The position numbers and the translations under genes are program-made. The notes beneath the pieces are model-generated. The model did not search any database. It saw nothing but the letters and a program-made list of their open reading frames with translations, and was not told where the DNA came from. A stretch of DNA of 64,000 bases. It comes from Ostrea edulis (Eukaryota). Positions 1 through 64,000 of the stretch are shown here, in pieces (the stretch's first letter is position 1; each line of letters begins with the position of its first letter). The stretch spans positions 53,010,001 to 53,074,000 of the forward strand of contig NC_079170.1 in the NCBI RefSeq assembly GCF_947568905.1, read 5' to 3'.

Positions 1-39
1 AAGAATAGGCGCCCTCCACCTGGCATGAGAAGTATGTTC

Positions 40-318
40 AACAGGTTTGACGGTCCTAACCACAATAGTTCGGTCTGTATTTTGCCTACAAGGCTTTCAT
101 ATTAACATATACTATGAACTTGACTTTAAATCTCTGACCTTGATAAACAATAGGCATCTTTCTCTCATCATGGTGATCAAATGTACCAAGTTGCAAGATC
201 TTAGAGCTTACAGTTCATTTTGTATTTTGTTTACAAGGTCCGGACAGACGGACGGACGGACAGACAGACGGACGTAGTCATACTATGATATGACACATCT
301 TTGACCGGCGTATAAAAA
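40..318 (+). mobile_element. HINE/pearl-like (Helentron-associated) element, 3' part
   Basis: core unit (tgaccttga...aaacaataggcatctt...tgtaccaagttg), (GGAC/GACA)n tract at 241-273, terminal ...ggcgtataaaaa. Confidence 0.65.
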
Positions 319-633
319 CGCTATAAACAATACAATAAAACTTGAAAAATAAGAGACCAATTCCTAAATGGTGAAAATGTACTTATCAAAGTTATAGTGA
401 CCTATGACAAGAGTCTGATTTGTCACCTATTGTAAGAACATCTAAAGGGAAGAAGACGAGAACCACTGTTTATATCATATGATTAAATTGTCACGTGATT
501 CTCAGCGTTGACAGAGGTGTAAGTGAAGGTTGCTAGAGGTAGAGAAAATGGTCCATTTTATGTAGTGATTGCTCCATTGCCAAAATATAGGCATTTGGAA
601 GAAAGAGTAACAGATCGTTAGGATGAGATCTAA

Positions 634-1102
634 AACAAGAGTACCGCAAAAGATACAACATACGCCCGTTAGACTTTCAGTGCAATTATCTGTATCCATG
701 ACGAGAAGACATTCTTCGCTAGGCATAAAATGCATGTGTACCAAGTATGACTGTCCTAGCCCTAACGATTCGGTCTGTATCCTGCCTACATAATTTCCCT
801 ATCAATTGATACGACCTTGACCCTTGACTTTGAAAAACAATAGGCATCTTCCTATCATCATGATTGTTTAATGTACCAAGTTGTAAAACCATAGCTCCAA
901 TAGTCTGTATTTTGCCTACAAGGTTTTAATATGAATTGATTCTACGACCTTGACCTTTGAGCTTGAAAAACAACAGACATATTCCTCTCATCATGGCGAT
1001 TAAACGTATTAAGTTGTTGGAGCTTAAGATTTGTTTTGCATTTTGTCTACAAGGTCTAGACGATATACCATCATACCTCCTGTCTTCAACAGGCATATAA
1101 AA
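634..1102 (+). mobile_element. HINE/pearl-like element
   Basis: starts aacaagag, subterminal tacgcccg, two core units like those at 40-318, ends cctgtcttcaacaggcatataaaa (short hairpin). Confidence 0.65.
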
Positions 1103-2096
1103 TACATATTTATTAACATAAAACATTTATGGATACTGTATTCATAATTACCGCCACTGTCTATAAATACCATCTATTATTTTTGGTACTTGCGCATGCG
1201 CAACGTGGTAGCGTCACGCCATTTTTTATTCGATGTTTACAATTGTGTTTGGAAGATTTTACCACCACCCACCCCACCTCCTAGCGGAAGATACCCCATC
1301 TTTGACACTTTTTGTATAAACAATTTGCCATATAACTTGAGGTTTTTTCTAGTCATAATATTGTATTTATGATTTTTTATATTGTAGTTTTTAGGATTGT
1401 GGCATTTTTGTAATGTTTTATTAGTCACAATTCCTTAGCATGAATTGCAGTATTGTGTTCTTAGTTTGTTATATTTTTAACTGTTTTATATGACTTTTTG
1501 GTGTAATACTTTGTCATTTATTAGTTAATAAATGACCATTCTAATTCCTCAAACTGTGTTGTGTTTAATTGAGTCAAACAGAGCACCACCCTATCAGTTA
1601 TTCATAAAACCGATTCTGTGTTATTGCACGCGGTGACACGGTAACAAATCCTCATCGTCAAGAGTGACATACACAAATCTAAATTTGTGGCTCTTCACTA
1701 CCGGTGGCGACTTCTAAGTCTGAGTGAAAAATTCTTGAAGGGACGTAATAACGTTTTTAATGCCAAGTTCTGGTTCCGCGTGTATCACGAAGCGTATACA
1801 TACAACTAACACTATCTGAAGTTATGTATACATGTACAGATCAAACGAAACTTTATACTGACGACTTCTTGAACATATTAGATAAACTCATGCTGTGTTC
1901 TTCGATAGGTGATAATTGATTTCAAAACAGAACTGTTCATTGGGATAACCCAGGCAATCACTCGATAAAACAAGCACATTCGGAGGTATACGTAATAGGA
2001 CCATGATCACCGTTTCAGGTACATTTACATAACTGTTCCTCGTGTACATATGGAATATGGTTGTGTAAAGTTGGGTACACTTGTTTCTTCTGGAAA

Positions 2097-2330
2097 TATT
2101 TTTACATTGCATTCGGGGCATACGTTCACATTATGTTCGGAGTATACTTCCATACTATGTTTGGACAATGCTTTCATATTACGTTATGGGGACACTTTCA
2201 TATTACGTTCGGAGTATAATACCATATCATGTTAGGAAAATACTTTCATATTATGTTTGGGGGATACTTTCATATTACCTTCGGGGTATACTTTCATATC
2301 ATAATCGGGATATACTTTTATATCACGTGA
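2097..2330. repeat. degenerate ~24-bp minisatellite, about 10 copies
   Basis: unit close to tactttcatattacgttcggggta. Confidence 0.8.
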
Positions 2331-2485
2331 ATTCTCTGCATTGATTCTTCGGTTTGTCGTGGTTAAGCAATTAAGATAGTCTAATACTGATGATAGTAAA
2401 ACTGCTCCTGAAAAGAAATCAATGACTGGGGACCTATTCTAACCCGGATCACCAAGGGAACAAACCATAATTAAGAAATACAAAC

Positions 2486-2690
2486 CTGAGAATCTTTGAA
2501 AAAGTTATACAATAGGATGTCGTCGAATTCGAGACCTTTCGACTCATAGATAGTTAGAACGATGCCTTGTTGTAATTCCTCAGGTAAAGTTTCTCTGGAT
2601 TCCTCATTCACCACTAAAACTGCCTGGTGAGCACCAAAGTCAATTCCAGATGTTGATTTCTTCTTCCCTTTCAGAAGCACACCTAAATCA
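2486..2690 (-). CDS. TRANK1: exon 26 (motif V)
   Basis: ttttag|SDLGVLLKG...DFGAHQAVLV...LTIYESKGLEFDDILLYNFFKDSQ|gtttgt; phase 2 to 0; next exon not found in 1-2485. Confidence 0.93.
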
Positions 2691-5600
2691 CTAAAAATGG
2701 AAACAAGACCGAATAACTTTCTGGAATATAATGCTACATGTACTTCAAAAAGTGGTTCATTGGCAAAAATGCTCGCCTGGGCAGTTTTATCTTCTATTAA
2801 AATTTCCAAATCCCAACTCTTGCCCTTGAGGTGCTTATGTGAGCAGAGATAGCATGTTAATCAACTGTCATATTCTACCTAATAACTCAGGTAGTAAAAC
2901 CTTTTGAATTCTCTTAAGTATATTTTCAAAATCCTCTAATGATTGATCCCTTATCCTAAGATTGATATGAACTCATATCATTATCCCGCTTATGACAAAT
3001 TTGTAGATATACATGTATGATTGGACAAAACTGAATCACACGACGCCCCCAAATCTTCAATACACCGTCTCCGTGGAGAGGGTGTATCAGTTTGACAATT
3101 GTTACTTACTAATAGAATATCTTATATCACTTATACACGAACTGTTTATGTTTATGTATCTTTAATTTTTATGTCCATCGGATGGGACATTAAATGGTGA
3201 CTCGTGTCAAGGATCACAACCCCCTTGGTACGCAAAAGATTGTTTCCCTGCTTTTCGAATAAGTGTAAGCTCATTGGGGTCCGGCAGTAAACCTCAAAGT
3301 CAAACATATTCCAATTGATTAATATCCGTAAAATTGCTGAAATGTTGCCAAAAATGGTGCAAAACTGTAACCATCTTAATTATATGATATTCAATGTTAT
3401 ACATGTATAGTATGGTGTTCAATTTCATAATTAAAAACAATTTATCAAAGATGCTGCTGAAACCTGAACAAATTTTCTAAAGGTATTCACCGATATAAAA
3501 TCGTTACACAGTCAGTTTGGTACATAATACGGAGTCATTCAGGGTGTGAAATGAAAATCCATATTGGGACTCTGTTTCGCCTCGCCCAATACAGATTCCC
3601 ATTTCACACATTAGATGATTCCGTATTATGTGCCAAACTGACCGTGTAATTCATAATTTAATTGAACGTTGTTTCGATATCAATTTGACATTCTAAGCCC
3701 TGTGGTTCTTCCAAATAGTGTCCTATGTATTCATTTGTAAACTTTTAACCTCCCTTTGTCGTCCTGCTTCGGGAAATCATACTTTGGAAATCTCAAAGGT
3801 AGTCTATATCCCGATGTTTGTTTATAAATTTAACATACAATAGCCTTTTGATGTTCGATAATCAAAATATTTCTTGAAATAAACTAATATATGAATTACA
3901 GTTTATACATTTTTATATCAAAAAGAGCTGCTTCTTCAATCAATATTGAACTGGAGAATATTCATACTTTTTATGAAACATCGAAAAACATACTTCGTTC
4001 AATACCACCTTGATTCTACGTACAAGAACGCTGAAGGTGATATTTAAAAGATGCTGGAGTACCTCAATGATGATATCTTTGTAGTTATTGGTGATCAGGT
4101 CCTTCAATAGTCTTTTGGAAATATCATGGGCACGAATTGTGTTCCTTTATTAGCTTACCTGATCTTATATTCTTACGAGGGAGGCATAATTCATTTAAAA
4201 GCTTATACATGAGAAGTTGAAAATATCTTGTGGTGACTTCCAACTCGACATTTAGATATATTGAAGACGTTCTTTCTATTAATAATATTGACTTTCATTC
4301 GTATGTCCATTTGATATATCTCAGTAAACAAAAAAAAAGGACAACAGAGTCTTCAACATCTACTTCTTACTTGAATATTTCATTGAACATAGATGTTAAC
4401 GGCAAACTATCAACTCAACGGAATGGCTTCAGTTTCGTCATAGTTACCTTCCCTTATTCATGTAGCAATATTTCATTATCACATGCATATTGTGTTTATG
4501 CCTCTCAACCGATTCGATACGCAAGAGCATGTTCTATGAATGATTAGTTTTATAATCGAAGTACGCTAGTGACAAGTACGTTGATGTTAAAGTCTGCATT
4601 TTGCAAACGGCCTATGGTAGTTTTAACATCTAATTTACAAATACAACCTGCCATTATGATTATGGTTTTCAAGGATTTTCTTCGACATATTTCTACTTAA
4701 ATTTCACACCACTATTGTAGCCCAATTTTGTCATTGAAGGCATGGTTTAAACACACTTGAACTAACAGTACATGAACATTTTGCGTATCAATTTCACATA
4801 TTTAAACCTTAAGGCTTTTGCGAAGAATGGTTTGAAATAATATGTATTCAGATGTCAAATTTTAAACTTCTCATGTGACCAAATCCACACCTAAGTGTCA
4901 TAATGGGAGTGTTCAGTGCAAGCGGAATTTGACATATTGTGCTCCTTTGTTTGACAAATATATTTCTAATAATGTTTGAGAATAATCCTTTATAAATCAT
5001 TGCAATTCAATTGTGATTGTTCTATACCGACATCGGGGGTGCTGATGGGATACGTTCATACATTATCAAAATCATGTTGTTGTTTTTTCTCTTCAAATGT
5101 TATATGCTGCCGTGACTGATCATATCTTATACACTTGAAAAGTAATATACTACTAGGAGCATATACAGATGTACCTGTATGATGAAATAACATTTGATTA
5201 GATATACATGTATAGGGAAAACAGCTCTGTATTGTAACCAGTACATTAGTGATAGAAAGAATACATTATATCGCAAGTACATGTTGGAAACTGGTATACC
5301 ATTAGCTACTTGTGCTGTAAGTACTGTCTTTTCAATATACATACTTTTATATAAAAATAAATTGTTAAGTTACTGGCTCATATCGTATCTTTGTTTTAAA
5401 AAAAATAGTTACGACAGGGATTCTATGTAACAAAGCCATCTAATACCACTAAAGTTACACTTTGCCGCGATCAAAGGTCAATTGGTGAAAAGTCAAATTT
5501 TCCTTCTTTACCCTACCAAATTGAAGAGGTTGCTAATGTGAGTTATAGTAAATCATTGAAATTTCATACACGTTGTAAGGGTCCCGCCACCCTAGGGCAT

Positions 5601-8600
5601 TATTGTAGTTGACTGCAATACGCAATTTTCGAGTTGACCAATAGTTCTTTCCCTTTGTGGAACTCTTACGCACAGTGAGACGCAAAACATACAATCGTCC
5701 ACACGCGCTGGGTACAAATGCTTATCACTGCCTTCATATATTGCCTACAGGCCGATTATCATACATTATGCAACCACCCAAACTGCAGGGACACACAATA
5801 TTAGTAAGTTTATTAGTATTTGATAATAAAATAGCTCAAACAAAACTCGATAATCACCATTTCTCTTTGATTAAAATATCACTCGTGCAGAGGATGAAAT
5901 AAAAATTAATTTATATTTAATTTGATGACCTATTTCAAACAAATATTGTACTTGATATGGTCAGTTTAATATATACCAACGGCTGATATAAACAAAATAT
6001 ATAGTTTCATTACTTTTATCCGTATTTACATAGCTAGTCTATAATATATATACATCTTGTACCCACTCAAGCGTTCAACAGAACACTGAACGTACCTCCA
6101 TCACAGAAGAGCTGATATCTCGGAAGTTGCGTATTGATGGGAAAATATTTTTTTAAAGCTTCAGATCAGAAAATTACATGGGCCAACATAGGGACTGTTC
6201 GTGAAGCAGAAGATGGCAGACAAGGGATGTAACTTGTTCATAATTGGATATTGCATTAGTATACATACCTACGATCCTGTATTTCAAGGAGAATTGGAGC
6301 TGGACCTTGAAACAATCCTTTGTCTTTTTGAAGAACATCAAAAGAATCTGGGAAGTATTCTACAAGAATGTCTAGAATACCTGATGCTAGGTGCAATATT
6401 CCAGCATGGGAACGATAATTGTGAGTCAGCTGATAAATCTGTGAAGAAAGATAATACAAATCAAATCAATGCAATCAAGATATTGGCATGCAAAATATGG
6501 CAATAAATTACATTAGAATATTTTTAAAAAGTGAAACCAAGCGTTTGCCTTGTTGGGAATTTGGATGTCCTGAAAATCTCGCCTAGATTCTTTTGCGTGG
6601 TGAAAAAGTGATCGAAGGTCTTTGAACCGAAAGGAAATGCCTCGCATTATACCCTGAGCTGTGTCCCCAGTTAGGAACATATTATTTGGATTTTGGCAAA
6701 TACTTAAAAGCAAATAAAGTTCGGCTTGAGTAAAATCTTGTGTTTCATCCACATAAATTTCTTGGATACCCCATCTGCCTCTCCCTGTTTCTTGAAGTCT
6801 GAAAAAGAAATACAATATGATATGTTCAGCACAACTACGTAAAATTTGGTTTTACTATTCTCAGTGACTAAACAGCTGTCAATTCAACTGATACAAAAGT
6901 GATAACCTGTTAAAAATATTCCTGACGACATCTGTTTCATCAAACAGGAAGTGTTGCTTCAAGTAATGTTTGTATTTTAGAAATATTTCATAGACTCTCT
7001 CACGTTCTCCTGCAAAATTGGGTGCTTTTTTCCTTCCATGGCTAATATATTCCTCTTTGCTAAGATATCCATGCTTTTGCAACAACGCCTCATATGATCC
7101 TTTAATGAATGACATGATCTCCATCCAAATGAGAGATGGATGATAATGATCACTATCTTTTTTAATTTTTGGCCATACTAAATTGGAAAATAAGTCATAA
7201 GTAACTTCTCTTCTAAAGCCGGTTTTTCTTTTGATTGCATTTGCATCATCGCTGAGGCCATCTTCTTCATCTCTGCCACCTATTTCTTCATCTGATTCGG
7301 ATTCAGAATCGTAATCAAGTTTGGGAAGAAAGCTAAGGGACTCTTCTTCATTTGTCCACCCAGGTATATTTTCCTAAATTAGAATTTTATGATACTCAGA
7401 CACATTTGACCTGCCACCAGCAAATAATTCTTGTCTACTAAAATTGATAAAGAATCTTATTTATTTTTGAAAATTTGAATGCAAGTTGTATATTATTGAG
7501 ATTATAGACTCTTTCCGGGAAATTTAATGTAACAAACGTTTCGCACAATAAAATATTTATGTCAACTATTGTAGATGAATTTTCGTTTGTACTAGAATAT
7601 AATATACAACAATTCTTCCATTTAAGACCCACCTCTATATTAAAACAACACTTTATCGAAGATCACCAAATACACGTTGTACATAACTAGATTTTATGAC
7701 TGTCAAAACATTCTATAAGCATGGTTCTGTTCAGCCCATGTAAAATTTTATACTTTACTGGAATTAAGATATTGTACAAGCATATAGGTTATGGTTTATT
7801 TTATTTTAATCATTCACAAATACATATATATTGTCTCGTGGGAATTATGAGATTGATCGCTGTTCGTTATCTTCCGGTTTGTTGAATTTCTAATAGCCAA
7901 CAATGAAAGGTGAAGGTAACGAACAGTGAGAAATCTCATAACTCCTATAAGCAATACAAAATAAAGAGGTGGGCAAACACAGACCCCTGGAAATACCAGA
8001 GGTGGGATCAGGTGTCTAGGAGGAGTAAACATCCCTTGTCGACCGGTCACATCCGCCATGAGCCCTATATTTTATGTTATAAAGTTGTTAATTGTAAAGA
8101 TTTCTAATTGCCAAATATTTTGAAATTTACCAAAATATTCCCAGATACATCTCGTCGAAAAAATGGATTCGGAAGAGATGCATCAATCATGAGCAAAAGC
8201 TTCCTTGATGTTGTAAAAAGCGGAAATTGATTATTCTGAAGATCCTGAAGTGTTGATGGCAAAGGCTGGACCTCATTTGTAAGGTTTTGGAATCCAACAG
8301 TGCTACAACTTCTCATTTCAGCAAAACTTTTTTGAACCTCGTTGCATAGCACAAGATTTTTGGTGATGAATAATTGCCGCATATCATGGTTTAGCTTCTC
8401 TAAAACCTCCTCATCCTCTTCTTCATCTGGTGATAAAGTAAAGCAAAAATTACAAGTAAGAAAAAATTATCTGTTTAACTAGACTGTACCAACAAACCGT
8501 TGTGTCAGCTGAAATTATATCAGTATGTGTGGTTCCAGTTATAGATCTATAACATAGGTTATACCTATCCATTTTTATGCAAGGAATACACGTACTTAAA

Positions 8601-11600
8601 ATCAATACTCTTTCTCGTACAGTTGTAGGGTGTGCCATATTAAAGTATGGAGTATTTACAGGACTTTTGTATAATTCAAACGGATTTTCCCTGGTACTGA
8701 ACGTTGGGATTTGATATAATGAGTGGTTAAAGCAATAAGATCACCACATATAGAAAACGGGACATCAAGTGACACACATCACGAGCTATTAACCACCATT
8801 GATAATGACCCCAATTAAGAATTTGTTTGACGACTTCATCGATGACTTTTATTTATGTAGGTATAGAGCATAAAATGTCGATATAAGTCAAGAGATCACA
8901 AACGATATATGACGGGGATATTGTTGAACATGAGAAAAAAACTTCACAGTTAGGGGGGTATGGTGTTATTGACGGACAGATGGATGGACTACAGACTTAT
9001 GAAAGGTGGAAACAACAGTGGTCAATCTCATAACTTCTATAAGGACTACAAAACCCCTAGACATACCAGAGGTGGGATCAGGTGCCTAGGAGGAGTAAAC
9101 ACCCCCTGTCGACCGGTCAAACCCGCTGTGAGCCCTTTGTCTTGATCAGGTAAACGGAGTAATCCGTAGTCAAAACAAGTGTGCCAAGAATGCCCTAACA
9201 ATCAGTACGAAATACATAAGAGAGCATTTTACCCAATGATAGGTTGTATTGGCACACTAGATCCTAAAAACGAACATAGAATTTGTGACTAATGACGTAC
9301 AAAGTGATATCATAGTGTGTCACTAACCTTCGAAGATGATAAGACACAAGAGCAAGAGTATAGTGAACCAGGGATATATTTACGGAATAGTTTTACCTTG
9401 CAAATTCAAAGTCTCTTTCTTCTCTGCAACATGCCTACTGTGACAATCATATCGACTCCAGAGTCGATAAATACAACACGTTGTTTTCCCTGTTCCACTC
9501 CTTCCTAGCAACAAAATCGGAGCAGTTGAAGTTAAATTTATTACTTGATGTTCTATTTCTGTCACCTTGAACGGAAAATCCCCGGTACAAATTTTGCTTT
9601 GTAAAGCACAAACTGCCATATCGGTTGTAAAAGTAAAGAATTTTAAAAGGTGATACTCAGTGGCCAGATGACTGGCTGGGAGTACTAATTTCACAACCTT
9701 CTCTATATCTTCTTGCAATTCAGTTGGTGAACACTCGAAATATTTTCTTGGTATTCGTTTTCCTTTAGCAAGAGTTTGGTCAAGTTTTGAGGAGCATGAT
9801 ACATATCTGTCAACCATGCATTCTTCACCTCTTAAGCATGATTCTGTTATTTTTTTCAAGGCTTTTTCCTTTTCATCCCAATTTCTTACAATATCCCATA
9901 CCCTAATCACCTCTGAGTAAACACCTCTTGATCTAGAAGCAGCATCAATATCTGTCAGTCTGGGAGAGAAACAGATTGCTATTTCCCATAATAATGGTCC
10001 AGAGTCGTATATTTCAATTGTCTCATCCAGTGTAATTAGATCTAGTTTTAAGCAAACACTATTTGATAGATCACCGGAAACAAGGGTTTGAAGTTTTCGA
10101 ATGGCATCAATCTTCTGTAGCTGTGTCAAAGATGAGCCCATAAGCTTTTTCCATACATCATGCGTACATTCTATTTCCCATTCTTGATTTTCAAAAAACC
10201 CAGGTTTAATCTAAAAGCATAAAAGTAATTCAATATATACTTGTTTTAATCATATTGTTATCATTTTTTACTGGAAACAGTTGTTATATATTGGTTATAC
10301 ATAATACTTTTTCTTGTACGCTACATGTACATGTACCTGCTTAATATCAATTTACTGATTTATGTTTATAATTTTGATTACATGCATCACTTACTTGAAA
10401 ATCTGTTTCCCCTTCATTTGCGCTCTCAACTGTATTTTGAATTTCTAAAACGTTTCGAGGCCCCTTGATGCAAGGAAAAGACAATACAATGCATGAAATA
10501 ATTGTTGAAATCATATGTTTAATCAGGTACATAATCACTCAATCCGATGTGTGACTTCAGTGCAGATTTATGTGTGTGTGTATTGTTTAACGTCTCGCTC
10601 AAGAATTTTCACTCATATGGAGACTTCACTATTGCCGGTGAAGGGCTGCAAAATTTAGCCCTATGCTCAGCGCTTATGGTCATTGAGCAGGAAGGGATCT
10701 TTATCGTGCCACACCCGTTGTGTTGTGATACGGGACCTCGGTTTTTGCGGGCGGACCGCCTCATTAAGTCGCCTCTTACGACAAGCAAGGGGTACTGAGG
10801 ACCTATTCTAACCCGTATCCCCACGAGATTTTATGTAATTTGCAAATCTTTAATTATCATTTCGGTAAAAGGATTACATATATGTACATACAATGTATGT
10901 GTATATGTTGTAGTAAATACATTGGATGTAAAAATACCGATTTCATTGTATAGAATCTCCTTATAATCTCCAGTCTCGATGTACATCTACGTTGGATACA
11001 TTAACGACAGGGGAACTCCCACAACACTCGTGAAACCATGCACATATTGTCGGTGAATCCGAAAACTAATTAAAATTTTGCCAGGGAAGAGAAATGATGT
11101 TGCAAAAAAGAGCTTGAAATCAATTCGAATGTGACATGATAAGGTAAGCATGCTCGTACATCTTATGCATTCAATGTATGTGACTAAGAGGTAACGATTG
11201 TTGTTTTGTGGAGTTCCCTCGTCATTCATTTCAGACCCTTGCTTTCTTACCTGCAGGTCGTGTATGTACGTTACGACTTATAGCTACTATTCACCAGATG
11301 ACACTTCTGTAGTTAGTTTTGTGTAAATTGGTAATATCAATAGGAAAGATTCTCCTTTCAGCTTACACAATGACACATCTTAATTTGTGTATACATGCAG
11401 TTATTATCATCAAATTATTTTACTTAGAATCTATTTCATTTAACTATAATTCAACAGACTACTTTACGCATAAAATGAAAATTAGAATTAAGTCAATGTT
11501 TTCGCTATTTTGAAGCATTACCTATGATTTTCGGGTTTATATCTACATCTTTTGAAATTTTGATTACATGTATTTAAACATCCAATATTCGCATTAATTT

Positions 11601-14600
11601 GTAAATTTGTCTTGATAACAATTATCTGTCTACATATGAAAAAAGATTTATCAATGAATGAAGGTAACTCCATACTCTAATTATTATTTGATAAAAGCAC
11701 TAGTATAGAAGTGTATTTATTTCCATTGATAAGAGTTAGAATTAATAAATTATCAAATAAACAATATATAGGTCTTCTCACTTTTTAAGATGCGAGACAG
11801 GTATAAACAGAATCACATATCAACGTCAGAAAATTACAATTTTCCTTAAACAGCATAATCAATATTTCACAAAAACTGGTTATAACGATATAATAGTATC
11901 CATAACGATATCATAAAACTGTTTCTTTACAAACAATTACAAAATATCTGTGAAAAATAAAGGAAATACATGTACATCACATAATGGACTTTATAAACAA
12001 ATCAATGAAAACAGAGTTGGATTCAATATTTTGAAACGTATAACTGATTATTGATATTGAACTTAATTTTTTGAAATATTTGATATGTTTAAAGATCTTT
12101 TTACAATAACTATCGGAAAAGACCCCAAGAAAATAAATCCACGTTCCTTTCATGCATGAATCTAAATAACTTGATGATTTTACAAACTATTATGACGTCA
12201 CAGGAGGGTAGAACTGTTGAACTGTTGATCAACAGTCATAATGAGAAAGTATACAGATGCGTATTTGAAAGTAAATTTCAGCAACTTGAAACTCAATATC
12301 ATAATGAACATTACTTTAGATATGCTTGTACCTCACACGTTTTAGACTCCTCTTACGCCCAGTTAGACTTGCATATCAACCACAGAATACGATTATCTGC
12401 GTTTACTTCTTTAGCATATGTTGCATGCAGTTCTGTATCAGATGGTGTGTGATATAGTGAAGAACTGCATTTTAAATCCCTGTGAAGCTATGAAATACCT
12501 CAGTTCTCTAATAAAATTTCTTTTTCTCTATCATCTATTAAAAGAGTTTTCTGTAATACTATGAATTGTAGGGGAAACATGAAATACCTTTCGAATATCC
12601 ACTAGACTTGACTTTTCTGTGGTATTTGAATTTACATCTTTCCTTTTCCGACTTTTCCACATTAATTCCTCGGAGTACACATCTTTCTCCTGCAGATTGT
12701 TGATCATGCTGGCGATTTCCTCCTTCAGTTTCTGTTTCCTCAAAGGTATTTCATTTGCTTGTTTGTCAGTTGAAATCTTTTTCTTCCGTTCCTTGCCAAC
12801 TTCATTATTGGTATGTTCCTCATTAACATCAATCTCATTCAATTTCGACTTCCTTGATGCTAACCGAAAATACTGTGAAACAATAAAATGCTGTCAATCA
12901 ATAATGAAAATTCCAATGCAATACATAAATTTGTTTTGTAAATTCACAGCCATTAATATTACTGATATTACTAACTTTAATGGAAATTGGGATTGGGGCA
13001 CTTTCATTCAGACATGGTTGTTGTACTGTTGCCATGGATAACTCCTTTAGTTTGTTGGTATATGTGGATGTGGATGTGAGTGCTTGTGCTTTTGTTTACC
13101 TGCATGCGTTCATCTTTGTCTGACTTTAAGTATTCTGCGGGTAGTTTCCCTTCTCTGTCTCTGATATTTGATTTGACGCCCCTTTCGCAAAGTAGACTTG
13201 TGACTTCAAGACTGTTTTTTGCTTTTGCCACAACGTGAAACAAGCTTTCCCCCAATAAATTCACTTTCATGGGATTCAACATTGGAAAGCGACCCGGCTC
13301 CTTTTCATACATGTCTAAAAACTTTTTCAGTAGCGACATATTTCCTGAAAATAATTAAATTTAAACATAACTACAGTGTACCTAAGCGAGTATAGCAAAA
13401 TAAGTAGCACAAATACAAGCTTTAAATCCCACATCTTAATGGTTTATTTCAATACGTGTAAAGTATTATATGCAAAAACATGTTAGTCCATAGACGGTCA
13501 CATGGATACCTTTGTCTCTGTCTAATGCTATATACAGAGCTGCATGTATTGGTGTGTCTCCATCTTCTACACTGAGATATTCAGGATTCGCATTAAAATG
13601 AAACAATCGTTCTAGAACCCTAAAATGGTTGTTTTGTACGGCTATTTCAACTGCATCTTTTCCATCTACAACACAAATTGTGTGACCATGTACCCTTTTA
13701 ATTCAGTACAAAAGTATCAACGAATTATGATGATATACATTCTCCCATCCCCAATGACCTGTACTTTTTGAAAGAATCCCCATACAATGCATTTTTCCTC
13801 TGAATTTGACAAGAACTTCAAAATTAGATAACAAAATAGCAGCTCCCCGCCACTGTGTCTATTTCTATTAAACATAAGTATAAACGAAAGAATTCCTTGT
13901 CCAAATAAGTGTATGCACTCTATAGGTTTAGAGGAAAATATGCAATACTTAATAAATTCCTAAATTTGAGGAAGGACTGCATCGCGCTTTTTTATTACCT
14001 GAGTGTAATACAGCCCCACTGTAAAGCATATTTTCGACGATTTCCATCAGTAAGTTTTCACTTTTCTGAAGATTTTTACACTTTAGCACCTGTTCTACAG
14101 ATGATCCGGAAGCAAAATCATTTAGAGCGGACGCTTCGTGATGCTTTCGAAACTCGACAACAACCATGTGCATTTGTTTCCAATGTTCTTTCTCAGCAAG
14201 ACCACGTACGATTTTACCGTAAATCTTCCGATGCACCCTTGTCAGTTTTTCTGGAACATCTGTTTATAGAAACGAATCGGGAATTTCAATGATTAACCAA
14301 CAAAATACATGTAGTTACAACAATACACGACATAAACGAGTAATGAATACAACTAAATAATTACCCAGGTTCTCTTGAAGTCCAAAGGCATCTATAATGA
14401 GCTGAACTGCATCGTTTTCGAACTGTCTGTGCATATCTGATTTATGCTTGCTTTTATGAAAAATTTTCAACAAGCTGTAACAAGCAAGACGCGTTTCATT
14501 TGATATTAGTTTCGTCTTTGCATCTTTTAAATATTGTTTGCAATCTCTGAAACATTCTTGGTTGATGGCAGCAATTCTCTCTTCCTCTCTCCTAAAAAAA

Positions 14601-17600
14601 GAATACAAATTCTATAATGGATATTACTGCTGTGAATATTTTAAAGAAATTTTGCACATCTATGAAATCTGCAGAACATATTCTCTATTACATTTAATTT
14701 GAAAACATACTCGTTCGTCCTGATTTGTGTCAGAATGACGGTTTCACAAACTTTGACGTAATAAAAACATAGTCATAATACTATAAAAGTGATTATCTAC
14801 GCTGGGGGTTAAGTACGCGTTTTTCCACGTTCAGCATTACGCGTGGGGGAAAATACGCGGTTATTGAATATAATATATATCAAATATATATAACTATACG
14901 CGTTGGGGAAATCTACGCGCTTACTCGGTGGCTGTGTATACCTAATTAGCGTAAATTTCACCCACGTGTAAATAACTACTTTTACAGTATTGTAGATTGT
15001 TATGCTATGCAGACTTAACATTCGAAAGAGTTGTATTGCATTGTTTATTGGCTTTAAGCCTTATGGTTCATCAGCATATGACTGTCTAACAAAATAAAGT
15101 GTTTCATTTTTGTGCCTCGATGTACTTCAAAATGCACAACGCTGAACCGCAATTTCACCAAAGTAAATACTAGGATTATATTAGAAATTTACATTATGTT
15201 GACACAATTTTGCACAATGATTGAAGGAACAATTTCTGCATTGTTACAGGTATTCAAATAGTATTAGCTGTGAACTAGAGAGTGACAACTTTTGAGTCTA
15301 CCATACTTTAAAATCCTGAAATATGTCTAAAATGAAGTTCATTAGATATCAGTCAATAAAATGGCGGTCTCCCGTCAAACGTCGCGAAATTTTTATAACA
15401 TTTCTGCGCAATTTCCTTAAATTTTATAATGTTTCAGACATTATGTCGATAGAAGAAAAGAAATATGTTTTCTCAGAATTGCAACAAAAAAGATTGCAGG
15501 TTATCTAAATATTTTATTGTACATGTAGTAGTGGTTCCAGTGATGTACAGTTGTTAATATTCCGCAAACATGAATGATAGACAGCTTATGCTCAAGTACC
15601 AGTCTCTGAATGAGTCACTCAAGTTATGAATCATGCATAATTAGACAAGTCAGACCTTATTGACTTGAAAGTATTTACCCATTTCGCTATCAATATTAAT
15701 CTTAACCACACAATACCACTCTTATTTTCAAAAGTGAACTGTGCGACATTTATCTATGACACGGCAGTCAGAAGTTTTGCTGTCCTGTACAATAGTGAGA
15801 AGAACAAAAAAGGGTATGGTTGGGTCATTTTATCTGCATCCCATAACTAACAATACACTGATATAAACACAAACTTCAGAGATGAAACTCTATAGAAGAG
15901 TCGTTGAATTTTAGAATTACTAAATTCCTATCATAATCTTAATGATAAAATCCAACTTAGATATAAACTGTTACACTACATCTTTATAGAAAGGTATAGC
16001 CTATCCTAGTTGCAGAACTGTAGCTCTCTGAGAAAATATTGGGATATACCAGTGAGCTACAGATTCACCCTTGCAATTTACGGCACAGAAAAATCTGCGT
16101 ATGGTTGAGGCCTTCTTGCATTGCCGTCTCAAAAAAATTATTTAAAAATCTTATACATTATCTCGTTATAATTGTGTCCAAACCACCCTATTACATTCAT
16201 TAAAGTCCCATATAACCAGCAAAGTCACAGCTTCAAATTATTTCGTTTGTTGACGTAGCCATGTTAGGTGGACAGTCAATTCGAATCGGTTCCTTTTCTT
16301 ACTGAGCTAATAGCCTCAGCTATATTTTAGTTGAATAAATTGGATGAAATAATCTCAGTTCGGTTAAAACAATAATTGTTTGAATAAGTCTGAACAACTA
16401 AATCCACGACCTTCATTAGTCTGGTCCCCATTCCCGGCATATTGTCTAATAACCTCGTTATTGAAATGAATTGTAAGGGACCAGACTAAGCTTTCATGAT
16501 ATTTACAACACATAGGAGTTTATTTTACGTCTAGAGAAACTATACATGTTTTATTTATATTAATTATTCGCGTTTATGATAGATGGAAATCGAATAGATA
16601 CCTCGTATTCGATATTAGGTATAAATATAAATAGCAACGGGGTTCAAATTGACTGTCCACCAGTGACTGGTTATCTGTAGCTCTCTTGTTTGTCCCAATA
16701 TTTTCCCATAGAGCTACATATCTGCTACTAACTCTATCCAAGATTAAAAGTGTTTTAAGAAAATATCACACTGTAAATGGCAATCCTTATTATTTTTTTT
16801 TTTTACTTTTCATAAGCTCAGAGCTCAGGTTAATTTTGTATCTAAGCAAAGTTTGTATGTTTTTAATTACTATGCAAAAGGTGATGTCAAAGGACAGCAA
16901 TCAATGTCATAAATCCTACGATATACAAAATCGAGAACAAGGCAAATTAACACTAACTCCTGGAAACACCAGAGGTGGGATCAGGTGCCTATGAGGAGTA
17001 AACATCTCATGCATTGTGACCGACACAACAACATTGAGATAGCTGTCTTGGTCAGGTATAGAGTATTCGTAGTTAAATCATTATAATGACAAAATGGCCA
17101 AAATTTTGTTTGAGAAACATAACATTCGACCCAATGAATGGCTGTAATTCCAAACAATATTATTATGAAAACCATATATTTTGCGAAACATTGATGCAAA
17201 ACAATTCTATTGAAATCCCAGACCTTATTTCGCTAGTACCCTGCCTTACTTTAATATGATCATACGCAAAACATGCTCTCACGTATCGATTCAGAAGGGA
17301 CATGTGCAGGTGATAATGGAATATTGTTAGATTAATATAAAACAGGTTTGGAGTACAATTCCTATACAAGAAAAAAGATAGGAAAACTTCACAAATTTTT
17401 GATTCAACTTTTCGATAATGGTTTCAGATAATATTGGACTTTGGATACGATTAAAAGCCAAACACTGTATTATATTATTTCGAGATTTATGATATCGTTA
17501 ACTCTACATAACAAGCATGAGCATTTAGCCAGGAGCTGTCAGATATACATAAATTCTACCATATCATGAAAGGTGAGAATAACGAACAGTGATCAATCTT

Positions 17601-20464
17601 TTAATTCCTATAAGCAATACAAAATAGAGAGTTGGGCAAAAAAGGACCCCTGGACACACCAAAGGTGGGATCAGGTGCCTAGGAGGAGTAAACATTTCCT
17701 GTCGCCCGGTCACAACCGCCGCGAGCCCTATATCTTGATCAGGTAAACAGAGTTGTCCGCAGTCAAAATCAGTGTGCAAAGAACGGTCTAGTAATCGTAT
17801 GAAACACGTCAGACAACATTTGACCCAATGATAGGTTGTATTGGCAAACAAGATTGTTAAACGCCGATAGAATTTGCAAAATGCTGACATTAAACGAGAC
17901 TGTTGAAACCCTTGAACCATCAACTTGTTCGTCAGTAGTCTGCATCGATTTAAAAACTGACCAAACGCAGAACAACCTCTTGCGTATCGAATCAGTTGAG
18001 AGACCAACACCATATGCAGGTGATGATGGAATATTGCTACATAAATATGCATTTCCATATTTCTAAAGATTACTAATATATATGTAAGATGTGCGTGAAA
18101 TCTACACCTTGTCGTGTCCAGAGTTAAATGTGTTATCATTTGTACCATATTGCAATTAAAGTTTGTAGAGTCATTGTTCTTGGATGATATTTTATTGATT
18201 GTAAAGAAGGTATAAAACATAAATATACTGTATATAATTTATAATTCACCATTTCAGTAAATCATTGGAATCTTAGCGTTATTTGTACTCACAGTGCCAA
18301 ATAATTTTATGAGTTTGGCAAGCTCTTGGATATTTTCTTTAAAATTCAACAAAATTATGAATTAAGACACAAGAATCTTAAAGGATAATTTGTCATATAC
18401 ATGTACCTTATTCTTGTTTGTTCATAATGCTTTCTTTTCTCTTTCTCTCTTTGCTGTCGTAGTATTTGTTCCTGTTGTCGGTATTCTTGTTCTTTTTGTT
18501 TCATCTCACATTGTCGGTCAGTCTCTGGACCATGTACACAATTGAAAACATCATTAAAAGCATGATATATAAACAAGTGTAAAGAAAATAAATCTAAAAA
18601 GTATATAATAAATTTAAGATATCCCATGGTTTCTGGTTTGATATGATTTATATCCAGCAAGTTTTGTGTTTTCTATCCCCGAGCATTGGCGAGGAGATAG
18701 AAAACACACGAATTGGATAAAAATGATATCAAACCAGAAACCATGGGAGACTCTGTTGATCACATGTTACCCCTCCGGTTTTCCATTCACATTTTGTACT
18801 GTTTGACCTTCAAAGCCACATAACATTCAACAAAACTGTTACCATTAACAGGCATGTGTAGCTCCACTGTTAATTAATGTGTTTCGAAAGGCAGCATTAT
18901 TTTCATTGAATTGAAACTGAGTGGTGGATCCGATTTGTTGTGAAGCTGTTGATTTTGAAAGAAATGTCGAAATATTTGTGTGTGGAATTTCCTTTCAACT
19001 GCTGTAGCTGTTGATTGATTGGACATTTTTGTGACCAGTTAATTGCATAATTTGGTTTCATGTACATGTATGCTAGGTTCACTTTACTTTTAACTTAATG
19101 TTTGCAAGCACTGTGATTTTTTTAATATTTTGTCCCGAAGGATTCCCGCTGTAACTGTCATTCTTTTCGTGATGTACTCTAATCAATCTTTACAACAATA
19201 TTGTTGGAAATTATGCTCTCTTTGTTTGTAAACAAGCAATGTAAAATTTATGTACATTTGTGACGTCATAGGCGGCGTAGGAAAACAGTGTAATAATTAG
19301 AATACATGTAATGGGTGATATCCAATGGATAAAGAAGTAAACATGTGATAACTGCAGATAAATGAAAAAAACAGTCTGTTGAGTTTTTCTTTTTTTTCTT
19401 TTTGAAAATCAGAATCATAAATATTTATTTAACGGTTAAAATGTAAAGTACCATGTTTCTTGAGTAGCTTTGCGAGATGAGGCAATGCCTTTGGTGCATA
19501 TTTTGATGCAAGCTTTTTCTGCTTATTCAATAAAAGTGGATTGACACCAGCTTGCAGTAGTTGTTGTAGTACATCGTATTGTAATTCAGAATGGATACAT
19601 TTTGTCCTCTTGTCTACGGCAAGGTGAAGAACAGAATTTCCGTGGGCATCCTGGGTATCAAGTTCATTGTTTCTCATCGCTTGGTGAATGACATATTGAA
19701 ACAAGTCTAGGGTTCCTATTTGTAAAATACATATATAAATTTATTTGGTGCCAACTGAAAGTAGATACAAAGAAGCAAATAAATACATTACTGCCTTGCT
19801 CCTGTCAAAGCTGCAAGTATTATCTTCACAGACACAATATCAGTACATACATGTATACAATAAACACAGTGTAAGGTCACTTGTGGGTAGTGTCTGTTTT
19901 GCATGTTTCAGCGTGATCCCCCCCCCCCCCAATCTTTGTTTACTTAAGTAGCTACAAGTTGTATGCATTGGTTTATAGTGAGTGTCGTTAACAGATATGT
20001 TTGAGTGATATCTACCTAGTCCAATATCGGTGCACTGTTTATAAGTGTTGTGATTAATTACATACGACCAAAATCTTGTAGCAATTCAAAATATCATTTA
20101 AGTTTTTGTCAATACATGTATGTGTTTTGCAATACTAGGACCAGACATATTTCATAAACTACCCAGTATTTCTCTATGATATATGTATACGAGTTCAGTT
20201 AATACTACAATAGCCATAAAATGCGTTACAATCTACACAGTACGATATATGTATATGTTGGTGATGAGTACTTGTATTGTATTAGTTCTTACCACACATA
20301 CAGGGCCTGTTACACTTAGACTAAGATTTTTAAAAAAATGTAATTGTACATATATTAATCTTTGTTTGAGTTTCTAAAATTGTCCCCTGTTGACAGTGTA
20401 GTTACAGTTGACTTTGCGTTTGTCTATATTTCATTTAACTTTGATTTAATAACAGAGTATTTGG

Positions 20465-20512
<48 letters not shown>

Positions 20513-23502
20513 GTTAAAGCTGACATGAATTAACAAATATAGTACAATTCTATGTGTCCGCCACATTTCTCTGCTTCTCCGCCATATTAGATGAATGTTC
20601 TATTGTTATATGTATCAGAGTTCGCATGGTATATAAGGGGACGAGTTTTGCTACGCTTCACTTCACATCAGTGTCTTTCATTTACATGTGCGGGTAGCTT
20701 CGACAGGTTGCACGTACATCTCCGATACTGATTTATAGGACATCAAGAAGAAATGAAATCACGTTTTGGAACATCATGCAGTGCTCAAAATTACAATAGT
20801 ATATAATACATCATATATCATTCTAAAAGCTTTGGATAAATCAATTTAGAATGACCTATCTTTACGTGAATGTAAGTACATTTGCAGTAAATATGTCAAA
20901 ACTATACATAAACGCGGAGAAATATTTCATCTATTATCTATTGATAAAATCTAATAAGCAAATGGTACAAAATGATAACCATTCACACTTACTTCAAGCA
21001 AAATGCAAATACATAAATACTACTCTACTTATGCACATGACATGTATGTTCGCCATGAAAACGCATCGAATGCGGACGACTATTTACCTGGGTCTACTCG
21101 TAATATATATAAAGGACCGCAGATTTACATGTACACTTGTCGAAAATACTCTAAGTAGTCGTAAAACTCCCTTTAATTGCATAATCCATGCATGAAACAA
21201 AACGATAAACTCCATTTGTATTCCAACAGTAAATACCATTGTCCATTGTACAGACTGCGACACACTTAGCCCTTGCCGATCATAAAACATATTTTATTGA
21301 GAAACTCAACAGGATTAGGCAACAGGCATAACCTATAGCCAATGTAGGCATTATCCATGTATTGTGCATGAATCCGTATATCGTATGATTTACTGGTCAG
21401 TGTATGAATCAGGAAATCATTTAGGTACATAACTTGTTTATGCATATATAATTGCATATACAACACTGTACGAGTGTATGGGGGAGAGAGAGAAAAAAAA
21501 ACACAGAGAGAGACCCAAACGATGAACTTGTAATAATCGCGCTCTTATTAAGACAAATGATATCGTTAATTCAATAAAAGAGAACAGTAACTCAATATTG
21601 CTCTCATTAATTGATTGTACAGATTTATTTGATCCATTTAAAGCACGCAATAATTAAAAATTAACCATATCTTTAAATAATGTTATTTTCAATCACTTCA
21701 TTTTATGCTAATTTGGCGCTCAATAGATCTTATATATCTATGCCATTTTGCGTTATTACATTCTGCGTTGAACCCGACGCGAATTGCACTAATGCAAAAT
21801 GTAATAATTGAGATTATCATAGTATTATGCGTCGTTATCAAGCACATAGAATCAAGGGGAGGGGACAAGAGGGTCTGTCCCCCACCGTTAATAACAATAT
21901 CCATGATTTTGTAATGTAAATAAAAGATATATTGGGTGACCCCAGCTTGAAAGTTCTGATATAATAGTAGAAGACACATACCATCACTAATTAAGAAAAT
22001 AAGAGGCACTCATAGTAGGGGACTCTAACCACCCCATCCCATCCCCAGCGATTGGGGAAAATGAAGTGTATTGGGGCAGTCAAAGTAAAAGACACAAACA
22101 CCCCCGAATTAGGAATTTGAACATCGGACAAAACATCTTGGTTTGCTTGGGTTTTTTGTTTTATTTTATTGCTGTTTTCGTTGATGTTTTTAAATAATTA
22201 TTTTGAATGGCAAGAAATTTTGAAGAATCCAATTTTTCACTTTTTTTTCTTCCTGTTGTATGAAAAAATGACGACACATGTATGGTTATTACATTTTACT
22301 TTGCAACACATGCATGTATACTAATTGTGTGGTGTAGAATTGCACTCTTTACCAAGTTGTCCTGCATCTACACAGTGTAAGGAATGGTAAACCAAAATCA
22401 CAAAACAAAATGCATATAGAGACCAAGATATTTTTAAGCGTAAGAATACATAAATGCATGTATTCAGAAAAATCGCATGCATGCATTGCCATGTTACAGG
22501 ACTGTAGTATATGTGTGTTTTAACGTTTCTGTAACATGTCATAATGATTAATTTCAGGCTTGAGTGCGATTTATTCATAAATATTTTCATTTCATAGATC
22601 TGGCCCAATAGATATGTACATATGTATTCTGAAAATAGGCATAGCGCTGTACGTCGAAATTCTAAATTCAAATGTATTCGATAAGATGATACACTGTAGT
22701 ATTCATAAATCATTAAAAATTCGTGTTGAGGTTTTATTTGATATGATGCAATGTCAATATACTATTATAATGTATAAGTAGGAATTGCAAAAGGTAAGGG
22801 TATAAACATTTTCTTTTTTGATAAGTAGTGTCAATATCTAATTGATCACGAAAAAAAAAGCATTATATAATTTATATCCGGATTCATATAGGCCTAGCAA
22901 TTTAGATATCAATATAAACAAAGCTGCATAGTTCGGGGGGGGTGGGGGGGGTCTAATGAGTCTGATGAAATTAAAAGAAAGAACCCAACATTTACATTCA
23001 AACTAGATGTGCTTTAAAATGAATTCATTTCTGCTCTGACTGAAAGAATGTTTGTACATTTTCGAGAACGAATCTTGCATACAAAATAATTAATAGGGGA
23101 ACACATAAATTCGAGCTCCTTTGGGATTTAATGAAATGTATATATGCACCTTTCTTTCAACACGAATTGAATTTGTGTAAATTTTATATCACCCACGTAT
23201 ATAGGGGGTTCAGATGGAAAGGGAAACTGGTCTGCTCTCCCCACTCTTTTGACAATCTACTTTTTCCGTTATTCTAACATACAAAATCAATATTTTCTAC
23301 ATGCACAGTTCAAACTAATGTGTTTTTTTTTAATTTGTAATCAATTCAATTATAAGCATCAACTCCTGTAAGTTTCCAATATATTGTCAATAAAATTTTT
23401 GAAATAGCTGGAAACTTTAAATGCTTGTAAACGTACACTTATATTAGTGATCAATTTTCTTTCCTTTTGTGAAATGATATATTGTACATCGAAGTAGGAC
23501 GG

Positions 23503-23545
<43 letters not shown>

Positions 23546-26500
23546 CCATACTCTCGTACAGTGCTGTATATGCAAATTATCTCTCTCTCTCTTTCTCTCT
23601 CCTGTTCAATCAATGAATTTATAATAGTACATGCAGAGACCGTAAAAAGTTATGTGGTTCCCAAAGAGACAATATACTATATTTTCATTTATACAATATA
23701 TTTCCTTTTACATGTGTCTGTGTAATCACCTGTTTATTCTGGATTGCAAATGTAATGCCCGTATTTTCATACAGATGTATATTTATCCAAGTTTGTATAT
23801 GATCATCGATAAATTTTGAATTGTGCACGCAATTTATCCAACCAGATGCTCAGTGTATATGTACGTGCATGATTAGATTCCCGATTTCTATAAACTGCAA
23901 GCATTCAATAGAGGAAAAATTTTCGACTCTGACATTTCCCCTGATTGAAGACACCCTATTTGGCACGGGTGAAGTGTGTCGCAGTCTGTATAATGGAATG
24001 ACAACGTGTTGTAAAGTTCTAACGAGATACAAATGGAGTTTTATCATTTTGTTTCGTGGATTTATCAGATAAAGAGAATCTAATATTTTCGGTAAGTGCA
24101 CATCTCCAATACCTGTTGAATAGATGTCCACATTTGATACGGTTTTGTTTATTTTTTTGGCGAATATGTCATGTGCATTACATATCATGCATATGGCATG
24201 CACCTGTATTTTGCAAGAATTTATATGAATGAAATATTTTATGCTCTTTGGTTATTCCATTCTATTAGTATGTAATTGGCAAATGATTTCTCCGCTTTTA
24301 TTTCATAAAAACTGCAAATACTTGCATGCACTTCCAAGTATGCAAGAAAAGCTTTTTTTGCATTTTTGTCTAAATTATCTAAACTTTCAGAATGTTTCAT
24401 TGGTATACAATAAATATTTTGTAATTTTGAGCAAAACATGATGTTTTCAAATTTTATTTTTATTTATTTCTCATTCCCTATATATTACTATCGGAGATGT
24501 GCACTGGTCGAGTCCACCTAGAAAAATCACCCAGGTGTGACAATCAGATTTGGGTTATATACGGGTAGAGTAAATTAGGCCACCTGGGAGAAATATGGCG
24601 GATGAGATGAGAAATGTGTACGTATTTATTAATTCATGTCAGCTTTAATCTTTAAATTAAAATTGATAAATGTCGTTACTCAAACATCGGAAGTTCTATA
24701 CTTCATACATGTAAGCTTTAGACCAATTCAAAATAATTCGTGCCGCACAGTTCAGTCTCATCAATCAATGCTTGTGAGAGAGAGACCTAGAAATGTGACC
24801 ATCACGCTGACCGTAATCCAATCTAAATGAAATTAAGTTAAAATTCACTTTCTATACAAATATTCACATACATACGTATTTTAATAAGATTTTTGGTTGT
24901 TTCAAAACTAACATGGTTAATATAAAAATAATTACGATATTTAATAGCTGATGCAGCTTTATTTGATTTCATTCCAGGTGACAGGAAAATGTACACATTT
25001 TATTTCTTTGTTGACTAATTTTGTTTCTTTGTTAACTAATTTTATTTCTTTGTTGACTAATTTTATTCCCCGACATCTTCGGTTGGCCTTATTTGTACAA
25101 TGTATGCATAAGCATGCATTCTTTTCATGTCGTCGGATAGAAAAGAACAGAATAGTGTCGGCAAGTTTGGACATCCAGTTCATCGACTGTAGATATAGGA
25201 ATAAGAAACTCCAGACTAAATTTGGATACTATATCATGTGTAAAACATAATAGCTAGTAAGTGATACACAGGTCCAAAAATTGTTGTAAAATAGCACTTA
25301 CTATGCTAATAAGATGGTTACGCTGTCAACACTCCGATCGTTTCGGAAAGAAGTGTTTTAAAAAAGCTGTATTTGAAACTACAGAGTGATGCAGTAAGTA
25401 TTCGGATAAGATAGTGGCGTGTTTACATTGGCGGTATGTATCAGAAATGTTTTGCTATGACTAAAGTCATTATATAGAAGCCGATTTATTTCCGTTGTTA
25501 TTTTTAAGAGTAGCATCACGTGTCATATGAAAAAATGTGACTTTGATGTCGTCTGCTTTGTTTACAATCTTTTAAACACGGGGAAGTGAGATGGGACGAA
25601 AAAGAAGTGAACTCAGCATTTAGGTATAAGAAATAGTATGGAAATTACTAGAAGGGAAAACAATCAGATATGTGTCAGACTTGTTGAATATTCCAAAGTC
25701 TACGATTGTGGATATAAAGTAAAGATTTGAGAAGGAATTCTGTAGAGAACAATCTACACGACATGGAGATATTTGCCAACATGTACACTTGTTCCCTTCT
25801 AGATGTTAACCCTACATATTTCATAGTAAAACTTGAAAACTTTAAACCTTGTTATTTTCATGCAAGTTACGATTTTTCTGGTCCAGTGGTTTTGATAAGA
25901 AAATATGGCCAACACTATTAGAATTCTCATTACCTAAAGATTCTTTATACGAAGTGGAAATTTGATGTTTGAGAACATGCAAAATTTTCAGAGGCGACTG
26001 CAGACAACTCCATAATACATGAAATTTGATAAAAATGCTCAGGCGAGCTAAAAAGCAGTATTTGACGCCCACTCCCATCTCGGGGTAAAAAAAAATGTAA
26101 GCAAACGAAACATTAAAATCTATATACATCAAACTCATCGTGTTTCATTGTTCACATATTTGATTATACGTGTAAATGTATATTTTGTACATACCAGTTG
26201 CCAATGTTAATCTGATGCAGGCGTGAAGGAAGGATTCCCCCTTTTCTATATAGAGGCTATGGTAGTCACTTCCATTATTCAACAACTCCAGTATAAAATA
26301 TACCACCCAGCCATGTTCCTGTACTTTGTTAATGTTACATAGTATTTTCAAATCAAACGAATCCACGTATTTTTCTGACCAGCCGGACAAATCCATAAAG
26401 AGCTGCTCTGCTGGAATCCATTCGTTCTTCTCAATAAGTCTGTAGACTGTCTTTATCCAGTCATATTTGCGAAAACCCCTTATGTTTCGAATTGAGGAGT

Positions 26501-29500
26501 TTTCAAATTCTGTTATAAAATATTAGATTCAAACTTCTCTAAAATAAACACATGTCGATAACAGCAAATGCAAACAAGGAGTAATTCAATCTACATGTGT
26601 TTGATGATACGTAAAACGTACATTTCCCTCCAAGAAATGAAAGGATCTGTTCGCTCATGATCTCCAGTGATACTTGTTATATTATGACATAACCTAACAA
26701 CTCGAATACTACATTCACTGCCCATGTGTACCCCCATTTGTTTTATTAACTCTTCCGGGTTATATAACTGGTATCGTTAGATTTAAAATGATTTCTGATC
26801 ATGTTTTAAAAGAAATGGTTTTTGTAGTTCTTACGATGTTTGAGCAATTCAAAATTCTTATACAAATCGTATGAGCAAATTTCAGTGTATTCCGGATGCT
26901 TACATACAGATTGTACCCGTTTTGTTCTTAAGATCTTGTATGTTCCTCAGTAAAACTTTGAATTTCTATACACCCCCCCCCCCCATCCTCCGGCCTGAGG
27001 GGTCATTATATGTACACTAAATGTGAATTCTTACAATTAAAGTTTACAAATTGTACCTTTTTTGTTCATTAAAAAATGTCCCACTTAAAATACATTATCA
27101 TATGACAGTCTTCTGATATTGAGAGTCATCGTTTGAAGAAACGTGAATTGTCATAAATGGAAATATTCGTACATGTTTCGGCTTTCCTCTTTCAATAGTT
27201 CTTGAAAGAAAGCTTTTTTTAAAAAGAATCATCACCGTATTTTTAATATTTCTAAATCATTTTCCTTTTGGTCCTTCATGTCAGCAAGGTGAAACTCTAT
27301 GATAATTTGTGTCAATTTTGGTTGAAGATGATTATGCGATTCTGGAGAAAAAGTCGAAGTGTTGAAAAGTTAACGATGGGAGATACATTTTGATTCGAAC
27401 AATAATCGATAAAATTCTCGACTTCTCCTTCACACTTCAGTAATTCTGGAGAGTTATAACATCTATGCAGAATCAGCAATTTAAAAGAGCATAATTATGT
27501 AACATATTAAAATTTGCATACCCGTTCTGAAACAAGACAAACATACTGCTGTCAAACCACGGTTTATCATTAAAACTCTCCATTTTGTTTTAATATCAAC
27601 CCAATTCATGTAAAAAAACATCTTCGTTAAATACAAATGAGAAAAATAAAGAATTCATTTCGATCCATACCTCCACATTTTGAATGGCTCATGGCAATTT
27701 CATACAAAAGGTCTTCATAATTTATTTGTGATGAGCCATGTAGGAGTTGGCAGGCACGTCGAAATCGTGAAAGGGCTGCTTTATGCTTCTCCAAACCGGC
27801 ATAGGCTTTCCCTATTCGCATTTGAGCCTAAACATGAACAAAAACAATTATATTTGTGTTTTATCACTTAATATACAATATGTAATTACTATTCGATCAA
27901 GACAAAGGTCTCATGGCGGGTGTGACCGGTCGACAGGAGATGCTTCCTCCTAGGCACCTGATCCCACCTCTGGTATATCCAGGGATCCGTGTTTGCCCAA
28001 CTCTTTGTTTTGTATTCTTTGTGACAGTTACGAGATTGATCACGGTTTGTTATTTTCGCCTTTTATACGATATTATAGTACATGTATGTGTAAACGTCAA
28101 TAATGATTCATCAACTCTACTAGAGTCTATAAACTTTAGGTTTCGGATGTTTCAAGACAGTATCATTTTATAGGTATTTTGATTGATTGATTGATTGATT
28201 GTGTCTTGTTTAACGTCTCTCGAGAACTTCTTTTTCATGCATATGGAGACGTCACCGAGATCGGTGAAGGGCTTCAAATTTAGGCCTTTGCACGGCACTA
28301 ACGGTCATTGAGGAGTGAGGGTTCTTTAGCGTGCCACACCTACTGCGACACGGGACATCCGTTTTTAAGGTCATCTACGAGGGCCCGTGACATTCACATC
28401 TGATGCCAAGCGTTTGGCGATGGAATTGTCAATACCGGTTTTAACGATTTAGGCCTGTCGAGATTCAAACCCCGGCCTTCCACATGCGGGGCGAACTCTT
28501 TAACGTCTAGACCACTGCGGCGGTTTATAGAGGACATGTGCGGTGTCTGTAAAAAACAATGTAGAGTATTTTGACACACACTGCACATGTCCAGGAGCAT
28601 GCAGATAACGGATTCGAAAATGGTTTGAGCGGACAGTATTTACATACAGAAAATTGAAAACATAAACAGCTTCATCGTGGATAAAACAGATTTGACTTAG
28701 CTTTTCGATCGTCAACTTCCCAAAATTATGTAGCAATATTTCATTATCACCTGTATATTGTGTTTATGTCTCTCAACTGATTTCATACGCAAAAGGGTGT
28801 TTGTGTACGATCCGTTTTTAAATAGAGGTAAGCTACAGACAAATACGTTGATGTTACAGAGGTTTGAACAGTCTCGTTTAAAGTCAGTACTTCGTAAATG
28901 CTATGGTCGCTATAACTAACTAACTTACAATTACAACCTGTAATGCTGTCTGACGTGTTTCATACCAATTGTTAGGCCTTTCTCTGCATACTAATTTTTA
29001 CAACGAATTACTTCGTTTACCTGATCAAAATATAGGACTCACGGCGGGTGTTATGACCGGTCGACTGGGGATGCTTACCCGTCCTAAACACCATATCATA
29101 ACCCTGGTGTATCCAAGGGTCCGTGTTTGCCCTACTTTTAATTCTGTATTCTTTATAGGAATTATGAAATTGATCGCTGTTCTTTGTCATCACTTTTTTC
29201 TGGTCTATTCCATTTTTACCAAAGAGTTGCAGGTCTACAGCCATGAAACCAATAATTCTTTGTTATTTCAACATTACGGCATATGACAGTAGAATTTCAG
29301 ACACATAATAGGTACGATACAATACTAGTGCTACAGTTAATACCTCCTGCAGATGTTCTAATACCTACCTGGTATGATTTCTCAGTAACAGTTTGGAATT
29401 TTTTAATCTCTTCTAAAACGTCTTTATATTGTTCCAAGTGAAGATAGCAATCTGCTATATTGCAGAACAAATGCATCAATTCAATTTGTTTGGCGTGTTT

Positions 29501-32500
29501 CATATGCTTCTTTGCATTCTCAAACGATACTAATGCAGCTTTGAACCTTCCCTCTTTAAATATCCGATCGCCTTCACGTTGGAAAAGTTTGAAATCATTT
29601 TTGGATGAAGCATGGACTTCAGCGCTGGAAGAAGCGGTTTTATCTTCCTTTGTTTGATTCTGGGCTTTTGAATTTGATCCTTCTGTGTCCGATTTGAATT
29701 CCTGGTTAGTACATTTCTTTCTCTTTTCTGAGTCTGCGGCATGTCCTTGTTCCTTTGTGTCACTAATCATATTGTCTTGCGTTGGTTTCCCCTTGTCATT
29801 ACGACAAGCTTTATCATCTGCAAGTATATGTCAAGAATAAATGACCTGGTGTTATTGACATGTGCCCGTATTTAGAATTAATAGATCCTCATAATTCGGA
29901 TTTTTGTAGTTCCAGATTCCACTATAAAACTATACATGAAATAACATCCCCGTGTTGTACTTTGAGGTGGAAGGATGTATAAAAATGTTTTGTTAGAACT
30001 AGATAACGAATGTTCTTTTCACATGTGTAACTAAGAATACGAATATCTAATCACCTAACGTAACACATTTTCACTTGCTCATTTATTTACATCGGAACCG
30101 ATGTATGATGGATATCATTATGGTTCTACCCCTAAGTAAGTAAGTGGTAGCTCTTACCTTCCCTTCTTTCATTCAGTAGCTGAAATACTTTAGGATCTTT
30201 ACTTTGATCAACATATTGCACAGCCAACTTTCCAAATCTATCTCTCAATTCTGCTGAAACACCCATTTCTAAAAGCATTTCAACTACTTGTGGCAGCGTG
30301 TTGAATTGCGGTGGTCTAGGCATCCTAACGACTGAATGAAGCGGCGAATTCCCATTCCCATCAAATGGATCCATCGTCTTTGCTTCTTCAGCCATGCACG
30401 TCAACAATGCAGCATTGCCTTCAAATTGAAAATAAACAGCATTGGGAAATATTAATTACAAGGAAACTAAATTGTTTCAAACACTCAGATTTTGATTAGT
30501 CGGTTTTGAATTGGGTGTGTTGTAAGATGACAGTTGAAGCTTGGTTAGAATAAGAACATTTTCAGATTTGTCCGAAAGCATTTCAATAAAATGCTCGCGT
30601 GACTATTTCATTCACTTAAAAATTAAAGATTATTATCATTATGCAGGTTTACATTAATATTTAAGTAATGATGGTATACTGAAATATCATTGACAGCGAT
30701 ATATTGATGTGAAAAACAATGTATTTCTTATCATAGATATATTTTATGATTCACTTTTATGGCCAAATTACATGAACATGGATGGACATTGGATTTTATT
30801 GAAAACGTAAACATCGATTTTATTGAAAACGTAAACATCGATTAAACAAAATGTTCAACTATAAAATGCATAGACCTACATGTAAACAATGCCAAAAGTT
30901 AATAGTATACATGTATTGAGGAATATTTACTTTAATTATTTCAAAGCCTTTGAAATTACTAAACATACCTGTAATAACAGCCAATCTTGCTGCTGCATGC
31001 AGAGGTGTATCATCCTCCGTCTCTTTAAATCTCAATATGCTCTCTCGTCCTTTTGATTTTATGATGTGCACAATCAAGGGAACTAACCATGATCCAACAT
31101 CCTTCATCTTTCCTATTTTTTGCTGTATTAGAAATGTGAATAAACAGTTGAAGGATATTGTGCTGAAGTCTGCATCCCTTGCAATACCTTTGGCATCTGA
31201 TTCAAGATGAAAACATTCAATAAAATATAATATAGAATAAATAAATTCAAGCTAACACTCAAGATACTATTCATATGCATGAAAACAAATTATTCGCGGT
31301 ATATTAGAATCTTTTAAAAAATACCAGTGCCTTCCCCAGTCCCCCAGACCAGTTCTTTTATGGATATCCACTCTGCCTGTTTGCTAAGTCTGTGTAGCAC
31401 ATCAGGCCATACATCATTGGACACGGTTTGTAAGGCCTCGTACCGCTCCGCCTTTTCTGCATCTGTTTTTCATTATTATAAAAGTACTATTGAATAACAG
31501 TAAAACGCTTCCATCGAATAATGTATGGATATACACAATATCAATATGCGTTGAAAGCCTATTGTAACACTATTTGATACTCAAATGACATTTAGCGACT
31601 TACCAGACATGTACGGAAGAGACTTTAACCCTTCAGAAAGAAGTTCACCTTTATCCTGGGATGAAAGTTCCGGGATGTTCTGTCCCCTCACGGCAATCTC
31701 GACTGCTTTATTGTATTGTCTAGTTTTTCTGAGCAGTTGCGAAAGTCTCCAGTGGCCCTATACAATATCAGTTCATGCTATTTTATAGAGCTAATAAATT
31801 CATCAAAAGTTTTGAAGCTTACCAGTGAATATATATGTAATTAAAAATCAAAAACTTGTTCAATTATCATTAGTAAGTTGTCCAAGATATCAGGATATGT
31901 TTATGAAAGCTAGACAGGATTTGGAAACTCACAACACAAAGACATCATTAACCAATACGCGCAAAATGAGTCAACTTCATAATCGTTACACGATAGTTTC
32001 AGAAGTCATGTATGGTAGAGGTAGGACATGAGAATAAGAAGCAAATGTACAATATAAGTACATATACGACCGTTTTGTTATGGTCAAGTCAAGTGATGGG
32101 TTTTTTGTTGAATTATTAATTTATTTTTAAATTGAGATTTTTCACTGATATAGGGACGTCACAAGCTTTAGTTTAAGTGCCATGAATAATTGAATATTGA
32201 CCTATGATAAGTGGCCAAGACCATTTAGCAATGATGGTTCTTTATTGTAACAACGCCTACAATGACATGAGATCTCGGTTTCTAAAGTAGCGAGTTTCAC
32301 CTCTAGAGGCAATCGCGTTAGCAAAAGAATATTTGTTTTCTGTTTTTACAATTTGGGATATGTCACGACCTGAAATCGAACTGGAACTCCTGCATGTGAA
32401 GTGATCGCTCAACTAACTTAGCTTCTCCGGTGCACAATTCATTTACATGTGATGGAGAAATATATAACTATGCATAATGAAAGGTGGAGATAACGAACAG

Positions 32501-35413
32501 TGATCAATCTCATAACTCATATATAAGCCTCCTATAATATAAATTTTTGAAATGTAAAGATACAGCTATGCAATTCTTAAAGTTTGTTTGAATTGAAACC
32601 TGGAATTCTGCAAGTTACTACGCTTACTTTTTTCATCACAAGTTTATCGTTCAAATTCTCTAATGTATTATATGTGTATCAATAAAGTATCATGACCCTG
32701 TTGGCGTATACACTTTTCTAAATGCGCTAGTATACTATTCTGATTTGATTACGATTATTGGAATATTTCCTTTAGAATCCTACCTTCAACCACGTTTTGT
32801 CCATTTGGACTGCCCTCTTTGCGTCTTCCAATGCCTCGTTAAGACGATTCAATTCCGAATGAACCGTACATCTGTTTGTGTACAGAACTGCACTCTCTCT
32901 TTGAAGTTCGTCACATCTCGTTGATAACTTTATGGCCTTGGTATAATGTATTAGAGCATCGTCATATTTCTTTTCTGTCTTTGCTGTATTCCCTTTGTCC
33001 TTGATTTCAGCAATATGTTTTTTAACTATTTCTATATCAAAATAAAATAATTGCAGTTAACTTATATCGTATTCAAATACGAAGGAGATGAATAGCAAAT
33101 GAATAATCAGAAGCAGGTCATATGAGTGAAAATGATATCGATGAATGAATTTTATTCTGTTTTATCACATATGCTATTTTCTTCTCTCAAAGAAACAAAC
33201 CCGTGTCCATGAACATTCTGGATAAGGAATAGTAGCACTTGTCTTCTGCTTCACAAAAATCAATGGGCAGATTTCCGGTATTGTCAAAAATGAAGGAGTT
33301 GCAGCCATTATTTAAGCAAAGCAATAATAAGGGATTTCTTTCGTCTTCACTACAAGATCTAAACGAAGCAATGATGTGGAGTACACAGCGGCCATACTGG
33401 TCCACAGTGTTCTTTTTCTCCTGAGTGTTCAAATACTTTCTGAACAGGAATTTCACAAGTGCGTCCACTCCTATAAAAGATTTCGTTTTGATATTTCAAG
33501 TCGAGCATACTTTTTTGTCATTTCAAATGAACTTCTTCACGATAATATGATTACAATATACTGTACCTGTTTCCAGGGTCTTAATCGACACCACGTGCAG
33601 CACTGGAATTCCCCATTTTCTTTCAATATCTTGGATCGGTGCCCCATTTTTTATCAGAGCTAAAGCAAGATCCATGCCGTATCTTTTCAGGTCCTTAGTG
33701 GAAAGATCTTGCAGTAGAGACCCCACAGATAATTTCGTGGCGGAGCAGTTGGGTGTAGAGAAGTCCAAAGAACTACGTGGCCCTGCATGTTCCCCGGTGA
33801 CTAGCAGACTTACTCCTTCCCAGCATTGTCGGTTGGCCAGTTGTTGAAGGAGCAATTCCTGAACTTCAGGAGAACCCGGATTTAGTTCTTGGTGTTCCTC
33901 CAAGAGCCTGTCACAGTCGCCTGCAGCAACACAAATTTTATATTCTAATCTATCATTCCCATTCAGGTATTCTAGTGTTATTTCTATGACTCAATATAGA
34001 TTTCGTCGTAATGGCATAATATTTTTCACAATGTGTTTACATGTGTATAAAGCAAACTTTTTAACGCAATGCATTCATGTCATAAAGTAAAGGTTCCTAA
34101 AGGACTAATATTTGGTGCACTTCTAATATTTGCCTCTTTCATGTTATAAAGACAACCATAGTTCTATATAGTTCGTTATCATCGCCTTACATACTATATA
34201 GATCGATTGTATCTTGTTTAACGTCCTTGAAAAATTCTCGAGAGGGACGTTAAATAAGATACAATCAATCTATATAGTATGGAAGGCGAGGATAACGAAC
34301 AGAGATCATTGTCATAACTCCTATAAGCAATACAAAATAGAGAATTGGGCAAACATGGATTCTTGAATACCGGTATATCAGAGGTGAGATCAGGTGCCTA
34401 GGAGAAGTAAGCATCCCCTGTCAACCGGTCACATCCGCTGTGAGCCATATCTCTTGATCAGATAAACGGAGTTATCCGTAGTCAAAATCAGTGTGCCAAG
34501 AACGGCCATGTTATGGCACATTTGATCGTCTCGGCATGTTTGGTCGCCGGCGACCATTCGTGCAGCATGTATCGTCGCCGGGCGACCGAACGTGTCATAA
34601 GGGTGGACACGAATGGTCGTCAATTTTAGACCATATCCAAGCACGAATGGTCGCCGTCCAAGCCCTTTATCCCAAACCCTAACTTTGCTTTTCTCCTCCC
34701 TCTCCTCTTCCAACAGCACCTTTTCCCCTTCATTCTCTTTTATTCCTTCTAATACTCCTCCTCCTTTTCCAAATTCTTCATTTTCTTCTGAACGAGTCAT
34801 TCGAATGGTGGGTAAGAGTTAAGGGAGATATGGCGCTGCCTGATAGCCTTCTATGAGCAATCAGATGCTATTGGACGTTCCCCATAAAAATCACAACACA
34901 ATGTATTCCTATTTGAAACGGCTAATCAAACCTTCGAGGTGTTTGAAGTGTGCAGAGAATAGACTTATTCTCTCGATCTCGCCCTCTCTCTCTCTCCAAC
35001 TTTCTTTCGCTCTCCCGCTCGCTTTCTCTCACTTTCTCTCGCTCGCCCCCTCTCGCCCGCCCGTTCTCTCTCGCTCGCCCCTCCCTCTCTGTCGCCCTCT
35101 CCCTTGTCCTTGCCCCCCTCTCTCTCTCTTTCTCTCTCCCTCCCTCTATCCCTGTTCCTCTCTCATGCCCTCTCCCTCTCTTTTGTCCTCTCTCTTTCTA
35201 TTGCCCCCACCCTCTCTCTCGCCCCCTTCCTCTCTCTCTTTCTCTTGCCCTCTCTCTCTCCATCTCTTTTGCCTTCGCCCACCTCTCTCTCTCTCTCTCT
35301 CTCTCTATCTCCCTTCCTCTATCCCTGTCCCTCTCTCGTGCCCTCTCCCTCTCTTTTGTCCTCTCTCCATCTCGCCCTCTTCCTCTCTCTCTTGTCATCA
35401 CCCTCTTGCTCTC

Positions 35414-35466
<53 letters not shown>

Positions 35467-38400
35467 CTCTCTCTATCTCGACCACTCTCTCTATCTCTCT
35501 CTCGCCCTCTCTTTTGCTCTCTTGCCCTCGCCCTCATCCTTGCTTTCGCCCTCGCCCACGCTTTCTTGCCCTCTAACTCTCTCTCTCTCTTGCCCACCCT
35601 CTTTCTCGCCCTCTTCCTCTCTCTCTCTCTTCCTCCCCATTCTCTCTTTCCTCATCTCTCTCTTCCCCTCTCCCTCCCTTTATCCTACCCTCTCTCTTTC
35701 CCTCTCTCCCTACCTCCCCCTCCCTCTCCCCCCCCTCTCTCTCTGTCCCTTGCCATATCCCTCTCTCGCGCCCTCTCCCTCTCTCGCGCCCTCTCTCGCC
35801 CTCTTCCTCTCTTTCGCCCTCTTCCCCTCTCTCTTGCCCTCTCCCTTGCTTTTGCCCTCGCCCTCTCCCTTGCTTTTGCCCTCTCTCTCCCTCGCCCTGT
35901 CGCCCACCCTCTTTATCTCTAGATATTTAATAAAATCAATAAGATGTCTCATAATTTAAAGTTTATAAGATATCTTATGAATATATAAGATAAATGCAAA
36001 TACATTTTGTATGTATCTTTTAAACTATATAAATATCTAATAAACTTTATTATATATCTTGTATATGAAACAAAATATCTTATCAATTTTATGAGATATC
36101 TTGTAAAAGATAGAATATATTCATTTTTTTATAAGATATCTTATAAAACACAAACGATATCTGATATATTTTATAAGATATTTCATAAATCAATTTTTAT
36201 ATAAGATACATGTACATGTATCTCATACACTTTATGAGATATCTTATGATATATACAAGATATCTAATAAGCTTTACAAAATATCTTAATATGAAGTTTA
36301 TAAATTCATTTATGAGATATCTTATAAAATATATAAGATATTATAAAGTTTATGAGATATTATATTTAGCATATAAGATATCATATGTTTTATAAGATGT
36401 CTTATAGAATATATGAGATATCTTATAAACTTTCTTCATATCTTATAGAAGTTATAAGATATCTTGTAAAGGTTATAGAATAACTTATAAAGTGTATAAG
36501 ATATCTTAAATCAAAAACATTAAAAAGATATCTTCTAAACGTTATGAGAGATGTTATATACTATATAAGATATCACATATATTTTTAAGATTTTATAAGA
36601 TATCTTATAACTTTTCAAATTAATGAGATATTTTTAAAGAGGAATAAATGCAAAATTGACGTGTCATAATGATAGTGGTATGTAAGAGCATTGTATATTT
36701 ACATTGTAAGATGTTGTCACTCGTATGTTTGCAAAAAAAAAATTCACATCAAATTCCATTCAGAAATACCCATGCTTTTGGTTCTTTGCTTTGTATCCTG
36801 CTTGACTTGTGTCATAAATGTGTGCATACAATACAAACACATGAATGCAAAAACGAAGATGGGGGTTGGGATAGGGGGCTTGGGTGCCGACTATTCGTGC
36901 TCAGGTATGGCCTAAATTTGACGACCATTCATGTCCACCCTCAAGGCACATTCAGTGCAGCATGATTTGTCGCAGGCGACGAAACGTGTAACACGAATGG
37001 TCGTCGGCGACCAAACGTACCGTACGCATCGTCGCCGGGCGACTGAACGTGCCAAGGCGACCAAACTTGCCGTAACGCGGCCTAACAATCGGTATGAAAC
37101 ACGTCAGATAGCATTTGACCCAACGATAGGTTGTATTGGCAAACTAGATCGTTATAACGACCATAGAATTTGCGAAATGCTGGCTTTAACGAGACTGTTG
37201 AAATCCCTACACCATCAACTTATTTGTTTAGTAGCCTGACTCGATTTAAAAACTGATCATACGCAAAACAAGTCCTTGCGTATCGAATCAGTTGAGAGAT
37301 ATAAACATCATATGCAGGTGTTAATGGAATATCGCTATATAAATATGGGAAGTTGACAATGAAGAAGCTGAAATCACCACGTTTGTCAAGTTCAGTTGTT
37401 AGTTTTTCGTTAATAGACGTATCTCCATGTACCTTTGTATGTTTATGTGTAATATCCAATACATGTACTTGTGTTTATCAAGACTAGATTTTCAATCACA
37501 TTTCCTTCTTCTGATCATGTCTTGTAGGCGACAGAATATAGCCACTCGCCCACATAATCCTTTATTACACGGGGTGGAGAGGGGTGTCACTTTAAAGGTA
37601 CGTGTAAAATTATGAAGAAATTACAAATGTGTTTCTATACCTTGTAGTCTTCGAAGGTCAGTGACTGTGATGATGATTTCCGCTAGAAATTGTATTGTTG
37701 TGTTTTGATCATAATGAGGCACCGGTAGTGTGATGTTGTATCCTTGTATCAGCACACCAAGTGCGTCATAAAAAAGATTGAGTCCTTTGTAGGCAGTTGC
37801 TGCACGCCAGTAGCCCTGTGTTATAATAAAATCATAATGAATTATGTGCTAAATTAGCATTTGAAATATTGTAAATTAATAAATAAATAAAAATGAAAAC
37901 GAGCATGAGCTGTCAACTACATGTAGAACGTAAAATCTTTAATTCTGAACCAAGATTAATATGCTTGAATGCGTTAAGAAATGGGGGGAGGGGGGATACG
38001 AGGGTTAAAAAAAAAAGGTTACATCTAATTTTATGAAAATTATGTAAAATGTAAGCGCAATGAATGATTTACTTTCATACAATGTTTCTACCATTGTGTC
38101 TATAGAAACAAAAGGAATTCAAATTTCAAAATCACCACAGATTGGAAGATGTATGATTTCTGATATCAGTGGTAATTTGTATGTGATGTGAAGCTGTTCA
38201 GTCATTCTGATATCAGTGGTAATTTGTATGTGATGTAAAGCTGTTCAGTCATTCTGATATCAGTGGTAATTTGTATGTGATGTGAAGCTGTTCAGTCATT
38301 CTGATATCAGTGGTAATTTGTATGTTATGTGAAGCTGTTCAGTCATTCTGATATCAGTGGTAATTTGTATGTGATGTGAACCTTTTCAGTCATTCTGATA

Positions 38401-40950
38401 TTAGTGGTAATTTGTATGTGATGTAAAGCTGTTCAGTCATTCTGATATCAGTGGTAATTTGTATGTGATGTGAAGCTGTTCAGTCATTCTGATACACATC
38501 AGAGTGGTGATTTGTGTGTGGTGTAAAGCTATTTAGTCATTTGGGTAACAGTTGGTAAATAAGATTTTGGCAGTCAATGCCCCCGTCATGTTTTATGTGA
38601 TCACTGTGTACCCTTTATTATATAATAAAGGGACATAGACACGATTTGAGGTAAAAAAAAAAAATCTAATTTTATTTTTTTCATTTTTAATGTTTAAAAT
38701 GCTTAACTAAAGTATTTCTGATGGTCAGCAAAACTCTGAATGTCAGTTGTCGATGTAAATGGGAGTTACAGGGCTCACAATTCTTTAATTGCGTCCTGTA
38801 AATGATTACATATAAGCTAGATATACCAGTAAAAGTTCGTTTAAAGCAGATTTTTCAATTTACAAGGTAATTCTGAACATAATTAAATAGTTGCTAGTGT
38901 TTAGCACATCTCATTTTTGTTTTAAACATGCTATTTTCTATCAAGCAATCTATATGTAAACAAAAACAGGACACAGCATAGTTTACATAACAAAGAATTG
39001 TGAGTGCTGTATCTTACTTGTAACTCAAAAACGGATATTCAAATTGTGGTTGACCATTAGAAATACGTTAATTAAGCACTGTAAACAATAAAAATGGAAA
39101 AATAAAATGTTCAGCTCAACCGTGTACATGCCCTTTTAATCATTTCAAAACTTGTATTAAATGTGGATCATCATGTGTGTTTATTCATTGATTTCGAAAT
39201 GTTGGCACAGATTATTTTTATCTGGATCATCATAAACCAATGAGAATAGGCAGTACTTATTACGTGATCCTCGTTCTGTATAGCAAGAGTGATTGTTGTG
39301 TTGTTCATGTATCTAAGAGGAAAATTTTACTCTTCACACCCCCAAAATCTTTCTTCTGTTTTGATAGATGTTTTTGGTTTGCGACTAAAATTATAGATGC
39401 CTTATTTCTCTATTTAATGTTTTCTTAAATATATGCAGCAGGAAGAGGAACCTGATGTCAGGTTTACTTTCATGACTATTGATACTCACGAATCTCCTAA
39501 ATGACTATTGATACTCACGAATCTCCTAAATGACTATTGATACTCACGAATCTCCTAAATGACTATTGATACTCACGAATCTCCTAAATGACTATTGATA
39601 CTTACGAATCTCCTAAATGACTATTGATACTCACGAATCTCCTAAATGACTTTTGATACTCACGAATCTCCTAAATGACTATTGATACTTACGAATCTCC
39701 TAAATGACTATTGATACTCACGAATCTCCTAAATGACTATTGATACTTACGAATCTCCTAAATGACTATTGATACTCACGAATCTCCTAAATGATTATTG
39801 ATACTCACGAATCTCCTAAATGACTATTGATTACTCACGAATCTCCTGATCTGGTATTTTTACTTGTCTTAGACATTTATATTTCCCCCTCATTCTCAAA
39901 TAACAGACTAGTGCAAAAAAATTAATTAATTATTTACGGAATCCGAGCGAACTGTCAGAGGAAACTGCTGTAGCAAATGGAGAGAGCATGAATGGTACAT
40001 GTATTGTACTACGCATGATCTAAGGAGGAATTCATAGCAAATGTATGACCTTTGACATCTTCCTAAAGAACGTAGTGGGTAGATCACCTGACTGATGATG
40101 GGGTTCAATTAATGAACCAGCCACATATATTCACGTTATATGGATCTATAATTCCTTTTTCTATTACATTCACATACATCTATAAAGGCGTGCATGTAAA
40201 ACTCTGCAGTATTACCTAGAGGGTTATCAGCTTCGTTCGATAGACTAGACTAAACTAAGTTCGGTTTAGATTAGACAGTTTGCCCAACACTTCAATAAAT
40301 GTATGGCATGAATCTCTCGGAGACATTAACAATCAAGATTCAATGTCTCTTGGTAGCCGCTGAACTGATGTTAATCGCGCCCTGCTGAGGGTTCATTTCG
40401 ATGCAAAATTTCAATTCATCAATCAAAGAACATCTACCCTAGATGTGTGGTATTTTCCATTCTTTTAATTTTTACATAAACGGGATCCAGAATTAAAAGA
40501 ATAAAAGGAAAAGCAAGGATCATAGAAGGTCTTTTTTAATGTGTGTTAAACTTTTCCTTACTACAATTTAGTTTTGATTTATTCGTATGAATCAGTTACG
40601 TTTTGGTGTCAAGACAAGAAAAGCATAAAAAAGTCATTACATTCAATCGATGCTCATCCGTGTTTTCTACACAAGAATGTAAACAATGTTGCAGTAGCTA
40701 AAATAGATATTGACTTCTTTTCACTTCAGATATGAAATGTTCAACAGAATTTAAAACAGTCTAGCAGTATTATCAGGTTTAGACAGTGTACACATGTGCA
40801 ATGTTTTACCTCAAATGTTTTTTATGTTATGTCAAGTTTTTGTGGTTAGTCTAAAACTAAAAACTGCACAAGTTTCGCATGTACTGAGAATGCGTCTTTT
40901 GTCCCTAAGCTAGCCATTCATTGCATGCAATGAAAATGATTTTTATTTTT

Positions 40951-41008
<58 letters not shown>

Positions 41009-41315
41009 TGCTAGTGAGTTTTTTTTATCTTAATTATGTTTTATATATGCATTCATGGAATTTCACCTTAGCCCAGTAAGGAACAATTTCCATGCACTGT
41101 CCAGCATCCGTCAAAGCTAACTCAAAGTTACCCATTTTACTAAACACCAGCGAACGGTTGCTGAGAATTTTCGGCACTTCATCCTGTAGAATAGGGGCGT
41201 TCAGGTTACAATGGGCCAGTGCACCGTTATACAAATTGAGAGCTTCGGACAGGCTACCCCTCAGGAGGTTTTCTTCCGCGTTATCCTTGTACCACTGAAG
41301 CTGCATCCTGGCCAT
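2486..41315 (-). CDS. TRANK1: TRANK1/LBA1-like TPR + ankyrin + UvrD-like (SF1) helicase; 26 coding exons in window, 3' part beyond position 1
   Basis: Hand-spliced exons (GT-AG, one GC-AG) join in frame to 6825 nt. Repeated TPR and ANK motifs are followed by SF1 motifs LLLGRSGTGKTTCCIYRLW (I), RQLFITKN (Ia), YVDETQD (II), FLTGDTAQ (III), YQLTHNYRS (IV) and LTIYESKGLEFD (V). The order and wording match TRANK1 as I recall it; orthology versus paralogy is untested. Confidence 0.9.
3504..3649. repeat. solo hairpin: 65-bp inverted arms with 16-nt spacer
   Basis: ttacacagtcagtttggtacataatacgg...tattggg mirrored by cccaata...ccgtattatgtgccaaactgaccgtgtaa. Confidence 0.85.
3885..4665 (+). mobile_element. 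Penelope-like (Naiad-type) RT fragment, decayed
   Basis: KTYFVQYHLDST...KMLEYL...MGTNCVPLL...FRYIEDVLSINN...VTFPYSCSNI...SQPIRYARAC, with stops and frameshifts. Confidence 0.8.
6269..6438 (-). CDS. TRANK1: exon 25 (motif IV)
   Basis: tcacag|IYQLTHNYRSHAGIL...GPAPILLEIQDR S|gtatgt; phase 0 to 2. Confidence 0.92.
6549..6798 (-). CDS. TRANK1: exon 24 (motifs II and III)
   Basis: tttcag|...IYVDETQDFTQAE...FLTGDTAQGIMRGISFRF...IPNK|gcaaac (GC donor inferred); phase 2 to 0. Confidence 0.88.
6907..7373 (-). CDS. TRANK1: exon 23 (acidic insert + helicase 1B region)
   Basis: atttag|ENIPGW...HPSLIWMEIMSFIKGS...FDETDVVRNIFN R|gttatc; phase 0 to 2. Confidence 0.9.
7903..8068 (-). mobile_element. Naiad-like PLE 3' end (plus an inverted 3'-end fragment at 7839-7874)
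   Basis: catgaaaggtgaag...accagaggtgggatcaggtg...gaccggtcaca motif shared with the other copies. Confidence 0.8.
8131..8426 (-). CDS. TRANK1: exon 22 (helicase motif Ia)
   Basis: caccag|DEEEDEEV...RQLFITKNLVLC...FPLFTTSRKLLLMIDASL...GNIL|gtaaat; phase 1 to 0. Confidence 0.92.
8998..9262 (-). mobile_element. Naiad-like PLE 3' fragment
   Basis: same 3' motif plus acccaatgataggttgtattggca (RT C-terminus YNLSLG). Confidence 0.8.
9397..10210 (-). CDS. TRANK1: exon 21 (pre-helicase domain + Walker A)
   Basis: ttttag|IKPGFFENQEWEIECT...GRSGTGKT (9482-9505)...LNLQ G|gtaaaa; phase 0 to 1. Confidence 0.95.
10395..10463 (-). CDS. TRANK1: exon 20 (69-bp linker exon)
   Basis: catcaag|GPRNVLEIQNTVESANEGETDFQ|gtaagt; phase 0 to 0, so it could be skipped in frame. 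Confidence 0.65.
10565..10827 (-). mobile_element. SINE-family copy (shares central and 3' domains with 28185 and 43110)
   Basis: gtggcacgataaagatcc, cttcaccggca and gacgttaaacaa tail; variant head gggttagaataggtcctcag, also seen at ~2425-2458. Confidence 0.65.
12588..12872 (-). CDS. TRANK1: exon 19 (charged linker)
   Basis: tcacag|YFRLASRKSK...LVDIRK|gtattt; phase 0 to 0. Confidence 0.8.
13100..13344 (-). CDS. TRANK1: exon 18 (ankyrin)
   Basis: tttcag|...NLLGESLFHVVA...RDREGKLPAEYL...RMQ|gtaaac; phase 1 to 0. Confidence 0.9.
13510..13665 (-). CDS. TRANK1: exon 17 (ankyrin)
   Basis: ttgtag|DGKDAVEIAVQNNHFRVLERL...DGDTPIHAALYIALDRDK G|gtatcc; phase 1 to 1; not in ORF track. Confidence 0.9.
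13999..14259 (-). CDS. TRANK1: exon 16 (module 4 linker)
   Basis: aaacag|...IVRGLAEKEHWKQM...GAVLHS G|gtaata; phase 1 to 1. Confidence 0.85.
14365..14591 (-). CDS. TRANK1: exon 15 (helical, degenerate module 4)
   Basis: ttttag|REEERIAAINQECF...FGLQENL G|gtaatt; phase 2 to 1. Confidence 0.85.
14781..14987. mobile_element. Tc1/mariner-type MITE
   Basis: TA|ctataaaagtgattatctac ... gtaaataactacttttacag|TA. Confidence 0.7.
15030..15080 (-). mobile_element. LINE (L2/CR1-like) 3' tail fragment; second copy at ~52810-52862 (+)
   Basis: atgctgatgaaccataaggcttaaagccaataaacaatgcaatacaa; GGC-TTAAA-GCC stem-loop followed by (CAATA)n. Confidence 0.55.
16007..16730. mobile_element. non-autonomous TIR element whose ~57-bp TIRs are themselves hairpins
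   Basis: left tagttgcagaactgtagctctctgagaaaatattgggatataccagtgagctacagat matches the reverse complement of the right end; a nested 72-bp TIR element tagtctggtccc...gggaccagacta lies at 16417-16488. Confidence 0.75.
16879..17420 (-). mobile_element. Naiad-like PLE fragment (diverged subfamily)
   Basis: accagaggtgggatcaggtgcct; LLNRYVRACFAYD-type RT C-terminal remnant. Confidence 0.7.
17564..18064 (-). mobile_element. Naiad-like PLE, RT C-terminus + 3' UTR
   Basis: SQLIRYARGCSAFGQFLNRCRLLTNKLMVQGFQQSRLMSAF...YNLSLGQMLSDVFHT followed by the shared 3' motif. Confidence 0.85.
18407..18524 (-). CDS. TRANK1: exon 14 (charged coiled-coil linker)
   Basis: gtccag|ETDRQCEMKQKEQEYRQQEQILRQQREKEKRKHYEQTRI R|gtacat; phase 1 to 2, which is needed to join exon 13 to exon 15; weak polypyrimidine tract. 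Confidence 0.7.
18622..19350 (-). mobile_element. Crypton-like (tyrosine recombinase) element remnant
   Basis: minus-strand QIMQLTGHKNVQSINSYS (19001-19054) matches the YR C-terminal H...Y motif; terminal hairpin at 18622-18748; far boundary approximate. Confidence 0.65.
19452..19715 (-). CDS. TRANK1: exon 13 (module 3 ankyrin)
   Basis: aaatag|...DAHGNSVLHLAV...NKQKKLASKY...KKH G|gtactt; phase 1 to 1. Confidence 0.9.
20468..20511. repeat. (TA)n microsatellite
   Basis: about 22 TA units. Confidence 0.95.
20518..24644. mobile_element. Kolobok-type foldback element, ~4.1 kb, ~1-kb imperfect inverted arms
   Basis: TTAA|agctgacatgaattaa ... ttaattcatgtcagct|TTAA; inverted homology traced from 20518-21530 to 23480-24644; no transposase recognised. 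Confidence 0.75.
25591..25790 (+). pseudogene. Tc1-like transposase N-terminal HTH remnant
   Basis: MGRKRSELSI*V*EIVWKLLEGKTIRYVSDLLNIPKSTIVDIK*RF...NSVEN. Confidence 0.65.
26195..26509 (-). CDS. TRANK1: exon 12 (module 3 linker + ankyrin)
   Basis: taacag|...TVYRLIEKNEWIPA...GESFLHACIRLTLAT G|gtatgt; phase 1 to 1. Confidence 0.9.
27671..27827 (-). CDS. TRANK1: exon 11 (module 3 TPR exon B)
   Basis: gtttag|AQMRIGKAYAGLEKHKAALSRFRRA...KCG G|gtatgg; phase 0 to 1. Confidence 0.85.
27910..28068 (+). mobile_element. Naiad-like PLE 3' end
   Basis: ggcgggtgtgaccggtcgacagg...cctaggcacctgatcccacctctgg...gagattgatcac. Confidence 0.85.
28185..28525 (-). mobile_element. tRNA-derived SINE, near full length
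   Basis: head gtggtctagacg (A box), gtttgaatc (B box), central gtggcacgctaaagaaccc, tail gacgttaaacaagaca(caat)n. Confidence 0.8.
28660..29195 (+). mobile_element. Naiad-like PLE, RT C-terminus + 3' UTR
   Basis: IVNFPKLCSNISLSPVYCVYVSQLI remnant followed by the shared 3' motif. Confidence 0.8.
29369..29817 (-). CDS. TRANK1: exon 10 (module 3 charged linker + TPR exon A)
   Basis: ttgcag|...FQREGDRIFKEGRFKAALVSFENA...LFCNIADCYLHLEQY...SYQ|gtaggt; phase 1 to 0. Confidence 0.9.
30158..30418 (-). CDS. TRANK1: exon 9 (module 2 ankyrin)
   Basis: ttgaag|...DGNGNSPLHSVV...RDRFGKLAVQYV...RRE G|gtaaga; phase 1 to 1. Confidence 0.9.
30969..31196 (-). CDS. TRANK1: exon 8 (module 2 ankyrin)
   Basis: aatcag|...EDDTPLHAAARLAVIT G|gtatgt; phase 1 to 1. 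Confidence 0.9.
31325..31462 (-). CDS. TRANK1: exon 7 (module 2 linker)
   Basis: aaacag|DAEKAERYEALQTVSNDVWPDVLHRLSKQAEWISIKELVWGTGEGT G|gtattt; phase 1 to 1. Confidence 0.85.
31604..31757 (-). CDS. TRANK1: exon 6 (module 2 TPR exon B)
   Basis: gtatag|GHWRLSQLLRKTRQYNKAVEIAVRG...LPYMS G|gtaagt; phase 0 to 1. Confidence 0.9.
32150..32432 (-). mobile_element. decayed SINE copy
   Basis: tRNA-like head remnant (cagttcgatttcaggtcgtgac) and gacgtccc tail. Confidence 0.5.
32784..33031 (-). CDS. TRANK1: exon 5 (module 2 TPR exon A)
   Basis: gatatag|EIVKKHIAEIKDKGNTAKTEKKYDDALIHYTKAI...LYTNRC...ALEDAKRAVQMDKTWLK|gtagga; phase 1 to 0; not in ORF track. Confidence 0.9.
33201..33470 (-). CDS. TRANK1: exon 4 (module 1 ankyrin)
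   Basis: ttatag|...DQYGRCVLHIIA...DNTGNLPIDF...MDT G|gtttgt; phase 1 to 1. Confidence 0.9.
33567..33920 (-). CDS. TRANK1: exon 3 (module 1 linker + ankyrin)
   Basis: ctgcag|...LLQQLANRQCWEGV...GIPVLHVVSIKTLET G|gtacag; phase 1 to 1. Confidence 0.9.
34960..35925. repeat. ~0.95-kb polypyrimidine/polypurine (CT-rich) tract
   Basis: (CT)n interspersed with ctcgccct and ctctccct variants. Confidence 0.95.
35925..36640. repeat. AT-rich degenerate array of tataagatatcttat(a)-type palindromic units
   Basis: recurring ataagatatcttat and gagatatctt. Confidence 0.85.
37641..37815 (-). CDS. TRANK1: exon 2 (module 1 TPR exon B)
   Basis: acacag|GYWRAATAYKGLNLFYDALGVLIQG...LRRLQ G|gtatag; phase 0 to 1; not in ORF track. 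Confidence 0.9.
38159..38541. repeat. 47-bp minisatellite, about 8 copies
   Basis: tctgatatcagtggtaatttgtatgtgatgtgaagctgttcagtcat; period 38159 to 38206. Confidence 0.95.
38629..39135. mobile_element. Kolobok-type MITE, ~150-bp TIRs
   Basis: ATAA|agggacatagacacgatttgag ... ctcaaccgtgtacatgccctt|TTAA; internal cacaattctt / aagaattgtgag mirror. Confidence 0.7.
39472..39846. repeat. 29-bp minisatellite, about 13 near-identical copies
   Basis: atgactattgatactcacgaatctcctaa. Confidence 0.95.
40953..41004. repeat. (CT)n microsatellite ~60 bp downstream of the exon 1 donor
   Basis: about 26 units. Confidence 0.95.
41067..41315 (-). CDS. TRANK1: exon 1 (module 1 TPR exon A)
   Basis: MARMQLQWYKDNAEE...LSNRSLVFSKMGNFELALTDAGQCMEIVPYWAK; donor AAG|gtgaaa, phase 0; in-frame phase-1 acceptor actgtag| at 41323. 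Confidence 0.85.
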
Positions 41316-41837
41316 GTGTGCCACTACAGTAACAACATGATATCATAAAGTGAGAATTCAATAATCATACATAAGTATGCATGTAGATAATTCCATTGTT
41401 ATTTATTACAATTGTTTTGATTGGACAAAGACAAATTTAAATGAGAATTTACCCATCACTAAATCCAAAAACGCCATGTAAACATACACGCCTGAAAACA
41501 AATGACATAGTGCGGGGAAACTATTCAAATTATTGAAATTGATAATACAGGGAACGAATTAGAATTATAAGAATCAAACATTCATTTTGAAGAATTTATC
41601 GATGTGTAAACACTGGACATTTTACTCACTTTTATTCAGTTTGAGAAAACATGCCAATCTTATAGAAAATTCACGACCAAAATTCATTTCTGTGGCATGT
41701 TTACGTAATTATTACTTTTTTTTTTTTTTAACACTTATAGTACTTCTTGTCATTCAGGAAACGATGTAATATTTTAAAACAAACGAAACGGGTAGTTGCT
41801 CACGTCAGTTTCCGTCTTTGCACATGCCCTGGGCTGC

Positions 41838-42090
41838 GTTCAAGATCGTAGCGGTTAGTCTAGGGGCTAGGTATGTTGGCTGATTTGTGTAATTTTACAG
41901 TGCGTTGTCTTTTCATTATTTTGAGGTGAAAAGTAGCTAATAACATCAACTTGTCGTCTTTTCGTTATTTCGGGATGAAAAGTTGCTAAATATAGTTCTG
42001 TTGTCTTTTCGCCTCGAAATAACAAAAAAGACTATAAAGTGTAAAATGGCACTTATCAGCCACCTGGGCTAGCCGCTACGATATTGAACT
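41838..42090. mobile_element. MITE
   Basis: gttcaagatcgtagcggttag...ggctgat / atcagcc...ctagccgctacgatattgaac; internal tcttttcgttatttcg repeats. Confidence 0.7.
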
Positions 42091-42626
42091 AATGTCTAAT
42101 GTTCGGCAATCATCGTTCCCATATCCGTGTATACGACGCAATGACGGTTTATACGAAACAATCGTTATAGGTATACTCTCAAACAATACTCAATTTTTCT
42201 TCAGATCTTGGAGATTATATTAGTTATACCAACAGGTATTATTTGGTGCATGATTGGATTGTTGAACGATTGCCGTCAGTTACAGCTTGCATTCCTTTAA
42301 ATGTATATACATGCATAAACTTCATGTAATTGTAAATGTTGTCTCCACTGAGTGAAGGGTTGTACACACGAGGCACATATATTTCTCCTCCCACCCCTAT
42401 CTCATATCAATGATTCGTTGTAAAATATATTTAATACATGTAACATGTAGCCTTAAATCATGCTATGGATTACGATCTTTCTACAAAGTTTATTTTCGTG
42501 GCCTAAAGCCCTGTCTGCGGTCCGTAACCTGGTTATATCTACATTAGTATTTTTACCTTTCCGGGTCACCGCCATGGTGGTCTAGAGACTCTTATCCCCG
42601 ATTTTATATTGTGATATGTGCGGGGG

Positions 42627-43027
42627 AGAGTCGGAGCGGACTCCATATTTAAAAGTGCTTTACCTACCTCTTACAACTTTATTTCGCGGATCTATCTTCC
42701 AAGATTCAGTTATCGGAAGAGTGTTCTACAAATAGATCATGATTAATACGATGCTATAGCTGTTTAAACAGCCATAAGTATGACAAATAAAGCATCACTT
42801 GAATCAGGTCGCTGTCTCGCCATTCGATTTGTTTGCGCATGACGTCAGCACATAAACACATAAAATTCCATCATTTTGTATTAGTATTAATCATGATCTG
42901 TTTGTAGAATAATATTCCGATAACTGAATCCTCGGGTCTTGGAAGATAGATCCACGAAATAAAGTTGTAAGAGGTAGGTAAAGCAGCAACACCGTCCCAC
43001 TTTTCAATATGGAGTCCGCTCTGACCC
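42627..43027. mobile_element. palindromic MITE, ~130-150-bp well-conserved arms
   Basis: gagcggactccatatt...ctttacctacctcttacaactttatttcgcggatctatcttccaaga mirrored at 42940-43025. Confidence 0.8.
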
Positions 43028-43109
43028 CCCCCCCCCCTGCCCCCCCCCCCCCCCCCCCCCCCCCGGGCACATGTCACAATATAAAAGCGAGGGTAAGAGT
43101 CAGAGGAAT

Positions 43110-43383
43110 CTCGGATTAGTCTAGAGGTAGAGTGTTCGCCCTGCATGCTGAAGGCTGGGGTTCGAATCCCGGTAGCGACAGACCCGAGTCGTTAAAACAG
43201 GTAGTGACAGTTCCATCGCCAAACACTCGGCATAAGGTGCGAATGTCACGGGTCCTCCGAGATGACATTAAAACCGGATGCCCCGTGTCACAGTAGGTAT
43301 GACACGCTAAAGAACCCCACTGCTGACGTCTTATGAGTGAAATATCCTCGACGGGGAGTAAAACAACCGATCAATCAATCAAT
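43110..43383 (+). mobile_element. tRNA-derived SINE, followed by a second decayed SINE at ~43400-43680
   Basis: A box tagtctagagg, B box ggttcgaatcc, central gacacgctaaagaaccc, (caat)n tail. Confidence 0.8.
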
Positions 43384-45369
43384 AGACAATTGGTTGGGCC
43401 ACTAACTTAGAACTAGGGTGTCCATGGTTCGATCCCGGCGACCGCCCCAAAACTTATTAATAAACTTTTATATACTTAATTAATGACTGCTATTTCGCCT
43501 AGAACTGAAAGCCACGGGTTTTTGCACGAGATCTTAAAAACCGCGGTCCGGTGTCATATGAGGCTTCGATGTAGTGGATAACTCTCTTCCACGGGCCTAC
43601 GCAATATTCAGTGTTATTTTAATTGATATAGAGCTTGTGACGTCCCTGAGTGAAGAATTCTTTATAAATAAACAAGACAAGAACAATAAAATCAATACCT
43701 ACATTCAAACAGGTTTGGAAATGTTCCAAACTGGTTCATTGTGTTGTTAATGTAATGCTGTCAACCGCACATCATATTGTCTGCATAGAAAAAAAATATA
43801 TGTATTTACATGTAGCAATAGCATAGCATAAATAATCCAGAAAATATTCAGAGTGGATTGGGTCGGGACTTACGATGGACACGCAGCACATTTTACAATT
43901 TCATTTTAAATAGTTTATTTACAAGCGACCTTGGCTACGTAATCGTGTTATTAGACAAATGCACATTGTTTATTGGTAATCTTTGTCCCTGTTTTACGTC
44001 ACTCTATTACCAAGTCAAGGCCTGGAAATGATTCATGTATACTGATATAATTTACATGATCTGTGTTTTTGTTTTTAAAATTCCTATAGTGGATATCACC
44101 AGAAGTAGGCAATAACAGAACCAGAGCTTGCTTGAGTGGGCTTGAATACTAATGGAGATGTTTACACTTTTTTTTTAATATATCTTAAGCTTTATAAAAT
44201 CTTAATTTTCAAAAACCTTTTTTTAAAAGAATAAATAAAAATAAGTTGAATAAATAAAAAAAATAGTAAATAAAAACACGTGAATATCCTATAAAGCTTC
44301 AATTTGGATTTATCACTTAACTTCAGTGACACATTTATTAGATATAGATTTGTTGCCATAAAAAAACATTTTCGGTTTGCTTAAGTGTATGAGGCCTTTT
44401 TAAAAATTCTAATCCTTCAGAGCAATAATTCCTTTCTAACCAAATTCATTGACCACATAGGCGGGTCATCACTTTTCTTTCTTCATTGGTTTTTTTTTTC
44501 CGCTCCGTTTTCCGTTCTGCGTTTTAGCAACGCCGGGAGAGGGGTTTAACTGTTTGTTGGAGGTAGATAAGTAATTACATGATATTCTCCAGTATGTCTA
44601 TACTATATACATAGCATAATGGTTAAACGAAGGTCAACATGATCAAGATGAAATATAAATATAAACTACTATAATTTCAATAAAGAAGTAGATCTAGATC
44701 TAGGATACATAAACTTTTCATTGAATTCATTTGAATGACACTACTGCTTTTCGGAACCGAGGCTTGAAAATTACACAAAAATTCAATGAAACTCAAGAAC
44801 ACCATATTTAACTTACCACTTAATGAAGTTCTAGCCTCTTCCTCGGCTCGTAGTATATATTACGTAAATATACATTTCTACTTTCGTTTTGAGTTCTCGG
44901 AAGTATATTCATTATCGATTTTTGTATTTCTGAAAATGCAAAACATGTCATGTGCTCTGCGTAAATATTGATGAATGTTCAAAGGTATAGAAAGGGGGAA
45001 TTTTTTAAAAAGTTTACCTGAATATGACTGTGAAAGTATGGAAGAATGGCACTGGCCACAGGCACCTGCATTTCTGTCAATAAGTCGCTCAATAAAGCCA
45101 AAGATCGAAAAATATAAGAGAGTGCAAAATTGTGTTGAGAAAATTCGGGTCGTCGTAACTTTGTCGTTTTACAATTACAACGTGTGTAATCCCTACTTGT
45201 TATAACTGTGGGCAGTGGGATTCATTTGTGCATTTAGCTTGAAATCTGTACACACTGTTACGTAAGAAAACATGGGTGTCTTAGGCCTAACAAAAATCGT
45301 AAGTGTAAAAAAGATAATTTAAAAATCGGCGACTTTCATTAGTCAGTCATCTCTACTTCAAAATTGAAA

Positions 45370-46845
45370 CCCAAGTGCTATTGATACTATATTGAAACTA
45401 AATAGATATTTAGAAAGAACAGGTAGTGCTTTACCAAAATTAAAAATTTGATGATCACAGGGTTAGGGGTTTTGGTACAATGTATCAGGGTGGGGTCAAA
45501 ATTATTAAACGTGTGAATAGACATTGATAACTATCATTCCAATTCTTTTCAAATTTATGAAGAAGTTTTGGAACAAGGGGGACATAAATTGTAAATTTCA
45601 GGATTTCTGCACCCCTGGGGCCTTAGGGGTGGGGGTTAAACTGCCCAAAATTGACCAATTTTCAAAAATTTCCTTCTCAGGAACCACACACATGTAAGAA
45701 AAACTAAATGCATAGTGATGTAGAGCAGGAAGGCCTCTACCAAAATTGTAAATTTCATGATCCCCGGTGTAGGGGTTCTGACCCCAGGGCGGGGCAAACT
45801 TGTTATAAAGTGTTTTACGCAGGTAATCCTTTACCAAAATTATAAATTTGATGATCCCAGGGGTAGGTGTTTTGGTATCAGGTTGGGGCCAAAATGGTCA
45901 ATTATTCAATGTGTAAACAATAAGACATTTTTAACTTCTTGATTACTACATGTATCATTCTAATTCTTTCAAATTTAGTATGAAACATCTTTGGAACATG
46001 GGAGACATAAATTGTAAATTTGCACCCCATGGGCCTTTTAAAGGGCGGGGTAAAAACTGCCCAAAATTGACCAAATTTCAAAAATCTTCTCTAGAACGGC
46101 ACATGTTTAAGAAAAACAAGAGGTACTGTGAGCAATGCTCACTAAGAATACCCCCCGCTTACCCCAATCTCCCAAAGGGTGTTGGTAATAGGTAAAACTT
46201 CAGTATTATGATCCAAAAGGTATCTAGGAACACAGCATCTCCATGCGATGAAAAGAGCCGTTAAAGAATTTAAATGGAAACCATATTGCTACTTTGTGAT
46301 GTCCAGTGCGCGTGACCTTTGACCTTTTGACCCCAAAATCGATAGGGAACATCTTCATCCCATGGGTAGTCCATATGTATGATATGGTGACTGTAGGTGG
46401 AAAGGATAACGCTTTAGAACCCGGAAACCATATTGCTACTTCGATGTCCAGTGCGCTTGACCTTTTGACCCCAAAATCGATAGGGAACATCTTCATCCCA
46501 TGGGTCGTCCATATATATGATATGGTGACGGTAGGTGGAAAGGATAATGCTTTAGATCCGGAAAGCATTGCGTCTACAGACGGGCGGACGGATGGACAGA
46601 CAGACGGACAACCCGATTCCAGTATACCCCCCCCCCCACAACTTGTTGCTGGGGGTATAACTAAATGTATAGTGATGTAGAGTAGGAAGACCTCTACCAA
46701 AATTGTAAATTTCATGATCCTCAGGGTAGGTGTTTTGACCCCAGGGCGGGGCCAAACTTACTATAAAGTGTCTACGTGCAAAACATCTTCTTTAGTGCTA
46801 TTGATACTAAATTGAAACTAAATGGAAATTCAGAAAGAGCAGGTA
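45370..46845. repeat. Cg170-like satellite units inside a HINE-type element
   Basis: repeated ccaaaattgtaaatttcatgatcc..gggtaggggttctgaccccagggcggggc units resembling the oyster Cg170 family (from memory). Confidence 0.6.
46115..46660 (+). mobile_element. complete HINE/pearl-like element nested in the satellite array
   Basis: aacaagaggtactgtgagc start, two ~160-bp cores, (GGAC/GACA)n, terminal ccccc...gggggtataa; flanks rejoin to aagaaaaactaaatg with no TSD. Confidence 0.8.
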
Positions 46846-47104
46846 CTGTATAAAATATAAATGCGTGCCTGCGGATTTATCGCGTATCACAAACTTTCTG
46901 TTTATTCTTACACCGACAGCAAATAAATCCCGCGCACAAAGATCTTCAAATATTGTTCATTTGCTTTTTGAACAGCTTCATTAAATTTTGAAGACATATC
47001 ATACATGTAATTTGACATTCTTATAACAATGTAATTCAAATGAGTCCCCTCAATACGTTTAAAGAAACTAAACATAGTGCGCATGAATACATATATGATG
47101 ATTG

Positions 47105-47144
<40 letters not shown>

Positions 47145-48410
47145 TGCGACGTACGTGTGTATAGATATATCAACTACAAAAATAGATTCGTAAACATGAA
47201 ACAAATAACTTGTAAGTAAATATTTCATAGTGAAGAAAGTAATATCTCGTTTTCTTAGGTTGGAAAAGCATAGTAAATATTTGAAAATGGTATTGGTATA
47301 TTAGGACCGATCATATTCCCCTTCGAGGCCTCTTCGAAAGTTTGTCAAAGCTTAAACCATGTAACTATTTCTGCAGGAATATACCGGGGTGATACGAGTA
47401 AAGCACATTCAGTTTGTCATGTTTTCTCTTTAAGACTTTTCTACAGTCAGATATAGATAATCACATTTACGGTGATTTACCGTATTTTGCCGAATATATT
47501 TAATACGCATCCCCTTTTGCCAAGTTTTGGGGCCTGTAAATTGTGGAAATACCATTGTTCGTGTGTACATTTAGCTTCACGAGAAATCTTTGTGGAAATA
47601 ATGCAGGTTCTCAAAATAGCATGCACTAGAATTTGTATACAGTGCAGCAAATTTGTTTTTTAAGAAAACGGCAATCTTGTTCTTATACACTCTACATAGC
47701 AGTATTTTCGGGGAAATGATGTTAATTTCATCAAAGCACGAGAGTTCGTAGCAATAAAGTTTTAACAGACTCAATATTTTCTTTGTTTAAAGTTCAAATA
47801 GTCGATGCGAGCGTTCAATGTTTTGTAATCAAAACATCACCCAAGCTTCGAAAAATTACGTACCAAGGTGCGATATAACGACCCCCCTCGGTAATTATAA
47901 ACATATCAATAATCAAAGCCAGTAATTTAATTGGTACTAAATGAAGAATTCAAACATAACCCTTTAAAATTTTGCCGCAGTTAGATGGGTAAGTACATCA
48001 GTCGTTTACTGCAAAAGGAAAGTTAAAACTCAAAAGTAATCGCATATTCCCAGACCCATGAAAAACGTGCAACATGCAGAAATCTGACAAAATCAAGTGA
48101 CAAAGGACGTGTACACAAGACATGTATCATAATATCATGGCAGTTTTAAAAATTGCACGATGATAAATTTTAATTGGCTGTTTCATAATGATTAGTTACA
48201 GGGTGTAAAATAATTTTAAAAAAAAACAATTTTACGCTTTTAGATAGGTAAACAACGCGGCGAAAAATTATAAGTGCACATTGCATTGACTAAAACAAAA
48301 TGAGTCAAAAACCTTTAGTGGTATGTATAATGTGTCCCTTCACATAAAAAAAAAAAATTAAAAAGTGCGTATTATATTTAGTTAAATATCAGTGTAAATT
48401 AATAAGCATA

Positions 48411-49722
48411 CAGTCAAAACTGCCATAGCGACCAACTGTATTAAGCGACTCACTGTCGTATGTGACCATAAAAAGTTCCCCCGAAGACGTTACTCTATAT
48501 ATTGTACCTGTATTAAACGACCACCTGTCTGACACGACCCACGACCATGATTTTGACAACCTTTTCGTGTATTTTCACGCAATTTTACCTCTATTCAACG
48601 ACTGTACATTTTTCGATTACATCGCGATTACTACTTTCGATTTTGGTTGAGCCGACTATTCTGGGAATTATCGCCCCTAACACTTTCGTTTTCAAATGCA
48701 CGACTATTCTGGGAATTATCGCCCCTAACACTTTCATTTTATAACGCATAGTTTGTCGGTGATCTTGTTTAGTAGGCTCTCTGAATTAATTATTATACTC
48801 AATCTGTCAACATGCAGGGTCGTGTGTGGGGAGTCAAGTCAACTCATACCCTGATTTGAAGGTGTGAATTTCGACAAACTTTAAGAAGTGCCGGGTACAC
48901 TAGATCGGAAATGAAAGTCTACCACTTGTTATACCATTATGTGAAAAATTTGCCCGATTGTGATATAAATCAGGTAAATATTGTGCTTAGAACTGAAATT
49001 TTAAACAGAGTATTCGCAGTTTTCCTGTATGAGATACTCGAGGTTTCCAGAATAATGACCGGAACTAGCGGCTCACTTCAACATGTCCCGAGTATTTGAC
49101 ACGTCCGAGTTCAAGAAAGTTGTCTGTATTATTTCAAAGCTTAAAAATTTTGCAGTGCATGTACAATGGATTTAGTTAATGTTTCTCAAATTGAATAACA
49201 TATTTGCAGCATGTACAGATGTACTGTACAAAAGGAGACGCAACACTTCACCATTTGCTTTCTTAATATCACAAGCATTGTATTTTTTAGTTACAGTGTA
49301 CAAGTAGGCTAATACATAAATACTCTTTACAACAAAGTGTTTATAAGTTTTAGAAAATTTACATGCAGTTCATCAATGAGATTTAAATCTCATGTAAATG
49401 TGTAATATGAAATGCATGTTTATCGTTCTTAAACAGATTAAATGTAATTTTTTATGAATAATAAATTATGATACAACACATTGCATTCTAAATTATTAAC
49501 TACAGTGTATTATTAATTCTATTTTACAACTATTTAAACCGTACTTGATATTCTTAATGATAAATTCCAAATACATGTAGTCATTTTCTCCATTGTACAA
49601 ATTATTTGCAAAATTTTATCAATTAACTGCGGAAAATAGGCAACCTGTATTAAGAGACCACCTGTCATATGTGACCTTTTTCCCATTCTCCGTTGGACGG
49701 TCTCTTAATACAGGTTTGACTG
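48411..49722. mobile_element. Tc1/mariner(pogo)-type non-autonomous element
   Basis: TA|cagtcaaaactgccatagcgacc ... ggtctcttaatacaggtttgactg|TA; contains a 35-bp direct duplication at 48653/48701. Confidence 0.75.
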
Positions 49723-49878
49723 TACTGCATTATTCTGATTGTAGTTTTTTTCTAGAATTATGGAAGCCCATTAATGTCAATGTGATAGTCAGTATTTACG
49801 TTTTTCCGAAGTACGGAAACCCATTTCAGCCATATTTCTAAATTCATGTGACTATATATGAGATTTTCTAAACAATTA

Positions 49879-50601
49879 CTTATGCCCCCTTTCAAAGAAG
49901 AGAGGAGGGGGGTTGGGTGCTTTACACTTGTCGGTCGGCAGACCACATGTTCGCTCAATTCACTTGATCGTTAGGATATTTCAAATGTTGGTTGGTTATG
50001 AGTAGAAGAGGACCCCTATTGATTTTTAAGTGAAAAGTCAGTCCATTCTGGATGTCATAGGAATATACTGTCCATTCAATATCTTGAGGACCCTTTGCTT
50101 GACAGACATCAAACTTGGTACACTGGTACATCATAAGGAGTAGATGACCCCTTATGATTCTAAGGTCATATGGTTAAAGGTCAAGGGTAAAAATGGACAT
50201 AGGAATATACTATCCACTCAATATCTCGATAACCCTTTGGTTGACGGACATCAAACGTGGAACACTGGTACATCTTAAGAAGTAGATGACCCCTATTGAT
50301 TTTCAGGTCACATGGTTAAAGATCATGGGTCAAACTGGACATAGTAATATATTGTCTCCTATATTTCAAGAATCAGTAGCTTGACTGACACCAAACTTGG
50401 TACACTGGTACATCCTATGGAATAGATGACTTCTATCTATTTTAGGTCACATGGTCAAAGGCCAAGGGTCAGTCCATTCTGGACATAGGAAGATATTGTC
50501 CACTCAACATCTTGACTTGCATTGGTTTGGTACTATTATCAATTAAATGATGCATGTGTATAACCGTTTACAATTTTGCACGACGTTGGGAGTGGGAGTA
50601 T
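49879..50601 (-). mobile_element. HINE/pearl-like element, same family as 58027-59555
   Basis: tatgccccctttcaaag at one end, cttgttt at the other, shared gacagacatcaaacttggtacactggtacatc cores. Confidence 0.8.
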
Positions 50602-52443
50602 TGTTGTATGTTTGTATTGTTTTACCAACATTTCTTGTTTTCTTTATTGTTTTGATGGTAGCATTTTATGACTAGTTGATGAATAAACTCTCAAAATATG
50701 CACAGATAGTCAGTACAGTAAAAACAGCGATGTTTCTTACAGATGTCAACTGCATAGTCATTGTAACATTGACTAAAGTTTGAGCTCAAGGAATTGATTT
50801 GCTAAACTTTTTTGTTGGATGGTATCTTCTTACAACCATTGTGGTGCTTATTTGAGGGGTTTCTGTTGTGATATAAAGTACTATATGACTACATAATGAT
50901 TTTCTTCCAATTCTTAGCATTTGTACATCATGGATTGTTTAGCACAATCATCAGTTAGCAATTACTCTTTACATCCATGTTGGATATGTACATGTAATTT
51001 AAATGGCAGTGGTCATGACTTAGTCAAATTTAGTCACCTTACACAGTTATGATGCATCAAAGTATAAATCCTGCTAAAAGAAGCGTGCATATGCGAACTC
51101 ACACACACAATGTTCGTCATCCTTGATTACTACTATCTTGTTCCTTTAAGATTACCTATTCCAGTTGACAATGAAGTGCGGGTCGACTCTCAGGCCCCTC
51201 AGGCCTTTGATTTATAATTCCGATCGGGCTTGGTTCAAATTAAATAATTCGTAATATTCTCTGAATTTTTACGATTTCATTTCAATTTCTTTTTAAAATA
51301 TATTTCATAATTGGCATGTTTTTTGAAGATTTTATCCGTAGATTTAATAAATATTAGCAAATAACGTTTTCAATTTTAATGAATATTTTTTTTATTTAAA
51401 AAATTAAAATGTCTGAGTCGTTTAGGCATGTTTTCTTAGATATTCATATTATGCATCAAATCACAGCGAAAGTTGGACACTAAAGTATCTTATTTGCAAA
51501 CAAAGTACCTCTTTTTTATCATTCCGGGATAAATCACAACAAATTCATAAATACTTGCATTGAGAGCTTGTTTCACTTTTTTGATGGTGAAATCATACTT
51601 CATAAGAGATGTTATAACGAGCCATTAAATAAAAAAATTGTGTAATGAGCAACCTTAAGAATACGTCTTGTTTTATACTGTTGCTGAATTTAGCTTAGAT
51701 ATTCAGAATAGGAAATGTATTCTAGATTCCATAGCCCTTGGGAGTAGTGATACTTTTTCACTAGTACTCAGGTGACCGTTAAGGTCTTTGGGCCTTTTGT
51801 TAAATATAATATTCTATGGAAAAAACCTACAACATTCGTACAACATACTTAACATGCAGTTCACTAACTCTAAATATCACCAAATTAACTTTATGCTTAG
51901 TAAGATTTCTTATATTAAATGTATAGCATTAAACTCTGAACTATTAATATAATAATTAAATCTTACCAGTCTGCATAACCCTATACAATATTACCATGAG
52001 TTACGTGCTTCAATCATGACGGTGTACGTAGGTATGGGGCGGACAGGTAAAAATGGTTTTAGTAGGTATGTGAACACAACTCACACACACACCCTCTCAT
52101 ACACTCTTTCTATTTCTAACCCGTCACGTGACATACAAACACAAAGGACATAAGACAACCTGAACAACAAGTAGGTGGATCCAAGATCCAACACTTGGCT
52201 ACCTGACAACGAATTGAATTCACATGTAAAAGTTTGAATAGATGAATATGTACTAAGAGTTAAAAACTTGCTATAGATGAGTAAGTAAATATTTAAAGTC
52301 GGCATTGTGTACAAATACATCAGGGACATAGAAACAAACATGAGCTCTACAGAGCTCTTAAACCTATTGGATAAATTAATAAATCCATCTTAATTCTAAT
52401 TAATGTACTGTAAGCCATGCTTTTTATGATGACATACTACACT

Positions 52444-52975
52444 TAAGATACAGATCTGTAGCTCTCTGGGAAAATATTGGGACAGACCAGAGAGCTACAG
52501 ATCGCCCTCTTATAAACAAAAAAGTCGCTTTAGAGGCCTTAAAATGATATCGTTACACTTTGTTTAAACTTGTACAATTGATGTCAATTCATAATAGAAA
52601 ACAAATCTGTAATCTGGGTAAATTTTTAAAAGGTGCTTTACTCTTACGATCTAGCCAAACTATCGTCTAATGTATATGCTGGTTTTTGTTGGTTTCTTTT
52701 TTATGTAAACTTATCTTATAACTCTCTTCACGTATGTCCATCCTCTAATATTCACTCCACTTTTCATACTGTATACATCTTTTTTGTTTATACTTTGTAA
52801 TTGAATATGTATTATGCTGATGAGCCGTAAGGCTTAAAGCCAATATACAATACAATGCAATACACTTACATCGCCGTCTCAAAAACTTAATATGAAAAAA
52901 TTACTAACATTTATCAATATACTTTATTTAAAGATACCTTAAGCTTTAAACATTCAATACAGCCCCATACAAACC
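52444..52975. mobile_element. copy of the left end of the 16007-16730 element, interrupted by a ~325-bp insert with a LINE tail (52540-52864)
   Basis: atctgtagctctctgggaaaatattgggacagaccagagagctacagat; gaggcctt / cttacatcgccgtctcaaaaa / acattcaatacagccccata are collinear with 16110-16215. Confidence 0.7.
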
Positions 52976-53089
52976 GAAAACTCAGTTTAAACGATTTCAT
53001 TGTTTTATTTATATTAAAATCGGATTTCTTGGATCCGCGCCGTATACTCTGCGCAAGAATGTTTGATTTTAATGAAATTGTTTTGAACA

Positions 53090-54150
53090 TTCGCTGAGTA
53101 CGGTCCAAAGACATCTGCAATGTAGCCGTTCGTTGTTGTTACCATGAAGGGTTTCACCAAATGGTGACCTTTTTTACAGAATAGGAGAGTCGTTGGAATT
53201 TATAAGAGGAACTGTTTTTAAATGTATATAGCACTAAATGGTAGTGTCTGAAATAGGATTTGAAGAGATGTTTCCAGAAATCTGTAGTGTGATTTGATTT
53301 TCTTTGATATTTTTTCTGGTTGTGTGGTCAAAACCACGCTAATGGGCCACAAATACAAATAGCTAATCTAGCACTGATTCCTGCCATTGGTCGCTTACAT
53401 GGAAAGCAATACAGCAATCCGTTTGATAAGCCGGCTTTCAATTTGAATAGAAAACTTTTAAGTTGCCTACCGCATTTCAAACTGTCCGACTTTTTTTGTA
53501 TTTCTCATTGATGTTACATGTGACACTAGGTCATCAAAACTGTATTTAGAAATCCCAGTTGTATTTAGAAATCCCAGTTGTATTTAGAAATCCCAGTTGA
53601 AGATATGCAATATTTATCATTGCGTTTATGAAAGGAACTCAAAGCCATGATACGTATTCGTTCGAATAAATCTTTTATTTCTCTTCAAGTTAATTCTGAG
53701 TTTTGATTCTTGTACATATGTATTATGTAAATTCAACATTTACTAAAGTATCTGGACGTTAGCTTACTAAATGCTTCCTACAACATGCGCTCCCGATAGG
53801 TATCAATAGATATATCTGTTCCGTGCTCCTTTGGTACAGTACAACTGCAAGATCTTTCCTTTCATTACAAAATACACATTTATTAGGTAGTTTTCCTGCA
53901 GGCGCAGGTGGAACTGATATCCCCGCAGATGTTGGGATATCTTTAGGGACACATTGTACTTTTTCTGTTACCTTTAATCTGTATTGTGACATATCCAATT
54001 TGATTAAGATCAGATCCTTTGATCCGCTCACGTAGATTGCTATGTGAGCGAATTAAAGGATCTGATTTCAATCAGATTGGTGTATATCCATAATTCTTTC
54101 CTTTAATTCCCTGATATATATTTACCTTGCTCTTACGCTGTTTTGGCATA
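53090..54150 (-). pseudogene. degraded DDE_Tnp_4-type (IS5-like: PIF/Harbinger-ISL2EU group) transposase
   Basis: CVFCNERK...IPIGSACCRKHL; TGISKYSFDDLVSHVTSMRNT; FLFKLKAGLSN; GFDHTTR; KFQRLSYSV-KGHHLVKPFMVTTTNGYIADVFGPYSA; multiple stops and frameshifts; 19-bp triplication at 53541-53597. Confidence 0.75.
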
Positions 54151-56319
54151 CACAGCTACCATGTCGTGCAGGTCAACCCGTGATCGAATTTTAGATCACG
54201 AACAAAATAATAACTTTGAAAAGATCCATTAAACATTCTGTACCAAGTTTATGATTACATTTTTATTTTTCAGTGAGTACAAAAAATATATTTTCAGCAT
54301 TTCAATATTAATTTCTACTTGATATAAACAAAATAAAAAAATCAAGAAAATATCATATAGATGATGAGAGGATCACTCATAACGTATCACCGTCAACAGC
54401 ACACCCCCCCCCCCCCCGAACCAGTACACTATGAAGTTACACAATGTGCCCCTTTAAATATACGTGTACAATATATGGCAAATGTGTTCGGACTTAGTTT
54501 ATGTAAATGACTATGTCGAAATGTTTAGTATTTTCAAATAGAGTGGATCTTTGTTCCATTATTTTGTAAGCGTAAAACGAAATATATTTACACGATATTT
54601 CAATATATATCACAATGATAAAATGAAGCGATGACCCACTCTGTAAAATAAATGAATTTCAACATTGTATCAAAAGCCAAACTATATATGGAAAGTAATT
54701 GGATTTATACCCCTACGCATACAGTAGTGTGCGTGCTCTAGATTATTATACATATGTAGTTGTGTCGTTATATATATATCGTTGTAAATAATATGTTTGG
54801 CTTCGTCTCTGATTCTTCCATTTATAATCATGCCGATGGCAGCACTTTTTCTTATTCCCATGAAAAAGCAGATGTTTAACGTCCTCCTTGGAAAACGATG
54901 ACCCATCCCTTATAAATTGGTTTCATCGCAATAACATGAATTCCAGGCCAATTGCACTAGAAAAGAAAGCTATAGGCTGATTTAAGGTATTCCATGTATA
55001 ATGAAAGGATAATGAACAATTTTGAAGGATTTAGATCAACATAAAACTTTATTGTTAAATAATGATGGAAGTGAAGCAGATGAAATTCACATGACTGGTA
55101 AATGATTAGAAGCTGACCTTTTTGCACTTAAGACTTTTTGGAAGAGTTGTCCGCCCTTTGTAAAAATAAGAAAAATCTAATTTTCTAAAAATGTGTGTGG
55201 TCAATGATTAATTTTATTTTATATTTTCATAAAAAGAAAGTGTATGTAACTTTCTACCAAGAGATTAATATGAATATATAATTTGTTTTTAAAATATTGT
55301 AATAAAAGATGCTTTTCCCATATACTTCAATGTTAAATTCTAGGTGAAATATATCAAGCAGTAAACAAAATTTAGAAAATTCCTACCGTGGGTTATTTTT
55401 ATTTGATGAACCCTTCAAAATGATACCATGATTACAAATATTCCACGATCCATTTATTAGATATGAAATATGGTCATTATACATTGAATACCTTAAACCG
55501 CTACAATACAACTCGACAATGTGCACGAATTTTAAACTGCTATAATACACCCCGACAATGTACACCGATTTCAAACATACATCGGACACGTTATACACCA
55601 TTTCATCCTATATATGTTTTATTGAATGACATTCAGTGTGAGACATTATCGTCTGCTGTTGTAACTTTAAAAGATTGGTCTTCAGGGAGAGGTGATTTAA
55701 ATGGACGGAGTTGAACTCTTTTACTACTTTCCGAAGTTCTTTACGTTGGGCATTAATGGGTTAATGATTCAATGGTATTAGTTTTCAATGTTGATGTGAT
55801 TTAAATGGAGTCTTCAGATTATTGCCACATGTCATTTTAAGCAATTTTAGTTTGCATGCTCTGGAATTAAACGTAACAGGTATAAGTACAAGAATTAAAT
55901 CAAGCATACAATACACTCCACTACTCCGTCATTGATCAAACTAAAAAAAAGTCAACACAAGAAGATTGAAAAATGTTAATACATGATATTCATGCAGGGT
56001 TATGAAAGAAAATATCTTCGTGATAGAGTTTTTGTGACCAGAATACCTTTCTGTATAGATTTCCATCTTTTCAACAAATAATGAAGGATAGTATTCCAAT
56101 TAGAGTCTAGCATGCGTGGAGGAAAATACGACTGTGGGTTTATCTATGACAAGCCATTTTACTATTTATTCAAAAAAGATAGAGAGCGCGATATCGATGT
56201 CTCTTTAACGTATAGCGATGTATCTCTTTGACATAGAGAAACGTCTCTTTAAGGTAGAGATATATCTCTTACACATAAAGAAATATTTATTCATAGATTA
56301 AACAGATATCGAGATATAA

Positions 56320-56535
56320 ACTTGATAAATATGTTGATGTTACAGGGTTTCAAAACCTTCTTTAAATTCACCATTTCGCAAATTATATGGTCATTGGAAT
56401 GATCTTGTTCGCAAATACATTTCACAAGGTCGAATGTTGTATGGCTATCGTTCGTTGGGTCGTTCTTTACATTCTGATTTTTTAATTACGGATTATTCCG
56501 TGTACCAAATCAAGATATAGGGTTCACGCAATCTG
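56320..56535 (+). mobile_element. old Naiad-like PLE fragment
   Basis: ttgatgttacagggttttcaa...cgcaaattatatggtc...caagatatagggttcacg. Confidence 0.6.
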
Positions 56536-57299
56536 ACTAAAGTATATTATAATATATATATAGGTCTGTACTTTATTCAGATTGGGGTTCTCAGCAATGT
56601 TTACTGATCCCATGAGTCAGGTTTTCATTTCATTGTGCCATTTATCGTTAGGCTACAATCTTAATCTGTACCTTTTTTACCACTATTTAGCGTTATTTGT
56701 TTTACCGGAATATTTGTTTTTCTTACTTTGTCACCTCGGGGGTACGATGCTGAAGTCGACTTCAAGCCTTCGACTGGCCGGGCTGCCAATTCTATCTAAC
56801 CCCTGCTAGGGTATCGTGGGGCACGGGTATATTCCTCTTAGTAAATCCAACCCTTGAGAACCACAAGGACAAGACACACAGAATGCGCCAACAACAGTGA
56901 ACATCCAAAATCCTCTAGGGTATGCGTACGAATCATTGACACCCCCCCCCCTGTTAATACACCAAACACATTCGAAGAATTTATTTATTTAGTAGGGCTG
57001 GGCTCTGTCTTAACTGGCTTAATATCATCCATGTTACCGGTAGCTGTATCACCCGTTGTCACAAGCATATATCAAATGTTCATCAGACACCCCACCCCTT
57101 AATTAATTCTATTGCATTCCAAGTTGATCGATTATAAAGCATACAATCATATCGGGTGTTAACTTTGCCCTGTTACTGGTGAGAGACCCAACCAATGCCC
57201 GTCTACACCTCCTCTTACTGATGATTCTCAGGGTAATACCACTCAACTCGAACACGCCAACAAAATGTGTCAGTTGACAGGTGAACAGACGTATTTCTG

Positions 57300-57772
57300 A
57301 TCCCTTGTCACATTTACATTGTGTGATTTAAAAGACGTAGAGGATGAGTTTCACTTTATTTTGAAATGTCCAAAATACCAAGAAATACGCAATTTATATA
57401 TCAAAAAGTATTATTTTAGACGTCCAAGCGTTTTCAAATTAATTAAATTATTAAGTGTACAAAATGTTAAAGAATTGCGAAACTTAGGAAAATTTTTATT
57501 ACTAGCAGAGAAAATAAGAAAGGATAATTCATAATTGTAATTACACCCCATTTCTTTTTCTCATTTAACACAATTTTTTCCCCTTCTATTTTTATTTTCA
57601 TACAACTCGCACGCAATCACCTATATTACAAATATTATCTTTTATACTTATATGTATGTGTATGCTGATCTATAGCTCTGATTATGTGTATGTTGTTCAC
57701 CTTATATTTCATTATGTATAAAATTGTATATCTGATGTGCCAGATGTCACAAAGAAATAAACTGAACTGAAC
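57300..57772 (+). mobile_element. CR1/L2-group LINE 3' end
   Basis: CDLKDVEDEFHFILKCPKYQEIRNLYIKKYY...LRNLGKF stop at 57534, T-rich 3' UTR, aataaa(ctgaa)n tail. Confidence 0.75.
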
Positions 57773-58026
57773 ATCGGCCCGCTCATGTCATTGCTACATG
57801 TATGTCAAACCTAGGTAGTGATTGCTTCTTGAATAAACTCTCTGCATTTTAATAAAAGTGAGAATCAGGTTTTTCAGATATGATCTTCAAAACGGGAGGT
57901 CCCGTGTCGCGACAGACGTTAGCACATTGAGGGGCCCTCGCTGCCACACCTCTGAGAGCTAAACATACAGTACCCGACCATAAGTAAGTTCTCACTATAT
58001 ATTTCATTGTAAAAACAATTTATATA

Positions 58027-59350
58027 AAAACAAGATATGTTTGTAAAACACATATGTCCCCCCCCCCCCCCCCCCCCCCCATGGTGCAAAATTGAAAAGG
58101 GTTATACACACACATCATTTAATTGAGAGTAGTATCATCAATTCAAAATATTGAGCAGACAATATTTTCCTATGTCAAGAGTGGATTGACCATGTGACCT
58201 AAAAATCAATAGGGGTCATCAACTCCTGAAGATGTACCAGTGTACCAAGTTTGATGTCTGTCAAGCAAAGGTTTCTCAAGATATTCAACAGACAGTATAT
58301 TCTTATGTCCAGTTTGACCCTTGACCTTTGACCATGTGACATCAAATTCATTAGTAGTCATCTTCTCCTGATGATGTACCAGTGTACCAAGTCTGATGTC
58401 TGTCAAGCAAAGGGTTCTCAAGATATTGAACAGACAGAATATTCCTATGTCCAGTTTGACCCTTGACCATGTGACCTCAAATTCAATAAGGGTAATCTTT
58501 TCCTGAAGATGTACCAGTGTACCATGTTTGAAGTATGTCAAGCAAAGGGTTCTCAAGATATTGACCGGACAGCATATTCCTATGTCCAATTTGACCCTTG
58601 ACCTTTGACCATGTGACCTCAAAATCAATATAGGTCATCTTCTTCTAAAGATATACCAGTGTACCAAGTTTGATGTCTGTCAAGCAAAGGATTCTTGAGA
58701 CATTTAGTGGTCAATATATTCCTATGTCCAGTTTGACCCTTGACCTTTGACCATGTGACCTCAAAATCAATAGGTGTCATTCTCTCCTGATGATGTACCA
58801 GTGTAACAAGTCTGACGTCTGTCAAGCAAAGGATTCTCAAGACATTGAGCGGACAGTATATTCCTATGTCCAGAGTAGATTGACCCTTGACCTTTAACCT
58901 TTTGACCTGAAAAACAATAGGGGTCCTCTTCTTTTTATAACCAACTCACATATGAAATATCATTACAATCAAGTGAATGGTTCTCAAGATATTGAGCGGA
59001 CAGCTCATTGTCTACCACATGGGGTTAAGACCAGCAGTTTGACCTTGACCTTTGACCACGTGACCTGAAAAGCCATAGGGATCATCTACTCTCTAAAGAA
59101 AGCCTCTGTATCAATTTTGGCTATTATCAAACAAAGGGGTAAAAAGATATTGAGCACACAACACATGGGCTTAAGACCAGAGGTTTGACCTTGACCTATG
59201 ACCATGTGATCTGAAGGTCAATAGCGATCATCTACTCTCCAAGGGCAACCCTTGTACCAAGTTTGGTAGTTATCATGCATAGGGGTCAAAAGTTATTGAG
59301 TGGACAACACATGGTTTACCACATGGGGTAAAGACCAGCAGTTTGACCTT

Positions 59351-59381
<31 letters not shown>

Positions 59382-59495
59382 AGGATCATCTACTCTCCAG
59401 GGGCAACCCCTGTACCGAGTTTGGTTGTTATCAAGCAAAGGGGTCGAAAGATATTGAGTGGACAACACATGGTCTACAGACCGACCGACCGACAG

Positions 59496-59526
<31 letters not shown>

Positions 59527-59555
59527 CCCCCCTCTTTTTCAAAGGGGGGCATAAA
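58027..59555 (+). mobile_element. HINE/pearl-like element with an expanded internal tandem array
   Basis: aacaagat start, subterminal atgtccccc/ggggggcata, about 10 core units (~120-130 bp, two subtypes), (GACC)n, terminal cccccc..aaagggggg hairpin. Confidence 0.85.
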
Positions 59556-60602
59556 AATTGTGATGTCAATTAAGTCCCAATTTTCATATCTTTTTCACTT
59601 ATCATGCAAAATTGTTCAAAGTTTCTTTTTCTATAATGCTAGGCAAATTGTGATATTATGATCATTGGGAATAGTTTATGAAATCATCAAGGCAAAATTT
59701 TCAATCTCAAAATACTATTATTTCTTAACATGCCGTAAAGTTTTAATTTTGCATTTGACATGTAATTTCACCGCAGCACCTACAGATAAAATTATATGAA
59801 AACTGTATTTTTAAAAAATATATCCATAAAAAATGCTGCAATAAGTTGGTGGGTTTTTTTTTTGTTTTTTTTCTTCAAAAAAGATGTTTTCAATGAAATA
59901 TATAGTGAATTTGTTTTGTAATGAGGTGGCCCATTGCACTGGTAGCCCCCAATCACCGCGTCCAGGGAATAAACATCTTGACAATTATGTGCATTGCACT
60001 TAATCACCAGGCATCTTGAATAAAGATGAATAGTTTTCTAGAAAAATTCTAACAAGGTAATTCTTTTCCAAAAAATGAAGACATAGAATATTGATTTTGC
60101 GTAGCATAAAATGTTCGTTATATTTTCTTTTATTTGCAGGACACTCTAACTCAATTTAATTATTCAAGGTAATTAGAGTGAATTTAAACCTCTGTCAGTA
60201 ATTCTAAAATACATTCGTTATTCAATTTAATGATAATCTTTTCATTAATGTCCGTTGACAATGGTTAGGACATGTACATGTAACTCGTACATGTTCTAAA
60301 TTCGCAAATTATTTAGAGTAGATTTGCGACTTGCAATATCAATTCACAATAAGAATTGATAAATAGTAAACAAAATAGAAAGAAAAAATCACTTTGTCAT
60401 TTCATTTATACCATACGTATAGATATGTACATATATTAAAGTTTTACATTATACGGCTTTAGAATATGGAGGAAAAAACGGTCGTATGTATGTAATCTAT
60501 TTAATTCCTTTTAATTATCGCTTTCTAATTATCTTTTATAAATAGAAAAGTACATGTAATATATAATGTCAAGTAATCATGCTGCACTTTCACTTTGTAT
60601 GA

Positions 60603-60790
60603 CATGAAAGGTGAAGGTGAACAGTGATCAATCTCATACTTCCTATAAGCAATACAAAATAGAAAGTTGGGCAAACACGGACCCCTGGACGTACCAGAGG
60701 TGGGAGCAAGTGCCAAGGAGGAGTAAGCATCCCCTGTCGACCTGTCACATCCGCCGTGAGTCCTATATCTTGATCAGGTAAACGGAGCCA
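60603..60790 (-). mobile_element. Naiad-like PLE 3' end
   Basis: shared 3' motif. Confidence 0.85.
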
Positions 60791-61600
60791 TGTAACACCA
60801 AACTTACAAGTATAATACACTTATTACATATGTAGCAGACAATCCGTCACCACTGGGGGTCAAGTGTCATGGTTGGTGTTTGTAGAATAAAGAGCCGTCA
60901 GTGCTACGGTCTTGAGCACAATGGCAAATTAAAAACTACTACTCGTGATGTCTCCATTCGAGTGGAAAAAATCTCGGCGGTGACGTAAAATTACACACAA
61001 ATAAAATAATTAAATAATACTTTCAAGAATATAGCATTTATTTTTGTGTTAGTACGCACTTCTACACTGTGTTTACAGATACTACCGATTAAAGAAAACG
61101 AATGTTTTGCGACTCATTGATTATTGAATGAAATTGTTCCTGTAAATGAGAAATGCACTAATAATGGACACTTCAAAGGTTTAAGACTATATTTTTCACC
61201 CGTAAAATATAGATCATATTTCTATATTATTCTTTGGTATATGTACATTGGAATATGTGTCACAATCACAATCTGGATATATTACCATCTTCTATATATA
61301 TTTCGTTGTCAGCACTGTTTACCATATCCGAATCATCAATGGTACAGACTACCAAATATTGTTTTGAATTTAATCACTCCATACCATTATCTTCCCACTA
61401 TTTTATTTCATAATCACATTGTTTTGGAAGTTTTCATCTAAATTTATCTGATTTCTGTAATTTTCAAGAATAATGCTATTTTCATCCCGACCCGACCATG
61501 GTACAAACTCTCTACACCATCGTCAGTAAACACGCTTTACAAGAAAACCACCATTTTTATCACTCAGTACAACAGTGTATTATTCTTGTTACCAATGTAT

Positions 61601-64000
61601 TTTTTTTTTTTTTTTTTTTTTTCACATATATCAGTCTTTAATTCCAAAATACATTACTATTTCGGGGTAAAGTCTCCGCAGAGACCCCCTTATAATCTTT
61701 ACCTAGGGTGCCAGGGGCCCCTTGGATTAGATGTATATAGGCATACATATACATATATATAAATTTATCATATAAATTTCTACATATAGAAAACACAAAC
61801 ATATATGCATACATACAAACACACACACATATAATATACTGTTATATAACAAAATTTATTAACATGTTATGGCAAAAAAGGTTCTTATTTTTACGGAAAA
61901 ACCAACAACACAACAATATAATTATGTACATAAAGAACCTGAAACTGCCATATGCGGGGTTAACAATTCAAAAGTTCATATCACAACCCCCATGGCAGCA
62001 CTATAGGAGGACAGGACCCCTCCTCATAGTGGGAACTTTTTGCAAAATACCAGTATATAAAAGGTTTATTACAAAATTTTATTTGATATAGAAATATAGT
62101 TGTTTGTAATCAATTCAAATTGTTCAAAATAAACTCACATTGTAACATAGTTAAAAATGTGCATAGTCAGATATTTGTCAGGTTTCATATTATAAAAAGT
62201 CATACCTGCAAAGGTGTATAAATTACAATTTGTCTTTAATTGCTTTCATAACTTTAGCATATTTTTTATCCTGAATTTTTGTGTACACTTCTGTATAAAA
62301 ATTCAATTTACTTTTTATGTGGTTACATATTTCTTGAGGTTTTTCGTCTTTGTTATCTAATCTACAATACATTTTATACTTGTATATTTTACAGGCAATA
62401 AGAGATATTATGCTATTCAAAAAGAGTGTCTTTTCATTGTTTTCATAGTAAAATCCTATCACAATTGTTTTCCACGATATATCAAATTTTAAAATTTGTT
62501 TAACAATGTTCCATATATGAGAAACATTTTTACATTTTAAGATAAGATGTTCATTGTTTTCTTTAGCATCTCTGCAAAAGACACAAAAATCATTTTCTAC
62601 TATCTTCCATTTCTTCAGCAATTCTCTGTTACACAATAGATTATTTAATAATTTATAATTAAATTCTGATATACTTCTGTCTCTTATGGATAAGATTTTT
62701 TGTTCATAAATAGATTTCCAAGCCGTTTTTGTTATTTCAAAAACCTTTCCGTAATATGTTTGGTGTAATGGAGGTATAAATTTTTCTTGACAAAGAATTT
62801 CGTAAATCAACTTTGAATTGATATCACACACTTTAACATGTCCTTTACATAATAAATCGTATGATGTACTCCCATGAAAAATGTTTTCGTATCGTATATT
62901 TGAATATTCATAACTTTTGAAGGTTTTTGTTATAACTGTTTTTATAATCATATATTCACACATCCAGTTTTTTTTACATATAAGTTTGTCATCAAACCAT
63001 TCCAAAGGTTTTATGCCATTTTCATTTACAATATCATTCAAAAATTTAAAACCGCTCCTCAGCCAATTATGAAAAAATATTGGCTTGTTTTTGTACATAA
63101 AATTTTTATTACACCACAACGGTTCTTTCAATAATGCATTCAGATAAAATTGTTTTTTATTTTTTTTACATTCGTTGAAAAATACAAGCATTTCCTTGTA
63201 GAATAGAGGAAAATGTTCCATTATTTGATAATCATTTGATTTCGTAATATTTGTTTTACATAGATATTCAAAATCAAAGTCTCTTTCTTTGCACAAACTA
63301 TCTACAAAAAAGAATAGAGAGTTTCTCTCGCTTGAAATCCTGTTTATCCAAGATACTTTTATGGATTTTAATTTCAAAGATACATCGACAATTCCAATGC
63401 CTCCCTTTAGGACATTTCCAATCTGTGTATTTCTTTTAATTCTATCTCTTTTGTTCCATATATAGTTATATAACAAACTTTGAAATTTCTTAATTACTTC
63501 TTCATTTGGAAAGCTCAGAACTGATCCAACATATATAATCTTTGATATTGCTAGGCTATTGATGACACAAACTTTACCAAAAATGGTTAGTTTTCTTTTT
63601 TTCCATGATTCAAACAGTTTTTCTAAGTCATCTACAATTTTTGTCCAATTGTTTTTATAACATATTTCTTTGTTGTGTCCTATATAAATTCCAAGAGTTT
63701 TTATGCTATCATTGTTTACGTTAACATTTCTAATTTGTTTATAATGATATTTGTGAGGACCCGTTAATATACATTCTGTTTTTGACATATTTAAATACAT
63801 ACCCGAAACATTGCTGAATTTTGCTATGACTTTTAAAGAATGTTCTAGAGAGGTTTCATCTTTTAGAGGAAGAGTACAATCATCTGCATGTTGTATAATC
63901 TTAATACTGTTAGTCATTCCTGGTTTTTGAAATCCATTAATATTTGAATTCGATCTAATATTTACCGCTAATATTTCTATAACAAAAAGAAATAATATTG
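61601..64000 (-). mobile_element. Tx1/L1-clade LINE, 3' 2.4 kb with poly(A)
   Basis: open RT-zinc-finger ORF, ~600-bp 3' UTR, 22-nt poly(A) (T-run at 61601-61622). Confidence 0.85.
62223..64000 (-). CDS. LINE ORF2 C-terminal part (RT domains 4-7, thumb, zf-RVT-like CCHC); open to the window edge
   Basis: ILFLFVIEILAVNIR...IIQHADDCTL...SGMYLNMSKTE...LGI...KLTIFGKVCVINSLAISK...GGIG...CVFCRDAKENNEHLILKC; no stops in more than 590 codons. Confidence 0.9.
   Translation of the reverse strand, partial: ILFLFVIEILAVNIRSNSNINGFQKPGMTNSIKIIQHADDCTLPLKDETSLEHSLKVIAKFSNVSGMYLNMSKTECILTGPHKYHYKQIRNVNVNNDSIKTLGIYIGHNKEICYKNNWTKIVDDLEKLFESWKKRKLTIFGKVCVINSLAISKIIYVGSVLSFPNEEVIKKFQSLLYNYIWNKRDRIKRNTQIGNVLKGGIGIVDVSLKLKSIKVSWINRISSERNSLFFFVDSLCKERDFDFEYLCKTNITKSNDYQIMEHFPLFYKEMLVFFNECKKNKKQFYLNALLKEPLWCNKNFMYKNKPIFFHNWLRSGFKFLNDIVNENGIKPLEWFDDKLICKKNWMCEYMIIKTVITKTFKSYEYSNIRYENIFHGSTSYDLLCKGHVKVCDINSKLIYEILCQEKFIPPLHQTYYGKVFEITKTAWKSIYEQKILSIRDRSISEFNYKLLNNLLCNRELLKKWKIVENDFCVFCRDAKENNEHLILKCKNVSHIWNIVKQILKFDISWKTIVIGFYYENNEKTLFLNSIISLIACKIYKYKMYCRLDNKDEKPQEICNHIKSKLNFYTEVYTKIQDKKYAKVMKAIKDKL

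What the first reader, a model, noticed from the sequence alone, without database searches (positions are those of the whole stretch)
13100..41323. TRANK1-like N-terminus built from a tandemly reiterated, phase-symmetric TPR-ANK exon cassette (3 clear copies + 1 degenerate)
Seen in sequence: three four-exon blocks share the intron phase series 1-0-1-1-1 (exons 1-4, 5-9, 10-13). Each has a TPR pair split at W.K|G.W (WAK|GYW, WLK|GHW, SYQ|AQM). Each has a linker motif L..L....W (LLQQLANRQCW, VLHRLSKQAEW, TVYRLIEKNEW; fourth copy IVRGLAEKEHW). Each has an ankyrin pair split at the same G codon (VLHVV..LETG|, PLHAA..VITG|, FLHAC..LATG|, PIHAA..DKG|). About 1776 aa precede Walker A. Known: vertebrate TRANK1 is annotated, as I recall, with a single TPR region and an ANK region before the helicase; phase 1-1 modules are the classic substrate of exon shuffling. 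Inference: this is a lineage-specific multiplication of a sensor/scaffold cassette on an SF1 helicase. Whole cassettes could be skipped or vary in copy number without frameshift, giving a combinatorial, receptor-like protein, possibly in innate immunity.
Basis: partly seen in the sequence, partly recalled or inferred. Interest (0 to 1): 0.75.

Follow-up and report, generated by a model that had tools for sequence, protein, structure and literature searches.

The report
TRANK1 gene with repeated TPR-ankyrin cassettes
The region holds the front half of a bivalve TRANK1 gene, built from four tandem copies of one 340-residue TPR-plus-ankyrin module; this layout is real but shared with other molluscs, so it is an ordinary old feature of the family.

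Summary
Observation confirmed. Window 41323-13100 (minus strand) carries 17 coding exons of a TRANK1-family gene, in four tandem cassettes (TPR exon, TPR exon, linker/ankyrin exon, ankyrin exon). All quoted motifs are present. Intron phases run 1|0-1-1-1|0-1-1-1-1|0-1-1-1|1-1-1.

- RNA contigs confirm seven junctions and join cassettes 1-3 in one transcript. No cassette-skipping joint was seen.
- In an all-against-all exon comparison, the 12 best of 136 pairs are all positionally equivalent exons.
- A 348-column cassette profile places the introns at the same columns in every copy: 76 (phase 0), about 127 (phase 1), 266 (phase 1).

Interpretation partly supported. The array is not special to this lineage.
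- Sinanodonta (bivalve) and Haliotis and Bulinus (gastropods) have the same three full plus one partial cassette. Haliotis has identical intron phases.
- Deuterostomes have one full plus one partial cassette. Nematostella multiplied its cassettes independently.
- The fourth, "degenerate" copy is an ancient bilaterian-wide type that lacks the first TPR exon.
- The three intron positions are shared from cnidarians to vertebrates.

An orthologous cassette folds as one confident all-helical unit (pLDDT 95, pTM 0.89). Combinatorial skipping and a receptor role remain speculation. The gene is a new member of a known family, of modest interest.

The parts
41067..41323 (-). E1, cassette 1, first TPR exon (profile columns 5-76). 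Acceptor at 41323, first in-frame ATG at 41315, donor after 41067 (phase 0).
   Evidence: Pfam TPR_2 E=0.0013. The 5' end and start codon are unresolved.
37641..37815 (-). E2, cassette 1, second TPR exon (columns 77-126). Starts GYW. Phase 0 in, 1 out.
   Evidence: Junctions are predicted and supported by homology. The length of an RNA contig upstream of E3 fits E2+E1.
33567..33920 (-). E3, cassette 1, linker (LLQQLANRQCW) plus first ankyrin part (columns 137-259). Phase 1-1.
   Evidence: RNA contigs 33566-33922.. Best hit is Sinanodonta cassette 1.
33201..33470 (-). E4, cassette 1, last ankyrin exon (columns 271-346). Phase 1-1.
   Evidence: RNA joint 33469|33566. Donor 33201 predicted, RNA joint approximate..
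32784..33031 (-). E5, cassette 2, first TPR exon (columns 3-76). Phase 1 in, 0 out.
   Evidence: Pfam TPR_1 7.5e-11. RNA joint 32783|31756..
31604..31757 (-). E6, cassette 2, second TPR exon (columns 77-123). Starts GHW.
   Evidence: RNA joints..
31325..31462 (-). E7, cassette 2, linker exon (VLHRLSKQAEW; columns 129-171). Followed by an extra phase-1 intron.
   Evidence: RNA joints 31604|31462 and 31325|31196. The same extra intron is in the C6 paralogue.
30969..31196 (-). E8, cassette 2, first ankyrin part (columns 177-264). Ends ..PLHAAARLAVIT|G.
   Evidence: RNA joints..
30158..30418 (-). E9, cassette 2, last ankyrin exon (columns 289-344). Phase 1-1.
   Evidence: RNA joints 30968|30417 and 30158|29817. 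Similar to E17 (z 13) and E13 (z 10).
29369..29817 (-). E10, cassette 3. A low-complexity acidic/lysine-rich lead-in, then the first TPR exon (columns 5-67). Phase 1 in, 0 out.
   Evidence: RNA contig pieces 29368-29817..
27671..27827 (-). E11, cassette 3, second TPR exon (columns 79-125). Starts AQM.
   Evidence: Best splice pair (score 11.2)..
26195..26509 (-). E12, cassette 3, linker (TVYRLIEKNEW) plus first ankyrin part (columns 145-265).
   Evidence: Best hit is cassette 3 of Sinanodonta and of Haliotis.
19452..19715 (-). E13, cassette 3, last ankyrin exon (columns 269-340). Follows a 6.5-kb intron.
   Evidence: Acceptor 19715 chosen by homology over a better-scoring AG at 19613. Pfam Ank 0.0015.
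14365..14586 (-). E14, cassette 4 (partial type), TPR remnant (columns 75-126). This cassette has no equivalent of the first TPR exon.
   Evidence: The E13-E14 junction is the least certain, and a small exon may be missing.
13999..14259 (-). E15, cassette 4, linker (IVRGLAEKEHW; columns 136-209).
13510..13665 (-). E16, cassette 4, first ankyrin part (columns 219-265). Ends ..PIHAALYIALDRDK|G.
   Evidence: Pfam Ank_4 1.4e-5..
13100..13344 (-). E17, cassette 4, last ankyrin exon (columns 268-346). Phase 1 in, 0 out.
   Evidence: 72% identical to residues 1-64 of Saccostrea TRANK1-like P0002..
12534..12872 (-). E18, charged linker exon between the cassette array and the helicase. The 3' end was not determined.
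   Evidence: Aligns to P0002 residues 64-155. Acceptor 12872.
9383..10210 (-). Exon with Walker A (LLLGRSGTGKTT), the start of the SF1/UvrD-like helicase. Further helicase exons lie at 8466-2474 and beyond the window start.
   Evidence: UvrD-helicase E=2e-4 on 6516-6851 and UvrD_C E=0.0077 on 2474-2860.

Best explanation

The N-terminus is four tandem copies of one ancient module of about 340 residues. Each module has about 3.5 TPR repeats, a helical linker with the L..L....W motif, and about three ankyrin repeats. Three copies are full. The fourth, next to the helicase, is a partial type that lacks the first TPR exon.

Each full copy is encoded by a block of four exons (five in cassette 2). 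The introns sit at fixed positions: profile column 76 (phase 0), about 127 (phase 1) and 266 (phase 1). Phase-1 introns flank each block.

Shown: the full cassette was already a symmetric 1-1 exon set in early bilaterians. All four cassettes are one-to-one orthologous between this bivalve, a unionid mussel and an abalone. So the array formed before the bivalve-gastropod split.

Inferred: the array arose by tandem duplication of that exon block through unequal crossing-over in introns, most likely in the spiralian stem.

Inferred function: each cassette is a rigid alpha-solenoid that acts as a protein- or ligand-binding platform. Four in a row form an extended scaffold that recruits partners to, or regulates, the C-terminal UvrD-like SF1 ATPase. 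By analogy with vertebrate TRANK1, which is interferon- and IRF7-induced, this may act in nucleic-acid or antiviral surveillance.
For: Gene and family:
- The Walker-A exon finds 389 relatives. All 20 that were looked up are TRANK1, TRANK1-like, UvrD-domain or unnamed proteins of animals.

Exon model:
- The frames are open and the phases follow the stated series.
- RNA contigs confirm seven junctions. One 1873-nt contig spans E5-E10 and a 1119-nt contig spans E3-E4(-E5).

Repeat:
- The 12 best of 136 exon pairs are positional equivalents.
- The eight cassettes of Sinanodonta and Haliotis align over their full length.
- The cassette profile matches each copy at 1e-60 to 1e-97.
- Window exon ends fall at the same profile columns in all copies.

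Age:
- 27 of 34 exon best hits fall in the positionally equivalent cassette of Sinanodonta or Haliotis.
- In the tree, C1 is supported at 100/97, C3 at 97/95 and the partial type at 98/93. The three Nematostella copies group together at 100/99.
- Haliotis phases are 1|0 1 1 1|0 1 1 1|0 1 1 1|1 1.
- The three intron positions are shared with Callorhinchus, Antedon and Nematostella.
- Copy numbers: molluscs 3 full + 1 partial; deuterostomes 1 + 1.
- A paralogue on C6 has the same exon layout.

Fold:
- AlphaFold2 model of Sinanodonta cassette 1: pLDDT 94.9, pTM 0.89, all helical.
- The PDB holds only generic TPR matches, TM 0.3-0.4.

Function lead:
- TRANK1 is IRF7-regulated in chicken (PMC4505898).
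- It is induced by poly(I:C) in crocodile cells (PMC5702629).
- In Aplysia it is co-expressed with SAMD9 and DTX3L (PMC8195618).
Against: - RNA evidence covers only E3-E10 directly. Contig lengths suggest E1-E2 and about 550 nt downstream of E10. The junctions E11 to E18 and the link to the helicase rest on splice prediction and collinearity with predicted proteins of other species.
- The start codon and a probable 5' exon are unresolved. The E13-E14 junction is weak.
- The grouping of all spiralian full cassettes is weakly supported (58/66). An ancestral bilaterian array with losses in deuterostomes is therefore not excluded.
- The fold was predicted for an orthologue's cassette, not for the window's own protein.
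- No experiment bears on function in any mollusc. The scaffold and antiviral roles are inferences.
Confidence: 0.85

Rival explanations
1. A lineage-specific multiplication gives a combinatorial, receptor-like protein, in which whole cassettes are skipped by alternative splicing or vary in copy number between individuals.
For: Cassettes 2 and 3 are phase 1-1 and multiples of three (1029 and 1185 nt), so skipping would keep the frame. Cassette number and type differ between phyla and between paralogues. For example, a locus on C7 at 41.9 Mb has three cassettes without the first TPR exon, and the scallop protein has two partial types.
Against: The same four cassettes, one-to-one, occur in Sinanodonta and Haliotis. 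The copies are only about 20-25% identical to each other, so they are old. No skipping joint appears in four RNA runs; only constitutive joints were seen. The variation seen is between genes and phyla, not between transcripts or individuals.
Confidence: 0.07
2. The array of three full plus one partial cassette is ancestral to Bilateria or older. Deuterostomes lost two full cassettes, rather than spiralians gaining two.
For: The backbone among the full-cassette groups is unresolved. The spiralian-only grouping has support of just 58/66. A nemertean cassette groups with C3; an annelid cassette groups with C2 only in the quick tree, so the split between C1/C2 and C3 is old.
Against: In the best tree all spiralian full cassettes lie on one side of a branch. 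Sponge, lamprey, shark, amphioxus, hemichordate and crinoid each have a single full cassette. This reading would need repeated or early loss. Nematostella's copies are independent and use phase-0 boundaries.
Confidence: 0.25
3. The blocks are not one gene. The TPR-ankyrin array and the helicase are separate neighbouring genes fused by homology-guided modelling.
For: No RNA contig examined here crosses from cassette 4 into the helicase exons. Only window 29000-34200 could be laid.
Against: One contig joins cassettes 2-3 and another joins cassettes 1-2. The Saccostrea protein P0002 runs from E17 through E18 into the Walker-A exon. The Haliotis, Sinanodonta, Nematostella, Antedon and Callorhinchus models are collinear single genes.
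Confidence: 0.04
4. The resemblance is only the generic likeness of any TPR to any TPR and any ankyrin repeat to any other, not a duplicated cassette.
For: Pfam finds only weak, generic TPR and Ank matches exon by exon. The TPR exons are the ones that sometimes hit the wrong cassette.
Against: The non-repeat linker exons also match each other (E7~E12, E3~E7). The order of parts and the three intron positions and phases are the same in each copy. The full-length cassette profile scores 1e-60 to 1e-97.
Confidence: 0.01

Closest known systems
Mollusc TRANK1-like proteins: Haliotis asinina XP_067665651.1 (3833 aa) and Sinanodonta woodiana KAL3888629.1 (3569 aa)
   Same: They have the same three full plus one partial cassette in the same order, followed by the UvrD-like helicase. 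Haliotis has the same intron positions and phases.
   Different: They are about 25-45% identical per exon. The window gene has two extra introns (E7|E8 and E15|E16) and an intron after E17 that Haliotis lacks. Haliotis has a 27-aa first coding exon that was not located in the window.
Vertebrate TRANK1 (Callorhinchus milii XP_007902239.1; turtle XP_074844285.1)
   Same: It belongs to the same family. It has the same full cassette type and the same helicase-proximal partial cassette, with introns at profile columns 76 (phase 0), about 124 (phase 1) and 266 (phase 1). The helicase is UvrD-like.
   Different: It has only one full cassette, so about 800 rather than about 1750 residues precede the helicase. 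It has additional introns inside the cassette.
Nematostella vectensis TRANK1 (XP_048589124.1)
   Same: It has several copies of the same cassette before the helicase, and the same internal intron positions.
   Different: Its copies group with each other (100/99) and are bounded by phase-0 introns. They include extra copies of the TPR exon alone, and two copies lack the last ankyrin part. This is an independent multiplication.
Symmetric (class 1-1) exon modules of exon shuffling and intragenic duplication (general knowledge, e.g. EGF or Ig modules of extracellular proteins)
   Same: Both flanking introns are in phase 1, the module length is a multiple of three, and the module folds as one unit.
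   Different: The module spans four exons with internal introns. It is intracellular-type solenoid repeats. It was found only inside TRANK1-family loci of this genome, not shuffled into other genes.

Membership tests
[quoted passage not shown] | Closest named relatives are TRANK1 or TRANK1-like proteins | tested here: met
   The Walker-A exon search returned Saccostrea, Mizuhopecten, Haliotis, Nematostella, Callorhinchus and other TRANK1(-like) proteins.
[quoted passage not shown] | N-terminal TPR repeats | tested here: met
   Pfam TPR_1 7.5e-11 and TPR_2 3e-8 on E5, both above the curated cut-offs. Matches on E1, E10 and E11 are weaker.
[quoted passage not shown] | Ankyrin repeats between the TPRs and the helicase | tested here: met
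   Ank_4 1.4e-5 on E16 (25.7 bits, cut-off 22.7). Other exons score below cut-off because introns split the repeats. The cassette profile covers all four ankyrin parts.
[quoted passage not shown] | SF1 UvrD-like helicase core (Walker A, DExx, UvrD_C) | tested here: inconclusive
   GRSGTGKT is present at 9383-10210 and DETQD in the 6516-6851 exon. UvrD-helicase scores 21.6 bits against a cut-off of 23, and UvrD_C has E=0.0077, each on single exons. The orthologues pass (Sinanodonta 31.4 bits, Haliotis UvrD_C 34.5 bits). The spliced protein was not scanned, and the gene's 3' end lies outside the window.
Symmetric 1-1 exon cassette (duplicable or skippable module) | Same intron phase on both sides and length divisible by three | tested here: met
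   Cassette 2 is 1029 nt and cassette 3 is 1185 nt, each flanked by phase-1 introns. The flanks of cassette 2 are seen in RNA.
Symmetric 1-1 exon cassette (duplicable or skippable module) | Module is an autonomous folding unit | tested here: met
   The AlphaFold2 model of the orthologous Sinanodonta cassette 1 has pLDDT 94.9 and pTM 0.89. This is a prediction on an orthologue, not an experiment.
Alternatively spliced cassette array (combinatorial isoforms) | Transcripts that join non-adjacent cassettes | tested here: not met
   Only constitutive joints were seen in four RNA runs over 29000-34200. Contigs drop rare variants, so this is weak negative evidence.
Alternatively spliced cassette array (combinatorial isoforms) | Copy-number variation of cassettes among individuals | not tested

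The most novel reading that the evidence does not exclude
The mollusc TRANK1 cassette array is a modular recognition platform in which each cassette binds a different partner or pathogen-derived ligand. Its composition is varied, by rare cassette-skipping isoforms, by copy-number differences between individuals, or by paralogues with different cassette sets. This would tune an invertebrate antiviral helicase in a way comparable to variable repeat receptors.
Probability: 0.06. Interest if true: 0.7.

Novelty: new member of a known kind. Interest (0 to 1): 0.3.

Why it matters
TRANK1 is a very large protein conserved from sponges to humans. It is induced by interferon and IRF7, and no biochemical function is known for it.

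This work shows that its N-terminus is made of a defined, confidently folding TPR-linker-ankyrin unit of about 340 residues. The unit has fixed intron positions, and its copy number differs by phylum: 1+1 in deuterostomes, 3+1 in molluscs, and an independent expansion in a cnidarian.

That gives a natural unit for domain dissection and for binding assays. It is also a clean example of intragenic duplication of a symmetric multi-exon block.

For this window itself the result is ordinary. It is a correctly recognised TRANK1 orthologue whose architecture is shared with proteins already in the databases.

Tried and rejected
- Pfam exon by exon gave mostly sub-threshold TPR and Ank hits, because introns split the repeats. 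It was replaced by a purpose-built cassette profile.
- I first set the E1 start at 41323 as a codon start, which gave stops. It was corrected to the ATG at 41315. Position 41323 is an acceptor.
- The search for a 5' coding exon upstream of 41342 gave only unconvincing candidates.
- The best-scoring acceptor for E13 (19613) was rejected, because it would delete the conserved GN..LH ankyrin motif.
- The look-up of encoding contigs had no record for Nematostella isoform X2, and the Sinanodonta gene range was too long to return DNA.
- Foldseek against the PDB found only generic TPR superhelices and no TPR-ankyrin composite.
- The bacterial promoter/terminator scan is irrelevant to a eukaryotic gene and is ignored.
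- The inverted-repeat search between the two high-depth intron spots found nothing.
- Four literature searches found no description of the cassette architecture.
- The scan's own notes held nothing on TRANK1.
- The joined (spliced) protein was never built or searched. Exons were used one by one by reference, and the fold was done on an orthologue's cassette.

Full report
**What is there.** The window is AT-rich eukaryotic DNA (GC about 0.34). Downstream, at lower coordinates, an exon at 10210-9383 holds a Walker A motif (LLLGRSGTGKTT). Further exons hold DETQD and UvrD-like C-terminal motifs.

A full HMMER search with the Walker-A exon found 389 relatives. All 20 that I looked up are TRANK1, TRANK1-like, UvrD-domain or unnamed proteins of animals. 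They include:
- Saccostrea cucullata (61% identical, the nearest);
- Mizuhopecten, Pinctada, Sinanodonta, Haliotis, Bulinus and Littorina;
- Tubulanus, Owenia, Antedon, Patiria, Ptychodera and Branchiostoma;
- Petromyzon, Callorhinchus and a turtle;
- Nematostella and the sponge Oscarella.

The gene is therefore a TRANK1-family member of a bivalve.

**Exon model.** I paired donors and acceptors under the constraint of open frames and checked them against RNA. Only one read-laying run of at most 6 kb was allowed, so I laid four RNA or probable-RNA runs on 29000-34200.

Contigs of two runs that match the window with 0-1 differences, and of two runs about 3-5% diverged, give these GT..AG joints on the minus strand:
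- 33567|33470
- 32784|31757
- 31604|31462
- 31325|31196
- 30969|30418
- 30158|29817
- an imprecise joint at about 33201|33031

One 1873-nt contig runs from E5 through E10 and 547 nt further. One 1119-nt contig runs through E3 and E4 into E5, with 427 nt upstream, which fits E2 plus E1. Cassettes 1, 2 and 3 are thus in one transcript. No joint between non-adjacent cassettes appeared.

The resulting model has 17 exons from 41323 to 13100, with these phases:
- 1 | 0 1 1 1 (E1-E4)
- | 0 1 1 1 1 (E5-E9)
- | 0 1 1 1 (E10-E13)
- | 1 1 1 (E14-E17), then phase 0

Cassette 2 is 1029 nt and cassette 3 is 1185 nt. Position 41323 is a splice acceptor, and the first in-frame ATG is at 41315. Haliotis and Antedon have a short first coding exon followed by a phase-1 intron. 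A 5' exon is therefore probably missing from the model; I could not find it. Junctions from E11 onward are predictions supported by homology. E13-E14 is the weakest.

**Is the repeat real?** I compared all 17 exon translations pairwise, using Smith-Waterman scores against 300 shuffles each. The 12 best of 136 pairs are all positionally equivalent exons:

| Pair | z |
|---|---|
| E9~E17 | 13 |
| E9~E13 | 10 |
| E1~E5 | 9 |
| E4~E17 | 8.7 |
| E2~E6 | 7.8 |
| E8~E16 | 6 |

The next six are E8~E12, E4~E13, E7~E12, E4~E9, E3~E7 and E12~E16. The linker exons, which are neither TPR nor ankyrin, match too. This rules out mere generic repeat likeness.

The eight cassettes of the Sinanodonta and Haliotis proteins align over their whole length. 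A 348-column profile built from them and iterated matches each cassette at 1e-60 to 1e-97. On that profile the window's exon ends fall at the same columns in every copy:
- column 76|77, phase 0;
- about column 127, phase 1;
- about column 266, phase 1, in the Gly codon.

There are two copy-specific extra introns: E7|E8 near column 174 and E15|E16 near column 212.

**How old is it?** Each window exon finds its positional counterpart in Sinanodonta and Haliotis. In a score table, 27 of 34 best hits fall in the equivalent cassette. The exceptions are mostly in the generic TPR exons; two (E7 and E9 against Haliotis) are a linker and an ankyrin exon.

Copy counts with the profile:

| Taxon | Cassettes |
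|---|---|
| Haliotis, Sinanodonta, Bulinus | 3 full + 1 partial |
| Tubulanus | at least 2 full + 1 partial |
| Callorhinchus, turtle, Branchiostoma, Ptychodera, Antedon | 1 full + 1 partial |
| Oscarella, Petromyzon | 1 full |
| Nematostella | 3 cassettes plus extra copies of the TPR exon |

Maximum-likelihood trees of cassettes give these groups:
- All bilaterian partial cassettes form one clade (98/93).
- C1 of Haliotis and Sinanodonta group together (100/97).
- C3 of four molluscs group together (97/95), with the nemertean copy as sister.
- C2 forms two pairs (84/80 and 85/96).
- The three Nematostella copies group together (100/99).
- All spiralian full cassettes lie on one side of a branch, but with weak support (58/66).

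I also mapped four proteins exactly onto their genomic loci.
- Haliotis has phases 1|0 1 1 1|0 1 1 1|0 1 1 1|1 1, the same as the window.
- The three internal intron positions and phases recur in both cassettes of Callorhinchus and of Antedon, and in the Nematostella cassettes.
- Cassette boundaries are phase 1 in bilaterians but phase 0 in Nematostella.

The conclusions are:
1. The exon structure of the cassette predates Bilateria.
2. The full cassette was already a symmetric 1-1 block.
3. Molluscs, and probably spiralians, triplicated it before bivalves and gastropods split.
4. Cnidarians multiplied theirs separately.

The fourth, "degenerate" copy is a distinct, old and well-conserved type that lacks the first TPR exon.

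**Within this genome.** The genome is 895 Mb, and the window is C7:53010001-53074000. A paralogue at C6:71740170-71782557 has the same exon layout, including the extra intron in cassette 2. A locus at C7:41935303-41949733 has three cassettes without the first TPR exon. Cassette composition thus varies between paralogues. No cassette-specific match was found outside TRANK1-like loci. The other hits are generic ankyrin or TPR genes.

**Fold and function.** Exons were searched one by one by reference.

The fold was predicted for the orthologous Sinanodonta cassette 1 (P0070:30-363), using a 32-row cassette alignment. The model has pLDDT 94.9 and pTM 0.89. It is all helical: seven TPR-type helices, linker helices, then ankyrin-type helix pairs. 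The high pTM means that the TPR and ankyrin halves have a defined mutual orientation. Foldseek against the PDB gives only generic TPR superhelices at TM 0.3-0.4, so no solved structure covers the composite unit.

The functional evidence is indirect:
- TRANK1 is IRF7-dependent after poly(I:C) in chicken cells, and that paper states that little is known of its function (PMC4505898).
- It is strongly induced by a viral mimic in crocodile cells (PMC5702629).
- In Aplysia it sits in a co-expression module with SAMD9 and DTX3L (PMC8195618).

My reading is that the array is a scaffold of four rigid solenoid modules serving the C-terminal SF1 ATPase, possibly in antiviral surveillance. This is an inference.

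The inference of a lineage-specific multiplication holds only at the level of molluscs or spiralians against deuterostomes. The idea of combinatorial skipping has no support in the data I could reach.

Four literature searches found no description of this cassette architecture. The proteins themselves are already in public databases as TRANK1-like predictions.

**Verdict.** This is a real, well-defined feature of an ordinary TRANK1 orthologue. It is a new member of a known kind, of modest interest (0.3).

I did not examine it.

Noticed in passing
window 62223-63917 (-): A 564-aa ORF is the tail of a non-LTR retrotransposon ORF2 (Pfam RVT_1 3e-5 and zf-RVT 8e-7).
   Followed up: partly
window 34850-35960: A CT/GA-rich low-complexity block (GC 0.48, GC skew -0.47) lies inside the E2-E3 intron. 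It gives long spurious ORFs on both strands, such as a 368-aa 'SLSLSL' ORF.
   Followed up: no
window about 29000-29173 and 32476-32653: Contig depth here is 12,000-40,000 in runs X4 and X6, against about 10 on the exons, with many loose ends and odd joints. These are copies of a very abundant interspersed repeat in two introns. No inverted repeat of 30 nt or more lies between them.
   Followed up: partly
window 7814-8059, 17567-18238, 27913-28173, 28969-29286, 34265-34414, 60590-60820 and others: A recurring peptide-like motif (GRQGMFTPPRHLIPPLV.PGV.VCP.LYFVLLIG) appears in both orientations in introns and flanks. It marks a dispersed repeat family of unknown type.
   Followed up: no
G000:C6:71740170-71782557 (+), loci L005-L009: A paralogous TRANK1-like gene has the same cassette exon layout, three full plus one partial, including the extra intron in cassette 2.
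   Followed up: partly
G000:C7:41935303-41949733 (+), loci L010-L012; also C7:42141378-42148331 (-): Further TRANK1-like cassette arrays on the window's own chromosome. The first has three cassettes, all without the first TPR exon. One matching segment contained stop codons in the genome search.
   Followed up: partly
L003 (Nematostella vectensis TRANK1 locus): The 77-aa first TPR exon (profile columns 1-76, phase 0-0) is itself repeated several times on its own in the sea anemone gene. This is a different duplication unit from the mollusc one.
   Followed up: partly
The stretch lies inside the Walker-A exon of the TRANK1 gene and is conserved in TRANK1 relatives. The fold claim was not examined.
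   Followed up: no
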